Notes: a model not told the origin generated them from the sequence alone. DNA of 64,000 bases from an uncultured Gammaproteobacteria bacterium (GCA_964537895.1 CAZIDK010000002.1:82684-146683); one strand, 5' to 3'. Counted from the first letter of the stretch, positions 1-64,000 are shown. Translations and numbers: made by a program.

Positions 1-71
1 CATGGTCGAATATTTTATCTGAAATCGTAAGATGGTTTGTAATCATAGTTTTCTTAATCCCAACAGCAGAC

Positions 72-443
72 GTGTGGGGACTTCCAAGAATTATAACCGT
101 CTTAAATGAATTCCTAAATTATTTACCTAATGTTTTCGTGTCAGCGGTAATTGCAATGGTGGGTTTTGTTTTTGCACGACTTTCCCATGACATAATTTTA
201 GCTTCGGTAAAAGGAGTAGATTCGCAAACCGCGAGCACAATAGCATCTGTTACCAGATGGGCTATTAACGTTTTTGTAATCCTTGCTGTTTTAAGTCAGC
301 TTGGTGTTGCAACAGACTTAATAAGAATTCTGTTTACCGGTCTTGTTGCCATGCTTGCGATTGCCGGAGGAATTGCCTTTGGCTTGGGCGGACAAGGAGC
401 GGCTAAAGACGTAATAGCGAGAGTAAAGCAAAAACTTGAGTAA
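72..443 (+). CDS. Small membrane protein with two conserved TM-helix repeats (MscS-associated TM_helix-like); hypothetical
   Basis: Reading frame is open back to the window edge, so the M at 72 may be an internal start. Two hydrophobic helices, each followed by a charged segment. Confidence 0.35.
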   Translation: MWGLPRIITVLNEFLNYLPNVFVSAVIAMVGFVFARLSHDIILASVKGVDSQTASTIASVTRWAINVFVILAVLSQLGVATDLIRILFTGLVAMLAIAGGIAFGLGGQGAAKDVIARVKQKLE

Positions 444-486
444 CCAGCTTGCAAACGCTTGAGCGTAGCAATAGCGGGTATGATTG

Positions 487-515
487 TTGTCTAAATTTTG
501 AACTTAGGCTATAAT
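487..515 (+). promoter_or_regulatory. Sigma70-like promoter upstream of tRNA-Glu
   Basis: TTGTCT, 17 bp spacer, TATAAT, about 38 bp before the tRNA 5' end. Confidence 0.35.
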
Positions 516-552
516 TAGGTCGTTATAACCATTTTTTTTTGATGGGTAAAAT

Positions 553-625
553 GGCGCCATCGTCTAGCGGTTAGGACACAGGGTTTTCATCCCTGTAATC
601 GTGGGTTCGAATCCCACTGGCGTCA
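553..625 (+). tRNA. tRNA-Glu (anticodon TTC)
   Basis: Cloverleaf is readable: 7 bp acceptor GGCGCCA/TGGCGTC, anticodon stem CAGGG/CCCTG, loop TTTTCAT, T-arm GGGTTCGAATCCC. CCA is not encoded. Confidence 0.85.
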
Positions 626-663
626 CTGAAACCTAATTTGACTTCTTAGCCACAATAACTCCC

Positions 664-692
664 TTGACAGTAAGCCCTTTTAGTCCTATTAT
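664..692 (+). promoter_or_regulatory. Near-consensus sigma70 promoter
   Basis: TTGACA (664-669), exact 17 bp spacer, TATTAT (687-692). Confidence 0.45.
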
Positions 693-698
693 AGGGTT

Positions 699-762
699 GT
701 GAAAATCAGATTAAATAGCAGGAAGTTTAATCACATATAGGCCGCCTTATGGCGGTTTTTTT
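699..762 (+). ncRNA. Candidate small RNA or attenuating 5' leader, about 64 nt, bounded by the promoter at 664-692 and an intrinsic terminator
   Basis: Predicted TSS is about 699. The terminator hairpin GCCGCC-TTAT-GGCGGT is followed by seven T (741-762). No convincing ORF lies inside. Confidence 0.3.
741..762 (+). terminator. Rho-independent terminator
   Basis: GC-rich 5-6 bp stem, tetraloop, T7 tract. Confidence 0.5.
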
Positions 763-791
763 GTGATAAAAGGAAGAATATGAATGAATTT

Positions 792-863
792 GCCCGCCTA
801 AGCTCACTTTAAAGCTTTTTAGAACTATTCGTTCACGCTTTAAAGAGTGCTTGGTCGGCGGGC
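792..863. promoter_or_regulatory. Long imperfect inverted repeat in the leader of the 923 gene
   Basis: Arms gcccgcctaagctcactttaaagc and gctttaaagagtgcttggtcggcgggc. Perfect 7 bp and 8 bp blocks flank an imperfect middle; the loop is about 21 nt. Confidence 0.35.
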
Positions 864-922
864 GTAAGAAATTCTAAAACTCGCAAACTTGTTAAGAATT
901 TCTAACGAAAGGAGGTGAAAAA

Positions 923-1960
923 ATGAAAAAAATTATAACATTCTTTTCTTTTCTAGCAATATCTCTTAGTCTTTTAGTCACTCCTGCCTTTGCAGATTCT
1001 CTTTCCGTAAATTTTGAAAACCCACCCTATACATTAGGAACAATAAATTTACAGGATGGATGGACAAGTACAGGAGCAGCAGGATCAGGATGCGCTGTTT
1101 ATGACCATGCAGTAAGCGCAAGCTTAAGCACTGTCGGGTTTGGATCTCAATCTTTAAGAATCTCAAACGCAGTAACTAGTGGTTGTTTTGGAGACATGAC
1201 ATTTGCCAAACCGCTTATTAACTCGGTAGGAGAAACAGGCGCAACTGCTGGAACTTTTTCGGCGGGGACAAAACAAACTCATTTCGAAATGCAGTTTGAT
1301 ATTGCTTCAGCAATACCTGGATCACAACAGCCAGGTTTGTTTATGTCGGTATCTCCAGATAGAGGAGATGGATCTCGTATGAGCTATGTTGGATTTAAAG
1401 ATGTCGCTGGCGGAATAGATATGATCTTCTATGACGTTCAGGGTACAGGTAATCCGGCAAATTTTGTTCTGACGGACTTAGGCACATACACAAGAACTCC
1501 CCATACGGTAAAACTTGTGATGGATGTAGTCGACGGTCCTTCAAATGACGTAGTTAAAGTTTATGTTGATGGCGTTCTCAAGCACACAGGGACAAGCTGG
1601 GAAAACTATTACAGATTCGATAGCGAAGCATCTGTGGAACAATCTGTAAGGATTGTTAAAACAGCAATTTTTAGAACAGGGGGAACAGCAGCGCCGGCAA
1701 CAGCGGGAAATGGTTATTTAGTAGATAACTTTTCCACGCTTTCCGGACCTGTTTTAGTTGGTCCGCCAACTAATAAAGACCAATGTAAGAAAGATGGATG
1801 GAAAACATTCAACAATCCTACATTTAAAAACCAAGGTCAGTGCATAAAATATGTGGAAAATCATAAAGATGATGACCACGATAATGACAGAGATGATCAC
1901 GGAAAAAATAATGATGATGATCATCGCGGAGAAAATGAAAATCACGGAGAACGTGATTGA
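923..1960 (+). CDS. Secreted hypothetical protein with Sec signal peptide and acidic His/Asp-rich C-terminal tail
   Basis: Strong SD aaggaggtgaaaaaATG. N-terminus is MKKIITFFSFLAISLSLLVTPAFA; the C-terminal roughly 45 aa are a D/H/N/E low-complexity tail. Confidence 0.6.
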   Translation: MKKIITFFSFLAISLSLLVTPAFADSLSVNFENPPYTLGTINLQDGWTSTGAAGSGCAVYDHAVSASLSTVGFGSQSLRISNAVTSGCFGDMTFAKPLINSVGETGATAGTFSAGTKQTHFEMQFDIASAIPGSQQPGLFMSVSPDRGDGSRMSYVGFKDVAGGIDMIFYDVQGTGNPANFVLTDLGTYTRTPHTVKLVMDVVDGPSNDVVKVYVDGVLKHTGTSWENYYRFDSEASVEQSVRIVKTAIFRTGGTAAPATAGNGYLVDNFSTLSGPVLVGPPTNKDQCKKDGWKTFNNPTFKNQGQCIKYVENHKDDDHDNDRDDHGKNNDDDHRGENENHGERD

Positions 1961-1984
1961 TAAATCCTTGGTTTAAGATTGAAA

Positions 1985-2012
1985 AACAGGCGGTTAACCC
2001 CGTCTGTTTTTT
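1985..2012 (+). terminator. Rho-independent terminator after the secreted-protein gene
   Basis: Imperfect hairpin aacaggcgg/ccccgtctgtt followed by seven T. Confidence 0.4.
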
Positions 2013-2142
2013 GTGGGATAACTAATTTGAGTAAATTGTAACGTACTGTTCGAAAGTAGCCATATCTGGTTCACCGAGTCAAACTCGGCTTCGCTGAAAA
2101 TGTGAGATTTCAAAACAATCCTTGGGGGTGGAAAGCTAGATT

Positions 2143-2403
2143 TTACTGTGTTGGAGATTCTAATTTTGTGATTCTTTTCTCGTGATTGTCTACCTCTTCA
2201 CGTATCTCTCTTGTTTGATGAGCTCCAATTGTGTTTTCTTCACGCATGGTCTCAAGTTCTTTCATAACCCCATCCAAACCATTTAAAATTTCATCTCTAT
2301 ACTTCTTGCTTTTTTCATCTAATGCTTTAAGCAGTCCATGGCGCAAATCAAACAGAGCTTCTTTTAAATCTCTTTTTGTTACGTACTTTGTAGTTTTTAT
2401 CAT
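2143..2403 (-). CDS. Small charged coiled-coil hypothetical protein
   Basis: 86 aa ORF that is K/E/R rich. No recognisable motif. Confidence 0.35.
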   Translation of the reverse strand: MIKTTKYVTKRDLKEALFDLRHGLLKALDEKSKKYRDEILNGLDGVMKELETMREENTIGAHQTREIREEVDNHEKRITKLESPTQ

Positions 2404-2458
2404 AAGTTTATATTAACAATTTTTGTTTATTATTGCAATTATAAGGCAATGGTCAATT

Positions 2459-3025
2459 TTAGTTTCCTTCGGGTTCGGGGGGTAAGAATTCTTCTCCCCC
2501 GCTGTTTTCTTCCGATTTAGTTACGTTTCCTTTTAACCATTCTATATAAGTGCATCCTGTTGCTACTCGTTTTGCGCTATCCCAGCCGGCGGTTGAACAC
2601 TTTTTCATTCTTTTCCCTGCATTTGTAGTGAAAATTACAAGCGGTTTGCCGCACTCCGGACATTCTTCGTCTGATTTTTCCGTTGTGCCATTAATCCACT
2701 CCACAAAATCACAGCCAACGGCTTTTTTTGTTTCCTTGTCCCAGCTGCCGGCACTGCATTTTTTCATTTTTTTGCCAAATCGTGTAAATTGCATTACAAG
2801 AGGAGATCCGCATTTTGGACATTTTTCGTCCAAAATTTCAGGCTCAATGGCTATCCATTTAACATAATCGCAGCCTTCATTTTGTCTCGTTTCCTTATTC
2901 CAGCTGCCTTTAGAACAGCGCTGCAGCTTACGTCCTGTTGAGGTTTCAGTAATTTCTCCTAAAGGAGAACCGCATTTCGGACACAAATCTTTAGTCATAA
3001 AATATAGAATATATGATTTAAACAT
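2459..3025 (-). CDS. YrdD-like protein with three tandem topoisomerase-type C4 zinc ribbons
   Basis: Three copies of the motif CPKCGSPL...C(S)..GSW(N/D)KETR...GC(D)(Y/F)V(K/E)WI, about 50 aa apart. Confidence 0.55.
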   Translation of the reverse strand: MFKSYILYFMTKDLCPKCGSPLGEITETSTGRKLQRCSKGSWNKETRQNEGCDYVKWIAIEPEILDEKCPKCGSPLVMQFTRFGKKMKKCSAGSWDKETKKAVGCDFVEWINGTTEKSDEECPECGKPLVIFTTNAGKRMKKCSTAGWDSAKRVATGCTYIEWLKGNVTKSEENSGGEEFLPPEPEGN

Positions 3026-3139
3026 AAAATGAAAGACGCAATTTTATTTGTATAATCTTATAGATATTTTTTAGAATAGACTACGTGCTTAAAGTACATA
3101 TATGCCAATATTGACCTCTTTTGACCTACTTTTACTCTA

Positions 3140-3168
3140 TTGACAAAGGCTATTCAGGAGTATAAAAT
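3140..3168 (+). promoter_or_regulatory. Sigma70-like promoter
   Basis: TTGACA (3140-3145), 17 bp spacer, TAAAAT (3163-3168). Two further TTGACC motifs lie just upstream (about 3111 and 3121). Confidence 0.4.
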
Positions 3169-3174
3169 GATTTT

Positions 3175-3254
3175 TACCTTCAGATACGCAAGTATCAAAA
3201 AGGCAGGAAACCTAGCAATAGGTGACCCGGAAAGACCCCGCAAGGGGTTTTTTT
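3175..3254 (+). ncRNA. Candidate small RNA or riboswitch-like leader, about 80 nt, between the promoter and an intrinsic terminator
   Basis: Ends at the hairpin ACCCCGCAAGGGGT (GCAA tetraloop) followed by a T7 tract. The only ORF inside is 19 codons and overlaps the -10 element. The next gene starts about 90 nt further downstream. Confidence 0.3.
3234..3254 (+). terminator. Rho-independent terminator with GNRA tetraloop
   Basis: Stem CCCC/GGGG, extended by A-T, then tttttttg. Confidence 0.55.
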
Positions 3255-3346
3255 GCGGCTAAAACACTTTTACCTTCATTAAGCTGAAGCTAATCTAACG
3301 ACTATAGGTTGACACAGGGAATGCATTAAGTTATAATAAAAATACT

Positions 3347-4087
3347 ATGGGCGAAAAAACAGGACATAGTCCTTCACGCAGAGAAATTCCTGCACCAATG
3401 AAGATGGATTTCAAAGATTTTGTGCAAGGAATGAATGCTTTAGGAGATCCAAGAGGCATTTTTGTCGTAGACGAAGACAAATTATTCGTCGCAAGAAGAC
3501 CGGAAACAGTAGTTCCGGGACAAGAATATAGTGTTACCAGACAATATTACAGACCATCGGACAATTTTTCCGCTCACGATCTGAAGGCCGAAATTGAACT
3601 TATTTTTGACGGTAAATCCCCGGCTCGGCTAAAACATGTTCTGTTGGAAGCTAAAAACGAGAGAGACCTCTTCAGCATTAGAGTAGGAGATGGAATAGAA
3701 ATACTCGCTGGAGTAGCAGGTTCCACGCTGGATATTAAATACAAGCCTACGGGAGAATTAGAGAGTGTTGTAATAGCCGGGCCAAACGGAGATCATCAGA
3801 AGCGTAAGTTCACCTGGCAAGCTTTAGAGAAAATGCGGATGGCAGGGGAAGAAACAGCTGCTATTTCAATTATTGCCCGTTCGGATTTTCAAAGAGCGTC
3901 TGTACCGCTTAAAATAGACCCGCATTTTTCTGAGCTGGTTTTAGTTAGTGACTTAGTGAGTAATCCTATGACCAGTAATACAAGACTTGATAGTCCTTGG
4001 ATAAATGCGAATTGGCAAGAATTGCTTCGAATTGACTGGAAACATGGTTTTAACCCCGTTAGTATTCGTGACGCCGTAAGGTTGTAA
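3347..4087 (+). CDS. Hypothetical protein
   Basis: 246 aa ORF with typical coding composition. No recognised motifs. Confidence 0.45.
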   Translation: MGEKTGHSPSRREIPAPMKMDFKDFVQGMNALGDPRGIFVVDEDKLFVARRPETVVPGQEYSVTRQYYRPSDNFSAHDLKAEIELIFDGKSPARLKHVLLEAKNERDLFSIRVGDGIEILAGVAGSTLDIKYKPTGELESVVIAGPNGDHQKRKFTWQALEKMRMAGEETAAISIIARSDFQRASVPLKIDPHFSELVLVSDLVSNPMTSNTRLDSPWINANWQELLRIDWKHGFNPVSIRDAVRL

Positions 4088-4127
4088 AAAATAAGTTAAT
4101 TGTTTTTGCTGTACAATATACACCTAC

Positions 4128-5291
4128 ATGAAGCTTCCTATTAAGTATATAGCCATAATAGCTTCTTTTTTAATATTAAATTTCTTATTCATAAAAAACT
4201 CATATGCAGTTTACGACCCAACATCCAAAACCAACAATATTGTGGGAATTCACATTTTATTTCCCAGCGAACTGGCAGAAGCTGCAAAATTAGTTAATTC
4301 TACGGGCGGAGATTGGGGCTACGTTACAATTCCAATTCAGGCATCAGACAAAGACTTAGTAAAATGGCAGGGTTTTATGGATGATAGCCGAAAATTTCAC
4401 TTAATTCCCATTATAAGACTTGCTACTAGCGGAGATTATTTTAACACTGTATCTTGGTCTAAGCCTACGGATAGTGATGTTTTAGATTTTGCCAATTTTT
4501 TAAACGCTCTTAATTGGCCTACCAAAAATAGGTATGTTGTGATTTATAACGAACCAAACAGGGGTGATGAATGGGGCGGAGCTCCCGATCCTGCGGGGTA
4601 CGCGGAAATATTAAGTTATGCCGCTGACGTTTTTAAGCAAAGAAGCGATGAGTTTTTTATTATTTCCGCAGGACTTGATAATGCGTCGGCTAATATTGCG
4701 GGACAATCGATAAACGAATACTCTTTTATAAGACAAGTGAATAACGCAGTGCCCGGAGTGTTTGGGAAAATTGACGGCCTGGCCAGTCATTCGTATCCAA
4801 ATCCCGGGTTTTCAGAGCCTCCTTCGGCATACGGATATCAAGGAATAGCCAGCTTTAAGTACGAACAGAGTCTGGTGCAAAGCTTGGAAGGCAAACTTCT
4901 GCCGGTTTTTATTACGGAAACGGGGTGGACGGATACTCAAATTCCGGAATCTGTTCAATCGGAATACTACAGGAGCGCATTTACCTCGATTTGGAACGAC
5001 AAAAATGTTATTGCGGTTACTCCTTTTTTGCTTCGGGCAGGAACGGGTCCTTTCGCCCAATTTTCTTTTATCAAAGACGAGCAGGAAAAACGAAATAAGT
5101 ATAAAACGCTACAAAATTTGCAAAAAAACAAAGGAGAGCCGGTACTAAACGAATACTCATTAACCAAGGGTTCGAACGCTGTAGAAAACGACTTTCCATT
5201 AGACAGGTTTACCAAAAGTATAAAGCAGAATTACACGGCGACTGTTTCAAAGGCAGCAAAAAATTTTATGAAATGGCTTCTAAACATTTAG
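4128..5291 (+). CDS. Secreted glycoside hydrolase, clan GH-A-like (TIM-barrel retaining glycosidase)
   Basis: N-terminal signal or TM anchor. Has an acid/base-type NEP motif (VVIYNEPNRGDEWGG) and a nucleophile-type TE-G motif (VFITETGWTD) at the expected spacing. Confidence 0.45.
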   Translation: MKLPIKYIAIIASFLILNFLFIKNSYAVYDPTSKTNNIVGIHILFPSELAEAAKLVNSTGGDWGYVTIPIQASDKDLVKWQGFMDDSRKFHLIPIIRLATSGDYFNTVSWSKPTDSDVLDFANFLNALNWPTKNRYVVIYNEPNRGDEWGGAPDPAGYAEILSYAADVFKQRSDEFFIISAGLDNASANIAGQSINEYSFIRQVNNAVPGVFGKIDGLASHSYPNPGFSEPPSAYGYQGIASFKYEQSLVQSLEGKLLPVFITETGWTDTQIPESVQSEYYRSAFTSIWNDKNVIAVTPFLLRAGTGPFAQFSFIKDEQEKRNKYKTLQNLQKNKGEPVLNEYSLTKGSNAVENDFPLDRFTKSIKQNYTATVSKAAKNFMKWLLNI

Positions 5292-5308
5292 GATTTGTGC
5301 TATAATTT

Positions 5309-5881
5309 TTGTCTGTCCCCTATTCCGGAAAAAATCAAATGAAAAATTATTTAAATATGGAAAGTTTAGAAATAGACAAGCAAACTTTCCAAAGCTTAAC
5401 GCACGGAAGTTTAATGGTTGAAGAAATAATTGAATTAATCAGGTTTTTTTTGGAAGAGAACCCTAATGCGGAGTACAGCCTTGTAATTGGTACTGATTCA
5501 CACGAAAAAAACGGAACCCCAAACGGCACTCCCAAGAAAATAAACTTAGTAACGGCCGTTTTAATTCATAGAAAAGGGTTTGGCGGAAAATACTTTTGGA
5601 TTAGGAAGGAAGTTGGCAACATTTATTCGTTAAGAGACAAGATTTACGCTGAAACCATCACGTCTTTAAATTTTGCCGGCGCTTTTGTCCCCCTTCTTAA
5701 AAAAGGCTTAAATGGACACTCGCCTAATTATAATTTGGAAATTCATGTTGATGTAGGAGAACACGGCGATACTCGGGACATGATAAAAGAGGTTGTCGGA
5801 ATGGTTACGGGCAATGGTTTTGTAGCTAAGACTAAGCCCGACGCATACGGGGCGTCTTACGTTGCAGATAAACATACCTGA
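5309..5881 (+). CDS. DUF458 / YkuK-like RNase H-fold protein
   Basis: Motifs LVIGTDSH...VTAVLIHRKG...LEIHVDVGEHGDT are typical of this family. Confidence 0.45.
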   Translation: MSVPYSGKNQMKNYLNMESLEIDKQTFQSLTHGSLMVEEIIELIRFFLEENPNAEYSLVIGTDSHEKNGTPNGTPKKINLVTAVLIHRKGFGGKYFWIRKEVGNIYSLRDKIYAETITSLNFAGAFVPLLKKGLNGHSPNYNLEIHVDVGEHGDTRDMIKEVVGMVTGNGFVAKTKPDAYGASYVADKHT

Positions 5882-5904
5882 ACTTAGGAATCAGCAACTA
5901 GCCT

Positions 5905-5939
5905 CTAGCAACTAGTTCGAACTGATGGCTAATTGCTAG
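5905..5939. promoter_or_regulatory. Nested palindrome in the DUF458 / HExxH intergenic region
   Basis: Outer arms CTAGCAA/TTGCTAG enclose the perfect 10 bp palindrome AGTTCGAACT. Confidence 0.3.
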
Positions 5940-5956
5940 TAGCTAAATGCTAATTT

Positions 5957-6349
5957 ATGAAGAGTCAAAAACTGGAATGGGAAGAAGCAAACGAAGTTAA
6001 AAAAGATATTGAAAATATAGTTACCGTCTTAGGTTTTTCTCATATAAATTCTGCTAGAATCTTTTGCTACAGAACAAACGGTTCAAAATCAAGATCATAC
6101 GCCAGAATTTGGGCATTTCCTAAAATTTTTCAAACGGCTTTAAAAACAGAACCGGCTTATGTAATTGAAGTTTTGGCTAAATATTTTGATAAACTGGACA
6201 CTGATAAACAAAAACAAGTTTTAATTCATGAACTATTGCATATTCCCAAGAATTTTTCAGGTGCTCTGCTTCCCCATAGAGGCAGAAATAGGCATTTAGA
6301 GAAAAATGCTTCGCAGCTATTCAAAGATTACAAAAAATTAGCAAAATAA
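5957..6349 (+). CDS. Small HExxH metallohydrolase-like protein (possibly YgjP/DUF45-like)
   Basis: Motif VLIHELLHIP with a downstream His (LLPHRG). Confidence 0.35.
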   Translation: MKSQKLEWEEANEVKKDIENIVTVLGFSHINSARIFCYRTNGSKSRSYARIWAFPKIFQTALKTEPAYVIEVLAKYFDKLDTDKQKQVLIHELLHIPKNFSGALLPHRGRNRHLEKNASQLFKDYKKLAK

Positions 6350-6351
6350 AT

Positions 6352-7044
6352 ATGATAACCATAATCCACGGCGACGACGTCGCAAGCTCAAGAAATTACT
6401 ACGTAGACAAACGGCAGGCATCTCAAAGCCCGGTAATTTTAGATGGCGGTAAGTTTAGCCTTTCGGATTTAATGCAGAGTTTGGAAGGCGGGTCTTTATT
6501 TAATGAAGAAAAAAATATTTTTATTGAGAACTTTTTTTCATCCAAGAAAGCCAACACCAACTTCAAAGAAATCGTTATCTACATTGAAGAACAGGCTTCT
6601 AAAGCAAGTATATTCTTTTGGGAAAATTCCGAATTATCAAAAACAGAATTAACGACTTTTAAAAAAACTACAGCAAAATTATTTAAAATTCCTCAAAATT
6701 TGTTCGGATTTTTAGATAACATAAAACCCGGAAATACAGACAGTATTAAACAATTTCATGAACTGCTTAATCAAACAGCCGAAGAATTAATATTCTTTAT
6801 GATTGTAAGACAATTTAGACTTCTCCTGGCAGTATCGGATCCTGATGCAGAAAATGCAATAGATGAGGTTAAAAGACTTGCTCCCTGGCAAACGGGTAAA
6901 CTTAAAAGTCAGGCAAAGCTTTTCGGGCCGGAAAAATTAATAGCAATATACAAAAGACTGCACGAAATAGATTCCGACAGCAAGACCGGGAAATCGGCAA
7001 CTTCGCTAACCCAAACCATTGACTTTTTCCTCCTCGATTTATAA
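6352..7044 (+). CDS. holA: DNA polymerase III delta subunit-like (short form)
   Basis: N-terminus ITIIHGDD and a C-terminal helical region resemble delta. At 230 aa it is short for the family. Confidence 0.4.
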   Translation: MITIIHGDDVASSRNYYVDKRQASQSPVILDGGKFSLSDLMQSLEGGSLFNEEKNIFIENFFSSKKANTNFKEIVIYIEEQASKASIFFWENSELSKTELTTFKKTTAKLFKIPQNLFGFLDNIKPGNTDSIKQFHELLNQTAEELIFFMIVRQFRLLLAVSDPDAENAIDEVKRLAPWQTGKLKSQAKLFGPEKLIAIYKRLHEIDSDSKTGKSATSLTQTIDFFLLDL

Positions 7045-7053
7045 GATATTGTA

Positions 7054-8436
7054 ATGAATATCGATACAGGTATTTTTAAATCATACGATATCCGCGCAAT
7101 TTACCCCGACCAAATAAACGAACAAAACATAGCTGAAATCATAAAAGCTATTTATAAATTTTTTACCACAAAAATAACTAAAGAAAATTTTACAGTGGCT
7201 TTGGCAAGAGATATGCGTATTTCCTCTCCCGCTTTCTACAAAATTGCAATTGAAACATTAGTATCCATGGGAGCGAACGTTATAGATATGGGTCTTATGT
7301 CTACCCCTACGTTTTATTTTGCTGTATTTAATTATAAATATGATTGCGGAATTCAGATTACTGCTTCTCACAATCCGAAAGAATACAACGGAGCAAAGTT
7401 TGTTATGTATGGACCAAAAGGACTTATCAAAATCGGTAAACAAACCGGCATGGAAGATATAAAAAATTATGCAATTTCGGGCGTTGATTTGCCAACAGAT
7501 AAAAAAGGCACCGTAACTGTAAAAACTCATGTCCTAGAAGACGAGGTTGAGAATGCCGCTAAAATTTTGGGAAATCCGCAAATTAAAAAATTTAAAATAG
7601 TAGCAGATCCTGCAAATGCGATGGGCGGAACGTATATTGATGCGTTCGTAGAAAAATATCCTACGGATTTGGTACGGATGAATTTTGAACTGGATGGCAC
7701 ATTTCCGGTTCACCAGCCGGATCCATTTCAACCAAAAAATCTTGTTGATTTGCAAAAAAGAGTCTTGGAAGAAAAAGCGGATTTAGGCCTTGCCCCCGAC
7801 GGAGACGGAGACAGACTTTTCTTTATCGACGAAAAAGGACAAGCTGTTCCGCCAACAATAATTACAGCTCTTGTAGCCAGAGAACTATTTAAAGAATATC
7901 CGGGATCAATGGTGCTTTTTGATATTAGGTATATCCTTACTCCCAAAAAAATTATTGAAGAAAATGGAGGGAAATATGGAATAACAAAAGTAGGACATGC
8001 GTTTATTACGGAACAAATGGGGAAAACAGGGGCTATATTTGCGGGAGAATCTTCTGCTCATTATTATTTTAAGGCAACCGGTAATGCCGAATCTCAAGTA
8101 ACAATAATGTTAGTCGTACTAAAAGTTTTAGGTGAATTAGGCAAACCATTTTCCGAAGTTGTAAAGGATTTACAAAAAAGCTTTGAATCGGGTGAAATTA
8201 ATTTTAAAGTCTCTAATGCAAAAGATATTATTGAGTCAATTAAAAACGACTACAAAGACGGAGAATTATCGGAACTGGATGGAATTGCAATTTCTTATCC
8301 GACATGGAGATTGAGTGTCAGAACTTCAAATACGGAACCTCTTTTAAGATTAAACGTTGAGGGTTATAATAAGGACGAAATGCAAAAACACAGAGACGAA
8401 TTAATTGATACAATCAAAGCATTGGGACATGAATGA
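7054..8436 (+). CDS. Phosphomannomutase/phosphoglucomutase (alpha-D-phosphohexomutase)
   Basis: Active-site Ser loop TASHNP and the metal-binding motif DGDGDR are both present. Confidence 0.8.
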   Translation: MNIDTGIFKSYDIRAIYPDQINEQNIAEIIKAIYKFFTTKITKENFTVALARDMRISSPAFYKIAIETLVSMGANVIDMGLMSTPTFYFAVFNYKYDCGIQITASHNPKEYNGAKFVMYGPKGLIKIGKQTGMEDIKNYAISGVDLPTDKKGTVTVKTHVLEDEVENAAKILGNPQIKKFKIVADPANAMGGTYIDAFVEKYPTDLVRMNFELDGTFPVHQPDPFQPKNLVDLQKRVLEEKADLGLAPDGDGDRLFFIDEKGQAVPPTIITALVARELFKEYPGSMVLFDIRYILTPKKIIEENGGKYGITKVGHAFITEQMGKTGAIFAGESSAHYYFKATGNAESQVTIMLVVLKVLGELGKPFSEVVKDLQKSFESGEINFKVSNAKDIIESIKNDYKDGELSELDGIAISYPTWRLSVRTSNTEPLLRLNVEGYNKDEMQKHRDELIDTIKALGHE

Positions 8437-8866
8437 TTTAAATAATTTAGATAAAAACTCTTTTAACAACTCTCCTTTTGTCAAAAAAATAGAAAAACCC
8501 TGGGGATATGAAATCCACTGGGTTCCCGAAAATAAACCTTATATGGGAAAGATTCTCCACATAAATAAAGGCAAGAGGCTTTCTCTTCAGGTTCATGATA
8601 AAAAACAGGAGAGCTGGTTTATTCTTAGTGGACGTGCTAAGGTTGTTTGGGATAATGATCAAGGCGAACTTATCGAAACAGAACTTGAACAGGGAAAAGG
8701 ATATAGTTGTCAAATTAGCCAAAGACACAGGTTAGCGGGAATAACGGATTGCGACGTACTTGAAGTTTCAACTCCGGAAATTGGTACGACCTACAGGCTT
8801 GAAGACGACTATAAAAGACCCGACGAAACAGAGGAATTAAGGAAAGAGGAAAGGAAAGATTTATGA
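8405..8866 (+). CDS. Cupin-domain sugar isomerase, mannose-6-phosphate isomerase type II cupin-like
   Basis: KPWGYE...RLSLQVHDKKQESWFILSGRAKV...EDDYKRPDE. The start overlaps the PMM 3' end; an alternative ATG lies at 8426. Confidence 0.65.
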   Translation: MIQSKHWDMNDLNNLDKNSFNNSPFVKKIEKPWGYEIHWVPENKPYMGKILHINKGKRLSLQVHDKKQESWFILSGRAKVVWDNDQGELIETELEQGKGYSCQISQRHRLAGITDCDVLEVSTPEIGTTYRLEDDYKRPDETEELRKEERKDL

Positions 8867-9480
8867 CCAAAGATTTCACCAGCAAGCATTACGCAGTCAG
8901 AACTTACGAGAAAATGAAAGAGGTTCTAATGGATCCTACTGCTCCTGGTCCGGAAGTTCAATACCACATGGTTCGCGGAGGAACCAATCAGCGTAATATT
9001 ACAATTTGGGAACCAGGGAAAGTTGGAAAAGAATACATTAAAACTTACGGACATTATCATATAGGCAAATTAGACGAAACGTATTGGACAATTTTTGGAG
9101 AAGGTGTTGTGCTTGTTCAAAAAAGAGCCGCAGACGCAAACGGTAATCCTGTTGATGACGAAATTGAGCAAGCTTATGCTGTTCATGTTAAGCCTGGAGA
9201 CAGTCTTTTCATACCTTCCGAATGGGGCCATTTAGTGGCAAATATTTCAGATACTTATTTTGTAACCGCCGATGACTCCCCTGTTAACTTTGATGAGGAA
9301 AATCCGGTATCCTTTCCGGGACACGCAGATTACGAGGCCGTAAAGAAAATGCAGGGGTTTTGTTATTATATAGTTGAAGAAAATGGTAAGCCAGCTCTTG
9401 TAAAAAACCCAAGGTATAAGAGAATTCCTCAAATTGAAATCATAGAAGCAAGCGAATATCCTCTCAAAAAAAGTAAGTAA
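8863..9480 (+). CDS. pgiA: Cupin-type glucose-6-phosphate isomerase (archaeal-type cPGI)
   Basis: Motifs PGKVGKEY..TYGHYH, E..Y and C-terminal VEENGKPALVKNPRYK parallel the Pyrococcus cupin PGI. Confidence 0.75.
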   Translation: MTKDFTSKHYAVRTYEKMKEVLMDPTAPGPEVQYHMVRGGTNQRNITIWEPGKVGKEYIKTYGHYHIGKLDETYWTIFGEGVVLVQKRAADANGNPVDDEIEQAYAVHVKPGDSLFIPSEWGHLVANISDTYFVTADDSPVNFDEENPVSFPGHADYEAVKKMQGFCYYIVEENGKPALVKNPRYKRIPQIEIIEASEYPLKKSK

Positions 9481-9526
9481 GCGAAAACTGCTTGATTTAT
9501 TTATCAATCCCTTTCATAATCATATT

Positions 9527-11800
9527 ATGACTGCCAAATCGAGGTTTGTTGCGTGGTTTTCCGAAGTGGATAAAGAGGACGTAGCGTTAGTCGGAGGGAA
9601 AGGTGCAAATTTAGGTGAAATGACAAAAGCTAAATTTCCAGTCCCCAACGGTTTTATTATAACATCCGAGGCTTACTACGCTTTTATAAGAGAAAACAAT
9701 TTCTCTGTAAAAATAAAGCACCTTTTAGAGACTGCAAATTTTGATAAACCCGATTCCTTATCGCAGGTTTCAACGCATATAAAAAAACTGATAATTGATG
9801 GTAAATTATCAAAGGAATTGGTCGGAGACGTTTTTAGAGCTTACAGTAAGCTTGGGACAGTTTTTGACGACACCCTCGTCGCGGTAAGATCTTCAGCAAC
9901 TGCCGAGGACCTTGCTAATGCCTCATTTGCCGGACAGCAGGAAACATTTTTGAATGTTAAAGGCGAAGCGGTGCTTTTGGAAAAAATTAAAGAAGGCTGG
10001 GCTTCGCTTTTTAATGCCCGGGCACTTTTTTACAGGCACGAGCAGCATTTTGACAATTTAAAAATTGGAATTGCGCTGGTTGTACAGAGAATGGTTGAAT
10101 CTGAAAAATCAGGAATAATGTTTACACTGGATCCTGTTACAAATGATAAATCAAAAATTGTAATTGAGGCAATTTACGGATTAGGGGAATTAATTGTGCA
10201 GGGGCAAGAAAATCCCGACCACTATGAAGTGTTAAAAAACGACTTTTCGATTATTTCTAAAAAAGCGGTATTGCAGAAAAAAATGCTTAAAAAAGTTGGT
10301 GCTAAAAATAAAGAGATTAAACTTACTAAATCCCAAGGCGGACACCAAAAATTGTCGGACAAAGAAATTATCGGATTGGCAAAGTTAGGCGAAAGATTGG
10401 AAAAACATTATTATTTTCCCCAAGATATTGAATGGGCAATTGAAAAAAATAAACTTTTTATTGTTCAAACAAGAGCAGTTACAACCGTAAATGAAAAAAA
10501 GCAAACAAAAAAAGCTATTGATGAAATCGCCAACACATCAAGAATACCGATATTAAAAGGCGATCCGGCAAGTCCGGGAATAGCCGCAGGTCCTGTCAGA
10601 ATTATTAAAAGTGCTAAGGAAATAGGCAAAGTAATGCCCGGAGAAGTTTTAGTTGCGCCTCAAACAAATCCTGATTATGTTCCGGCGATGAAAAAGGCCG
10701 TTGCCATTGTTACGGATAGCGGGGGAAGAACTTCACACGCGGCAATAGTCTCAAGGGAACTCGGAATTCCGGCAATTGTCGGTACCCAAAAGGCAACAAA
10801 AATTTTAAAACAAGGAGAGGTAGTAACCGTAAACGGCACAAAAGGCGAGATTTATAAAGGCGGACACTTAACTTCAAATGTAAACATAAACACAATTAAT
10901 CCCGAAGATTTTATAAAAACCGCTACTAAAGTTTACGTAAACTTGGCGGAACCGGAACTTGCGGAAAAAATCGCACAGCAAAATGTAGACGGAGTAGGAC
11001 TTTTAAGAGCCGAGTTTATGATGGCCGGTATTGGAATTCATCCTAAAAAATTGATCAGGGAGGGAAAAAAACAGCTATTTATCGAAAAACTAGCTAACGA
11101 CTTGGAAATGTTTTGCAAGCCTTTTAACCCGAGGCCGGTTGTTTATAGAGCCTCCGACTTTAAAACAAATGAATACAGATCGCTGATTGGAGGTAGGGAC
11201 TTCGAGCCCGAAGAACCAAATCCGATGCTAGGCTATAGGGGTGTATACCGGTATATTCATGATCCGGAAGTTTTTGAACTGGAGCTTGAAGCGATTAAAA
11301 TTGTCAGGAATAAAAAAGGATACAGAAATTTATGGCTGATGCTTCCTTTTGTAAGAACGGTCAAGGAACTTGAGGAAGTTAAGAAGATTATCAATATTTC
11401 CGGATTGCAGCGTTCCCCTACTTTTAAACTCTGGATGATGGTAGAAATTCCTTCTAACGTGATACTGCTTGAAGATTTCATTAAAGCGGGCATTGACGGA
11501 GTTTCAATCGGCTCTAATGATTTGACAATGCTGCTTTTAGGAACAGACCGGGATAACAGCGAAGTCGCATCGGAATTTAGCGAACTTAATCCTGCTGTGA
11601 TGTGGGCTTTTGAGCGCGTTATAAAAACTGCCCGCAAAACCGGAATTACCGCTTCTATTTGCGGGCAGGCAGTGTCAACATACCCTTTGCTTGTTGAAAA
11701 ATTAGTTTCTTGGGGAGTGACAAGTGTATCCATATCTCCGGACGCAGCCGACAGTACGAGAAAATTAATTTCCGAAACTGAGAAAAAAGTGATAAATTAA
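9527..11800 (+). CDS. ppsA: Phosphoenolpyruvate synthase (pyruvate, water dikinase)
   Basis: N-terminal ATP-grasp motif GGKGANLGEM, phosphohistidine domain GGRTSHAAIVSRELGIPAIVG, and a C-terminal PEP-utilising TIM barrel. 757 aa. Confidence 0.8.
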   Translation: MTAKSRFVAWFSEVDKEDVALVGGKGANLGEMTKAKFPVPNGFIITSEAYYAFIRENNFSVKIKHLLETANFDKPDSLSQVSTHIKKLIIDGKLSKELVGDVFRAYSKLGTVFDDTLVAVRSSATAEDLANASFAGQQETFLNVKGEAVLLEKIKEGWASLFNARALFYRHEQHFDNLKIGIALVVQRMVESEKSGIMFTLDPVTNDKSKIVIEAIYGLGELIVQGQENPDHYEVLKNDFSIISKKAVLQKKMLKKVGAKNKEIKLTKSQGGHQKLSDKEIIGLAKLGERLEKHYYFPQDIEWAIEKNKLFIVQTRAVTTVNEKKQTKKAIDEIANTSRIPILKGDPASPGIAAGPVRIIKSAKEIGKVMPGEVLVAPQTNPDYVPAMKKAVAIVTDSGGRTSHAAIVSRELGIPAIVGTQKATKILKQGEVVTVNGTKGEIYKGGHLTSNVNINTINPEDFIKTATKVYVNLAEPELAEKIAQQNVDGVGLLRAEFMMAGIGIHPKKLIREGKKQLFIEKLANDLEMFCKPFNPRPVVYRASDFKTNEYRSLIGGRDFEPEEPNPMLGYRGVYRYIHDPEVFELELEAIKIVRNKKGYRNLWLMLPFVRTVKELEEVKKIINISGLQRSPTFKLWMMVEIPSNVILLEDFIKAGIDGVSIGSNDLTMLLLGTDRDNSEVASEFSELNPAVMWAFERVIKTARKTGITASICGQAVSTYPLLVEKLVSWGVTSVSISPDAADSTRKLISETEKKVIN

Positions 11801-11803
11801 ATT

Positions 11804-13063
11804 ATGGCCAAAATAAAACAAATAGCAGCCCGGGAAATACTTAATTCAAAAGGCATGCCTACGGTTGAAACAACGGTAATATTGAATGACGGTAAAATTG
11901 GTACTGCGTCTACTCCTACGGGCACATCCGTAGGCAATTACGAAGCCAGCGAGCTAAGGGACAGAGATGATAAGCATTTCCAAGGCAATGGCGTTTTAAA
12001 ACCAATCGCCAATATCGAAGATCTTATTGCTCCTAATATTCTTGGTATGGAAGCTACAAAACAGCACGAAATAGACAAAAAAATGATTGAACTGGACGGA
12101 ACCCAGAATAAAGGCAGGCTCGGTTCAAATGCCATGCTTTCCGTATCCATGGCTGTTGCAAAAGCCGCAGCCAAAAGCGCGTTACTGCCTACTTTCTTGT
12201 ATTTACGGGAGTTTATTAATAAGGAGAACACTTCCGTTAAAATTCCGACCCCCGCTTTTAATATTTTAAACGGCGGAAAACATGCGGGAGACAATACGGA
12301 TTTTCAGGAATATATGGTTGTACCCGCTTCGTCGAAAACATATAGCGAGTCTTTAGACATGGCAGTTGTTTTATATAATTCTCTTAGGAAAATTTTAGAA
12401 CAGAACAACTTCTCTACTCTGGTTGGGGACGAAGGCGGATTTGCACCTAAGCTTCAGGCAAATAGAGATGGTTTGGATGTAATGAAACAGGCAATTGATG
12501 CAACTCCGTTTAGATACGGATTTGATGTATTTTTAGGCCTGGACGTTGCCGCTACCAACTTTTTTCAGGGAGGGAAGTACCACATTAAAGATAAAACTAT
12601 GCCACTTTCTTCGGATGCTCTTATTGAATATTACGAGGAGCTAAACAAAGAGTTTCATCTGCTTTATTTGGAAGATCCTTTAGCCCAAGATGATTGGAAC
12701 GGCTGGTCTAAAATATACAGCTTAATATCACAGCAGACATTAATAGTCGGCGATGACCTAACCGCTACAAATCCCTATAGACTCCAGATGGCTCTTGATA
12801 AAAAAACCATAACAGGAATTGTTATTAAACCAAACCAAATAGGAACGGTAATCGAGGCAATGGCTGTTGTTGAGGTTGCAAGACAAGCAGGAATTAAGAT
12901 TATTGTTTCACACCGAAGCGGAGAAACAAACGATGATTTTATAGCCGATTTTGCTGTTGCAGTATCTGCGGATTACGTAAAATTTGGAGCGCCGGTTAGG
13001 GGCGAAAGAGTCGCTAAGTACAACCGGTTGCTGGAAATTGAAAGAGAAATTAAATTGCTATAG
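11804..13063 (+). CDS. eno: Enolase
   Basis: N-terminus IKQIAAREILNSKGMPTVE; catalytic motifs conserved. Confidence 0.9.
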   Translation: MAKIKQIAAREILNSKGMPTVETTVILNDGKIGTASTPTGTSVGNYEASELRDRDDKHFQGNGVLKPIANIEDLIAPNILGMEATKQHEIDKKMIELDGTQNKGRLGSNAMLSVSMAVAKAAAKSALLPTFLYLREFINKENTSVKIPTPAFNILNGGKHAGDNTDFQEYMVVPASSKTYSESLDMAVVLYNSLRKILEQNNFSTLVGDEGGFAPKLQANRDGLDVMKQAIDATPFRYGFDVFLGLDVAATNFFQGGKYHIKDKTMPLSSDALIEYYEELNKEFHLLYLEDPLAQDDWNGWSKIYSLISQQTLIVGDDLTATNPYRLQMALDKKTITGIVIKPNQIGTVIEAMAVVEVARQAGIKIIVSHRSGETNDDFIADFAVAVSADYVKFGAPVRGERVAKYNRLLEIEREIKLL

Positions 13064-13759
13064 ATGGAAAAGTACCACAAACTCCCCCTTAGGTTTATTT
13101 TTATTAAAATGCAGTAGAGCTTCGGATATTTTTTCTTTCCTTACCTCCTCATAAATTTTCGTTAGTTCCCTGGCTGTAACTATATCAATGTCGCCGAAAA
13201 TTTCCTTTAATTCTTCTAGTGTTTTAATCAATCTAAACGGTGATTCAAAAAATATTACCGTTTGCTTAACAGCTTCCACTGCAATTTTAATATTTTTAAA
13301 TAAATCAGTTTTGTGGCCGGGTTTTTTAGGCAGAAAACCAATAAACATAAATTTGTCCGTTGGCAGTCCGGAACTAACAAGCGCCGTGATAACAGAAGAT
13401 GGTCCGGGAATTGCTTCTACTTTAATTTTCTCTTTAACACATTCTCTCACTAATTTAAAGCCCGGATCGGAAATGGTCGGTGTTCCCGCGTCCGAAACTA
13501 AAGCAAAATTAAAATCTTTTTTAAGTAGGTCGATTATTTCCGGTATTCTTTTGGGTTCGTTTTCTTCATAGTAAGATACCAGTTTTGCTTTATTTTTAAA
13601 CTCGGGAAATTTCTTTGCAATTGACCTAAGAAGGGTAGACGTTGTTCTTGTATCTTCACACAAAATAAAATCTACCAAGTCAAGGATATCAACAGCTCTT
13701 AAGCTAATATCTTGTAAATTCCCTATAGGAGTTGCAACAACAAAAAGAGTACCATTCAT
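13058..13759 (-). CDS. rsmI: 16S rRNA (cytidine1402-2'-O)-methyltransferase
   Basis: Tetrapyrrole-methylase fold; N-terminus LFVVATPIGNLQDISLRAVDIL. Confidence 0.75.
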   Translation of the reverse strand: MNGTLFVVATPIGNLQDISLRAVDILDLVDFILCEDTRTTSTLLRSIAKKFPEFKNKAKLVSYYEENEPKRIPEIIDLLKKDFNFALVSDAGTPTISDPGFKLVRECVKEKIKVEAIPGPSSVITALVSSGLPTDKFMFIGFLPKKPGHKTDLFKNIKIAVEAVKQTVIFFESPFRLIKTLEELKEIFGDIDIVTARELTKIYEEVRKEKISEALLHFNKNKPKGEFVVLFHL

Positions 13760-13810
13760 TAAGTTGCATTATATCAAAACACACTCTTTGTACTATATTT
13801 TATGATTTTC

Positions 13811-13819
13811 TGGTATAAT
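13811..13819 (+). promoter_or_regulatory. Extended -10 (TGGTATAAT) for dedA, giving a near-leaderless transcript
   Basis: TGnTATAAT ends 6 nt before the ATG at 13826. Confidence 0.35.
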
Positions 13820-13825
13820 TTTTAA

Positions 13826-14524
13826 ATGGAAATTTTCAGTACGCTTTTGCACTTTGACGAAGCACTTGTCACAATTATTAACCTCTTTGGACCCTTAACT
13901 TATGTAATTCTTTTTGCAATTGTATTTGCTGAAACAGGATTAGTAATTACTCCATTCTTACCAGGCGATTCTCTTCTTTTTGCAGTTGGAACTTTGGCCG
14001 GGGGAAATTACTTAAATATCTGGATTGTTTACCCTACGCTTCTTGCAGCGGCAATTATTGGAGACACGGTTAATTACTGGCTTGGACATCATTTAGGAAG
14101 CCGTGTATTTACAAAGGAAAATTCAAGAATCTTCAAAAAGTCATATTTAGAAAAAACTAGTGAGTTTTATGCAAAACACGGTGGAAAGACAATAATACTT
14201 GCCCGCTTTGTTCCTTTGATTAGGACCTTTGCTCCTTTTGTCGCAGGCGTTGGTAAAATGCATTATAAAACCTTCCTCTCATATAATGTAGTAGGAGCTT
14301 TTTTATGGGTTACCAGCTTAACTTTTGCGGGTTTCTTCTTTGGACAAATGCCATTAATTAGAGAGAACTTTGAGTATGCAGTAATTGGTATTATCCTTAT
14401 TTCTCTTCTTCCGGTTGTAATTGAATTTGTTAAACATAAGCTGTCAAAGAAAACTATTAAAGAGAAAGAAACTTCATACCAGGAAATCCAGGAGATGTTT
14501 AAGAAAGAGCATCTAAACGATTAA
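13826..14524 (+). CDS. DedA/SNARE-associated family membrane protein
   Basis: Motif ETGLVITPFLPGDSLLFAVG; polytopic. Confidence 0.75.
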   Translation: MEIFSTLLHFDEALVTIINLFGPLTYVILFAIVFAETGLVITPFLPGDSLLFAVGTLAGGNYLNIWIVYPTLLAAAIIGDTVNYWLGHHLGSRVFTKENSRIFKKSYLEKTSEFYAKHGGKTIILARFVPLIRTFAPFVAGVGKMHYKTFLSYNVVGAFLWVTSLTFAGFFFGQMPLIRENFEYAVIGIILISLLPVVIEFVKHKLSKKTIKEKETSYQEIQEMFKKEHLND

Positions 14525-14526
14525 AA

Positions 14527-15156
14527 CTATTCAAATCTTCTGACAAGACCCACAACCTTACCTTGAATTACCAAAGAATTTGGATAAATAGGTTCCATTT
14601 CCGAATTGGCGGGTTTAAGAACAACTCTGCCGTTTTCTTTATAATACATTTTTAATGTTGCGAGATTGTCGTCAACTATTGCAACCACGATGTCTCCGTT
14701 ATCGGCAACGTTTACTCTTTCTATAACCACATAATCTCCATCAAGTATTCCCTCTTCAATCATTGAGTTTCCCTTAACCTGTAATGAGTAAGCGGTCTTT
14801 GCGCCAGTAATCATCGTTGCGGAAACAAATATCGAAGCGTTGGGGTCTGTGTGGGGTTCCAGAGGCATTCCGGCGGCGATAAAGCCCATCAGGGGAAGTT
14901 CTATTGCCGGTTGGCTTCCCAGCATAGATAAAGTTACTTTTTCATCAATAATTTTAAGAACCCTTGTATTCCCTTCTACTTTTTTAATATACCCTTTTTC
15001 TACCAAGGATTTTATTAATGTGTGGACCGTGGAATTGCTTTTGTGGCTGGTTGCTTTTGCTATTTCGGCAAGTGTAGGAGAATAGCCGTACTGCCTTTGG
15101 AACTGGGCAAGAAACTCTAATACTTCTCTTTCTTTTTTATATAATACTCCGGGCAT
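14527..15156 (-). CDS. lexA: LexA repressor (S24 peptidase)
   Basis: N-terminal wHTH domain, C-terminal GNSM...GD..VV catalytic region. Ala-Gly cleavage site context is present. Confidence 0.8.
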   Translation of the reverse strand: MPGVLYKKEREVLEFLAQFQRQYGYSPTLAEIAKATSHKSNSTVHTLIKSLVEKGYIKKVEGNTRVLKIIDEKVTLSMLGSQPAIELPLMGFIAAGMPLEPHTDPNASIFVSATMITGAKTAYSLQVKGNSMIEEGILDGDYVVIERVNVADNGDIVVAIVDDNLATLKMYYKENGRVVLKPANSEMEPIYPNSLVIQGKVVGLVRRFE

Positions 15157-15312
15157 ATAATTTGTTTTGGAAAAATCAAATTACGCTGAGCGCAGTCGAA
15201 GTGAGTGATTAATCCGTATGTATATTTTATACGAAAAATAGTAGAATAATGTCAATACCACATTTTAATACAAACTGAGTCAATAATTCTATTTATGATA
15301 GAATAACAAACT

Positions 15313-17334
15313 ATGAAATTTAAGTTAGTTTCAGATTTTAAGCCTACAGGCGACCAGCCCCAAGCCATAGAAAAACTTACCAAAGGACTTTTGAATAACT
15401 ACAAAAATCAGGTTCTTTTGGGGGTTACGGGAAGCGGAAAAACTTTTACCATGGCAAACGTTATTGAAAAAGTGCAGAAACCAACCTTGGTTATTTCTCA
15501 CAATAAAACCCTGGCGGCGCAGCTTTATCAGGAATTTAGGGATTTTTTTCCCAACAACTCCGTTTGCTATTTTGTTTCTTATTACGATTATTACCAGCCC
15601 GAAGCCTATATCCCCCAAAGCGATACTTATATAGAAAAAGAGGTTCAGATAAATGAGGAGATAGATAAACTTAGACTTTCTGCAACTACAAACCTTCTAA
15701 CAAGAAAGGATGTCATAGTTGTAGCCAGCGTTTCCTGTATTTACAATCTTGGTTCCCCAATTGAGTACGGAAAATTTGTTCTTGAGCTTAAAACAGGCGT
15801 TAAGCTTGACCAGAAAGCTATTCTATTACGGCTTACCGATTTGCAATACGAAAGAAACGATTATGCTTTTGAAAGGGGAAGTTTTAGAATTAGAGGTGAG
15901 GACATAGACTTATTTCCGGCATATTTAGATTCAGGTATAAGAATTTCCATAACAAACGGGAAAATAAAAAAAATAGTTGAATTTGATGCTTTAACCGGAG
16001 ACCCGCATAAAATGCTCGATTCTACGGTAATATACCCTGCAAAACATTACATGACTGATCCCATTACTTATCAGGATGTATTCCCGCAAATTAGAGAAGA
16101 TTTATCTAAACAAGTAAAAATGTTTAAAGGGCAAGGAAAGCTTTTGGAAGCGCAGAGGATTAGTCAACGAACAAACTATGACTTGGAGATGATTCAGGAG
16201 TTAGGGTTTGTTAACGGAATCGAAAACTACTCAAGATATTTTGACGGCCGAAAACAGGGGCAGCCCCCCTACTCTCTCCTAAATTATTTTGATGCCTGCG
16301 CTTCCGATTGGCTGACGATTATTGACGAGTCTCATATTACAATTCCGCAGATTAGGGGTATGTATAATGGGGATAAGGCCAGGAAAGAAACCTTAATCGA
16401 TTATGGCTTTAGGCTTCCTTCTGCGCTTGATAACCGACCCTTAAGGTTTGAAGAATTTATGCGAAAAATTAATAAAACCGTTTACGTCAGCGCTACTCCC
16501 GACGAATATGAATTATCCCTTGCTCAGTCAACCTACGAGGTCGGACGCACGGGACCTCGTAGGTTGGAATCTGCAATTGTAGAGCAATTAATAAGGCCGA
16601 CAGGACTTGTAGACCCTAAAGTTGTCGTCAAGCCGACAAAAGGACAAGTCGAAGACTTAATAACGGAAATCAAAAAGCGGGTTAGGAAAAAACAAAGAGT
16701 TTTAGTTACCACTCTTACTAAAAGAATGGCGGAAGACTTGTCTTCGTATCTTGAGGAAAGAGATGTAAAAGTTTCATATCTTCATTCGGATATTGAAACC
16801 CTAAAAAGACAGGACGTTTTAGATAGGCTAAGGCATGGAGAATGCGATGTTTTAGTCGGAATTAACCTCTTAAGGGAAGGTTTGGATTTGCCAGAAGTCG
16901 CTCTTGTTGCGATTTTAGACGCTGATAAAGAGGGATTTTTACGAAGCCGTACTGCTTTAATTCAAACTATGGGAAGAGCGGCCAGGAACATAGATTCACA
17001 AGTTATTATGTATGCCGACAATATGACAGGTTCTATGAAGGCGGCAATTGAAGAAGTTGAAAGAAGGCGTGAAGTTCAGCTTGCATATAATAAGAAACAC
17101 AATATAACTCCAAAAACCATTGAAAAAATTATCAGAACAAAATTGATCGACCAGGAACAGCGCCAGGACGAAATAAATTATTTACTGACGCTTTCTAAAA
17201 AAGAAGTTCTTTTACCGGACGATAAAGAAAAATTAATTAAAAGACTATCTAAAGAAATGCGTGAAGCCGCAAAGGAGCTGGACTTTGAAACCGCAACAAT
17301 CTTGCGAGACCAAATAAAACTCCTCAAGCAGTGA
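15313..17334 (+). CDS. uvrB: Excinuclease ABC subunit B
   Basis: Walker A GSGKT, helicase motifs, C-terminal UVR domain. 673 aa. Confidence 0.9.
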   Translation: MKFKLVSDFKPTGDQPQAIEKLTKGLLNNYKNQVLLGVTGSGKTFTMANVIEKVQKPTLVISHNKTLAAQLYQEFRDFFPNNSVCYFVSYYDYYQPEAYIPQSDTYIEKEVQINEEIDKLRLSATTNLLTRKDVIVVASVSCIYNLGSPIEYGKFVLELKTGVKLDQKAILLRLTDLQYERNDYAFERGSFRIRGEDIDLFPAYLDSGIRISITNGKIKKIVEFDALTGDPHKMLDSTVIYPAKHYMTDPITYQDVFPQIREDLSKQVKMFKGQGKLLEAQRISQRTNYDLEMIQELGFVNGIENYSRYFDGRKQGQPPYSLLNYFDACASDWLTIIDESHITIPQIRGMYNGDKARKETLIDYGFRLPSALDNRPLRFEEFMRKINKTVYVSATPDEYELSLAQSTYEVGRTGPRRLESAIVEQLIRPTGLVDPKVVVKPTKGQVEDLITEIKKRVRKKQRVLVTTLTKRMAEDLSSYLEERDVKVSYLHSDIETLKRQDVLDRLRHGECDVLVGINLLREGLDLPEVALVAILDADKEGFLRSRTALIQTMGRAARNIDSQVIMYADNMTGSMKAAIEEVERRREVQLAYNKKHNITPKTIEKIIRTKLIDQEQRQDEINYLLTLSKKEVLLPDDKEKLIKRLSKEMREAAKELDFETATILRDQIKLLKQ

Positions 17335-17686
17335 TGTTTTCTATGTGTTCTATATTTGAAACCTGATTGTTTGAACTTAAATCAATAAGAATAGCATCAA
17401 TCCGCATGGCTTCGGGTAGTCTTGGATGGAGCATTTTGTAAAATTGCGCTGTTTTTACTAGACTTTTAATTTTATGATAAGTAATTGATTCAATTGCTCC
17501 TCCGTATAGGTCTGACGTTCTTGTTTTTACTTCAATGAAAACTAAAGTATTGTCTTTAATACAAATGATATCTATTTCTCCATAACCTTTTCTAAAGTTT
17601 CTTTCAATTATTTTGTAGCCTTTGTTTTTGAGGTAATTTGTAGCAATTTCTTCTCCAAGCTTGGCAGTGGGATTGGAAATTAACAT
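17324..17686 (-). CDS. yraN: YraN family (UPF0102) endonuclease-like protein
   Basis: Motif GEIDII...E..K (PD-(D/E)XK-like fold) in the typical 120 aa length. Confidence 0.7.
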   Translation of the reverse strand: MLISNPTAKLGEEIATNYLKNKGYKIIERNFRKGYGEIDIICIKDNTLVFIEVKTRTSDLYGGAIESITYHKIKSLVKTAQFYKMLHPRLPEAMRIDAILIDLSSNNQVSNIEHIENITA

Positions 17687-17694
17687 TTAAAATT

Positions 17695-17982
17695 TTAATT
17701 ATTCTTTTTTTCCCTAAGATAATAAAGTTTTGCCCTTCTTACTTTTTCCTTTAAGTGTCCTTTAACTTCTACTTTATCTATATTGGGTGTATTAACGGGG
17801 AATATTCTTTCTACGGCAATGCTTCCCACTGTTTTTCTAACAGTAAAGGATTTGTTTACATCTCTGCCTTTAATCTTTATTACAACTCCTTCGAAAACTT
17901 GAATTCTTGTTTTTTCTCCTTCTTTAATTTTTTGGTGAACTCGAACGATATCGCCGGGGACAAAGTTAATATTAGTTATCAT
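17695..17982 (-). CDS. rplS: 50S ribosomal protein L19
   Basis: N-terminal motif [29 protein letters not shown]. Confidence 0.8.
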
Positions 17983-18026
17983 AACAATACAGTATTATAG
18001 CGTAATTTAATTAACATCTCAAGGAA

Positions 18027-19727
18027 CTATTTGCAGGCGTTAATGAATGCCAAAAATATTGGATGGGGAGACAAAGGCCTGCTTTTGTACTCGGGGTGAC
18101 CTTGTGTACCAAAATAAAAAGGATGAATTTCTTTAGGAAGCTCAACTATTTCTGTTAGGTTTTCAACAACAGACCTGGCGCTTATTATTAAACCTTTATT
18201 TTCAAATTCTTTTGCAAATTCATTGTTAAATTCATACCTATGCCTGTGTCTTTCGCTAGTTAAAGCCTTGCTTTTATTTTTAAAACCATTATATTTGTCG
18301 TATATATCGTAGGTTTGCGTACCTTTTTTTATAATTGCGTCCCAACCGCCAAGTCTCATCGTTCCGCCATAGGCTCTTTTTTTTAAAAGCTGCTTCTGGT
18401 TTGGGATAACGTGTATTACGGTATGCTTTGTTTTCTTATTTTCTTCCGTATCTGCGTCTTTTAAATTGAGTACGTCTCTGGCAAAAGCTACGACTGCAAG
18501 CTGCATCCCGTAACAAAGCCCAAGGTATGGAATTTTACTTTTTCTAGCGTAGGAAGCAGCGGCAATCATTCCCTCCGCTCCTCTTTCCCCCCAGCCAATA
18601 GGAACAATAATTCCGCTTACATTGCCAATAACTTCTTTAATTGCCGTTGATGTATCTTTCCTATCCGCCATAGCCTTGGCGGCGGCGGACTCGACTTTTT
18701 CGGCATCAACCCACCTGGTTTTAACCTTTATACCCTGCTTCCATCCTGCATGATCTATGGCGTCAAAAAGCGCGGCATAAGAATCTCTTAGCTGATATTC
18801 CCCTGTACCGAAGTATTTTCCGACAATTGCAATTTCTACTGTTTTTTTGGCATTTTTCGTGCTTTTTACAAACGCTGTCCATTCCCTAAGATTTGGTTTC
18901 CTAACAGGGAGCCCTAATTTTTTCATAATCTTTTTATCTAGCTCCTGTTTATTGAGAACCAATGGAATCTCGTAAACCGACTGCACATCAGGACTTGAAA
19001 TTACATCATCCTTATGCACATTACAAAAGAGCGCAAGCCTGTCTCTTCTTCTTTGATCGAGATATTTTTCACCTCTTGTGATTATAAAATCGGGCTGAAT
19101 TCCCATTGAATTTAAAGTTCTTACAGAAAGCTGGGTAGGTTTTGTTTTTGGTTCTCCTAAATGTCCCGGAGTCGGAACGTAGCTTACGTGAATGTGAATA
19201 ACGTCCTCTGGCTTTTTTAAAGTCATCATGCGGGAAGCTTCATAGTAAAAAACATTTTGATATTCACCGGTGGTTCCGCCTAATTCTATAATTACAATGT
19301 CCGCTTTCTTATTTTTAGCCAAATTATCAATTCTTGAAATTATCTCGTCTGTTATATACGGAATTGCCTCAACGTCTTCGCCGTTATATTCAAATCTTCT
19401 TTCCCTGTCGATTACCATTTGATAAATACTACCCATTGTTACAAAATTTTCCTTACCCATATCTTCGTTTAGAAATTTTTCGTAGGTTCCAATGTCCATG
19501 TCTGCTTCTGTTCCGTCTTCGCATAAAAACGGATCGCCGTGTTCAATGGGATTAATTGTTCCTGCGTCTAAATTAAGATAATTTTCGAATTTTATCGGGG
19601 CAACTTTGTATCCTGCAGATTTAAGTAGAAGAGCTATTGAAGCCGCAGTTGTTCCTTTACCGATTCCGGATATTACTCCTCCGGAAACAAATATATATTT
19701 TGTGTGTTTAATATTACTACCGGGCAC
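18027..19727 (-). CDS. pyrG: CTP synthase
   Basis: N-terminal KYIFVSGGVISGIGKG and a C-terminal glutamine amidotransferase domain with the GLCYGMQ catalytic Cys. Confidence 0.9.
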   Translation of the reverse strand: MPGSNIKHTKYIFVSGGVISGIGKGTTAASIALLLKSAGYKVAPIKFENYLNLDAGTINPIEHGDPFLCEDGTEADMDIGTYEKFLNEDMGKENFVTMGSIYQMVIDRERRFEYNGEDVEAIPYITDEIISRIDNLAKNKKADIVIIELGGTTGEYQNVFYYEASRMMTLKKPEDVIHIHVSYVPTPGHLGEPKTKPTQLSVRTLNSMGIQPDFIITRGEKYLDQRRRDRLALFCNVHKDDVISSPDVQSVYEIPLVLNKQELDKKIMKKLGLPVRKPNLREWTAFVKSTKNAKKTVEIAIVGKYFGTGEYQLRDSYAALFDAIDHAGWKQGIKVKTRWVDAEKVESAAAKAMADRKDTSTAIKEVIGNVSGIIVPIGWGERGAEGMIAAASYARKSKIPYLGLCYGMQLAVVAFARDVLNLKDADTEENKKTKHTVIHVIPNQKQLLKKRAYGGTMRLGGWDAIIKKGTQTYDIYDKYNGFKNKSKALTSERHRHRYEFNNEFAKEFENKGLIISARSVVENLTEIVELPKEIHPFYFGTQGHPEYKSRPLSPHPIFLAFINACK

Positions 19728-20376
19728 GATTTACTATATCAAATAAAGGTGACTTCGTCAACCTTTCTATAATTTCTCTTGGCTCAGATATCAAATAGTC
19801 AGGGTCTGATTCCATTAACCTTTTTTTTGAATTAAAACCCCAAGTAACAGCAATAATGGGAATACCAGCTTTACGTGCGGCTTCAATATCTCGAACTTCA
19901 TCTCCGATATACATTACATTTTCTTTATTTAATTTATATTGTCTAATTAGATGAGCTAATACTTTTCCTTTTCCAAACAGATTGCTTTCTGAATGAATAA
20001 AATCAAGCTCAGCAATCCCCTCATTTTTTAAGAAAAGCTCGACATTCTTTATTGAATTAGAAGTAACGATCCCTATTTCAATACCTTGCTTTTTTAAATC
20101 TTGAAATACCTCTGCCATTCCCTCAACGATGGAAATATCTTGAATATTTTGCCTTAGCTTCGACTGAATATCTTTAACTAATCGCAGTAACTTCCAAGGA
20201 GGTAATCGATACGTTTTTAGAAGTTCTCTCATGCTGGAGTTCCTTATTTTTTCGATGTCAGAATTCTTTATCACGGGTAAACTGTAAGCTGGAGCGACTT
20301 CATTGAATAATTTAAGTATTGACTCGAGAGTATTAGCAATTGTTCCGTCAAAATCAAAAATAACTACCTTAGGCAT
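19717..20376 (-). CDS. HAD-superfamily hydrolase (phosphoglycolate phosphatase-like)
   Basis: Motif I is FDFDGTI; motif IV is GDEVRD. Confidence 0.7.
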   Translation of the reverse strand: MPKVVIFDFDGTIANTLESILKLFNEVAPAYSLPVIKNSDIEKIRNSSMRELLKTYRLPPWKLLRLVKDIQSKLRQNIQDISIVEGMAEVFQDLKKQGIEIGIVTSNSIKNVELFLKNEGIAELDFIHSESNLFGKGKVLAHLIRQYKLNKENVMYIGDEVRDIEAARKAGIPIIAVTWGFNSKKRLMESDPDYLISEPREIIERLTKSPLFDIVNRAR

Positions 20377-20404
20377 AGCATTATTATAGTCTTGCTGTCA
20401 CTTT

Positions 20405-20479
20405 TGGAGCGGCAGACCGGGTTCGAACCGGCGACCTTCTCCTTGGGAAGGAGACATTCTGCCACTGAACTACTGCCGC
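20405..20479 (-). tRNA. tRNA-Gly (anticodon CCC), CCA encoded
   Basis: Reverse complement reads GCGGCAGTAGTTCAGTGGCAGAATGTCTCCTTCCCAAGGAGAAGGTCGCCGGTTCGAACCCGGTCTGCCGCTCCA. Anticodon stem TCTCC/GGAGA, loop TTCCCAA. Confidence 0.85.
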
Positions 20480-20531
20480 AACATAAACACTTCTGTGTTT
20501 TATTATACAGCAATAACAATAAATAGACGAA

Positions 20532-21146
20532 CTATCTTGGCAGTTTTAGAACATTACCGGAATGAATTACGTCTGGATTTACTAATTTATTTGCTTTTGC
20601 AATTTCCACCCATTTATATCCGTCCCCGTATGCTCTTACCGCAATTGTCCAAAGATAATCACCTTTTTGAACGGTATACGTTGATCCTGTTATGGAACTT
20701 GTTTTTTGAGCACTAATTACGGGATCCGCAGTATTTTTAACTATTATTGGTTTTACGTTAGGAATCGTAAGTTTTGTGCCAACGTATAAAAGTCCTGGAT
20801 TTGCTAATTTGTTTGCCTTGGATACATCAACCCAGTTGTAACCCGAACCGTATATTTTTTCTGATATATTCCAGAGATCGTCTCCTTGTTTAACCAGATA
20901 CGTTTTTGGTAATGATTTATTTGCTTGCTGTTCCTGACTCGTAGAAGTTGACTGCGTTGAACTCGTTTCATTAAAGTTTTTACCCTTTAAAAACGAAAAA
21001 ACAAGAACTGCTGCAACTACAACTACAACGATTCCTAAAAACAAACTCGTATAAGACTCTCCCCATTTTACCCTTGAAAAAACACTGCTACGAGCAACGG
21101 ATCTGGAGACAGCTTGTGTTTTGTTATTTTTTTTTGTTTTTGACAT
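20532..21146 (-). CDS. LysM-domain peptidoglycan-binding protein (N-terminal TM anchor, two LysM repeats)
   Basis: Two copies of the Y.V..GD.LW.I......G.G..W..I..AN.L.NP.....G..L.IP motif. Start trimmed to MSKTKKNNK at 21146 (GGAGGA SD upstream) because the longer ORF runs into tRNA-Asp. Confidence 0.65.
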   Translation of the reverse strand: MSKTKKNNKTQAVSRSVARSSVFSRVKWGESYTSLFLGIVVVVVAAVLVFSFLKGKNFNETSSTQSTSTSQEQQANKSLPKTYLVKQGDDLWNISEKIYGSGYNWVDVSKANKLANPGLLYVGTKLTIPNVKPIIVKNTADPVISAQKTSSITGSTYTVQKGDYLWTIAVRAYGDGYKWVEIAKANKLVNPDVIHSGNVLKLPR

Positions 21147-21189
21147 TTTGTCCTCCTTCCCGGACAGAGGTAAGGAATTTGTTAAGTAT

Positions 21190-21267
21190 TGGCGGGGCGA
21201 ACGGGACTCGAACCCGCGACCTCTTCCGTGACAGGGAAGCGCTCTAACCAAACTGAGCTACCACCCC
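21190..21267 (-). tRNA. tRNA-Asp (anticodon GTC), CCA encoded
   Basis: Reverse complement reads GGGGTGGTAGCTCAGTTTGGTTAGAGCGCTTCCCTGTCACGGAAGAGGTCGCGGGTTCGAGTCCCGTTCGCCCCGCCA. Anticodon loop CTGTCAC. Confidence 0.85.
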
Positions 21268-21340
21268 AAACTTAACGAATCTACGGGTATCCTAGCAAAT
21301 TGTTGAATTATAGTCAATGCTCTGGTATGATTTTTTTGCT

Positions 21341-23194
21341 ATGAGTAACCTGGAAATAGTAAAGCTTTTTAGAAATGTTGCAGCCGCTTACTCAATAAAA
21401 GATGAAAAAAAATTCCGGTTCCAAATTATTGCATATCAAAAAGCCGCGGACACCGTTTCTAATTTAACTTCGGAAATTATTGACTTCTATAAAGATAATA
21501 AACTGAACACTCTTCCCGGTATTGGAGTAACCATAAAATCTCATCTTGAAGAACTATTTAAAACAAATAAGGTAAAGCAGTTTGAATGGGCTTTGCACGG
21601 AATTCCCGAAGCTGTTTTTCCCTTATTAGATATTCCCTCATTTGGTCCCAAAAAAGTATATAGGCTGGTCAAAGAATTTCATCTTAAAAACTCTAAAACC
21701 GTGCTTGAAGATCTTGAAAAAATTGCAAAGCAGGGGAAAATTGCCAGATTAGCTAGTTTTGGAGATAAATCTCAAAGTGACATTCTTAGAGCAATTGCCG
21801 AGTTCAGACTTGGAAAAGGAAAAACAACCAGAATGACACTCCCATATGCAATGGAGGTAGCCGATAAAGTAGTTTCTTATTTAAAGCAGTCAAAAGACGT
21901 AGTTCGCGCAGAACCTTTGGGAAGTTTAAGACGCAGAATGCCCACAGTCGGCGACATAGATATAGCCGTAGCCACAGATAACCCAAAAGGCGTAATTGAA
22001 TATTTTACCTCATATCCGTATAAAGAACGCATTATTGAAAAAGGCGATACAACCTCCTCAATCTTAGTTTCCGGAGGAAAGCAGGTGGACCTTATGACAC
22101 AGCCCCCGGAGGCTTTTGGGTCGCTTTTACAGCACTTTACAGGCAGCAAAAACCATAACATTCACTTAAGGGAATTCGCTCTCAAGAAAGGATTATCTCT
22201 ATCGGAATATGGCATCAGACGGAAAACGCCCGCCCCGCTTCGCTTGGCGAGGCCGGAGGAAAATGCCCGCCCTGAGCGAGGCCCCGCACCGTCTGGTGCA
22301 GGGCGAGGCCGAAGGGGGAAATGGAAAATGGAAAATTTTTCTACAGAAGAACAATTTTATCATGCTGTCGGCCTAGAGTGGATTCCGCCGGAAATAAGAG
22401 AGAATACGGGCGAGATTGAGTTGGCTTCTCAAAAAAAACTCCCTAAGCTCGTTGAGTTACCGGATATCAAGGGGGACCTGCATATTCACACAAGCTTTCC
22501 CATAGAACCAAGCCATGATTTGGGACAAAACACTATTTTAGAAATGCTGGAAAAAGCAAGACTTTTAAAATATGCGTATTTAGGATTTTCCGAACACAAT
22601 CCCAGTATTTCTAAACATAATTCAAATCAAACTTACTCAATTTTGGCAAGAAGAAATGAAGAAATTGAACATATTTTATTGAGTAATAAAGATGTTCGTA
22701 TATTAAAATTACTCGAAATTGATATATTACCTCACGGAAATCTTGCTATAGATGATAAATCTCTGAATCTCTTAGATGGCGCTATAGTTTCTATTCATAG
22801 CACATTCAACATGAACAAGACCGACATGACGGAAAGAGTTTTAAAGGGTTTGTCGCATAAAAAGGCTAAGATACTCGCTCACCCAACGGGCAGAATGTTA
22901 AATGAAAGACAAGGTTACGAATTGGATTGGAGCAAAATATTTGAATTTTGCAAAAAAAATAATAAGGCCTTGGAAATTAACAGCTGGCCGGGCAGATTAG
23001 ATTTACCCGATATGGTAATTAGAATGGCTGTAGAAGCCAAGGTTAAAATGGTAATAAATACAGACAGTCACGCGGTTTCCCAAATGGAGCTTATGAAGTA
23101 CGGCATTGCAATGGCAAGGAGAGGCTGGGCAACAAAAGATGACATACTCAATACTTTATCGTATAATGAATTCTCCGAGTGGTTAAGAAAATAA
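21341..23194 (+). CDS. polX: DNA polymerase X family protein with C-terminal PHP phosphoesterase domain
   Basis: N-terminal pol-beta-like HhH and palm domains, then LHIHTSFP and later His/Asp PHP motifs. An alternative start lies at 21317. Contains a GC-rich insertion that stays in frame at 22224-22318. Confidence 0.75.
   Translation: MSNLEIVKLFRNVAAAYSIKDEKKFRFQIIAYQKAADTVSNLTSEIIDFYKDNKLNTLPGIGVTIKSHLEELFKTNKVKQFEWALHGIPEAVFPLLDIPSFGPKKVYRLVKEFHLKNSKTVLEDLEKIAKQGKIARLASFGDKSQSDILRAIAEFRLGKGKTTRMTLPYAMEVADKVVSYLKQSKDVVRAEPLGSLRRRMPTVGDIDIAVATDNPKGVIEYFTSYPYKERIIEKGDTTSSILVSGGKQVDLMTQPPEAFGSLLQHFTGSKNHNIHLREFALKKGLSLSEYGIRRKTPAPLRLARPEENARPERGPAPSGAGRGRRGKWKMENFSTEEQFYHAVGLEWIPPEIRENTGEIELASQKKLPKLVELPDIKGDLHIHTSFPIEPSHDLGQNTILEMLEKARLLKYAYLGFSEHNPSISKHNSNQTYSILARRNEEIEHILLSNKDVRILKLLEIDILPHGNLAIDDKSLNLLDGAIVSIHSTFNMNKTDMTERVLKGLSHKKAKILAHPTGRMLNERQGYELDWSKIFEFCKKNNKALEINSWPGRLDLPDMVIRMAVEAKVKMVINTDSHAVSQMELMKYGIAMARRGWATKDDILNTLSYNEFSEWLRK
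22224..22318. repeat. GC-rich (about 70% GC) insertion that stays in frame inside polX
   Basis: Three gcgaggcc units and an imperfect palindrome gccctg...cagggc. Left-flank ggaaaacg and an inside-edge ggaaaatg are direct repeats; three ggaaaat heptamers lie on the right. Adds about 25 aa (PAPLRLARPEENARPERGPAPSGAGRGRRG) in the linker between the EYG and TEE motifs. Confidence 0.5.
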
Positions 23195-23209
23195 AAAAGG
23201 AGGTGAAAA

Positions 23210-23761
23210 ATGAATAACAATATTATCATTATATTAATTGCAGTAGGGGTTGTAGCATTTGTTTGGTATCTGTATAACAGCCTCATCGTTACCAAGATGA
23301 GAGTTTCGGAAGCTTTTTCTCAAATAGATGTTCAGCTTAAAAGACGCGCAAATTTAATTCCAAATTTGGTTGAAACAGTTAAGGGTTATGCAAAGCATGA
23401 AAAAGAGCTTTTTGAAAAAGTAACTAAAGAAAGAGCAAACTTAGTATCGGCAAAAAGCTTGGAACAAAAAGCTAAGGCTAATAACCAGCTAACGGAAACT
23501 TTTAAATCAATATTCGCAGTAGCAGAAGCTTATCCTGCCCTTAGGGCAAGTGAAAACTTTCAACAGCTTCAGGAAGAGTTATCTGATACGGAAAACAAAA
23601 TTGCTTACGCAAGGCAGTTTTACAACAGCAATGTTTTGGATTACAATACCAAACTAAAAGTTTTCCCAAGCGTATTATTTGCAAAACTTTTAAGTTTTAA
23701 GGAAGCAGAATTTTTTGGAGCAACCGAAGAAGAAAAAAAAGAAGTAAAAGTTAATTTTTAA
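23210..23761 (+). CDS. lemA: LemA family protein
   Basis: N-terminal TM helix followed by the conserved LemA helical domain. Strong SD. Confidence 0.75.
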
Positions 23762-23763
23762 CT

Positions 23764-24651
23764 ATGAACATGTATTCTGCTATTTCTGCAAATAAAAACA
23801 AAACATGGATAATAATGTTGTTATTTGTGGTGGTAATAACAACTATGGTTTATGTATTTAGTCAAGCGCTCGGATACAGCGGATACAGTCTTGCCGGAAT
23901 AGCGCTGGTACTTGCCGGGTTAACAAGTGTCGGAAGCTATTACTACTCCGACAAGTTAGTGCTTGCAACCACTAACGCAAAGCAAATAAAAAAAGAAGAT
24001 TTCCCAAATTATTATAAAACCGTAGAAAACCTGTGCATTGGAGCAGGACTTCCTATGCCAAAAGTTTACATTATGGAAGAAGCTTCTCCAAATGCCTTTG
24101 CAACAGGCAGGGACCCAAAGCACGCTGTAGTCTGCGCAACTACAGGGCTTTTAAAAACACTTAACGACGCAGAACTTGAGGGTGTTATTAGCCACGAACT
24201 TTCCCATATAAAAAATTACGATATCCGTGTACTCGGAATTGTTGCAATTCTTGTCGGATTTATTGCAATTCTTTCTGATCTTTTCATAAGAGCATCTTTT
24301 TATTCCGATTCTAGGGAAAACAAAGGAAATACGATATTTTTAATTTTGGCAATTGTATTTGCTATTCTTTCGCCAATTGCCGCGATATTAATTCAAACCG
24401 CAATTTCCAGGAAGAGAGAGTACTTAGCAGATGCTTCAGGCGTACTCCTAACAAGATATCCGGAAGCATTAGCCTCGGCTTTAGAAAAGCTTGCAAAAGA
24501 TAAAACTGCACCAAAAAATGCAAGTAATGCTACTGCTCATTTATACATCGAGAATCCATTTGACAATAAAAAAGTAAAAAATTTCTTTACAGGTCTTTTT
24601 AACACCCACCCGCCGCTTGAAGACAGAATACGAATCCTCCGTTCGATGTGA
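23764..24651 (+). CDS. htpX: HtpX-like M48 zinc metalloprotease
   Basis: HELSHIKNYD (HExxH), a downstream E, four TM segments. The lemA-htpX pairing is a known conserved neighbourhood. Confidence 0.8.
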   Translation: MNMYSAISANKNKTWIIMLLFVVVITTMVYVFSQALGYSGYSLAGIALVLAGLTSVGSYYYSDKLVLATTNAKQIKKEDFPNYYKTVENLCIGAGLPMPKVYIMEEASPNAFATGRDPKHAVVCATTGLLKTLNDAELEGVISHELSHIKNYDIRVLGIVAILVGFIAILSDLFIRASFYSDSRENKGNTIFLILAIVFAILSPIAAILIQTAISRKREYLADASGVLLTRYPEALASALEKLAKDKTAPKNASNATAHLYIENPFDNKKVKNFFTGLFNTHPPLEDRIRILRSM

Positions 24652-24661
24652 TGCAAAGCAT

Positions 24662-24728
24662 CATCCTGAGCTTATCGCACATTCGACATAGCTCAGTGCG
24701 ATACTGAGTTTAGCGAATGTATCGAAGG
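24662..24728. repeat. Nested-hairpin repeat element, copy 1 (REP/MITE-like or small structured RNA)
   Basis: cctgagcttatcgcACATTCGacatagCTCAGTgcgatACTGAGtttagCGAATGTatcgaagg. A central perfect 6 bp hairpin sits inside a 7 bp outer stem. The reverse complement of 35461-35530 matches it at about 85% identity. Confidence 0.6.
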
Positions 24729-24737
24729 ATAAATAAT

Positions 24738-26018
24738 ATGATCAATGTCTTGATAATTCTAATCGGAAAGGTTCTCTCTTTTTTGAGTAAAAATTTAAAC
24801 TTGGGACATGGATCAACTTGGCCGGGACATATTGCCCTAAAGATAAATAAAAATTTTATAAAGCAAACAATTGGGTCAAAAACCAAAGTCGTTCTCGTAG
24901 CAGGAACAAATGGAAAAACTACCACTTCTGCTCTTACTTGTCACATTCTTAAACAGAATGGATTTTCGGTAGTTCAAAATAAAAGCGGTGCTAACCTACT
25001 TAACGGAGCGGCATCAGCTATTATTCAAGGAATTAGACCATTTTCATCAAAGACTGACCAAGACTATTTGATTTTGGAAGTTGATGAAAACAATCTGCCT
25101 CTTGTTATAAACCAAACAAATCCATCCTATATCATTGCATTAGACTTGTTCCGTGATCAACTCGATAGATATGGTGAGGTTTATTCAATTATTAATAAAT
25201 GGAAAAATGCTTTTGAAAAACTTAGTAACAATAGTACGTTAATTCTAAATGCCGATGATCCTCAGGTTTCTTACCTTGGTAAAAATCTGAAATCAAAGGT
25301 AATATACTTTGGACTTAATGAAAATGATCAAGAAATAATTGAACACGGAGCAGATTCTATTTTCTGTCCAAAATGTCAACATCTGCTGGATTATAAATCT
25401 ATTACTTTTTCCCATCTTGGGAATTGGTTTTGCTCAAACTGCAATGAAAAAAGACCATCTCTAAATATTTCAAAATTTGAGATTTATCCCATTCCCGGCA
25501 CTTATAATAAGTATAATACTCTAGCTGCAATTTTATTAACAACTGATCAAGGATTATCTGGCAAGCAAATAACTGAAGCATTTAAATCCTTCAAGCCTGC
25601 TTTCGGAAGACAGGAAGAGTTCGAGGTTAATGGTAAAAAAACAAAAATATTTTTATCAAAAAATCCTACTAGCTTTAATGAGTCGCTATCAACTATTTCA
25701 GACCTAAACGCTAAAAATTTATTAATCGTTCTTAACGACAGAGTTCCTGATGGATTGGATATATCATGGATATGGGATACAAACACATCTCTTTTAGGAA
25801 ATATTTCAAACATTACAGTTTCCGGTGATAGGGCCTACGACATGGCTTTGAGAATCAAGTATTCCGGGCTTAAAAATTTCCATATTTTTGAAGATCTTTC
25901 AGATGCGATAAAACAATCTTTAGAGAAAACAAAATTCGGCGAAACACTATTTATTCTTCCTACATATTCCGCAATGCTTGAAACAAGAAAAATATTAACC
26001 GGCAAAAAAATATTATGA
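24738..26018 (+). CDS. murT: MurT-like lipid II isoglutamine synthetase, ligase subunit (Mur ligase domain, Cys4 ribbon, DUF1727)
   Basis: VVLVAGTNGKTTTSAL P-loop, the Cys4 ribbon CPKCQ...CSNC, and the C-terminal DUF1727-like region. Start taken at MINVL (SD aagga 7 nt upstream); the longer ORF would overlap the repeat element. Confidence 0.6.
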   Translation: MINVLIILIGKVLSFLSKNLNLGHGSTWPGHIALKINKNFIKQTIGSKTKVVLVAGTNGKTTTSALTCHILKQNGFSVVQNKSGANLLNGAASAIIQGIRPFSSKTDQDYLILEVDENNLPLVINQTNPSYIIALDLFRDQLDRYGEVYSIINKWKNAFEKLSNNSTLILNADDPQVSYLGKNLKSKVIYFGLNENDQEIIEHGADSIFCPKCQHLLDYKSITFSHLGNWFCSNCNEKRPSLNISKFEIYPIPGTYNKYNTLAAILLTTDQGLSGKQITEAFKSFKPAFGRQEEFEVNGKKTKIFLSKNPTSFNESLSTISDLNAKNLLIVLNDRVPDGLDISWIWDTNTSLLGNISNITVSGDRAYDMALRIKYSGLKNFHIFEDLSDAIKQSLEKTKFGETLFILPTYSAMLETRKILTGKKIL

Positions 26019-26773
26019 AATACAAATTGACAATCGGTTGGCTATATCCCAAGCTCATGAACGTATATGGTGATCGTGGTAACGTAATTACACTGCAAAA
26101 AAGATGTGAATGGCGAGATATTGAAGTGGAAATAAAATATTTGGACGCTCCCCTTTTAGAAAAAGACCTCGAAAAATGTGATTTGCTTATGATGGGCGGA
26201 GCGCAGGATGAACAACAAGAGATTGTTTCAGATGATTTGAAGAAAAAAAACAAAGCACTTAACTCAGCAATCGAAAAAGGAATCCCCGGTCTTTATGTTT
26301 GCGGAGCGTATCAATTCCTTGGAAATTATTATAAAGATGCAAGTGGGACAGAAATTCCCGGCCTTGGAATTTTTGACCTTTATACTATAAATCCCGGTGA
26401 AAACTCAAAAAGATTGATTGGAAATATTGTTACGGAATCGTCAATGGTAAATGGTCAATCGTCAGTTTTAGTAGGTTTTGAAAATCACGGAGGAAGAACT
26501 TATCTTGGAAAGAACACTAAACCATTGGGAACTGTAGTTTCCGGCTTTGGCAATAACGGGAATGATAAAACAGAAGGAGCTATTTACAAAAATTCTATCG
26601 GAACATATTTCCACGGTCCCATTCTGCCAAAAAACCCAAGACTTGCTGACTTCCTTATTGAAAAAGCGCTTGAAATAAAATACAAAAAGAAAATTATCCT
26701 TGAAAAATTGGACGACTCATTTGCCGAAAACGCGAGAAAAGTGATTGCCAAAAGACTGTCCATTGCAATATAA
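26015..26773 (+). CDS. gatD: GatD-like glutamine amidotransferase partner of MurT (CobB/CobQ-type GATase)
   Basis: N-terminus LTIGWLYPKLMNVYGDRGN and the C..Y nucleophile context (LYVCGAYQ). Overlaps murT by 4 nt. Confidence 0.6.
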   Translation: MKYKLTIGWLYPKLMNVYGDRGNVITLQKRCEWRDIEVEIKYLDAPLLEKDLEKCDLLMMGGAQDEQQEIVSDDLKKKNKALNSAIEKGIPGLYVCGAYQFLGNYYKDASGTEIPGLGIFDLYTINPGENSKRLIGNIVTESSMVNGQSSVLVGFENHGGRTYLGKNTKPLGTVVSGFGNNGNDKTEGAIYKNSIGTYFHGPILPKNPRLADFLIEKALEIKYKKKIILEKLDDSFAENARKVIAKRLSIAI

Positions 26774-26778
26774 TAACC

Positions 26779-27063
26779 TTGATGAAAATTGACGTTTCTC
26801 ATATTGCAAAACTGGCTAATTTACCTTTATCCTCAACCGAAAAAACGAAATTTGAAAAACAGCTTGGGGAGACTCTAGAATACATTGAAAGCCTCAACGA
26901 GGTAAAAACAGGAAGCGCTGAGCCGACAAGCCAGGTTACCGGACTTGAAAATATCACCAGAGATGATACCGCTAAACCGTCACTTTCCCAAAACGAGGCA
27001 TTAGCAAACGCAAAATCAACACATAATGGATTTTTTAAAGTAAAGGCTATATTTGAAGAATGA
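26779..27063 (+). CDS. gatC: Asp/Glu-tRNA amidotransferase subunit C
   Basis: 94 aa with the typical GatC N-terminus, directly upstream of gatA. Confidence 0.75.
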   Translation: MMKIDVSHIAKLANLPLSSTEKTKFEKQLGETLEYIESLNEVKTGSAEPTSQVTGLENITRDDTAKPSLSQNEALANAKSTHNGFFKVKAIFEE

Positions 27064-28505
27064 AACTAAACAGCTTAAACATTAAAGAGGCTAAGGAAGG
27101 GTTAAAAAAAAGGGATTTTTCTTCTTTTGAATTAACCAGAGCTTGTCTTGACCAAATAAAAAAGCTCGAAGGAAAATTGAATGCTTTTGTCACGATTACG
27201 GAAAACGAAGCTTTGGAACAAGCGAAAGAAGCCGACATTGAATTAGCTTCGCAAGGCGACGCCTTGGAGGCTAAGCCGCTTTTAGGAATTCCCATTGCTA
27301 TTAAAGATAATTTTTCAACGCTTGGCATTAAAACAACTGCGTCAAGTAAGGTGTTGGAAGATTATATCCCGCCATACGATGCAACAGTTGTTAAAAAATT
27401 AAAAGATGCGGGAATGGTTCTCTTAGGAAAAACCAATATGGACGCTTGGGCTCACGGCTCCTCTACGGAAACTTCTGATTTTGGAGTAACCAGAAATCCC
27501 TGGAACATAAACCATCTGCCCGGAGGCTCTTCGGGAGGGTCTGCGGCTGCAGTTGCAGCGGATGAAGTCATCGCCGCAATCGGTTCCGAGACAGCAGGCT
27601 CAATAAGACAACCTGCCAGCTGGTGCGGTGTTGTGGGACTAAAACCAACATATGGAAGAGTCAGCAGATACGGAGTTATAGCAATGGGTTCATCTTTAGA
27701 TTCTCCGGGCCCGATAACCAAAACCGTTGAGGACAGTGCTTTAATTTTGGAAGTTCTAGCAGGAAAGGACGAAAAAGACGCCACCACTTCCCCATTGCCG
27801 GTAGGGAATTACTCACAAAAGTTAAATAAAAATATTAAAGAATTGAGAGTGGGAATTTCCAGAGAGTACTTTATCGACGGGATTGATAAAGAAGTTAAAG
27901 AAACAGTTGAAAGGGCTGCTAAAGCATTAGAAAAATTTGGTGCAAAAGTTGAAAATATCAAACTATTCGATCCAAAATATGCGATTGATGTCTACACAAT
28001 AATTCAAAGATCCGAAGTCTCATCCAACTTGGCTAGATACGACGGAATTAGGTACGGAAACGGACGCGATTATTTTAAAGATGAGGCAAAGCGAAGAATT
28101 ATGTTTGGTACCTATGCCCTTTCATCCGGATATTACGACCAGTATTACAATAAAGCCCAGCAGGTAAGAACTGTAATCATCAATGATTTTAATAAAGCTT
28201 TTGAAAAAGTTGATGTAATAATTGCTCCCACAAGTCCTTCTCTGGCCTTACCGGTGGGGGCCACTAAAGATGCAACTATGTTTGGAGAAATTGCAGACGT
28301 ATTGGTAGAACCGTCTTCAATCGCAGGGCTAGCGGGTATAAATATCCCCGTAGGGTTTTCGAAATCGGGTCTTCCGATTGGAATGCAGATAATCGGACCG
28401 CAGTTTAGCGAAACGTTAGTTCTTTCTGTTGCGCATCAATATGAAGTAAATACTCAAAATGAGAATCGGAGAAAACTTAGGCCGAATTTACAATTTAAAA
28501 TTTGA
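27060..28505 (+). CDS. gatA: Asp/Glu-tRNA amidotransferase subunit A (amidase signature)
   Basis: Amidase signature motif GGSSGGSAAAVAA plus the Ser-cisSer-Lys catalytic context. Confidence 0.9.
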   Translation: MKLNSLNIKEAKEGLKKRDFSSFELTRACLDQIKKLEGKLNAFVTITENEALEQAKEADIELASQGDALEAKPLLGIPIAIKDNFSTLGIKTTASSKVLEDYIPPYDATVVKKLKDAGMVLLGKTNMDAWAHGSSTETSDFGVTRNPWNINHLPGGSSGGSAAAVAADEVIAAIGSETAGSIRQPASWCGVVGLKPTYGRVSRYGVIAMGSSLDSPGPITKTVEDSALILEVLAGKDEKDATTSPLPVGNYSQKLNKNIKELRVGISREYFIDGIDKEVKETVERAAKALEKFGAKVENIKLFDPKYAIDVYTIIQRSEVSSNLARYDGIRYGNGRDYFKDEAKRRIMFGTYALSSGYYDQYYNKAQQVRTVIINDFNKAFEKVDVIIAPTSPSLALPVGATKDATMFGEIADVLVEPSSIAGLAGINIPVGFSKSGLPIGMQIIGPQFSETLVLSVAHQYEVNTQNENRRKLRPNLQFKI

Positions 28506-28584
28506 AATTTATAATCAAACTCAAATGTTTTAAAATTGAAACATTGAAAATTCATTGAAAATTTAAAATTGGTAATTAAAAATT

Positions 28585-29961
28585 ATGAATAAATATACGC
28601 CAGTAATCGGCCTTGAAGTGCACGTTGAGTTAAAAACCACCAGCAAAATGTTTTGTGCTTGCTCTGCTGACTACTTTGGCAAAAAGCCTAACACCCATAC
28701 TTGCCCCGTTTGCCTTGGTCTTCCTGGCGCACTTCCCTATCCAAATAAAAAAGCAATTGAATGGTGCGTAATGATTGGACTTGCATTAAATTGTAAGATT
28801 CCCCTATTTTCCAAATTCGACAGAAAAAATTATTTTTATCCTGACCTTGCCAAAGGTTACCAAATTTCACAGTATGACAAACCATTTTGCCAAAATGGAT
28901 GGATAGAATTACAAAACGGCAAAAGAATTGGAATTACCAGGGTCCACATGGAAGAAGATACCGGTAAATTAATTCATGAAAAAGTTGACGGAGAAAATGT
29001 AAGCTTAATCGATTTTAACCGAAGCGGAGTCCCGCTTGTTGAAATAGTTACAGAACCGGATTTTGAAACGGCTGATGAAGTAAAAGAATACCTGCAAAAA
29101 CTTCAGCAAATTGTCAGATACCTTGGGGTTTCCAATGCCGACATGGAAAAAGGAGACATGAGATTGGAACCTAACATTTCACTTCGTGAAATCAGCAATC
29201 AGCAATCACCTGCCCGCAATGCTTCGCAAAGCGATGCAGGCGGGGCAATCAGCAATCAATTACCACCCTATAAAGTTGAAGTAAAAAACATAAATTCGTT
29301 TGCTTTTGTATCAAAAGCGATTGATTACGAAATAAAAAGACAAACAGAAATTTTGGAAAAAGGAAAAACTCCCGTACAGGAAACAAGGGGATTTGTTGAA
29401 AAAACCTCGTCGACAGTTACGCAAAGAGTTAAGGAGGAGGCATCAGACTACAGATATTTCCCAGAACCGGATATTCCTCCAATCCGTTGGCTTGAATCTC
29501 AAATTTTAAATCTTAAATCTCAAATGCCGGAGCTTCCGGATGCAAAACTTGATAGGTTTCAAAAACAATACTCACTCTCCCAATACGACAGCGGCCTATT
29601 AACAAGAATAGCTGAGCTTGCAAGTTTTTTTGAAGAAGCTGTTACTTTGGGCAAAGAACACAACCTTATTCCTAAACAAATCGCCAATTTTATTATCAAT
29701 CGAAAAATTAACCTTGATGAAATTCTGCCCGCAGAGCTTGTTAAAAAGGTTGTTTCTGCAAGTAAAACCGATGATATAAACGAAGAAGAGTTAGTAAAAA
29801 TCATTAAAAAAATATTGAAAGATAATCCGAAAATCGCAGAAGATTATAAAAAAGGCAAGGATTCTGTCATCCAGTTTGCCATTGGACAAGTTATGTATAT
29901 AATAAGAAAGAAAATAGATACGGATATTTTGACAAAACTAATAAAGGAGGAATTAAAATAA
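28585..29961 (+). CDS. gatB: Asp/Glu-tRNA amidotransferase subunit B
   Basis: N-terminus YTPVIGLEVHVEL; C-terminal YqeY-like tail. Contains a GC-rich insertion that stays in frame at 29190-29259. Confidence 0.85.
   Translation: MNKYTPVIGLEVHVELKTTSKMFCACSADYFGKKPNTHTCPVCLGLPGALPYPNKKAIEWCVMIGLALNCKIPLFSKFDRKNYFYPDLAKGYQISQYDKPFCQNGWIELQNGKRIGITRVHMEEDTGKLIHEKVDGENVSLIDFNRSGVPLVEIVTEPDFETADEVKEYLQKLQQIVRYLGVSNADMEKGDMRLEPNISLREISNQQSPARNASQSDAGGAISNQLPPYKVEVKNINSFAFVSKAIDYEIKRQTEILEKGKTPVQETRGFVEKTSSTVTQRVKEEASDYRYFPEPDIPPIRWLESQILNLKSQMPELPDAKLDRFQKQYSLSQYDSGLLTRIAELASFFEEAVTLGKEHNLIPKQIANFIINRKINLDEILPAELVKKVVSASKTDDINEEELVKIIKKILKDNPKIAEDYKKGKDSVIQFAIGQVMYIIRKKIDTDILTKLIKEELK
29190..29259. 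repeat. GC-rich palindromic insertion flanked by caatcag heptamer repeats, in frame inside gatB
   Basis: Left flank atcagcaatcagcaatca, core cctgcccgcaatgcttcgcaaagcgatgcaggcgggg, right flank caatcagcaatcaa. Adds about 25 aa (ISNQQSPARNASQSDAGGAISNQ) between conserved GatB blocks. Confidence 0.5.
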
Positions 29962-30752
29962 TGGCATCAGATATTTCATCAGTTGAAACATCAACACCGC
30001 AAGTACCTTCGAAATTAAGGGAGGCAGGAAGTAGACATGACGAAATAGCCCAGAGAATAAAAACAATAAAAGATTATGCTTTATTAGAAGGGTTACTGGC
30101 ACCAGAAGGACTGGGTGAAGATGAGCATTTTTGGTTTACTGTTATGAATACCTATCGCTCTGTTGAAACCGTGCTTGAAAAACCTATACAGGATAAGGAT
30201 GTAAGAAGAAAAACAGCAATCGCGATTGCCATAGATCAGTCAAAAGAAAAAATGGAGATTGAAAAAAAAGCTGCTACCGATGGACTAACAGGAGCTTGGT
30301 CAAGACGTTCTTTGGATAATTTCTTAGGAAACATGACTGCGAAACAAAGAGAGGATTCTGTTACAGGAGTAATGTTAATTGATATAGACCACTTTAAAAA
30401 AATAAATGACGAAAAAGGACACCCAGCGGGAGATCAAGCACTTAGGGATTTAGTTACCTTGCTTAGAGGACATTCTAGAGGGGATGACATGGTCGCAAGA
30501 TATGGCGGGGAAGAGTTTTGCCTAGTCTTGCCAGGCGGCGGAGGTTTAATAAACGAAAGAGCTGATGAAATAAGAAAAAGCGTTCAGGAAATCTTTGATT
30601 TTACAGTTAGCGTTGGAACAACTAAAATAGATTCCAGCGATACTTCTATAAAATCTGTATATGAAAGAATAGATAAAAACCTTTATAACGTAAAACATAA
30701 CGGCAGAAACAACGTAGCAGACGATAATGGATTAATACACCCTACAGGATAA
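29961..30752 (+). CDS. GGDEF-domain diguanylate cyclase (stand-alone, with RxxD I-site)
   Basis: GGEEF in RYGGEEFCLVL, RGDD five residues upstream, and DxLTG substrate-binding motifs. No N-terminal sensor domain recognised. Confidence 0.75.
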   Translation: MASDISSVETSTPQVPSKLREAGSRHDEIAQRIKTIKDYALLEGLLAPEGLGEDEHFWFTVMNTYRSVETVLEKPIQDKDVRRKTAIAIAIDQSKEKMEIEKKAATDGLTGAWSRRSLDNFLGNMTAKQREDSVTGVMLIDIDHFKKINDEKGHPAGDQALRDLVTLLRGHSRGDDMVARYGGEEFCLVLPGGGGLINERADEIRKSVQEIFDFTVSVGTTKIDSSDTSIKSVYERIDKNLYNVKHNGRNNVADDNGLIHPTG

Positions 30753-30756
30753 GTTT

Positions 30757-33700
30757 ATGGCGGATTTTGTACATCTTCATAATCACAGCGAATTTTCTTT
30801 ACTTGACGGTCTTTCGAAAATAAAAGACATGGTCGCTCGTGCAAAAGAGCTCAACATGAAATCAATTGCAATTACCGACCATGGCAACATGTATGGAGCA
30901 ATAACTTTTTACAAAACCTGCATTGAGGAGGGCATAAAACCGATAATCGGCGCTGAAATTTACATAAGCAAAAGATCAAGGCACGACAAAGAAGCCGGTA
31001 TTGATGGAGACAATAACCATCTAATTCTGCTTGCGGAAAACCTTCAAGGATACAAAAATTTGATGAAAATTATTTCCATTGCCAATCTTGAAGGATACTA
31101 TTATAAACCAAGAACGGATATGGAACTTCTAAGGGAGTATCACGAAGGATTAATTTGTTTAAGCGCCTGCGTAAACGGCTATGTTTCCGAACCGCTAATA
31201 GCCAACCAGGAAGAAACTGCAATAAAAAGAGCGCAAACTCTTTCGGAAATATTTGGCAAAGACCATTTTTATCTGGAGATACAAAAACATACTAACGTTA
31301 AAGATCAGGATATTCTAAACGAAAAGTTAATAAAATTATCGCAAAAATTAGGCCTTCCTCTGGTTGCAACAAATGATAACCATTATATTTACAATACCGA
31401 TGCCAAGGCACAGGAAGCACTCCTTTGCATACAGACTCAATCAACGTTAGACACGCCAAACAGAAAGCTTTCGATGATTTCTTCTCCTGATTTTTACATA
31501 AAAAGTCAGGAGGAGATGACAGGACTTTTTATTCAAACTCCGGAAGCAATTGAAAATACAACAAAAATTGCAGACATGTGTAACGTCGAAATTTCGCTCG
31601 GCAAATGGATAATGCCTATTTTTGAGGTTCCGGGAGGCAAAACCCCGGCAGAATACATTACCCAAAAGGTAGAAGAAGGACTTAGGCGTAGATATAAAAA
31701 AATAACTCCGGAAATGAAAGAAAGAACCGATTATGAATTATCGGTTATCCTTAAAAAGGGATACGAAACCTATATATTAATAGTTGCGGATTTTGTTAAT
31801 TGGGCAAAAATGCAAGGCATTACCGTTGGCCCGGGCAGAGGTTCAAATGCCGGTTCTATTGTTTCTTACGCGCTGGGAATATCAGACATTGACCCCTTAT
31901 TTTTTAAGCTTCCCTTCGAAAGGTTTTTAAACCCGATGCGGCCATCTCCGCCGGACATTGATTTGGACTTTGCGGATAACAGAAGGGACGAGGTCATTGA
32001 GTACGTAACGCAAAAGTACGGAAGAGATAAAGTTGCTCAAATTATAACTTTTGGGACAATGGAAGCCAGGGGCTCTGTCAGGGATACCGGCAGAGTAATG
32101 GGTATGCCTTACTCGGCGCCTGACCGGATATCAAAAATGATTCCTCCCGGCTGGCAGGGGCACACAATGACCATAGATAAAGCAATGGAACAAAGTCCCG
32201 AACTTAAACTTGTTTATACAACCGAACCCGAAACCAAAAAGCTACTTGATCTGGCAAGGAAATTAGAAGGGGTAGCACGACATGCATCGGTACATGCGGC
32301 AGGAGTTGTCATAGCAGACAAAGAAATTACAGAATATACTCCCCTGCAGCGTGAATCAAATGGTGACAAAATAATTACACAATATGATATGTATAGCATT
32401 GGTGAGGACGGCGTTGGGCTTTTAAAGATTGATTTCCTGGGCCTTAGAAACTTAACTATTATTCAAGAGGCGCTTAGATTTATAAAAGACAATCAAGAAA
32501 AAGATATCAATTTTTCCAATATTTCGTTTGACGATACAAAAACTTACGAACTCTTGGCTTCGGGAGAAACAACAGGAATATTCCAACTCGAATCTTCCGG
32601 AATGAGAAGGTATATAAAGGAACTAAAGCCGACTTCAATATTCGATTTACAAGCAATGGTTGCTTTATATAGGCCGGGCCCGATGGCTAATATTCCCGAG
32701 TTTATAAAAAGAAAACATAACCCCAAGCTCATAAAATATCCCGATAAAAGACTTGAAGACGTTTTAAAAGAATCTTACGGAATAATTACTTTCCAAGACG
32801 ATCTTCTGCTTACGGCTATAAAAGTTGCCGGATATTCGTGGCTTGAAGCAGACAAGCTAAGAAAAGCTGTGGGTAAAAAAATTCCTTCGGAAATGAAAAA
32901 AGAGCACGATCATTTCGTGCAAGGCTGTATTACAAACGGAATGGCGAAGGAAAAGGCAGAGACACTGTGGATTCTGTTCGAACCTTTTGCCGGATACGGT
33001 TTTGGGAAGGCACATGCTGCTTGTTACGCAACAATCGCTTTCAGAACAGCCTATCTGAAAGCTCATTATCCCGTTGAGTTTATGACTGCTCTTCTTACAG
33101 CGGAGTCCCGCGGATCTTCGGGACCAATAAAGAACGAAAAAATCGCGCAGGCGATTGCCGAATGCAAAAGACTAAAAGTTATCGTGCTCCCTCCGGATAT
33201 AAATAAATCCGACAACGAATTCGAAATCGAAGATGAAAAAAGCATAAGATTTGGACTTTCGGCCATAAAAAACGTCGGAGAAGCTGCGATAGGCAGCATC
33301 CTCAAGAAAAGAAAGAGCGGTCCCTTCAAAAATCTGGAAGATTTTTGTTCGCGGGTAGATCTTAGCGCTGTAAACAAAAAGACCGTTGAGAGCTTAATCA
33401 AAGCCGGCGCAATGGATAACTTTGGCAAACGTGCGAATCTTCTAATTAATTATCCTGAAATTATAGAAAAATCTCATAGGAAAATAAAACAGCAGCAATC
33501 GGGCCAAACGAATCTTTTTGGCGATTCCGATGAAAACGACTTTGCTTCTTTACCAAAAGACGTTGAGGAATTCTCATCAAACGAAAAATTAGCTTTTGAA
33601 AAAGAGTTTTTAGGTTTTTATTTAACCTCTCACCCCCAAATGGACAGCCTGTCAAAAATTAGATCGCTTGTTAGCCACGAGATTGAGCTACTACAGGAGG

Positions 33701-33975
33701 AAAACGAAGGCACCAAGGTAACTATTGGCGGTATTATCGAGAACATAAGAAGAATATTCACAAAGAAAACCGGAAACGAAATGGCATTTATTACATTAAG
33801 CGATGAAAAAGGATTAATTGCCGAATGCATAATTTTTCCGAGGATATTTGAACAATATAAAAATTTACTGCTAAAAGATTCTGTGATAGTCGTTAGCGGA
33901 AAAATCGACACAAAAAATGACAAACCGATAATTATTGCCGAAAGAATATCTTCGTTCGCCAATTTTTCTTCTTGA
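30757..33975 (+). CDS. dnaE: DNA polymerase III alpha subunit
   Basis: N-terminal PHP domain (VHLHNHSEFSLLDG), polymerase core, and an OB-fold at the C-terminus. 1072 aa. Confidence 0.9.
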   Translation: MADFVHLHNHSEFSLLDGLSKIKDMVARAKELNMKSIAITDHGNMYGAITFYKTCIEEGIKPIIGAEIYISKRSRHDKEAGIDGDNNHLILLAENLQGYKNLMKIISIANLEGYYYKPRTDMELLREYHEGLICLSACVNGYVSEPLIANQEETAIKRAQTLSEIFGKDHFYLEIQKHTNVKDQDILNEKLIKLSQKLGLPLVATNDNHYIYNTDAKAQEALLCIQTQSTLDTPNRKLSMISSPDFYIKSQEEMTGLFIQTPEAIENTTKIADMCNVEISLGKWIMPIFEVPGGKTPAEYITQKVEEGLRRRYKKITPEMKERTDYELSVILKKGYETYILIVADFVNWAKMQGITVGPGRGSNAGSIVSYALGISDIDPLFFKLPFERFLNPMRPSPPDIDLDFADNRRDEVIEYVTQKYGRDKVAQIITFGTMEARGSVRDTGRVMGMPYSAPDRISKMIPPGWQGHTMTIDKAMEQSPELKLVYTTEPETKKLLDLARKLEGVARHASVHAAGVVIADKEITEYTPLQRESNGDKIITQYDMYSIGEDGVGLLKIDFLGLRNLTIIQEALRFIKDNQEKDINFSNISFDDTKTYELLASGETTGIFQLESSGMRRYIKELKPTSIFDLQAMVALYRPGPMANIPEFIKRKHNPKLIKYPDKRLEDVLKESYGIITFQDDLLLTAIKVAGYSWLEADKLRKAVGKKIPSEMKKEHDHFVQGCITNGMAKEKAETLWILFEPFAGYGFGKAHAACYATIAFRTAYLKAHYPVEFMTALLTAESRGSSGPIKNEKIAQAIAECKRLKVIVLPPDINKSDNEFEIEDEKSIRFGLSAIKNVGEAAIGSILKKRKSGPFKNLEDFCSRVDLSAVNKKTVESLIKAGAMDNFGKRANLLINYPEIIEKSHRKIKQQQSGQTNLFGDSDENDFASLPKDVEEFSSNEKLAFEKEFLGFYLTSHPQMDSLSKIRSLVSHEIELLQEENEGTKVTIGGIIENIRRIFTKKTGNEMAFITLSDEKGLIAECIIFPRIFEQYKNLLLKDSVIVVSGKIDTKNDKPIIIAERISSFANFSS

Positions 33976-34745
33976 CTTGGAAAAAAATTATCTTTAAAAT
34001 AAGGCTGATGGTCTCATTTGCAGCAGAACCTGTTTTTAGTTTGGGCTTTTTTCAGATTACAAACACCTTTATTCATACCCTCTTAGTTGACGGGATACTC
34101 ATCGCAACGTGCTTCTACTTCAGAAATAAAATTACTCTTATTCCGGGAAAAATTCAAAATCTTGCGGAGCTTGCCATCGAGACTTTTTATAATCTTTCGG
34201 AATCAATCGCCGGGGAACGAGGGAAGAAAATCTTCCCTTATTTTATGACTTTTTTTCTCTTCATACTTATCGCGAACTGGACCGCTCTTCTTCCGGGATT
34301 CAACGTTTTAGGAATTAAAGAACACGAAGGTTTAGTCCCATTATTAAGAGGCGCTACAAGCGACGTAAATGTCACGTTTGGCCTTGCAATAATTTCTATA
34401 GTTGCCACGCATATTTTCAGTATAAAAACCATAGGTATCCGCGAGTATTTGTCCAGATATCTTTCTCTTAATCCTGTATTTCTTTTTATAGGGATTCTGG
34501 AAATAATTTCGGAATTTACAAAAATAGTCTCGTTAGGTTTCCGTTTATTCGGAAACATTTTTGCGGGTGAAATAGTTTTGGGTACAGTTTCCGGCCTTTT
34601 CGCTATTGTGGTTCCCCTACCATTTCTTACGCTCGAAGTGATTGTAGGATTTGTACAGGCTTTAGTTTTTGCAATGTTAACGCTTACTTTTATGACAATT
34701 CTTTCAACACCTCATCACGAAGAGGCAAAGGAGGTGAGTCATTAA
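33972..34745 (+). CDS. atpB: F0F1 ATP synthase subunit a
   Basis: Polytopic, with the conserved Arg-containing helix (GFRLFGNIFAGE). First gene of the atp operon. Confidence 0.8.
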   Translation: MTWKKIIFKIRLMVSFAAEPVFSLGFFQITNTFIHTLLVDGILIATCFYFRNKITLIPGKIQNLAELAIETFYNLSESIAGERGKKIFPYFMTFFLFILIANWTALLPGFNVLGIKEHEGLVPLLRGATSDVNVTFGLAIISIVATHIFSIKTIGIREYLSRYLSLNPVFLFIGILEIISEFTKIVSLGFRLFGNIFAGEIVLGTVSGLFAIVVPLPFLTLEVIVGFVQALVFAMLTLTFMTILSTPHHEEAKEVSH

Positions 34746-34952
34746 GTGGAATTTCACGTTACAGGAGGTCTTATAATCGCTATCGGAGGAATGCTTCCTG
34801 CATTAGCTGTCGGACTTATTGGTGCAAAAGCTATGGAAGCCATGGGAAGAAACCCGGAAGCATCCGGAAAAATCCTCCCGGCTATGATTTTAGGGATGGC
34901 ATTTGCAGAAGCTATTGCTATTTACGCATTAATCCTGGCATTTATCGGCTAA
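34746..34952 (+). CDS. atpE: F0F1 ATP synthase subunit c (GTG start)
   Basis: 68 aa two-helix hairpin with the conserved acidic residue in helix 2 ([13 protein letters not shown]). Confidence 0.8.
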
Positions 34953-34958
34953 TAAAAT

Positions 34959-35456
34959 ATGGAAATATTTACAAAATTTGGGTTTGATCCCGTTATGCTC
35001 GGTGCTCAAATCATAAATTTTCTAATCATTTTTTATATACTAAAAAGGTTTTTATATAAACCTATCCTTGAAATGCTTAAAAAACGCAAGGATGCCATTG
35101 AAAAGGGAGTAAAAGATGCGGAGGAAGGCAGGCTAACATTAGAAAAGGCGCTGGAAGAAGAAAAAAAGATTTTAAGAAAAGCGCAGGAACAATCAAAAAA
35201 AATTATTGATGACGCCGCGAGTCAAGCCATTCTAATAGCAAACGATATTGGGCAAAATTCAAGAAAACAAGCGGAAAAAATACTTGATGATGCAAAAACT
35301 CAAATCCAGCAAGAAACAAAAGAAGCGGAAAAAAGATTATCACAAGATGTTAGTAAATTATCCATTGAGTTTCTTAGTACATCCTTAAAGGAAATTTTTG
35401 GAGAAAAAGAAGAAAAATTAATAATAAAAAAGACATTAAAACAACTAAAAAAATAG
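34959..35456 (+). CDS. atpF: F0F1 ATP synthase subunit b
   Basis: Single N-terminal TM helix followed by a long charged helix. Confidence 0.75.
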   Translation: MEIFTKFGFDPVMLGAQIINFLIIFYILKRFLYKPILEMLKKRKDAIEKGVKDAEEGRLTLEKALEEEKKILRKAQEQSKKIIDDAASQAILIANDIGQNSRKQAEKILDDAKTQIQQETKEAEKRLSQDVSKLSIEFLSTSLKEIFGEKEEKLIIKKTLKQLKK

Positions 35457-35460
35457 TATG

Positions 35461-35530
35461 ACCCATTCGATACGTTCGATAAACTCAGTATCGCACTGAG
35501 CAAAATCGAATGTGCGACGTTGTTCAGGGT
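35461..35530. repeat. Nested-hairpin repeat element, copy 2, in inverted orientation relative to copy 1
   Basis: Reverse complement reads gaccctgaacaacgtcgcACATTCGattttgCTCAGTgcgatACTGAGtttatCGAACGTatcgaatgggt. The central 17 nt is identical to copy 1, and the outer stem is kept by a G-U-compatible change. Confidence 0.6.
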
Positions 35531-35551
35531 CATAATGAGTAAAATCGAATT

Positions 35552-35917
35552 ATGACAAAAAAATATATTAAAAAAATAGCCTTGGCAAGTTATGCAAAAA
35601 ATGAATTGGATTCTAAAAAAGTTAGAAAAATCGCCGGCTTTTTAACACGAAATAATCTTAAACAATACATAAAAGAATTAAAATTGTTGGAAAGTCAAAA
35701 AACTATTACAATTTTAACGCCGTCATTTAGCAAAACAACGCAAAATGATATAAAAAAACAATTTGCTAAAGTTTTCGTTGGTAAAAAGATTATAATAGAT
35801 AGTGATCCGTCTTTAATTCTTGGCGTAAAAGTAATAAATAACGATTTAATTTATAACTTGAGTTTAAAAAATACACTTGATAATCTAAATATGCATATAA
35901 ATGAACAGTATGATTGA
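35552..35917 (+). CDS. atpH: F0F1 ATP synthase subunit delta (short form)
   Basis: The C-terminal block DSDPSLILGVKVINNDLIYNLSLKNTL matches the OSCP/delta signature. Confidence 0.65.
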   Translation: MTKKYIKKIALASYAKNELDSKKVRKIAGFLTRNNLKQYIKELKLLESQKTITILTPSFSKTTQNDIKKQFAKVFVGKKIIIDSDPSLILGVKVINNDLIYNLSLKNTLDNLNMHINEQYD

Positions 35918-37433
35918 TAGCGAAGAAATTATAAAACAATTGGAAAAAGGTTTATCTACTTTTAACCTTGATACCAAATTACAAAACGTAGGCACGGTTC
36001 AAAAGAATACAGATGGGGTCATTGTTGCTTCCGGCCTATCTAAAGCGTTTATGGGCGAACTGGTGGCCTTTGACGATGGTACAAAAGGAGTAATACTTAA
36101 TCTTGATGAGGATACTGTTTCAATTATACTTTTAGACTCGGGTAAACAGATAAAAGAAGGCGACAGGATAAAAACAACCGGAAGATTACTTTCCATAAAT
36201 GTGTCCGAAGATTATTTGGGAAGAGTTATTAATCCGCTTGGAATCCCAATAGACGGCAAATCAAAACCCAAAAAAGGCAAGGATATGCCGTTGGAAAAAA
36301 TTGCGGCCGGTGTAGTTGAGAGAGAACCTGTAAATACTCCTCTTAAAACAGGGATTAAAGCAATTGACGCAATGATTCCCATAGGCCGTGGTCAACGTGA
36401 GTTAATAATCGGAGACCGGGGATTTGGAAAAACTGCCATCGCCATAGACACAATCATAAACCAAAAACAAAGCGCGAAAACTACAAAATTAAGACAAGTT
36501 CTTTGCGTGTACGTAGCCATCGGCCAAAAACAAAGTACAATCGCCCAAGTCGTGGAAAAACTAAAAGAAAAAGGTGCCATCGACTATACGGTAGTACTAG
36601 CTGCTTCGGCTTCTGACCCCGCTTCCTTACAATATCTGGCTCCTTATGCCGGTTCCGCTATTGCCGAATATTTTTTGGAAAAAGGCGAAGATGTTTTAGT
36701 AGTTTACGACGATTTAACCAAACACGCCTGGGCCTACAGACAGCTTTCCCTTGTTTTAAAAAGACCTGCGGGAAGAGAGGCCTATCCGGGAGATATCTTC
36801 TACCTTCATAGCAGACTGCTGGAAAGAGCTGTCAAATTAAACAAACAAAACGGCGGCGGGTCTATAACCGCGCTGCCCATTATTGAAACCCAAGCAAACG
36901 ACGTTTCCGCCTATATTCCAACCAACGTTATCTCAATAACCGACGGCCAAATATACCTTGAGGGCGATTTGTTTAACAGTGGCATAAGACCTGCTATTAA
37001 TATCGGCATTTCCGTTTCAAGGGTAGGGGGATCGGCACAAACTCAAGCAATCAAATCTGTTGCGGGAAAAATGAAACTTGAACTGTCTCAATACAGGGAA
37101 ATGGCTGCTTTTGCTCAATTCGGAAGTGAATTAGATCAGGTAACAATGCAGCAGCTCGAAAGAGGCAAAAGAACAACGGAAATTTTAAAACAACCTCAAT
37201 ATCAATCGCTTTCGGATGCTTTTGAGTACTTAAGCATGTGGTCGGTAACAAACGGACACCTGGACCAAATACCCGTAGAAAGTATTCAAAAATTTGAAAA
37301 AGAATATCACAGCTTTATAAAAATTAATTATCCAAAAATAACAGATGCCCTATCAACAGGCGATAAACCAAGCGAGGAAATCTTAAAGCAACTTGAAAAA
37401 GCAACTATAGAATTTAAGAAGGGATTTTCATAA
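35901..37433 (+). CDS. atpA: F0F1 ATP synthase subunit alpha
   Basis: P-loop GDRGFGKTAIAIDTIINQ. Confidence 0.9.
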   Translation: MNSMIDSEEIIKQLEKGLSTFNLDTKLQNVGTVQKNTDGVIVASGLSKAFMGELVAFDDGTKGVILNLDEDTVSIILLDSGKQIKEGDRIKTTGRLLSINVSEDYLGRVINPLGIPIDGKSKPKKGKDMPLEKIAAGVVEREPVNTPLKTGIKAIDAMIPIGRGQRELIIGDRGFGKTAIAIDTIINQKQSAKTTKLRQVLCVYVAIGQKQSTIAQVVEKLKEKGAIDYTVVLAASASDPASLQYLAPYAGSAIAEYFLEKGEDVLVVYDDLTKHAWAYRQLSLVLKRPAGREAYPGDIFYLHSRLLERAVKLNKQNGGGSITALPIIETQANDVSAYIPTNVISITDGQIYLEGDLFNSGIRPAINIGISVSRVGGSAQTQAIKSVAGKMKLELSQYREMAAFAQFGSELDQVTMQQLERGKRTTEILKQPQYQSLSDAFEYLSMWSVTNGHLDQIPVESIQKFEKEYHSFIKINYPKITDALSTGDKPSEEILKQLEKATIEFKKGFS

Positions 37434-37499
37434 ATCCTGCACTTTTTCGCAGCATAATATTGTGTTTAAACGAACAAGTAGCAGGTTAAAGTGCAGGAT
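37434..37499. promoter_or_regulatory. 12 bp perfect inverted repeat between atpA and atpG
   Basis: ATCCTGCACTTT ... AAAGTGCAGGAT, separated by about 42 nt. Confidence 0.3.
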
Positions 37500-37504
37500 A
37501 AATT

Positions 37505-39764
<2,260 letters not shown>

Positions 39765-39827
39765 ATCCTTCACTTTTATGCTAAACTTATTTGCTAACAA
39801 TTTTTTAAGAAAGAAAGTGAAGGATAA

Positions 39828-40244
39828 ATGAATCTTCTTCTTGAAATTATTACTCCGGAAAAAGTTGTTCTAAAGGACGAGGTTGATGAAATAATTGTTC
39901 CCACCGTAACCGGAGAAATTGCAATTTTATCAAATCATACACAGCTTTTGACGAAAATAAATCCCGGCGAGTTAGTCATTAAAAAAAATGGCAAAAGTCA
40001 ATCGTTTGCCATACTGGGAGGATTTTTGGAAGTAATTAATAACCATATCAGCGTCCTTGCCGATTATGCTATAAGAGCCGAGGACATTGAAATTGCAAAA
40101 GTGCAAGAAGCACAGGAAAGAGCCAGGCAAAAAATGAAACAAAAAGATACGGAGCAAAACTTTAGAGTCGCCGAAGCAGAGCTTAGAAAATCTCTTTTGC
40201 AGCTTAAGGTAGCCCGCAAGCATAAAATTAAATATACCCCTTAA
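39828..40244 (+). CDS. atpC: F0F1 ATP synthase subunit epsilon
   Basis: N-terminal beta-sandwich, C-terminal helical hairpin, 138 aa. Confidence 0.8.
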   Translation: MNLLLEIITPEKVVLKDEVDEIIVPTVTGEIAILSNHTQLLTKINPGELVIKKNGKSQSFAILGGFLEVINNHISVLADYAIRAEDIEIAKVQEAQERARQKMKQKDTEQNFRVAEAELRKSLLQLKVARKHKIKYTP

Positions 40245-40280
40245 TTTGCCTAAACGCTCTAAATTTCATAGAATAAGGTA

Positions 40281-40322
40281 CTGCCGGAGTAACTCAGGGA
40301 ACGGAGCAAAGCGAGTTCGCCT
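40281..40322 (+). pseudogene. tRNA 5'-half-like fragment 1
   Basis: gccggagtaactcagggaacggagcaaagcgagttcgcctgc, a degenerate acceptor and D-arm. Shares its start (gccgnagtaactcag) and its end (ttcgcctgc) with fragment 2. Confidence 0.4.
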
Positions 40323-40440
40323 GCTTGATCGCGTCAGACGCGACTTGACAGACGCGACGAGCAAGTGTTTCGTCCCAGCATTTTCTTGCAAATTTTGATA
40401 AAATTTGCTTAGAAATGCGGGATCCCGTAAATCTAAGCTT

Positions 40441-40479
40441 GCCGAAGTAACTCAGCGGTAGAGTAGCTCTTTCGCCTGC
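40441..40479 (+). pseudogene. tRNA 5'-half-like fragment 2
   Basis: gccgaag-ta-actc-agcggta-gagt-a-gctct-ttcgcct aligns position by position with nt 1-37 of the adjacent tRNA-Thr and breaks off after the anticodon-loop position. Confidence 0.5.
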
Positions 40480-40487
40480 CCGCCATC

Positions 40488-40559
40488 GCCAACATAGCTC
40501 AGTGGCAGAGCAGCTGTTTCGTAAACAGCAGGTCGTTGGTTCGATCCCAACTGTTGGCT
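40488..40559 (+). tRNA. tRNA-Thr (anticodon CGT)
   Basis: GCCAACA/TGTTGGC acceptor, D-stem GCTC/GAGC, anticodon stem GCTGT/ACAGC with loop TTCGTAA, T-arm GTTGG-TTCGATC-CCAAC. Confidence 0.8.
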
Positions 40560-40582
40560 CAGGCAAGCAAGATTTACTGGGA

Positions 40583-40621
40583 TAAACAGCAGGTCCTCGG
40601 TTCAATCCCGAGAGACGGCTC
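40583..40621 (+). pseudogene. tRNA 3'-half-like fragment 1
   Basis: aacagcaggtc matches tRNA-Thr from position 38 on. The T-arm CTCGG-TTCAATC-CCGAG has compensatory changes. Preceded by gatttactgggata. Confidence 0.5.
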
Positions 40622-40647
40622 AATAAACGGCTGAATTTACCGGGATA

Positions 40648-40686
40648 AACACTAGGTCGCAGGTTCGATTCCCGCCATCGGCTCTG
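40648..40686 (+). pseudogene. tRNA 3'-half-like fragment 2
   Basis: aacactaggtc, then T-arm GCAGG-TTCGATT-CCCGC and an acceptor-like 3' end catcggctc. Preceded by gaatttaccgggata. Confidence 0.45.
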
Positions 40687-40702
40687 AATTTGTAATATAA
40701 TT

Positions 40703-41425
40703 GTGAATATGTCTAAAAGAAGATCAAGATTAAGTCTTAAAACGGAAAAAAGAACCCGTAAGACAATTTTCTTAACCAGTCTTGGAATACTGATAATTTT
40801 AATTTTGCTTATTAAGTTTGGCATTAATATACTGGTCGGTTTTAGTGTTTTTTTGGCAGGCACTAAGAATCAAGCTTTGACAACATCTAGCTCTTCTAGT
40901 AACACCTTTATCGCTCCCCCGGTTCTAAATCCTCTTCCTAGCGCCACAAACAGCGCCAGGATTGTAATTTCGGGTAAGTCCCAATCTGATAAAACAGTTA
41001 AACTTTATATAAATAACGATTTAAAAGATACAACTCAAGCCGACAAAGACGGGAATTTTTCATTTATTCAAACTCTTTCTGCCGGAGACAACCGGATTGA
41101 AACAAAAGCTGATAAAAATAATAAATCCAGTGATTTTTCCAATAGCTTTACTGTTTTTTTGAAAAATAACGCACCTTCTTTGACCGTAGACTTTCCTTCC
41201 AACGGACAATCATTTTCAAAAGATCAAAACAGCGTTAACGTAAAAGGAAAAACAGATTCGGAAACAAGCGTTACTGTTAATGGCTTTTGGGCAATTATAG
41301 ATGAGAACAGCAATTTCTCTTACAATCTTCCCCTTCAGAATGGAGACAATCAAATAAAAATAACCGCTACAGATCAGGCCGGAAACAAAACCGAAAAGGA
41401 TTTAAAAGTTACCTATTCTCAGTAA
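40703..41425 (+). CDS. Membrane-anchored surface protein with Ig-like (Big) beta-sandwich repeats
   Basis: N-terminal TM helix, then two repeats of about 90 aa each ending in the pattern DKDGNFSF / ENSNFSY. Confidence 0.4.
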   Translation: MNMSKRRSRLSLKTEKRTRKTIFLTSLGILIILILLIKFGINILVGFSVFLAGTKNQALTTSSSSSNTFIAPPVLNPLPSATNSARIVISGKSQSDKTVKLYINNDLKDTTQADKDGNFSFIQTLSAGDNRIETKADKNNKSSDFSNSFTVFLKNNAPSLTVDFPSNGQSFSKDQNSVNVKGKTDSETSVTVNGFWAIIDENSNFSYNLPLQNGDNQIKITATDQAGNKTEKDLKVTYSQ

Positions 41426-42608
41426 GTCCCGTTACAATCCATATCCATTGAAAAATTAACACATAAAATAGACTATTTATAAATAAACTATTAAAAATTA
41501 ATCCCGCAAGCGAAGAAAAAAATATTATTGAAAAGACGTTATTTTTTAGATTTTTTTTAGCAAGCAAAAATAAATTATAAAGCAAGTAAGTATAGGCCCC
41601 AAATCCGACAATCCCTGTTGTCGCAAGAATAAAAAGGAAGCTGTTATCGGTTCCTGCTCCCGAGTGAGTAATTTGCCAGATTTTATTATTTAAACCATAT
41701 TTATTTTGCGCGTATCGGTATGCGTTAAAACCAACACCGAATACCGGACTGCTTTGAAATATTTTTAAAGCAACTTGTGAAGATTCTATTCTTTGCTGGC
41801 TTGAAAATGTTCTAAACAAATTAGTTCCTTCGGTTTGAAACGATTTTGGTATTATAAAAATAATTAGTAAAAGAAGTGTTATTGAGGCAGCTATCATCTT
41901 TTTTCTGCCAATTAAGAAAAGAAACGTTGCGGTGCTTAAAATAAGCATAATTAAAGCGCTTCTTGAATAAGTCAAATAAACTGCGATTAAAACAAAAACT
42001 CCCAATACGCTCAACACAAAACTATGCAAAAGTAATTTCTTTCTAAGAAAATCGTAAGTTAATCCCAAAATGAATATAAAAAACAGAACAAAAAAGCTAC
42101 CGGCAAAATTTGGATCAAGAAAACTGGAAAACATTCTGTAAAGATGCTCATCCCATCCTAAATAAAATAAATTTTTCAAACTGGGATATAAAAAATATTG
42201 CGCGTAGCCGGCTACAACAAATAATAATCCTGAAAACAATAATAAGTAAGGGATTTTATTTCTAAACTCTTTATTAAAACCCCTAACAATAAAAAACAGC
42301 AGGGCATACATTACCCATCTTAACAGGTATAAGAATGAAATTAAAAAATCTGTAACTGAAAGATTTGCTATGTTTAAAACAAGTGAAATTAAGGCGACCG
42401 TAATAAAAATAAGTATTGGTTTAGCAAGGCTATTTTTATTAATCCCCTTCTTATTCAAAACGTGATAAGAAACCCAGGCAACAATTAAGGCTATTAAAAA
42501 AACATCGTTTATGGAAAATGCAACGCCATTTGGAAACTGAAACCTGCCAATTTCAGCAATTGGAAAACTCATAATTAATAATGAAAAAATAGTTTTTAAT
42601 ACGACCAT
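41409..42608 (-). CDS. O-antigen ligase / Wzy-like polytopic membrane protein
   Basis: About 10-12 TM helices with one larger periplasmic loop, sitting in a glycan-assembly gene context. Confidence 0.4.
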   Translation of the reverse strand: MVVLKTIFSLLIMSFPIAEIGRFQFPNGVAFSINDVFLIALIVAWVSYHVLNKKGINKNSLAKPILIFITVALISLVLNIANLSVTDFLISFLYLLRWVMYALLFFIVRGFNKEFRNKIPYLLLFSGLLFVVAGYAQYFLYPSLKNLFYLGWDEHLYRMFSSFLDPNFAGSFFVLFFIFILGLTYDFLRKKLLLHSFVLSVLGVFVLIAVYLTYSRSALIMLILSTATFLFLIGRKKMIAASITLLLLIIFIIPKSFQTEGTNLFRTFSSQQRIESSQVALKIFQSSPVFGVGFNAYRYAQNKYGLNNKIWQITHSGAGTDNSFLFILATTGIVGFGAYTYLLYNLFLLAKKNLKNNVFSIIFFSSLAGLIFNSLFINSLFYVLIFQWIWIVTGLTENR

Positions 42609-44245
42609 TCTTGTCCTCCTAAAGAATAAAGTTTTACTTTTGTAATCGGATTATAATAGATTTGCTGCCAATTATTAAATTTTTTAGGTAGGTCGCTATT
42701 TTGAATACCAATATAATTAAATTTATCCCCTTTCTTCACCCAGCTTGAGTCAATAAACGGAAAATCTACATAAAATAAATTATGGAATCCAAAAAGAAGA
42801 ACTTTATCCGTAGGTTTTATATTATTTTTAAAATAATTATCTGTATCGTAAAAGTCTCCAAATGCAAAATTTAAGTTTTTTGTTAAAAACTCTGCTTTTG
42901 TTTCTTTTCCTAAAACAACGGGTATATATTTTTTGTTTGCCAATGTTCTATATCCGATTGAAGTCAAGCTTATGAATATAATTATCATTAATAGAAAATT
43001 TTTAAGTTTAATATTCTTAAGCTTACCTACCGAATAAACCGCTAAAACAGAAAACGCGGGAAGATACGGAAGTATAAATCTTCCTCCGCCGATTCTAGGC
43101 GTCAAATACCATAATAATAAGCCTAATAATGAGTACATATAAATAATTTTAAATTCTCTCTTAGCTTTTGTGAAAAAAATAAACAATAGAGGTAAAACAG
43201 CTAAATAAATAGGAGATATAGGATCATTAGAATATATAAAAAGGTTTAATAAATCATTCATTACGTTTGAAATGTTTGGCAAACTAAAACCGGTTCCTAT
43301 ATCTATACTTTTGCTAAAAAATGGATAAAAAGGATTGCCGGTATTAATAAAGGCAAAAATAAACCAAGGCAAAGGAACTAAGATAGAAAAAAAGCAAAAA
43401 TATAAAATATTAGTAATCAAATAATGAATTTTTTCTTTATTCATTAAATATAAATATATAAAAAGTGAGATAAATATGAAGACTGATTCCAAGGCTATTA
43501 TTTTTGCTGAAATAGCCAGTCCCAACATTGTTCCGGAAATTGCTAACCATTTTCTTTGCTTATTTTCCATCCATTTTAAGAATCCCCAAAGAGCCAGCAC
43601 TTCAAAAAATGTTCTTGCTAAATCAATGTATGCAGTTATAGATTCCCAACCGACAACCAAATTGGAATAAAAAATTAAAGCGGCAAGTAAGGATAAATTT
43701 TTCGATAAATATTTTTTTGACAGTTTATAAATTACTACTAACGTCAATATTCCAAATATAAAATGTATAAGCTTAGCACCTAACTCGTTTCCAAACAAGA
43801 GTAAAGGAATATACAACATTTCTGTCAATTTTGGCATATCAGAATAAAATAAAAGGTTTCCGGGAATATGAAAAATGGCATATTGCAGGATATATAGCTT
43901 TGGAAGAGTTAAATGATACCAAAGCGCATCAAAAGAAATTTCCGGTCCCAAAACGCCTATTAAATTAATACTGATCTGCAGAATAAATATCAGAACTAAT
44001 AACGATTCAAATCTATTATTCTTTATATAATTTAATACATATCTTGGATTTATTGTTTTAGCGGTTTCTCTTAAAGACGCTAATTTTTTAAAAAGCTTAA
44101 CTAGCTTATTTTTATAGTAAAAGCCAATTATAAAAATAAAGATCAGAGTTATAGATGTGAGGACGGATTTATATATTAGTCCCAAAACTCCAAGTGAAAA
44201 AATGAGATATGAATAAGTTCCAATCAAAATAGCTAACGAAAACAT
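42596..44245 (-). CDS. GT-C-fold membrane glycosyltransferase (PMT/ArnT-like)
   Basis: Polytopic N-terminal region with an acidic first loop, then a soluble C-terminal domain. Confidence 0.4.
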   Translation of the reverse strand: MFSLAILIGTYSYLIFSLGVLGLIYKSVLTSITLIFIFIIGFYYKNKLVKLFKKLASLRETAKTINPRYVLNYIKNNRFESLLVLIFILQISINLIGVLGPEISFDALWYHLTLPKLYILQYAIFHIPGNLLFYSDMPKLTEMLYIPLLLFGNELGAKLIHFIFGILTLVVIYKLSKKYLSKNLSLLAALIFYSNLVVGWESITAYIDLARTFFEVLALWGFLKWMENKQRKWLAISGTMLGLAISAKIIALESVFIFISLFIYLYLMNKEKIHYLITNILYFCFFSILVPLPWFIFAFINTGNPFYPFFSKSIDIGTGFSLPNISNVMNDLLNLFIYSNDPISPIYLAVLPLLFIFFTKAKREFKIIYMYSLLGLLLWYLTPRIGGGRFILPYLPAFSVLAVYSVGKLKNIKLKNFLLMIIIFISLTSIGYRTLANKKYIPVVLGKETKAEFLTKNLNFAFGDFYDTDNYFKNNIKPTDKVLLFGFHNLFYVDFPFIDSSWVKKGDKFNYIGIQNSDLPKKFNNWQQIYYNPITKVKLYSLGGQEWSY

Positions 44246-44351
44246 ATCCCCCCTCTACAAAGCAAATATTCTATGTAGAGAAATATTACAATGAAAACAA
44301 AAAATACATAAAGCGGGATAAGAATTTTCTTAGATAATTTTAATTTGACAA

Positions 44352-45104
44352 TTAGTTTTTGCTTTTGTAGGTCCATAATTTGGCTCTGACTAAAAATGAA
44401 TGAAAACTCATCATAATTGCAAAAACCAAGCCTTCGATTCCATCTAAAAATCCCAGCTTCAGAAAATAATTTAAGAAAAACTTTGCCTTTGGATATAAAA
44501 CTATTTTATAAAAATTAGTTCTAATGCCACTGTCATAAAGTTCTTTTGCTCTCAAGTCCGTATAATAATTTATTTCTCTTAAAAAACTCCCGATAGCCTG
44601 ATGGGGATAATGTAAAAGCGGCATTTTGAAATTTCCTAAATTTCCGCTTATTTTCCAAACTTCGTGAACCCTACCATGCCAAACTCCGGCGTTTTTCTTT
44701 GCAAATCTCAAAAGCTTGATATTTCCAGTCTCTCCATGCTTTAATTCTTTTCCCCACAAAATATCCCTTCTTTTTATGTAAAACCCACTGAATTCTATAT
44801 TTTTTGAAGAAACACAATCCATTATTTCCCCCTTTAAGCTATTGCTAGGCCTTTCGTCGGCATCTACAAACAATATCCACTCCCCTCTTGCTTTAGATAA
44901 ACCAAAGTTTCTCTGTGCAGAAAAGTCTCCCTGAAGCTCATGCTGGAATATTTTTACTCTTGGATTAAAGTTTTTAATTACTTGTAACGTTCTATCTGTG
45001 GAAAAATCATCAACTACGATTATTTCATCGCACCAGTCAATGCTTTCTAAACAATCTACGATATTGTTTTCTTCATTTTTAGTTAAAATTATTGTGCTAA
45101 TCAT
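44352..45104 (-). CDS. Glycosyltransferase family 2
   Basis: N-terminal ISTIILTKNEE...IIVVDDFSTD (DxD region). Confidence 0.6.
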   Translation of the reverse strand: MISTIILTKNEENNIVDCLESIDWCDEIIVVDDFSTDRTLQVIKNFNPRVKIFQHELQGDFSAQRNFGLSKARGEWILFVDADERPSNSLKGEIMDCVSSKNIEFSGFYIKRRDILWGKELKHGETGNIKLLRFAKKNAGVWHGRVHEVWKISGNLGNFKMPLLHYPHQAIGSFLREINYYTDLRAKELYDSGIRTNFYKIVLYPKAKFFLNYFLKLGFLDGIEGLVFAIMMSFHSFLVRAKLWTYKSKN

Positions 45105-45105
45105 A

Positions 45106-47298
45106 TTACTTTCTCACAACTATTCCCTTTTTAGTTTCCGAAATAATAATCTTAAGTTTAACATTTTTTTCTGCTGGAGGATGCTTTTTCCACCATAATA
45201 AATACTCATAATTCATCGTAAAACTTTCGAACTGGCTTCCCGAACCCATACCTATTAAATTATATTCCTCGCCATTAGCTAATTCAATTATTTTATCTAC
45301 CGCACTTATTCTTTGTGTAAATCCGTTTGTTTGGCTGCTTTTAAAGCTGGCATAGGAATTAAAAACAACTATCAGAAAAAAAGCAACCATTGAAACAGTT
45401 CTTATCTTCTCTCTGCCCAGTAAATAATCAAAAAATAAAGCTATAAGTAAAATTATTAAAGGAAAGGTTATGGGCAGGTAAGCATCTGAAGGAGACTTAT
45501 TTATCAATATTCCGCCAATTGAAGTTAGCAAAAATATTAAAAGCAGTAGTTTCGGATTTTCCAAATTAAAATTATTTTTTTTAAGTAAATCCTTAACTGC
45601 AATAACAACCGATAAACTAAAAAGAAAAAGAGCTATGGCAAGACTTGCTTCAAACGTGATTTTCTGCATGCTTTGCAGTAAGAACTTAACCACAACGGCA
45701 ATGCCTGAATTAGCTCCTTCCAGAGAATGTTTAAATAAAAAGCTAAAGGGCTTATATATAAAAACCCATCCTAAAAAAACAAGAGTTTGTTTGAATCCGT
45801 TTGTAAAATCGTAAACAATAATTGGCGCCATTACGGTAATAAGCCCTGTTATTGAATAAATGAATATTTTTCTATTCAAGATATTTTTTATCCAGTGTTT
45901 TCTTTTATAAAGACCGTATAAAAATATAAAAAATAAAGGGAAAAAGAGGCTAAACGTTGCAAGCTCCAAATTGTAAAGAAGTGAAAGTAATATTACTATT
46001 AGCGGAAAATACAAAGCCTGCCCCTTCAGCCATTTATAAATACAGTAAAAATATAATATTGTAAAAAATGGAACTACGGAAGGATCAAAAGGCATCCTCT
46101 CAAAAAAAACAATAAGAGGCGAAACCGCGTATAAAGATGCCGCTACTATTCCTACCCTTTGAGAAAACATTTCCGAACCCAATTTATACATCAAAAAAGT
46201 AGCTCCGACTCCAAATGCTGCAGTAAGTAGTCCTCCTGATATTGGATTAAAATTTCCTAATAAAAGAGCTACGGAAAGCATATATGTCCATAAAGGTCCC
46301 TGATGGAGCCATGTATGGCTCGACGTTATGCCGACAAGCGGAATTTTTCCTTCTATAAGTAAATCTCTTGCCGATAGGTAAAACCACCCCTGGTCTCCGA
46401 TAAAAACCATGCTTTGGGAAAGATTGTAAATTCTAAGAAATAAAGCTAGTAATAATGTTAATAATATCAAGAAGAAAGTCTTATTAATTCTTAAAAATGC
46501 CTCGACCAGTAATGCCTTAACAATACCGTAATGTTTTTTAAAGTACAAAAACCTGCTTCTTGAAAAAATTTTATTTGAATTTCTTAATTGCTTGGTGCTG
46601 GCGCCTACTTCATGAAATATTTTTGCTTTTGATAAAAGATAAATCTTGTAACCTAATTTCCTGACCCGGTTAGATACGTCATCTTCCTCAAAGTATAGGA
46701 AAAACTTTTCGTCAAAACCGTTTATTTTATCAAACAATTTACGGGAAATCATAAACGCGGTACCAGGGCAGACCTCTATCTCTTTAAGTGCTGTATGATT
46801 CCAATCTTTTAGCCAATACTCTCTTGAAAAACGATTCTTCGGAAATATTTTTTCAATAAATGAAAGGCAGATTATACCCTTGAGCGGGGTAAGTTCACTT
46901 GTCCCTTGAAGAACAAACGGCTTTTCGTCTTTATCCACCAACAAGGGAGATACAATGCCTACATTTTTGTTTCTAGTGAGAAAACTCGCTAATTCGTCAA
47001 TCGTGTTCTTGAAAACCAGAGTATCAGGATTTAAAATAAATAAATATTCCCCTTTTGCATATTTTGCCCCCAAATTATTTCCTCCGCCGTATCCTAGATT
47101 AGATGGACTTTTTATATATTTAACGTCAGGAAATAATTTTAACAATTCTTTCTCTATTACACTTTCTTCATCGTTATCGACGACTATAATTTCAAAAGAA
47201 GTTTTAGGTTTTGAGTCGTATATTGAGTTTATGCAGGCAAAAAGTCTTTCTTTTACTTTATAATTTACTATAATTATTGAGACCTTTAGATTTTTCAT
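45106..47298 (-). CDS. Fusion protein: N-terminal GT2 domain plus C-terminal polytopic GT-C-like membrane domain
   Basis: VSIIIVNYKVKE...VVDNDEES GT2 core, followed by about 12 TM helices. Confidence 0.5.
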   Translation of the reverse strand: MKNLKVSIIIVNYKVKERLFACINSIYDSKPKTSFEIIVVDNDEESVIEKELLKLFPDVKYIKSPSNLGYGGGNNLGAKYAKGEYLFILNPDTLVFKNTIDELASFLTRNKNVGIVSPLLVDKDEKPFVLQGTSELTPLKGIICLSFIEKIFPKNRFSREYWLKDWNHTALKEIEVCPGTAFMISRKLFDKINGFDEKFFLYFEEDDVSNRVRKLGYKIYLLSKAKIFHEVGASTKQLRNSNKIFSRSRFLYFKKHYGIVKALLVEAFLRINKTFFLILLTLLLALFLRIYNLSQSMVFIGDQGWFYLSARDLLIEGKIPLVGITSSHTWLHQGPLWTYMLSVALLLGNFNPISGGLLTAAFGVGATFLMYKLGSEMFSQRVGIVAASLYAVSPLIVFFERMPFDPSVVPFFTILYFYCIYKWLKGQALYFPLIVILLSLLYNLELATFSLFFPLFFIFLYGLYKRKHWIKNILNRKIFIYSITGLITVMAPIIVYDFTNGFKQTLVFLGWVFIYKPFSFLFKHSLEGANSGIAVVVKFLLQSMQKITFEASLAIALFLFSLSVVIAVKDLLKKNNFNLENPKLLLLIFLLTSIGGILINKSPSDAYLPITFPLIILLIALFFDYLLGREKIRTVSMVAFFLIVVFNSYASFKSSQTNGFTQRISAVDKIIELANGEEYNLIGMGSGSQFESFTMNYEYLLWWKKHPPAEKNVKLKIIISETKKGIVVRK

Positions 47299-47304
47299 AA
47301 ATAA

Positions 47305-48381
47305 TTAGATTATTGTCTTAGCAATATTCAAAAAACTATTTGCGCTTTTTCCCCAGGTAAATTTATCTAAAACTAGTTTCCTCCCGTTTTTCCCCATTTC
47401 GACTCTTAGTTTGTCATCCGAAAGCAAAAAGTCTATTTTATCTTTTAACTCTTCCTGTTTTCTTTCAATCAAAAACCCTGTTTTGCCCTCGATTACAGAT
47501 TCCCTGAATCCACCTTCGTTCACGGCTACTACCGGAACTTCACAGGCCATTGATTCTATGGGAATTAACCCGAACGGCTCACTTCTGCTTAGTGCTAGAA
47601 CAATTTTTGACTTATTAATTTCTTCCGTCAAATTTTCTTCTGCAATACCCTCCCCTTTTTCGTTTCTTACGACATACCGGACCGAAGGTTTTTTCTTATA
47701 TATTTTCAGAGTTGCGTTAAGCAAATCATATCCCTCTATGGAAGATTTTTCGCCTATAAATAACAGGTCATAAGGTTTTTTAATGTTTTTGGGAGAAAAT
47801 CTGTCCGTGTCTGCTCCCAGATAGCATACCTTAGCATTAATACCGTAAGCGTCGTATATATTATCTCTTGAAAATTCGGAGTTTGCTAAAACAATTCCTG
47901 CATTGTGGATATTTCCCTTATCTATCAGTTTTCTTATTTTTCGGTTATAGAATTCGTATTGTTTTTTAAAAAGATTCAAATTACGGGGAATTACCATTAA
48001 AGGGTCATAAATCATTCTCAATGGTTCCTGGCAAAAATATATTGTTTTATTAATCATTCGCAATAAAAATGGCGCTTGGGTAAATTTTGAGGGGCTCACG
48101 AAAACAAAATCGTAGTCTTTATCTTGCATAATTTTTGCAATTTTTCTATGAAGAAAAAATAATCTGATTAATCCTATTGAATCACGATAAATTCTTGACT
48201 TGCTTCCTGCAAATTTAAAATAATAAACCTTGTTAAAAATTGAGGGAACTCTTGAATCTTCCCCATCGTCAACATAATACAAATCTACCTCGTGTTCTTT
48301 ACCGAGGATTTTTCCGTATTCCTCAACCACCTTTCTGGCTCCACTTAAAGGAGTTAATTCATGAAAAAATGCTATTTTCAT
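47305..48381 (-). CDS. Glycosyltransferase family 4 (GT-B)
   Basis: Motif EPFGLIPIESMACEVPVVAVNEGGFRESV (E-X7-E). Confidence 0.6.
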   Translation of the reverse strand: MKIAFFHELTPLSGARKVVEEYGKILGKEHEVDLYYVDDGEDSRVPSIFNKVYYFKFAGSKSRIYRDSIGLIRLFFLHRKIAKIMQDKDYDFVFVSPSKFTQAPFLLRMINKTIYFCQEPLRMIYDPLMVIPRNLNLFKKQYEFYNRKIRKLIDKGNIHNAGIVLANSEFSRDNIYDAYGINAKVCYLGADTDRFSPKNIKKPYDLLFIGEKSSIEGYDLLNATLKIYKKKPSVRYVVRNEKGEGIAEENLTEEINKSKIVLALSRSEPFGLIPIESMACEVPVVAVNEGGFRESVIEGKTGFLIERKQEELKDKIDFLLSDDKLRVEMGKNGRKLVLDKFTWGKSANSFLNIAKTII

Positions 48382-49217
48382 TTCTTATTTACTAATATAC
48401 TAACGAAATCACTTCCACAGAGTATATTAAAAGGAAATTTTCTAGAAATTGGGTCCAAAAATACCAAAAAATTAAAAATTGTATCTTTAGAACTAAATAT
48501 TGGTTTTCTGACTGTAACATTACTACTTTCTAAGCTTCCCTCGAATTTAAATTTTTTAAATAAACTTGAAAGTGAAAAATATGTTGACTCATTAATATGC
48601 ATTATTAAATGAGAGTCAGTTCTTATTTGTGAAGGAGAAGCAATGTTTGGATATTTACTGCTATTTATAGTATTCCAAAATTTTGTAATTAAACTACCTA
48701 CTGGATAAGAGTAAAATCTATAAAAAAAATCGTTGAAGAGCTTATTGGGCGCAGTATGAATAATAAGCTTACCTTTTGGCTTAAGAACTCTTTTAATCTC
48801 TTTGAAAGCAAGTTCTAATTCCTCGGGATACAAATGCTCTACAACATCAGTCATAATTATCAAATCGAATGAATTATCTTTAAATTTAAGTTTTTTTGCA
48901 TCCATATATAGGAATTTTGTTTTAGATTGCACTAACTTAGATTGCTTTTTTTGAGCTAATTTCGCTAAACCTATTGAATCTTTTGAGTAATCTACTCCTA
49001 CACCCTCTGCTCCATGTTTTGCCGCATAAAATATCATTTCCCCTCTTCCACACCCTACATCTAACACTTTCTGTCCCGGTTTAATTTTAAAGTGTTTAAT
49101 CAATTCTTTAAATCTAACCTCAAGCTCTTTTCCGTAACTTTTATGGAATTCTTGATATCCAGTACAATCCGTTAAATAATATTTTTTGGTATAAACGCTT
49201 GGACTAACTCTTCTCAT
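48378..49217 (-). CDS. Class I SAM-dependent methyltransferase
   Basis: Motif I VLDVGCGRGEM. Confidence 0.6.
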   Translation of the reverse strand: MRRVSPSVYTKKYYLTDCTGYQEFHKSYGKELEVRFKELIKHFKIKPGQKVLDVGCGRGEMIFYAAKHGAEGVGVDYSKDSIGLAKLAQKKQSKLVQSKTKFLYMDAKKLKFKDNSFDLIIMTDVVEHLYPEELELAFKEIKRVLKPKGKLIIHTAPNKLFNDFFYRFYSYPVGSLITKFWNTINSSKYPNIASPSQIRTDSHLIMHINESTYFSLSSLFKKFKFEGSLESSNVTVRKPIFSSKDTIFNFLVFLDPISRKFPFNILCGSDFVSILVNKK

Positions 49218-49220
49218 AGA

Positions 49221-50486
49221 TTAATGTTGATATATTATCTTAAAGGTGAAATATGTCATAAACGGCAAAGCAACTAAGGAGCCAATTAATGCTGATAATC
49301 CTGCTCCATATATTCCATAAGTTATAACTAATGGAACTATTGTCACAGCAAGACCTATTATGCTAACTAAAGTTACTACTGTTACGTATTTTTGTTTTCC
49401 GACAGATAAAAAAAGAGCAGAGGATGATCCCGATATAGCTCTAATTACGCCGAATATAACAAGAATTCGAAGCACATCTACTATTCCTAACCATTTTTGT
49501 CCAAGAACTACTTTTACAATTTCATTGGGGAATAATACCAATATTATTCCGAATGGTATAGTTACTATTGAAACAAAAAGAAGGGTTTTTAAGAATGCTT
49601 TTCTTAAACGCAATCTATCTTCAGATATTATTGTGTAAACAGGAAAAGTAACTTTGGAAATTACATCTGCAACATCGGTTATTGGTAGCATTGAGATGTT
49701 ATAAGCCATCTGGTACAAACCCAAACTTCCTGTTCCTAAAATTCTTCCAACCACTATGTTGTCAAAATTATGAAATAGGTAACTAAATATTCCGCTCAGG
49801 GTTATCCATTTACCTCTACTTAGTATCCTTGAAAAATACTTTTTGTCAATTGAAAAATGAGGCTTTGGGGAAATAAACAAAAATGAAAAAACAATCTCCA
49901 GAATAACTCCTGCGATAAGGCCAAAAATAAGACCATTAACTGAATGAGTTAAAAAAGCTAACGTTATTGAAACGGATGAACCAAAAAAGAATATTATTAA
50001 TCTATACCAAAACTCTTTACGAAAATTTAATTCTTTTTGAAATTTAATTACAGAAGGATTAATGAATCCCCTTAAGAACGGAACGATTGCTAATAAGAAT
50101 AATACATCAAGGGAACCTGGAGAATGAAAAAATACCGAAACAAAAGGAGCCAATATCAATATGGATATAGCAATAAAAATTCCTCTTATTATCGACACTA
50201 TCCATGCAGAATTTAGATAATTCTCTATTTTACCTTTTTCCTGTATAAGTAGCACATTTATGCCGGTCTCTGTTAGCACCTCCAATAAAGCCATAATTAA
50301 CATAGCAATTCCATATACTCCAAATTGAGAAGGACTAAGAATGCGAGCAAGCAATATGATGCTAAGAAAAGAAACTGCTCTTGTAGAAAGCTTAAGTGCC
50401 CATGTCCACGAAATACCAGTTATTACGTTTTTTGTAAACCCCATATTTAGTATTGAAATTATACCAGCTTTAGCTTTATAATACAT
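49221..50486 (-). CDS. Wzx-like polysaccharide flippase (MOP superfamily)
   Basis: 421 aa with about 12 TM helices and the polysaccharide-biosynthesis-protein signature pattern. Confidence 0.5.
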   Translation of the reverse strand: MYYKAKAGIISILNMGFTKNVITGISWTWALKLSTRAVSFLSIILLARILSPSQFGVYGIAMLIMALLEVLTETGINVLLIQEKGKIENYLNSAWIVSIIRGIFIAISILILAPFVSVFFHSPGSLDVLFLLAIVPFLRGFINPSVIKFQKELNFRKEFWYRLIIFFFGSSVSITLAFLTHSVNGLIFGLIAGVILEIVFSFLFISPKPHFSIDKKYFSRILSRGKWITLSGIFSYLFHNFDNIVVGRILGTGSLGLYQMAYNISMLPITDVADVISKVTFPVYTIISEDRLRLRKAFLKTLLFVSIVTIPFGIILVLFPNEIVKVVLGQKWLGIVDVLRILVIFGVIRAISGSSSALFLSVGKQKYVTVVTLVSIIGLAVTIVPLVITYGIYGAGLSALIGSLVALPFMTYFTFKIIYQH

Positions 50487-50503
50487 TATCCTGCCTCAAT
50501 CAA

Positions 50504-51748
50504 ATGATAATTAAAAAATGCAGATCTTGTAATTCTAAAAACCTAATCAAAATTATCTCTTTAGGAAATCAGTATTTATCCGATTTTACAAAAACTAGAA
50601 GAAAACCAAAAGCCTTTCCCCTAAGACTCGTTCTTTGTAAAAAATGTTTTCTCGTACAGCTTGACTACACCGCTCCTTCGAAATACCTTTATACCGAAAG
50701 ATACGGATATAAATCGGGCATAAACCAGACAATGCAGGAAGAATTAAAAGAAATAACTCAAAAATCCCTGAAAAAAATAAAAAAATTGAGTGGAACGAAA
50801 TCCGCCTCTGGCAGAACAAACGAAAAAATAATTGCTGTGGATATAGGCGCAAATGACGGCACACTGCTAAAAAATTATCCTAAGAGTATTTACAGAATAG
50901 GTGTTGAACCAATTACTAAATTTGCGAAAGAGGCAAAAAAATACTCCGACAAAGTTATAAATGATTTTTTTACATACGAATCGTTCTATAATGCTTTAAA
51001 AAATAAAAGAGCGGATATAATCACAATAATTTCCTGCTTTTACGACATGGAAGACCCTAATAAGTTTATTTCCGATGTAAAAAAAATAATGAAGGATGAC
51101 GGAATATGTGTAATTCAGCAGAATTATCTTGTCGGCATGCTTAAACAAAACGCTTTTGATAACATTGTTCACGAGCATTTGGAATATTACTCTCTTCTTT
51201 CTCTAAATAATCTTCTTAATAGGCATGGGCTGGAAGTTTTTGACTTAGAAAAACGAACCCTTAATGGAGGAAGTTTTAGAACGTATATCGCTTTTAAAGG
51301 CAAAAAAGGGATATCAAAGGCTGTAGAAAAACTTAACAAGTATGAAAAAAGGTTAGGACTTAACAAAAAGAAAATTTATCTTGATTTTGCAAAAAGAATA
51401 GAAAAAAACAAAAAAAACCTGTTTGAATTTATAAAGAAAGAGGCTGCAAAAGGAAAAACAATATATCTTTACGGAGCTTCCACCAGGGGGAACACCCTAC
51501 TCCAATATTTTGGCTTAGATAATAAGCTGATAAAAAAAGCAGTAGAAAGAAATCCCGAAAAATGGGGAAAAATAATTGCATCCGTTGGAATACCCATCAT
51601 ATCTGAAGAACAGGCAAGAAAAGATAAACCCGACTATATGCTTGTTCTGCCTTGGTTTTTTAAAGAGGAGTTTTTAAAAAGAGAAAGTAAATACCTTGAA
51701 AACGGCGGACATTTTATTTTCCCTCTCCCAAAATTTGAAGTTATTTAG
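50504..51748 (+). CDS. C-methyltransferase-like protein (N-terminal zinc-binding domain, SAM MTase, C-methyltransferase C-terminal domain)
   Basis: CRSCNS...CKKCFLVQ zinc ribbon, IGANDGT motif I, and a TylCIII-like C-terminal region. Confidence 0.45.
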   Translation: MIIKKCRSCNSKNLIKIISLGNQYLSDFTKTRRKPKAFPLRLVLCKKCFLVQLDYTAPSKYLYTERYGYKSGINQTMQEELKEITQKSLKKIKKLSGTKSASGRTNEKIIAVDIGANDGTLLKNYPKSIYRIGVEPITKFAKEAKKYSDKVINDFFTYESFYNALKNKRADIITIISCFYDMEDPNKFISDVKKIMKDDGICVIQQNYLVGMLKQNAFDNIVHEHLEYYSLLSLNNLLNRHGLEVFDLEKRTLNGGSFRTYIAFKGKKGISKAVEKLNKYEKRLGLNKKKIYLDFAKRIEKNKKNLFEFIKKEAAKGKTIYLYGASTRGNTLLQYFGLDNKLIKKAVERNPEKWGKIIASVGIPIISEEQARKDKPDYMLVLPWFFKEEFLKRESKYLENGGHFIFPLPKFEVI

Positions 51749-53999
51749 AAGAATAGATATCAACTATCGGGGCTCCAGCCGCCTTTACCTGATGTATTAA
51801 TTTATAATTTCTTCTTATTTGAGAATCATCAAAACCTTCTCTTAAAACATGGTAATAATTTACGACTACGTAATCGTATTTTATTTTAGGATCGTAAATT
51901 CCTTTATTAGGATCTATAAATATAAGCTTTTGATTTTTTATCGGTGGAAAGACATGGGGCGGAGAAATAAAAAGCGCTATTGATGAATTCTTTTTTGCAT
52001 TGTCTCTTAAATAATACCCCGCTTCCCTAAGCCCCTGTCCCCACCAGCCAAGCTCAAAGTACTTTTTATCGTAAACCCCTTTCGGACCTCCGACTAAAAT
52101 ATTAAAATAATCTAAATAATAAGGTTTTGTCTGATAAATAATGGAAAACATATATAGCGTTACTACTATAATTGAGAATACTTTTACTTTCGTACCAAAT
52201 TTGAATTTTTCAATTAAAAAACTTACTCCCATCGCCGCTATTATTGCAAGGGGAGCATAAATCTCAATAATATATCTTACTCCATGAACTCTCCAAGCAT
52301 AAAAAGACTGAATAAACGGAAAGATAAACCAAATAATTAATCCGTATAAAACCCAGTTTCTCATTTTCTCTATTTTCTTCAACCCAATTAAAGAAAGAAA
52401 AATAATTAAAAGCGGTGTGGTTATAAAGAAAAAAGTTACAAAATATATTACTGGACTAAACATTAATCTTCCCCAAAAAATTGTTGGAGGAGATGTTTTT
52501 ACCAGCCAAATTTTTTGATTAATGGCATTAATTACATCCAGATGGAAATATGGCATTGGCCAAAGAACTATAAACGTAATTGCTGAAATTATTCCTATTA
52601 AAAATAATGAAAGGAATTTTTTATTAATAAACTTTTCTTTTAGTTTTCCTGTATTAAAATACCACAATAAATATATAAGACCAAAAATTGGAAACAGCAG
52701 GGCATTAGATTGTTTAGCCTCCAAGGAAAGTCCAACTAAAATTCCCGTTAGAACCAGTTTTTTGAAGGAAAAGCTTTTTAAAAATCTGATAAGTGAATAA
52801 ACGGAAGACGTAAACAGAAACATTAAGATACTCTCCGTAGTTACCAATTGGGATAAACCGATAAAAAAGGGTAGGGTAGAAAATATAATTCCAGAAGTTA
52901 ATCCGACAAAAGGAGAGATATACTCCCACGCAATTAATAAAACCAATACCGCAGACAGACTTCCAAAAATTGCGGAGAGTAATCTTGAATAAGTATAATC
53001 ATAATTAAATATCGGATTTCCGCTTTTGTCAGTCCCTGTTTTATCCAAGTGAGCAGTTAAACCATAAATATATTTAACAAGCGGGGGATGATCATAAGTA
53101 GTAACAAAATATTTATTACCAAAATCTCCCTTAACTATCAGCTCATCCAGCTTATATCCTTGCTCTATATATTCAGGCTCATCCCAAGTTCTCCCCATTT
53201 GATTCAATGTTGCAATTCTTAAAGTCAGCGACAATAGGAAGATGAAAATTATTGAAATAATTATTTTCCATCTGCTTTTAAAGAGATATTCCAGTTTCAT
53301 TAGAATTACAAACGATAAAGACTTGAATAATTCCTTAGCATTTACTGTTGATTTACCATATATTCTATAATTCCAGGTAATTGGTACTTCTCCGATCTTA
53401 AATCCTGCAAGATGCAGTTTATATGCTGTTTCCGATAGCGTTATAAAGCCTTTTGACCTTAGCTTTGTTTTAACAAGAAACTCAACCGCTCTTCTGTTAT
53501 ATAGTCTAAAACCGCTTGTGTGATCGCTTAAATGAATTCCTAACCAGTAATACAAAAATTTATTTATAACCCTGCTCATAATTGTTCTGCTTGCGGCAAT
53601 ATTTATTATTCTTCCTCCGGGAAGGTATCGTGAGCCGATAATTAAAGCAAAATCCTCGCTATTCTTTTTCTTTATAAATCTCTCCATTTCTAAAGGATCG
53701 TGAGCCAAATCCGAATCCATTTCGAATACATATTCGATATTTTTTTCTTTCAAAACTTCTCTAAAACCGTCTAAAACCGCGCTGCCCCGCCCAATTTTTC
53801 TAAGTCTTGAAATAAGAATGATATTCTTTTTTCCTTTTACAATTTTTTTTAGTTTTTCGTTTTCATCCAGACGTGAATCGTCAACTATTACGATTTTCGA
53901 CAACGGAAGATTTTTATTTATTCCCTTAATAAGGATAGAAAGATTTTTTACCTCGTTATATGAGGGAATAACAACCGCAATGTTTTTATAATTTTTCAT
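51741..53999 (-). CDS. Fusion protein: N-terminal GT2 (Dpm1/polyprenol-phosphate glycosyltransferase-like) plus polytopic GT-C-like domain
   Basis: IAVVIPSYNEVKN...VDDSRLDEN, followed by about 13 TM helices. Confidence 0.5.
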   Translation of the reverse strand: MKNYKNIAVVIPSYNEVKNLSILIKGINKNLPLSKIVIVDDSRLDENEKLKKIVKGKKNIILISRLRKIGRGSAVLDGFREVLKEKNIEYVFEMDSDLAHDPLEMERFIKKKNSEDFALIIGSRYLPGGRIINIAASRTIMSRVINKFLYYWLGIHLSDHTSGFRLYNRRAVEFLVKTKLRSKGFITLSETAYKLHLAGFKIGEVPITWNYRIYGKSTVNAKELFKSLSFVILMKLEYLFKSRWKIIISIIFIFLLSLTLRIATLNQMGRTWDEPEYIEQGYKLDELIVKGDFGNKYFVTTYDHPPLVKYIYGLTAHLDKTGTDKSGNPIFNYDYTYSRLLSAIFGSLSAVLVLLIAWEYISPFVGLTSGIIFSTLPFFIGLSQLVTTESILMFLFTSSVYSLIRFLKSFSFKKLVLTGILVGLSLEAKQSNALLFPIFGLIYLLWYFNTGKLKEKFINKKFLSLFLIGIISAITFIVLWPMPYFHLDVINAINQKIWLVKTSPPTIFWGRLMFSPVIYFVTFFFITTPLLIIFLSLIGLKKIEKMRNWVLYGLIIWFIFPFIQSFYAWRVHGVRYIIEIYAPLAIIAAMGVSFLIEKFKFGTKVKVFSIIVVTLYMFSIIYQTKPYYLDYFNILVGGPKGVYDKKYFELGWWGQGLREAGYYLRDNAKKNSSIALFISPPHVFPPIKNQKLIFIDPNKGIYDPKIKYDYVVVNYYHVLREGFDDSQIRRNYKLIHQVKAAGAPIVDIYSSK

Positions 54000-56580
54000 A
54001 AACCGAAACTGTATTAGGTGCTTGCACTAATCCGGAAATAAAATATTCCAATTCGTTGTTAAATATTTTATAATATTTAAAGTTAGGTTTAAATTTGGCA
54101 ATAATTTCATATCCTTCATTGTTTAATCTTTTTACGAGATTTTTTTTGTCCGATTTTTTTAGATAACTCGTTTCTAATTCATCATTTGTTATAATTATAA
54201 CTTTTGGAATAGTCAAGCTTTTGCTGCTTGCAACTTGATACCTATAATTAGTTTTAACTTTTTGGCCGTATTGAATTAAATAGAATTCTTTTTGGACAAC
54301 GTCCGGTAAGAATTGGTAAATTGGGATATTTTCGATGCCGATTAATGTACCCTTTGGCACGTTTCTAATTATCCAATCAGAGGATAATTGCCTGGGACTA
54401 GCAGACCATTTTATCGGAAACCAAGAATATGTTTCAACTGTTTGAAACAATAACGCCGAAAATACTATTAAAATAAATATTAATCTTAGTAAATTATTTT
54501 TAATTTTTGAGTAAACATTGTTAATAAGCAGCGCAATAGACAAGGCCATAAAAGGAAGTAAAACTAAAACTCGATTATTCGTAGCTTCAGTTTTTATTAG
54601 GTATAGACTTAAGGAGAAAGTAAGAAAAACTAAAAATAATAATATTTGATATTTGTACTCATAAACAGTTTCTTTTGTTTTTTTGAATATTCCTCTATTT
54701 ATTAAAAATAAAATTCCAAAAGAGAACGAGAACAGAAATGAAATGTAAAACGGATGACCAAAAATTGCAGGATATAATTTAGTTAAGTAATACTCCCAAT
54801 AGCTCATTCCAAAAACAAAATTAGATGCTCTTATGGGAGCCTGTATTACGTTAGAATAAATATACTCGGACACGTTTCCCTTGCCCAACAGAATATCCGG
54901 ATTACCAAAAAATAAATAAACTAAAATATAAACAGAAAGGCCTATTGTTAAATGTTTTAACTTCCTTAAATAATTTGGGGTAAATATAAAAAACGTTAAT
55001 ATATACACCAAAAAAAGTGGCAAAGGCGATAATAGCTTAACGGACATCGCAAGAGCTGAAAAAATTCCGCCAAATAAAAAATTAATAAAATTTGGTTTCT
55101 CTGCATATTTTAAGAAAAACAAAAAAGACATTAGTATCCAAAACATTAAAGCAATATCGTATTTATAATAGTTGCTTAGCATAAGCCAAATAGGATTTAT
55201 GGTAAACAGAAACGACGCGATAAATGCGTTGAGTTTGAAATATTTTTTTGCAATGTAAGTAAAAAGTACTATCGATAAAATTCCAAAAAATAGGGTGTTT
55301 AATTTTAATACTACAAATAGCGAGCTCTGAATCTGCAGGTCTGTTACAGAAGATTTGATAGCAAAAAGATCAATAATTCCTAAAATGTAAAAGGGAATTA
55401 AATAAATACCTGTCAGAAAAAAATGAAAAATTGATCCGTTTGCGGAGCCTGCAATATTTGGAGTTCCGTATTTAAATAAATTGCGTACTGACTGTGACTG
55501 ATGCCACTCGTCCATAAAGTAATTAAACGGATGGTTAATGTTTGGAATACCATAAGAAATAACCGACAGCATAGTTAAAGCGTAAACGATAATAACAGCG
55601 GTAACTCCTTTGTTATTGAAGATAATCTTTAAAAATGACTTTAGAGATAAACTCCGGACAAAACCTAAGGTGGTTCCAATTATAACTGCAACATCGGACG
55701 TAAACTGAAGCAGGGGGAGGTAAAAGATAGCCTTAGGATTAGCAACGTATCTGTAGTTTTTCCAAATCGACCAAGCAACATATAACAAGAAACAAAAAAA
55801 TATAAATCCGTACAAATAAGCTGAGCGCTCAATAAATGAAAGTAAAATTAAATAAAGAGTAAAAGTATATCTTAAAAAAATAAAAATAACCTTATCTCTA
55901 TAAATGTTGGATTCTGCATCACCCAAGGCAAACCTGAAAAACATTACGAATGCCTGCTTTAAATTTTCTCTTGGAATCCAATTAACAATGGCATCTTTTT
56001 CAAACACAATTTTTGCATTAATTTTCTTTAACTTATTGGCAAAGGCATAATCTTCATTATGAGAAAGCTTTTCATCAAATCCCCCGACCTTTTTCCAAAT
56101 TGATTTTTTAAAAGCCATTGACCTCGTGGCAGGCAGAAAATTATTTTTATCCACTTTATCGGGCATCACTAAAACGTACGGAATAAGCGCTCTTTGAAAC
56201 AAACTTTCGGCTTTTCCTTTATAGTATCCTGCGACAACGTCAACCTTCTTATTCTTGAATGGTTTTATAATTTCTTTGACCCAATCCTTGTCTAAAACAC
56301 AGCCGGCATCCGAAACAAGAATTATTTCTCCTTTTGCATTTTTTATTGCCTCGTTTCTGCCAATAGATCTGTTTCCTTTTTGAAACAATATCTTTATATT
56401 GGGGTTATTTTTCCTTTGAGGAAACTTAAATTTTGATATTTCCGAGAGCGTGCTATCGGTAGAGCCGCCATCAACAATAATTATTTCATCCGGTAATTTA
56501 GTTTGCGCAAATACCGATTCGAGAAATTTTATAATTGTCTCTTGCTCGTTAAATACGGTTGTAATAAAAGATAATTTCAT
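53986..56580 (-). CDS. Fusion protein: N-terminal GT2 plus polytopic membrane domain plus C-terminal soluble domain
   Basis: LSFITTVFNEQE...IIVDGGSTDST GT2 core, followed by more than 14 TM helices. Confidence 0.5.
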   Translation of the reverse strand: MKLSFITTVFNEQETIIKFLESVFAQTKLPDEIIIVDGGSTDSTLSEISKFKFPQRKNNPNIKILFQKGNRSIGRNEAIKNAKGEIILVSDAGCVLDKDWVKEIIKPFKNKKVDVVAGYYKGKAESLFQRALIPYVLVMPDKVDKNNFLPATRSMAFKKSIWKKVGGFDEKLSHNEDYAFANKLKKINAKIVFEKDAIVNWIPRENLKQAFVMFFRFALGDAESNIYRDKVIFIFLRYTFTLYLILLSFIERSAYLYGFIFFCFLLYVAWSIWKNYRYVANPKAIFYLPLLQFTSDVAVIIGTTLGFVRSLSLKSFLKIIFNNKGVTAVIIVYALTMLSVISYGIPNINHPFNYFMDEWHQSQSVRNLFKYGTPNIAGSANGSIFHFFLTGIYLIPFYILGIIDLFAIKSSVTDLQIQSSLFVVLKLNTLFFGILSIVLFTYIAKKYFKLNAFIASFLFTINPIWLMLSNYYKYDIALMFWILMSFLFFLKYAEKPNFINFLFGGIFSALAMSVKLLSPLPLFLVYILTFFIFTPNYLRKLKHLTIGLSVYILVYLFFGNPDILLGKGNVSEYIYSNVIQAPIRASNFVFGMSYWEYYLTKLYPAIFGHPFYISFLFSFSFGILFLINRGIFKKTKETVYEYKYQILLFLVFLTFSLSLYLIKTEATNNRVLVLLPFMALSIALLINNVYSKIKNNLLRLIFILIVFSALLFQTVETYSWFPIKWSASPRQLSSDWIIRNVPKGTLIGIENIPIYQFLPDVVQKEFYLIQYGQKVKTNYRYQVASSKSLTIPKVIIITNDELETSYLKKSDKKNLVKRLNNEGYEIIAKFKPNFKYYKIFNNELEYFISGLVQAPNTVSVYEKL

Positions 56581-56632
56581 ACCTTCCGTCTGTTGGTTGA
56601 AATTATACCATTCTTTTGCTTAGAATACATTA

Positions 56633-58474
56633 ATGCTAAACGCACAAATAACCAGCCTGCCTTCAAATATTCTAAACAATATAAATTATCTAAAACAAGA
56701 CTATCTGGGATTAAATCCAAATTTTGATTTTTTAGTTAATTTTACTTTTGGTTTTATCATATCAATTTCCTTTTTAATTATTTCCCTTTTAATAGGACAA
56801 AAAATCAGGAGTTTGTTTTTTATAAATGCTGATCTTAAGGATATTAATTATTTAGTTGATATTGCCCTCGGAACAATAGCAATCGGAACCGGAGTGGCTT
56901 TGTTGGGATTTTTCTCTCTATTGAATACACCCGCACTCTTATCCTATCTAATATTGTTGGTGATAATTTCATTTTATAGATTTAAACCTGCTTACTTAAA
57001 AAACGTAAAGAAAAGTTTATTGCTTAACTTAAGATTATTAAAAAAGAATAAATTCGTTTTTTTATGGATAACGCTTTTTATAATCCTTGCTCTTGTTAAT
57101 TTAATCAATCCGGAAGCAAGAGAAGACCAGTACCACGTAGATTTGCCAAAAATGTATCTTGCAAAGCAGAGCATTATGATACCACCCAGGGAGCAAATAC
57201 AAGTTTCCGCAAGCCCGCTTTTATCAGAAATGTCCTATTTAATGGGTGTTTTCTTATGGTCCGGAGAGTCTGCTAGATATATACATTTTTTGTTTTATTT
57301 ACTGGCAATACTGACTTTGTTTGAATTCTCCAAAATCAAAGGATACAAATTTGCTGTCTATGCCCCTTTATTATTCGCTACGGCACCCGTAGTTATACAT
57401 GAAGCATCATCTATGTATGTAGACTTTCAATGGATATTTTATTTTTTATTGTCTATTTTTATTATTACTTTTAACAAAAAGCTCAATTATTCAAATTTAG
57501 CTTTGGCGGGATTATTTTTGGGAGGAATGGTAGCAACAAAACTTTGGACAATTGTATTTATTCCTATTTCCGTTTTGTATTTAATAATTTTGTTAAAAAA
57601 TAATAGTGTTAATAAAATATTAAAAAGTTGCTTTGTATACGTAGCTATGACTCTATCCGTGTCGTTGATATGGTTTTTAAGAGCTTTTCTCTTAACAGGA
57701 AATCCGTTGTACCCGGCCTTTGACAATTCATCAGGCATCTCAATATCGCTATCTTCTGTTATCGGATTTAATTACCCCCTTTTAAATCCGATATCTTATA
57801 TAAATGTTTTTAGTCCTTTATTTTTTATCGGAAGCATCTTTCTTTTGTATCGGCTTAGGAGTAATATAAAAATCTTTTGGAATAACAAACTGTTTATTTT
57901 TTTCTTACTGTTGCTTGCATTATATTTATCAATACATTATCCGTTTGGAAGATATCTCCTTGGGCTTTATGTATTTTTTATAATTTTTGCTTCCATGGGA
58001 ATATATAGACTAATAAATATTTCCCGGCTTTCAAGGATTTTTTTGAATATTCTCCTTCTTCTTTTATTCTTGTACTACCTTATTAACTCCCTTCTTGTTT
58101 TACCCTATTCGCTGGAACTTGCCGATAAAAACAGACATTTGACCAGAATTCTTTCAAGAGACAATTCCAGCTATTACGATTTTAACAGACAATTTAATAA
58201 ACATATTTCTAGAAACGACTACGTAGCTACATACGGAATATTCGGCTATTATTACGCAAACTTTCGTTATATTGATTTTAATTTTATCTTTGATAGCAAG
58301 AACAGATCGTTTGATTTATATAAAAAAAGCGGAGTGACAAAATTATTTATCAAGGGTGGCGATATAAACTGGTTTTGTCTAAAAGAAAACATAAACGATT
58401 GCGATAAGTCTAAATACTCGTATGTTTCAACATATATGGGTACCCAACCGTATTATCTTTATAATATAAAATAG
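56633..58474 (+). CDS. Polytopic membrane protein, GT-C-like (acidic motif in first extracytoplasmic loop)
   Basis: NPEAREDQYH loop, followed by many TM helices. Confidence 0.3.
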   Translation: MLNAQITSLPSNILNNINYLKQDYLGLNPNFDFLVNFTFGFIISISFLIISLLIGQKIRSLFFINADLKDINYLVDIALGTIAIGTGVALLGFFSLLNTPALLSYLILLVIISFYRFKPAYLKNVKKSLLLNLRLLKKNKFVFLWITLFIILALVNLINPEAREDQYHVDLPKMYLAKQSIMIPPREQIQVSASPLLSEMSYLMGVFLWSGESARYIHFLFYLLAILTLFEFSKIKGYKFAVYAPLLFATAPVVIHEASSMYVDFQWIFYFLLSIFIITFNKKLNYSNLALAGLFLGGMVATKLWTIVFIPISVLYLIILLKNNSVNKILKSCFVYVAMTLSVSLIWFLRAFLLTGNPLYPAFDNSSGISISLSSVIGFNYPLLNPISYINVFSPLFFIGSIFLLYRLRSNIKIFWNNKLFIFFLLLLALYLSIHYPFGRYLLGLYVFFIIFASMGIYRLINISRLSRIFLNILLLLLFLYYLINSLLVLPYSLELADKNRHLTRILSRDNSSYYDFNRQFNKHISRNDYVATYGIFGYYYANFRYIDFNFIFDSKNRSFDLYKKSGVTKLFIKGGDINWFCLKENINDCDKSKYSYVSTYMGTQPYYLYNIK

Positions 58475-58478
58475 CTAT

Positions 58479-60317
58479 ATGTTAGATCCCTACAGAATGG
58501 TTCTTGTTAATATAATTGCTTCTGCTTTAGTTTTAGCAGGAACTCTTTTTTATAGATATATTTATCCAAAAAAGAAAATTAATTTATTTGTTTTGCTTCT
58601 TATTATTTCTATCCTACCGATAATAAGTATCTTTAGAACGGGTGCTTACGAAAGCGGAGACTTTAACATTCATATCTATAGAATAATGTCTTTTTATGAT
58701 TCCTTAAAAGAAGGTATTCTTATGCCTTCCTGGGCAGCTGAGCTCAATGCCACATACGGTAACCCACTATTTATCTTTAATTACCCTCTTCCCTACTACG
58801 TTATTTCTTTTCTTCATTTTCTAGGACTTAGTTTTATTTCAAGTATGAAATTATATCTGGGCCTTACTCTGTACCTGTCTGGAATTTTCATGTATCTACT
58901 TTTTAAAGAGCTTTCAAATAATAAGCTTGCAGCTTTTACGGCGGCAATATTCTATATTTTTAATCCATATCATTTAATAGACGTCCACTTTAGAGCAACA
59001 TTGGGAGAGTCTACTATCTTTACTCTTGTTCCATTATTATTTTTGTTTATCGTCAAATATTTAAAAGAGGACAAAAAGATATACCTTGTTTTAATTATTT
59101 TCTTCACTGACTTGCTCTTTCTTGCCCATCCGCTTTTAGCCGGAGTTTTCTTAGGGATAGCTGTACTATACGTTATATTATTTGCCAAAAATACAAGAAG
59201 AATATTGTCTTCAATAGCTTCGCTTTTAATTGGGGCTTTTTCTTCTATTTATACTTGGAGTCCTTTCTATCTATATTCACAATATATGTTTAAATTTAAT
59301 GAGCCGTCTGTCAGAGACATTTCCTTTTATCCCTTCTACGAATTATTTGTTTCTCCTTGGAGATTTGGATTTCTGTTTCAGGGTCCAAAAGGAGAATTAG
59401 CCCAAATAATAGGATATACACAAATCCTCGTGGTTCTTCTATCGATAACACTGATTGTATTTAAGAAAATTCAGGAAAAGATAAAAAAAGAATATATCTT
59501 CTGGTTATCCTTATTTTTCCTTACTCTCTTCATGATGAATCCTGGCTCAAACTTTTTTTGGAGATACATGCCTAATATTGGTTCTATGTTAAATTTGTAC
59601 GGCAGACTATCTCTTGTCTTAAGCTTCGGCACTTCTGTAATTGCCGGATACTTTATTCTTTCTTTTCCTTTAAGAAAAAGGCCAATGTTTATATACTTAC
59701 TAATTTTAATAACCATATCATACACAATATTAAACTGGGGACATCGAAGGGTAATACCGGAAATTAACGACGCTGTGCTTAGAAAGAACGTTTGGATTAG
59801 CACTGCGGTGGCCGAGGGGACTACCGCTTATTTTTTAAACACTAAATGGGCGGATATTAACAATTTTTGGTTTTCAAAACGTCCGGATAAACCACTAGAT
59901 GTTCTTAAAAGAAATGCGACTGTAAAACCAATTAAAAGAACTTCTATTTTACACACTTATGATGTTGATGCTAAAACGGCTTTAACTATTAGAGAAAACA
60001 CACTATATTTTCCCGGATGGACTTTAAAAAGCAACAATAAAATCGTAAATATATATCCGGGTGAAAGAGGAATAATCAATGCGTACCTGCCCGCCGGAAA
60101 ACAATACCTAACATTGTTTTATAAAGATATACCGGCTTATGCGCTTACAAAAACAATAAGCGGTATATCATTCTTAGTATTAATACTTATATTAGTCATT
60201 TATTATCTATTTTCTTTTTTGCCTATCCATAACATTTCTCCCGGTAAGCGTAAAACCCAACTTGGTTTAAGTATAAAAAAGGGAGCAAGCAATTTCATAA
60301 GCCCCGGACGGAAGTAA
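58479..60317 (+). CDS. Polytopic membrane protein, GT-C/YfhO-like
   Basis: GAYESGDF loop after TM1-2, followed by many TM helices. The 3' end overlaps the convergent methyltransferase gene by 115 nt. Confidence 0.3.
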   Translation: MLDPYRMVLVNIIASALVLAGTLFYRYIYPKKKINLFVLLLIISILPIISIFRTGAYESGDFNIHIYRIMSFYDSLKEGILMPSWAAELNATYGNPLFIFNYPLPYYVISFLHFLGLSFISSMKLYLGLTLYLSGIFMYLLFKELSNNKLAAFTAAIFYIFNPYHLIDVHFRATLGESTIFTLVPLLFLFIVKYLKEDKKIYLVLIIFFTDLLFLAHPLLAGVFLGIAVLYVILFAKNTRRILSSIASLLIGAFSSIYTWSPFYLYSQYMFKFNEPSVRDISFYPFYELFVSPWRFGFLFQGPKGELAQIIGYTQILVVLLSITLIVFKKIQEKIKKEYIFWLSLFFLTLFMMNPGSNFFWRYMPNIGSMLNLYGRLSLVLSFGTSVIAGYFILSFPLRKRPMFIYLLILITISYTILNWGHRRVIPEINDAVLRKNVWISTAVAEGTTAYFLNTKWADINNFWFSKRPDKPLDVLKRNATVKPIKRTSILHTYDVDAKTALTIRENTLYFPGWTLKSNNKIVNIYPGERGIINAYLPAGKQYLTLFYKDIPAYALTKTISGISFLVLILILVIYYLFSFLPIHNISPGKRKTQLGLSIKKGASNFISPGRK

Positions 60318-61096
60318 TATCTTCCTAAGTAATTATTCATAAGTTTTTGAGTAGCTACGAAAGGATAAGTATCAGTTTTTATATGCCTAATCCCGCATAA
60401 TTTCCCTAAAAGACTCAAGCTCTTCTCTGTGAAATACTGTATATGCTGCCCTTGCCAGTACCACCAGCGTCTTCCTAAAATCTTGCTTATAATTGAATCT
60501 ACGTCTCCGGTCCAAATCACGAGCACTCCTCCAGGCTTTAATAGTTTGTTTAAGTTATTCATTTCATCTAAGGGAAATTCAAAGTGCTCTATTACTCCAA
60601 ATAAGGTAATAATGTCATAATATTCAGGAAATTCCTTTACCAACGACTTCAAGGTTTTTCTATGAATTTTTATCCCCCTCTTTTTCGCTATTTCCGAAGA
60701 CCATTTTGACAACTCAAGACCCTCCACTGAAAAACCAAAATCTTTAGCAACTGTTAGGAATTCACCCGTTGCACAACCCACGTCTAATAATTTACCAGTA
60801 GGAACTAACTTTTTTATCAAGGGCATTATTATACCTGCAGATATCTTTGCAGAAATCTCATATTTAAGGTATTGCTCATCTACGACATCCTCATAGTTTT
60901 TGTAAATATTTGCTGGAATTGGAGAACAAAATACATGAGTACATTTATTGCATTTTAAAGACCTAAAGGTTTTATTAGAATCAGGAGTTTTTGTATAAGT
61001 AAAGGATAACTTACTTAATTCTATGTTTGCAGGGTAAAGTTCGACAACATCGGAAGAATTGCATATTGGACATTTGGCTAATTTCATAAAAAACAT
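60203..61096 (-). CDS. SAM-dependent methyltransferase with N-terminal Cys4 zinc ribbon
   Basis: CPICNS...CNKC ribbon; motif I LLDVGCATGEF. Confidence 0.55.
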   Translation of the reverse strand: MFFMKLAKCPICNSSDVVELYPANIELSKLSFTYTKTPDSNKTFRSLKCNKCTHVFCSPIPANIYKNYEDVVDEQYLKYEISAKISAGIIMPLIKKLVPTGKLLDVGCATGEFLTVAKDFGFSVEGLELSKWSSEIAKKRGIKIHRKTLKSLVKEFPEYYDIITLFGVIEHFEFPLDEMNNLNKLLKPGGVLVIWTGDVDSIISKILGRRWWYWQGQHIQYFTEKSLSLLGKLCGIRHIKTDTYPFVATQKLMNNYLGRYYFRPGLMKLLAPFFILKPSWVLRLPGEMLWIGKKENR

Positions 61097-61123
61097 TTAT
61101 TGATTTTACCTTAAAATACTAAG

Positions 61124-62200
61124 CTATTCAATATTCCAAAGTTTTAAATAAAGATTAACCATATTATCCCACGTTTTATCTTTTACCCATTCATATCCTT
61201 TATTAATTTTTATATTTTTTGATGTAGTATCTGTTAAATATTTTTCTAATTCAGATAGAATTTCCGTATGGTCTTTAGATATCGAAATAAATTCGGAAAA
61301 TGGAGTAATTTTTAGATAATCTTTCTTAATATCATTGTTATAAACTGCTAGAACAAATTTTTTACTCATTAAAGATTCAAGTATTCCTAGGTATCTTGAT
61401 GTGAATACAAAAGATGTTCTATTGATATAAATGAGTACATTTTTTACGAATCCCTTAAATTCTGTGTTCAATTGATTTTGTGCGGCATACCTCTTAGCTT
61501 CGCCCATTTGGACACCATCACCAAGAACAACTAGTCTTAATCCTTTATGGCTTCTCCCTACTTCTTTAAATGCTTTAAGGTACTCCATTATCCCTGCCTC
61601 TTCTTCCAATCTTCCCAAAAAAACAACTAAGTTCTTGTCGTAATTTTTACCGTTTTTTTCTTTTTGAAAATCCACCGCTCCATATGTTACAAAGGTTGGT
61701 TTTGTGCCATACCATTTTTTAAGAAAGTCTCCAACGCAAATATTTCCATAAGATAATTTCTCCGAAAGCTTGTGCATAAAGATTGCTCTTTTATTTGGAA
61801 TATTATTTCCTTCATATCCATGAAAAGTTGTATAAACTTTTTTAAAAGGGAATAAAAATCTAAAAGGAAGATACCAGAAGAAAACGTCGTGGCAATGAAC
61901 CACATCCGCATTTCTAATCAAGCCTCTATGCTTCCAAAGCTCCTTCCAGAGCCTGAATTTCTTGAACCAATCGTCTTTTCCGAGGTTAATATTATAGGAC
62001 TCTAGGTTTTTGAGCTTCCCCACGAGCCTGGCACTAGAGGAACTTGACTGATAAGAATTATTATGGGACTCTGGGATATTTTCCGATATTACTATAACTC
62101 TATGCCCTTTTTCCGCCAATCTGGTACCAACCTCGTAAACATGCTTCTCCACCCCACCGATATGAGGGTAAAACAACCTTGATAAAAACAAAACCGTCAT
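61124..62200 (-). CDS. Glycosyltransferase family 4 (GT-B)
   Basis: C-terminal Rossmann half with an E-X7-E-like motif (TSRYLGILESLMS). Confidence 0.5.
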   Translation of the reverse strand: MTVLFLSRLFYPHIGGVEKHVYEVGTRLAEKGHRVIVISENIPESHNNSYQSSSSSARLVGKLKNLESYNINLGKDDWFKKFRLWKELWKHRGLIRNADVVHCHDVFFWYLPFRFLFPFKKVYTTFHGYEGNNIPNKRAIFMHKLSEKLSYGNICVGDFLKKWYGTKPTFVTYGAVDFQKEKNGKNYDKNLVVFLGRLEEEAGIMEYLKAFKEVGRSHKGLRLVVLGDGVQMGEAKRYAAQNQLNTEFKGFVKNVLIYINRTSFVFTSRYLGILESLMSKKFVLAVYNNDIKKDYLKITPFSEFISISKDHTEILSELEKYLTDTTSKNIKINKGYEWVKDKTWDNMVNLYLKLWNIE

Positions 62201-62253
62201 ATCTTTATTTAAAAGCTATTATACCACTGTTTGAGGTTGGAGATGCATTTGAC

Positions 62254-62886
62254 TTACCTTACGAATGTTTCAATTGAGCTTGAATCATTAATTGTTAAAG
62301 TCTGCGTGCAAGAATTATAATTACCGGTAATGATAACTGTAGAATTAGCAAATTTTACAACATCATCCTCTTCTGAATGAGGAATATAAATTGTCGTGTT
62401 ATCGTTTTTCACTAAAACCATTCTGTTTTTTATGTATTTTTGTGAAGGAGTCATAAGCTCAAGAATGTAAGATAAGAAAGGAACAGGTTTTGAATATATT
62501 TCTCTAGCATTTAAAATCTTAACCGTTCCTATCTGACTTTGCGTTCCTTTATCACAAATTATCTGTCCTCCTCCAAATATTCCAAATACCGATATAACCA
62601 AAACAACTCCGGCAATTCCTAAGCTTCCTTTTAAGGTAAAAGAAAATGCTTTTTGATTTTTAATTTCCTCCAGAAGCTTAACAATTCTCCCTAAAGGATT
62701 TCCAACTCTAATATCCAAGATATCATCTTGATCTTTATAATTACCCGTGTGGCTTAAAAGAAATTTTTCAAGCGGATTTTTCGCTGTTTTAATATCCGGT
62801 GGATTTATAAATTGGCCTTGCTCATCTCTTGGCTTACTTGAAGTTACTTCACTTTTTAATTTATCTGCTGGCTCTTGCTTGGGCAT
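62254..62886 (-). CDS. Hypothetical single-pass membrane protein
   Basis: Charged N-terminal region, one TM helix (GIAGVVLVISVFGIFGG), and an extracytoplasmic C-terminal domain. Confidence 0.4.
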   Translation of the reverse strand: MPKQEPADKLKSEVTSSKPRDEQGQFINPPDIKTAKNPLEKFLLSHTGNYKDQDDILDIRVGNPLGRIVKLLEEIKNQKAFSFTLKGSLGIAGVVLVISVFGIFGGGQIICDKGTQSQIGTVKILNAREIYSKPVPFLSYILELMTPSQKYIKNRMVLVKNDNTTIYIPHSEEDDVVKFANSTVIITGNYNSCTQTLTINDSSSIETFVR

Positions 62887-62991
62887 ATGTATTTATTATT
62901 ACTGCTAGATTCCTGGAAATGCAAGTGTCAATAATACAGATTGCGCGGCATGACTTACTCGCTATAAATTGTCGGATAGTTTTTTAAAGTT

Positions 62992-64000
62992 TTAAATAAT
63001 TTGAACTCTTGAGTTAATAATACTAATGTAATCTTCTTTTAGTTTTTCCTTTATTTCATCTATTTTATAATATTTCTGAGCCATTTCCTTTTGTCTTTTT
63101 AAGTTAAACTCCCCATTCTTATTTATGGGGATTTCCATATATATTTCGCTCATTCTCTCTATGCCTAATCTTTTATTTGCTCCTTCACCAAGAGTTCTGC
63201 TTGGTAATACCTGTCCTAAAATAAAACACGAATATTCAAAGTCGATTTTACCTTTATACATTTGCCGTAATTCTAAAATCCCTGCGTGTGTAGTAATTGA
63301 AAATTTTCCATTTCTATAAAAGACTGTTCCTGCATGAACACCATCAGTCGTCCAACTTAGACATTCTTTTTCATAATCGAAAGTATCAATTTTTCCAATC
63401 TCGCCAAAATTAACAGTTTGAGATGAATATAGTGGATATTCTCCTTTGTGTTCATGTATATACTTTTTTGTGTAAGTTGAGTTTCCTTTTTTAGGGGAAA
63501 ATATCCTAGTTACTGGAACTAGTTTTGTTTCATACTTGCTACTTATGTCAACTCTTGATTTGATTAAACTATTGAAAACACTACTAAGCTCAAGCTTTAA
63601 GTTTTGGATTTCAAGATATTTTTTAGCAAGCTCTCTCTGTTTTTTCAGATCAAATGCGCCATTATTGTTAACTGGAATTAAAATTTGTACATCTTTTATT
63701 TTATCAACACCACATTTGTGAAGGTATGAAAAACCACATAAAAATAATTGCCTCTCAATTTCAAATTTAAGGTATAACTTATCCAATTTATCATAATACT
63801 TCTGTTTTATTATTAACGCCCTATGATCTTCATTGGTAGTGAATTTGTGGTCTCTTATAAAGACGTACCCAACTGAACCGTTCCTGTTCCAGCTTAAACA
63901 GTTCTCATAGTATTTAACTCCTTTTAGGTTGTTTTGTATAAATCCAAGTGTAGATTTTTCATCTCTTGATGATGCATAAACAGGAATAGATCCCTTATTT
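62992..64000 (-). CDS. hsdS: Type I restriction-modification specificity subunit (HsdS)-like, with the N-terminal part (on the minus strand) beyond the window
   Basis: The frame stays open from the TTG at 63786 to position 64000. Two similar target-recognition-type blocks (IPVYASS...ENCLSWNRNGSVGYVFIRDHKF and YPLYSSQ...KECLSWTTDGVHAGTVFYRNGKF) are each followed by a conserved helical spacer (LAKKYLEIQNLKLEL and MAQKYYKIDEIKEKL). Confidence 0.55.
   Translation of the reverse strand, partial: NKGSIPVYASSRDEKSTLGFIQNNLKGVKYYENCLSWNRNGSVGYVFIRDHKFTTNEDHRALIIKQKYYDKLDKLYLKFEIERQLFLCGFSYLHKCGVDKIKDVQILIPVNNNGAFDLKKQRELAKKYLEIQNLKLELSSVFNSLIKSRVDISSKYETKLVPVTRIFSPKKGNSTYTKKYIHEHKGEYPLYSSQTVNFGEIGKIDTFDYEKECLSWTTDGVHAGTVFYRNGKFSITTHAGILELRQMYKGKIDFEYSCFILGQVLPSRTLGEGANKRLGIERMSEIYMEIPINKNGEFNLKRQKEMAQKYYKIDEIKEKLKEDYISIINSRVQII

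What the first reader, a model, noticed from the sequence alone, without database searches (positions are those of the whole stretch)
40703..62200. Accessory surface-glycosylation island, about 21.5 kb, with three GT2-fused GT-C-type proteins, downstream of the tRNA-fragment array
Nineteen consecutive genes are arranged in alternating strand blocks:
- an Ig-like surface protein and an O-antigen-ligase-like protein;
- three large GT2-N-terminal / polytopic-C-terminal fusion proteins (45106-47298, 51741-53999, 53986-56580), a stand-alone GT2, two GT4, and three further GT-C-like membrane proteins (42596-44245, 56633-58474, 58479-60317);
- a Wzx-like flippase and three methyltransferases, one with a sugar C-methyltransferase architecture.

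A polyprenol-phosphate-sugar synthase (Dpm1-like GT2) fused to a GT-C transferase would make and then use the lipid-linked donor in one polypeptide. Three tandem paralogs suggest a multi-step protein-glycosylation or cell-wall-glycosylation pathway that has not been characterised. The island starts right after the tRNA-Thr fragment array, consistent with horizontal acquisition.
Basis: partly seen in the sequence, partly recalled or inferred. Interest (0 to 1): 0.6.

Follow-up and report, generated by a model that had tools for sequence, protein, structure and literature searches.

The report
Conserved Levybacteria surface-glycan gene cluster
This is a surface-sugar-building gene cluster of an uncultivated, small-genome bacterium (Candidatus Levybacteria); it sits at the same chromosomal spot in all close relatives examined, so it is not a recently acquired island, and its unusual part is three uncharacterised enzymes that join an inside-the-cell sugar transferase to an outside-facing one.

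Summary
The genes are real, but there are 15 of them, not 19. Pfam and NCBIfam confirm an Ig-like anchored protein, a Wzy_C protein, a Wzx flippase, two GT4s, one free GT2, three methyltransferases (one with sugar C-methyltransferase architecture), three free GT-C-type proteins and three GT2+GT-C fusions.

- **Fusions:** they are not paralogs; pairwise BLASTP finds almost no similarity. Only 51741-53999 carries a Dpm1/ArnC-type GT2 (Foldseek: DPMS 5mlz, E 3e-13). The GT2 of 53986-56580 resembles hyaluronan synthase and PcManGT. The GT2 of 45106-47298 resembles rhamnosyl- and galactofuranosyl-transferases.
- **"Accessory island acquired at the tRNA":** not supported. In about 38 metagenomic and genomic loci, the order atpD-atpC-tRNA-Thr(CGT)-Ig-Wzy_C-GT-C-GT2-fusion-GT4-Wzx recurs. 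A 9-point GC drop is present in 29 of 29 loci. No integrase and no distal repeat were found.
- **What does vary:** the middle cassette has been exchanged between lineages (Wzx, methyltransferases, extra GT2s).

Best reading: a lineage-conserved envelope-glycoconjugate locus. It would combine Wzx/Wzy-type assembly with decoration outside the membrane, using polyprenol-phosphate sugars and GT-C enzymes. The fused enzymes are a new variant of known GtrB/GT-C systems. Interest is moderate.

The parts
40488..40560 (+). tRNA-Thr(CGT), the conserved left-hand neighbour of the cluster
   Evidence: ARAGORN; Rfam tRNA 69.8 bits. The same tRNA abuts the Ig-like gene in all 32 relatives' loci scanned.
40703..41425 (+). 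Membrane-anchored Ig-like surface protein (240 aa). Possible glycan acceptor or scaffold.
   Evidence: Pfam Glucodextran_B 64.8 bits, Big_6, Big_13. One N-terminal hydrophobic segment. An S/T/N/Q-rich linker and a conserved IAPPVLNPLPSATNSA motif recur in 73 loci.
41409..42608 (-). Wzy_C-domain polytopic protein (399 aa): O-antigen-ligase, polymerase or O-oligosaccharyltransferase type
   Evidence: Pfam Wzy_C 64.5 bits. Conserved next to the Ig gene in all loci.
42596..44245 (-). Stand-alone GT-C-type glycosyltransferase (549 aa)
   Evidence: Pfam PMT_2 41.9 bits and PMT 36.8 bits. Conserved in most loci. In L006 it lies next to a stand-alone DPMS-like GT2.
44352..45104 (-). Soluble GT2 glycosyltransferase (250 aa)
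   Evidence: Pfam Glycos_transf_2 77.2 bits. No hydrophobic segment. Conserved at 53-78% identity in relatives.
45106..47298 (-). Fusion F730: rhamnosyl/galactofuranosyl-transferase-like GT2 (about aa 1-260) plus GT-C module (about aa 270-730)
   Evidence: Pfam GT2 70.8 bits, PMT_2 28.1 bits, Glyco_transf_7C. NCBIfam rhamnosyltransferase and GlfT1 hits. More than 120 full-length orthologues. Invariant N90-P91-D92, E204-E205-D207 and G301-D302-x-G304-W305 after the first TM helix.
47305..48381 (-). GT4 glycosyltransferase (358 aa)
   Evidence: Pfam Glycos_transf_1 91.3 bits.
48378..49217 (-). Class I SAM methyltransferase (279 aa); part of the variable cassette
   Evidence: Pfam Methyltransf_11 88.1 bits. 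Present in only some relatives.
49221..50486 (-). Wzx-type MOP flippase (421 aa); part of the variable cassette
   Evidence: Pfam Polysacc_synt_3 239.8 bits. NCBIfam MOP flippase 173 bits. It is 88% identical to L129/L130 but 24% to the closest relative L086.
50504..51748 (+). Methyltransferase with sugar C-methyltransferase architecture (414 aa)
   Evidence: Pfam Methyltransf_13 + Methyltransf_23 + Methyltransf_14, 166 bits. There are one to three copies in relatives.
51741..53999 (-). Fusion F752: DPMS/ArnC-like polyprenol-phosphate sugar synthase GT2 (aa 1-220), a juxtamembrane helix (aa 221-242) and a GT-C module (aa 244-752)
   Evidence: Pfam GT2 65.3 bits, PMT 46.5 bits, PMT_2 43.1 bits. 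NCBIfam ArnC, PgfS, AglJ and PpgS hits. PDB sequence search finds ArnC. AlphaFold pLDDT 84.4. Foldseek finds DPMS 5mlz at E 3e-13 and ArnC, then STT3, AglB, ArnT and ALG9. W272-D273-E274 is invariant in 49 sequences.
53986..56580 (-). Fusion F864: membrane-embedded synthase/PcManGT-like GT2 (aa 1 to about 320, including helices 229-310) plus GT-C module (about aa 324-864)
56633..58474 (+). Polytopic GT-C-like protein (613 aa), paralog of 42596-44245
   Evidence: PMT_2 at only 20.6 bits, below threshold. BLASTP to GTC549: 28% identity over 222 aa, E 8e-20. NCBIfam LIC_10190 family, weak.
58479..60317 (+). Polytopic membrane protein of the PTPS_related (PF10131) family (612 aa); probable GT-C type
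   Evidence: Pfam PF10131 33.5 bits, threshold 26.4. No relative of known structure by sequence. Orthologue in L001 at 48% identity.
60203..61096 (-). Class I SAM methyltransferase with an N-terminal Cys-rich segment (297 aa)
   Evidence: Pfam Methyltransf_23 94.5 bits.
61124..62200 (-). GT4 glycosyltransferase (358 aa), the last glycosylation gene on the right
   Evidence: Pfam Glyco_transf_4 51.2 bits and Glycos_transf_1 45.5 bits. Orthologue in L001 at 62% identity.

Best explanation
The region is a cell-envelope glycoconjugate biosynthesis locus of a Candidatus Levybacteria (Patescibacteria) genome. Its position is inherited, not newly acquired.

Proposed mechanism (inferred from homology):
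1. Cytoplasmic GT4 and GT2 enzymes, with the methyltransferases, build a (methylated) oligosaccharide on undecaprenyl-type lipid.
2. The Wzx flippase moves it across the membrane.
3. The Wzy_C protein polymerises it or ligates it to an acceptor.
4. In parallel, the DPMS/ArnC-like GT2 domain of the 752-aa fusion loads a single sugar onto polyprenol phosphate at the inner face.
5. After flipping, that lipid-linked sugar is used by the fused GT-C module, and probably by some of the five other GT-C modules. They would decorate the polymer or surface proteins on the outer face. The adjacent anchored Ig-like protein is one candidate acceptor.

The other two fusions couple different cytoplasmic GT2 chemistries to their own GT-C modules: one is synthase/PcManGT-like, one rhamnosyl/galactofuranosyl-transferase-like.

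The locus has a conserved scaffold and a central cassette that is swapped between lineages, as in O-antigen and capsule loci.

Shown here: the domain identities, the folds, the invariant motifs, the synteny and the cassette variation. Inferred: the substrates, the acceptor, the order of steps and who flips the lipid-linked monosaccharide.
For: - **Domains:**
- **F752:** the N-domain is closest to ArnC by sequence and to DPMS 5mlz and ArnC by fold. The C-domain matches STT3, AglB, ArnT and ALG9. W-D-E five residues after the first TM helix is invariant in 49 sequences.
- **F730:** invariant G-D-x-G-W after the first TM helix.
- **Split forms:** stand-alone DPMS-like GT2s (about 240 aa) and stand-alone GT-Cs (about 510 aa) are the commoner forms. 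L006 has a free DPMS-like GT2 next to a GT-C in the same locus. This is Rosetta-stone support for functional coupling.
- **Synteny:** atpD-atpC-tRNA-Thr-Ig-Wzy_C-GT-C-GT2-F730-GT4-Wzx recurs in about 38 loci. The F864-F752 pair is adjacent in L001, L003 and a named Levybacteria MAG.
- **Composition:** the GC drop occurs in 29 of 29 loci.
- **Cassette exchange:** the window's Wzx is 88% identical to L129/L130 but 24% to the closest relative.
- **Precedents:** GtrB-like GT2 plus GT-C systems (PMC5836110, PMC11092751). A DPM-like synthase fused to a membrane domain in M. tuberculosis Ppm1 and split in M. smegmatis (PMC3485146).
Against: - No initiating phosphoglycosyl transferase, no GtrA-type small flippase, no chain-length regulator and no NDP-sugar modification genes lie in the cluster. 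None turned up among the 20 upstream ORFs scanned. The pathway is therefore incomplete as encoded here.
- Sugar identity and acceptor are unknown.
- The side of the membrane on which F864's D-E motif lies was not read from coordinates. It is inferred only from loop charges.
- 56633-58474 and 58479-60317 are GT-C only by weak or family-level evidence.
- The metagenomic loci used for synteny were found through the Wzy_C gene, so they cannot show genomes that lack the cluster. Only two relatives came from an unbiased AtpD query.
Confidence: 0.72

Rival explanations
1. Dedicated protein O-glycosylation system. The Wzy_C protein would act as a PglL/WsaB-type O-oligosaccharyltransferase. The PMT-like GT-C modules would act as protein O-glycosyltransferases. 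Targets would be the adjacent Ig-like anchored protein, pilins or an S-layer protein, not a polysaccharide.
For: - The Ig-like protein, with an S/T/N/Q-rich linker after its anchor, is invariably adjacent.
- GtrB plus GT-C glycosylation of Ser/Thr-rich regions of membrane proteins is established in streptococci (PMC11092751).
Against: - PMT_2 also covers ArnT-like lipid and polymer glycosyltransferases. AglB, ALG12 and ArnT score as well as the PMTs do.
- The linker is short (about 15-20 residues) and only 18-38% Ser/Thr.
- Nothing distinguishes a ligase from a polymerase function for Wzy_C.
Confidence: 0.2
2. One reading: an accessory genomic island of about 21.5 kb, horizontally acquired by integration at tRNA-Thr.
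For: - It lies immediately 3' of tRNA-Thr(CGT), which has tRNA-Thr-like 5' and 3' fragments around it.
- GC is 7-10 points below the flank.
- A type I R-M system lies on the far side.
- Gene content in the middle differs between close relatives.
Against: - The same genes sit in the same order at the same site in all relatives examined, at AtpD 76-96% identity. tRNA-Thr(CGT) abuts the Ig gene in the 32 of them scanned for tRNAs.
- The GC drop is present in 29 of 29 loci.
- There is no integrase among the ORFs and no distal tRNA-derived repeat in the window.
- The tRNA fragments are absent from 46 of 51 loci, including the closest relative.
- In relatives, the variable insert lies on the other (5') side of the tRNA.
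Confidence: 0.05
3. The polytopic C-terminal modules of F730 and F864 are no longer catalytic. They would serve only as membrane anchors or scaffolds that hold cytoplasmic GT2 enzymes at the membrane assembly site.
For: - Their PMT_2/PMT scores are low, at 26.6-28.1 bits, just above the Pfam thresholds.
- Their GT2 domains are of kinds that normally act on lipid-linked glycans in the cytoplasm.
Against: - The acidic motif after the first helix of the GT-C module is invariant in 38 and 52 diverse orthologues. So are many other loop residues.
Confidence: 0.1

Closest known systems
Three-component Gtr-type glycosylation systems: GtrB/CsbB/GtlA/SccN-type GT2, GtrA/GtcA flippase and a GT-C enzyme such as YfhO, GtlB, PgtC2 or PgfM1 (PMC5836110, PMC11092751)
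   Same: A DPMS/ArnC/GtrB-class GT2 that should make a polyprenol-phosphate sugar is paired with a polytopic GT-C enzyme. The GT-C carries an acidic motif in its first outer loop. The pair sits in a surface-glycan locus.
   Different: - Here the GT2 and the GT-C are one polypeptide (F752).
- The GT2 has no TM helices of its own.
- No GtrA-like flippase gene is in the cluster.
- Six GT-C modules sit in one locus.
M. tuberculosis Ppm1 (Rv2051c): a DPM-like synthase fused to a polytopic membrane domain, split into two genes in M. smegmatis and C. glutamicum (PMC3485146)
   Same: A polyprenol-phosphate sugar synthase domain is fused to a polytopic membrane partner in some lineages and split in others. 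The product feeds GT-C enzymes.
   Different: In Ppm1 the membrane domain comes first and is not a GT-C glycosyltransferase. From my own knowledge, it is the Lnt-like N-acyltransferase domain. In F752 the partner is the donor-consuming GT-C itself, and it lies C-terminal.
ArnC/ArnT pathway: Und-P-L-Ara4FN synthase plus a GT-C transferase to lipid A
   Same: The F752 GT2 is closest to ArnC by sequence. Its GT-C matches ArnT 5f15 by fold.
   Different: No other arn genes are present. A monoderm Patescibacterium has no lipid A. NCBIfam ArnC scores 49.5 bits against a cut-off of 529, so F752 is not an ArnC equivalog.
Wzx/Wzy-dependent O-antigen, capsule and S-layer-glycan loci
   Same: Wzx flippase, a Wzy_C protein and several GT2/GT4 enzymes and methyltransferases. 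Low GC, conserved flanks and a variable, exchanged centre.
   Different: No initiating phosphoglycosyl transferase and no chain-length regulator are in the cluster. The number of GT-C enzymes is unusual.
Membrane-embedded GT2 enzymes: hyaluronan synthase and PcManGT (PDB 8snc, 6yv7)
   Different: F864 continues into a complete GT-C module. No processive-synthase signature was tested. Its function is unknown.

Membership tests
GT-C fold glycosyltransferases (PMT/PMT_2, ArnT, STT3 type) | Polytopic membrane protein with at least 8 transmembrane helices | tested here: met
   Hydropathy finds many hydrophobic segments in all six modules. The AlphaFold models of F752 and F864 show about 11-13 long helices after the GT2 domain.
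GT-C fold glycosyltransferases (PMT/PMT_2, ArnT, STT3 type) | Conserved acidic (D/E) motif at the start of the first extracytoplasmic loop, just after the first TM helix | tested here: met
   W272-D273-E274 is invariant in 49 F752-family sequences. M356-D357-E358-W359-H360 is invariant in 52 F864-family sequences. G301-D302-x-G304-W305 is invariant in 38 F730-family sequences. The stand-alone proteins were read by eye only (FDALWYH, EDQYH, GDFNIH).
GT-C fold glycosyltransferases (PMT/PMT_2, ArnT, STT3 type) | Fold similarity to solved GT-C enzymes | tested here: met
GT-C fold glycosyltransferases (PMT/PMT_2, ArnT, STT3 type) | Pfam family score above the gathering threshold | tested here: inconclusive
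   Met for 42596-44245, F730, F752 and F864 (PMT_2 and/or PMT) and for 58479-60317 (PF10131). Not met for 56633-58474: 20.6 bits against 26.1.
GT-C fold glycosyltransferases (PMT/PMT_2, ArnT, STT3 type) | Uses a polyprenol-phosphate-linked donor on the outer face of the membrane | not testable with these tools
   Needs biochemistry. Orientation is inferred from the GT2 being directly followed by the first TM helix in F752, and from loop charges in F864.
Polyprenol-phosphate sugar synthases (DPMS/Dpm1, GtrB, ArnC class of GT2) | GT-A domain closer to DPMS, ArnC and GtrB than to other GT2 enzymes | tested here: met
   F752 only. NCBIfam best hits are ArnC, PgfS, AglJ and PpgS. The PDB sequence search finds ArnC. 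Foldseek ranks DPMS 5mlz and then ArnC at ranks 1-10.
Polyprenol-phosphate sugar synthases (DPMS/Dpm1, GtrB, ArnC class of GT2) | The same feature, for the other two fusions (F864, F730) | tested here: not met
Polyprenol-phosphate sugar synthases (DPMS/Dpm1, GtrB, ArnC class of GT2) | DXD metal/nucleotide motif and a juxtamembrane amphipathic helix leading into the membrane | tested here: met
   In F752, 'EMDSDLAHDP' (D95, D97) is conserved in the family consensus. Helix 221-242 precedes TM helix 244-268.
Polyprenol-phosphate sugar synthases (DPMS/Dpm1, GtrB, ArnC class of GT2) | Equivalog-level score to a characterised enzyme | tested here: not met
   All NCBIfam hits are far below their cut-offs, for example ArnC 49.5 against 529 and PgfS 49.5 against 500. 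The sugar specificity is therefore unknown.
Gtr-type three-component glycosylation system | A GtrA/GtcA-like small four-helix flippase encoded with the GT2 and the GT-C | tested here: not met
   The gaps between the cluster's genes are too short to hold such a gene. All 15 ORFs carry other assignments.
Wzx/Wzy-dependent glycan assembly locus | Wzx (MOP) flippase and a Wzy/WaaL-type (Wzy_C) protein | tested here: met
   Polysacc_synt_3 239.8 bits; Wzy_C 64.5 bits.
Wzx/Wzy-dependent glycan assembly locus | An initiating phosphoglycosyl transferase (WecA/MraY-type or WbaP/PglC-type) in the locus | tested here: not met
   None among the 15 cluster ORFs or the 20 upstream ORFs scanned. It may be encoded elsewhere in the genome.
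tRNA-linked integrative genomic island | Integrase or recombinase gene next to the tRNA | tested here: not met
   No integrase family appears in any ORF from 40703 to 63786. The precomputed Pfam record shows none for the four complete genes in the next 10 kb; the fifth, cut at the locus end, was not searched.
tRNA-linked integrative genomic island | Direct repeat of the tRNA 3' part at the distal end | tested here: not met
   The only matches to the tRNA 3'-half pattern lie at 40530-40672 and in two unrelated tRNAs at about 20.4 and 21.2 kb.
tRNA-linked integrative genomic island | Sporadic presence among close relatives, with empty sites | tested here: not met
   Present at the same site in 2 of 2 relatives found through AtpD and in about 38 loci found through Wzy_C. 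The second sample is biased towards presence.
tRNA-linked integrative genomic island | Composition that deviates from the host genome | tested here: inconclusive
   The GC drop is real. It is shared by 29 of 29 related loci, with a mean difference of 0.093, and GC1 is low throughout the cluster genes. It therefore does not indicate recent transfer.

The most novel reading that the evidence does not exclude
Levybacteria may have evolved single-polypeptide 'make, flip and use' glycosylation machines. In F752, the GT-C membrane domain would replace both the synthase's own membrane anchor and the missing GtrA-type flippase. The polyprenol-phosphate sugar would then be synthesised, moved across the membrane and consumed within one protein. 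F864 would be a second, different invention: a synthase-like membrane GT2 coupled to a GT-C. Together with four more GT-C modules, these would build an envelope glycoconjugate of a kind not yet described, one that defines this lineage.
Probability: 0.15. Interest if true: 0.65.

Novelty: new variant of a known kind. Interest (0 to 1): 0.36.

Why it matters
Patescibacteria have very small genomes and live attached to other cells. Their surface chemistry is almost unknown. This lineage keeps about 21 kb of glycosylation genes, including six GT-C modules, at a fixed site. That is a sizeable share of a genome whose relatives yield contigs of about 0.6-0.9 Mb. It suggests the glycoconjugate is central to the lineage's biology, while the swapped central cassette suggests diversifying pressure on its fine structure.

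The fused DPMS-like GT2/GT-C enzyme is a natural Rosetta stone linking donor synthesis to donor use. It could be a convenient single-protein model for studying how lipid-linked monosaccharides are handed from the inner to the outer face of the membrane. It is not a new principle, and the proteins are already in public databases under generic names.

Tried and rejected
1. **Recent island at tRNA-Thr:** rejected on synteny, the shared GC drop, the absence of an integrase and of a distal repeat, and the lineage-specific tRNA fragments.
2. **Three fusions as tandem paralogs:** rejected by all-against-all BLASTP and by the different GT2 classes.
3. **AtpD as a probe for relatives in genome contigs:** too conserved. 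Only 2 of 80 loci were close relatives. The Wzy_C alignment against metagenome contigs worked better.
4. **Sequence search of 58479-60317 and 42596-44245 against the PDB:** no hits.
5. **Look-ups of the last two window ORFs by exact sequence:** failed, probably because the start codon or the window cut differs. The GT4 look-up succeeded and gave the right-hand extension.
6. **Literature searches for a described GT2-GT-C fusion or for Patescibacteria GT-C enzymes:** nothing relevant found. The library is partial, so this is not proof of absence.
7. **Rfam scan of the tRNA region:** only the intact tRNA-Thr.
8. **Split form of F752:** the free GT2 at 44352-45104 is not DPMS-like. A true split DPMS-like GT2 was found in L006 instead.

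Full report
**What is in the sequence**

The window comes from a Patescibacteria genome. Named database hits are Candidatus Levybacteria.

From 40703 to 62200 there are 15 intact, tightly packed ORFs, not 19. Pfam and NCBIfam assign them as follows:

| Coordinates | Strand | Assignment |
|---|---|---|
| 40703-41425 | + | Membrane-anchored Ig-like protein |
| 41409-42608 | - | Wzy_C protein |
| 42596-44245 | - | PMT_2/PMT-type GT-C protein |
| 44352-45104 | - | Soluble GT2 |
| 45106-47298 | - | GT2+PMT_2 fusion ('F730') |
| 47305-48381 | - | GT4 |
| 48378-49217 | - | Methyltransferase |
| 49221-50486 | - | Wzx flippase |
| 50504-51748 | + | Methyltransf_13/23/14 protein (sugar C-methyltransferase architecture) |
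| 51741-53999 | - | GT2+PMT/PMT_2 fusion ('F752') |
| 53986-56580 | - | GT2+PMT/PMT_2 fusion ('F864') |
| 56633-58474 | + | Polytopic protein; PMT_2 below threshold, but a clear paralog of 42596-44245 (28% identity, E 8e-20) |
| 58479-60317 | + | PTPS_related (PF10131) polytopic protein |
| 60203-61096 | - | Methyltransferase |
| 61124-62200 | - | GT4 |

The upstream flank is core housekeeping: PGM/PMM, PPDK, enolase, UvrB, CTP synthase, MurT/GatD, GatA/B, DnaE and the ATP synthase operon. On the right come a small anchored protein of no known family and a type I R-M HsdS that is cut by the window end. HsdM lies beyond it.

**The three fusions are real, but they are three different things**

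All-against-all BLASTP shows almost no similarity between them. F730 and F864 match only in the GT2 part (25% identity, E 9e-6). F752 matches neither.

*F752*
- Its GT2 domain hits ArnC, PgfS, AglJ and PpgS in NCBIfam and ArnC in the PDB by sequence.
- A 49-sequence alignment gave an AlphaFold model with pLDDT 84.4.
- The model's best Foldseek matches are dolichyl-phosphate mannose synthase 5mlz (E 3e-13) and ArnC. These are followed by the GT-C enzymes STT3, AglB, ArnT and ALG9.
- The model runs GT-A domain (1-220), juxtamembrane helix (221-242), first TM helix (244-268), then an invariant W272-D273-E274. This is where GT-C enzymes carry their catalytic acidic motif.
- Because the nucleotide-sugar-using GT2 must be cytoplasmic and is followed directly by one TM helix, the D-E loop should be outside. 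This is an inference.

*F864*
- The model is confident (pLDDT 89.7, pTM 0.87).
- It does not resemble the polyprenol-phosphate sugar synthases: DPMS 15.1, GtrB 15.4, ArnC 14.5.
- M356-D357-E358-W359-H360 is invariant in 52 orthologues.

*F730*
- Its GT2 is rhamnosyltransferase/GlfT1-like.
- G301-D302-x-G304-W305 is invariant after its first TM helix.

**Fused and split forms**

Each fusion family has many full-length orthologues in Levybacteria-type sequences:
- about 48 for F752;
- more than 120 listed for each of F864 and F730.

A search of 1.84 billion representatives with F752 shows the commoner state is split. Stand-alone GT-C proteins are about 500-520 aa. Stand-alone DPMS-like GT2 proteins are about 235-250 aa and 37-55% identical to the F752 GT2 domain. 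Only a few clusters hold full-length fusions.

In L006 a free DPMS-like GT2 lies next to the orthologue of 42596-44245, in the same locus (26% identity over the whole domain, E 6e-13). The same GT-C family also occurs fused to a GT4 domain, at about 885 aa. This fused-versus-split pattern is the classic sign of functional coupling. It has a characterised precedent in M. tuberculosis Ppm1, which is fused there and split in M. smegmatis (PMC3485146).

**It is not an acquired island**

*Synteny*
- Two close relatives found through AtpD carry atpD-atpC-tRNA-Thr(CGT)-Ig-Wzy_C-GT-C-GT2. These are L005 (81% identity) and L006 (78%). L005 also carries the F730 orthologue.
- An alignment of the Wzy_C proteins, scanned against metagenome contigs, returned 80 loci.
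- In all of the roughly 38 loci long enough to judge, tblastn with the window's proteins recovers the same order. AtpD identity is 76-96% and Wzy_C identity 42-77%.
- tRNA-Thr(CGT) abuts the Ig gene in 30 of 30 of these loci scanned.

*Composition*
- The GC drop between the atp genes and the cluster is present in 29 of 29 loci, with mean 0.093 and range 0.055-0.12.
- GC1 is low throughout the cluster genes as well as GC3. That fits AT-rich codons of membrane proteins as well as it fits foreign origin.

*Island hallmarks*
- No integrase is present.
- No further copy of the tRNA 3' half occurs in the window.
- The tRNA fragments are absent from 46 of 51 loci, including the closest relative, where the atpC-Ig gap is 146 nt.
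- Where relatives carry extra DNA at this junction (0.1-4 kb), it lies between atpC and the tRNA, on the other side from the cluster. In L154 it encodes pyrimidine genes.
- More distant Patescibacteria (AtpD 70% or less) lack the cluster after atpC.

The arrangement is therefore a trait of this Levybacteria lineage.

*Caveat.* The 80 metagenomic loci were found through a cluster gene, so they cannot reveal genomes that lack it.

**What does vary**

The closest relative is the 863-kb contig behind L001 and L086 (AtpD 96%). Its cluster proteins are only 60-78% identical to the window's. It also has:
- three C-methyltransferases instead of one;
- an extra GT2;
- an extra 496-aa gene of no known family;
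- no orthologue of 48378-49217;
- a Wzx only 24% identical.

The window's Wzx is 88% identical to that of L129/L130, whose AtpD is only 80% identical. The locus thus has a conserved scaffold and an exchanged central cassette. That is the behaviour of O-antigen and capsule loci, and it is the element of truth in 'accessory'.

**Most likely mechanism**

Homology supports a two-branch model.
1. *Wzx/Wzy branch.* GT4 and GT2 enzymes and the methyltransferases build a lipid-linked oligosaccharide. Wzx flips it. The Wzy_C protein polymerises or ligates it.
2. *Polyprenol-phosphate sugar branch.* The F752 GT2 domain charges polyprenol phosphate with one sugar. GT-C modules then transfer it on the outer face to the polymer or to surface proteins. 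This is how GtrB-like GT2 enzymes work with YfhO, GtlB or PgtC2 in Gram-positive bacteria (PMC5836110; PMC11092751).

The invariably adjacent anchored Ig-like protein, with its S/T/N/Q-rich linker and conserved motif, is a candidate acceptor or scaffold.

Several components are missing from the cluster: an initiating phosphoglycosyl transferase, a GtrA-type flippase, NDP-sugar modification genes and a chain-length regulator. The sugars and the acceptor are unknown.

**Novelty and score**

The locus is a member of a well-known kind, a surface-glycan gene cluster. The fused GT2/GT-C enzymes are an uncharacterised variant of known GtrB/GT-C systems. I found no paper describing them. The sequences are public and auto-annotated; JGI, for example, names one 'GT2 family glycosyltransferase/4-amino-4-deoxy-L-arabinose transferase-like glycosyltransferase'.

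Six GT-C modules conserved at a fixed site in a very small genome is notable, but it does not overturn anything. Interest is 0.36.

Noticed in passing
window 40285-40690: tRNA-Thr fragment array. Two 5'-half-like pieces lie at about 40285-40330 and 40445-40487. Two 3'-half-like pieces lie at about 40575-40612 and 40640-40690. They flank the intact tRNA-Thr(CGT). The outer 3' piece ends in CCCGCCATCGGC, and the tail of the inner 5' piece repeats that string, so they look like decayed copies of tRNA-Thr variants seen in relatives. Only 5 of 51 related loci have any extra fragment.
   Followed up: partly
L141, L148, L150, L153, L154 and others, between atpC and tRNA-Thr: In relatives, a variable insert of 0.1-4 kb sits between atpC and the 5' side of tRNA-Thr. 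In L154 it carries phosphoribosyltransferase, OMP decarboxylase and dihydroorotate dehydrogenase genes. The variable DNA at this junction is on the opposite side of the tRNA from the glycosylation cluster.
   Followed up: partly
window 48378-50486; L129/L130 600-2680; L086 300-1800: The Wzx flippase is 88% identical to that of L129/L130 (AtpD 80%) but only 24% to that of the closest relative (AtpD 96%). The adjacent methyltransferase follows the same pattern. This points to cassette exchange by recombination inside a conserved locus.
   Followed up: partly
window 62992-64000 and beyond (L165 5972-9209): A type I restriction-modification specificity subunit is cut by the window end; the full gene is 367 aa. 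A 710-aa HsdM follows. The low GC (0.31-0.35) continues through them and returns to about 0.40 some 4.5 kb past 62200.
   Followed up: partly
window 62254-62886 (-): A 210-aa protein with one hydrophobic segment and no Pfam or NCBIfam family sits between the last GT4 and the R-M genes.
   Followed up: no
L086 6781-8271; the same position in most related loci: Most relatives carry an extra gene of about 496 aa, with no Pfam family, between the free GT2 and the 549-aa GT-C. In the window these two genes are only 106 nt apart.
   Followed up: partly
proteins P0064, P0073, P0074, P0082, P0089, P0094, P0101, P0105: The GT-C module of F752 also occurs fused to an N-terminal GT4 domain (about 885 aa) in other Levybacteria. 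Fusion of cytoplasmic GT domains to this GT-C therefore seems to have happened more than once.
   Followed up: no
L154 6011-8374: Some related loci carry a YfhO-family (PF09586) GT-C protein of 787 aa in the cluster. In L154 and L156 this sits alongside a stand-alone version of the F752 GT-C.
   Followed up: no
window 13826-14524 (+): A DedA/VTT-domain membrane protein. From my own knowledge, members of this family have been implicated in undecaprenyl-phosphate recycling across the membrane. That would be relevant to a locus that depends on lipid carriers.
   Followed up: no
window 7054-8436, 24717-26773, 29961-30752, 21317-23194: A phosphoglucomutase/phosphomannomutase (sugar-nucleotide supply), a MurT/GatD pair (peptidoglycan amidation), a GGDEF diguanylate cyclase and a PolX-like protein lie in the conserved flank.
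   Followed up: no
window 40294-40863 (-): A 189-aa ORF on the minus strand lies across the tRNA-Thr gene and its fragments. It is almost certainly not a gene.
   Followed up: no
window 923-1960, 3347-4087, 4128-5291 (+): Three ORFs of 246-387 aa with no Pfam family at E 1e-5.
   Followed up: no
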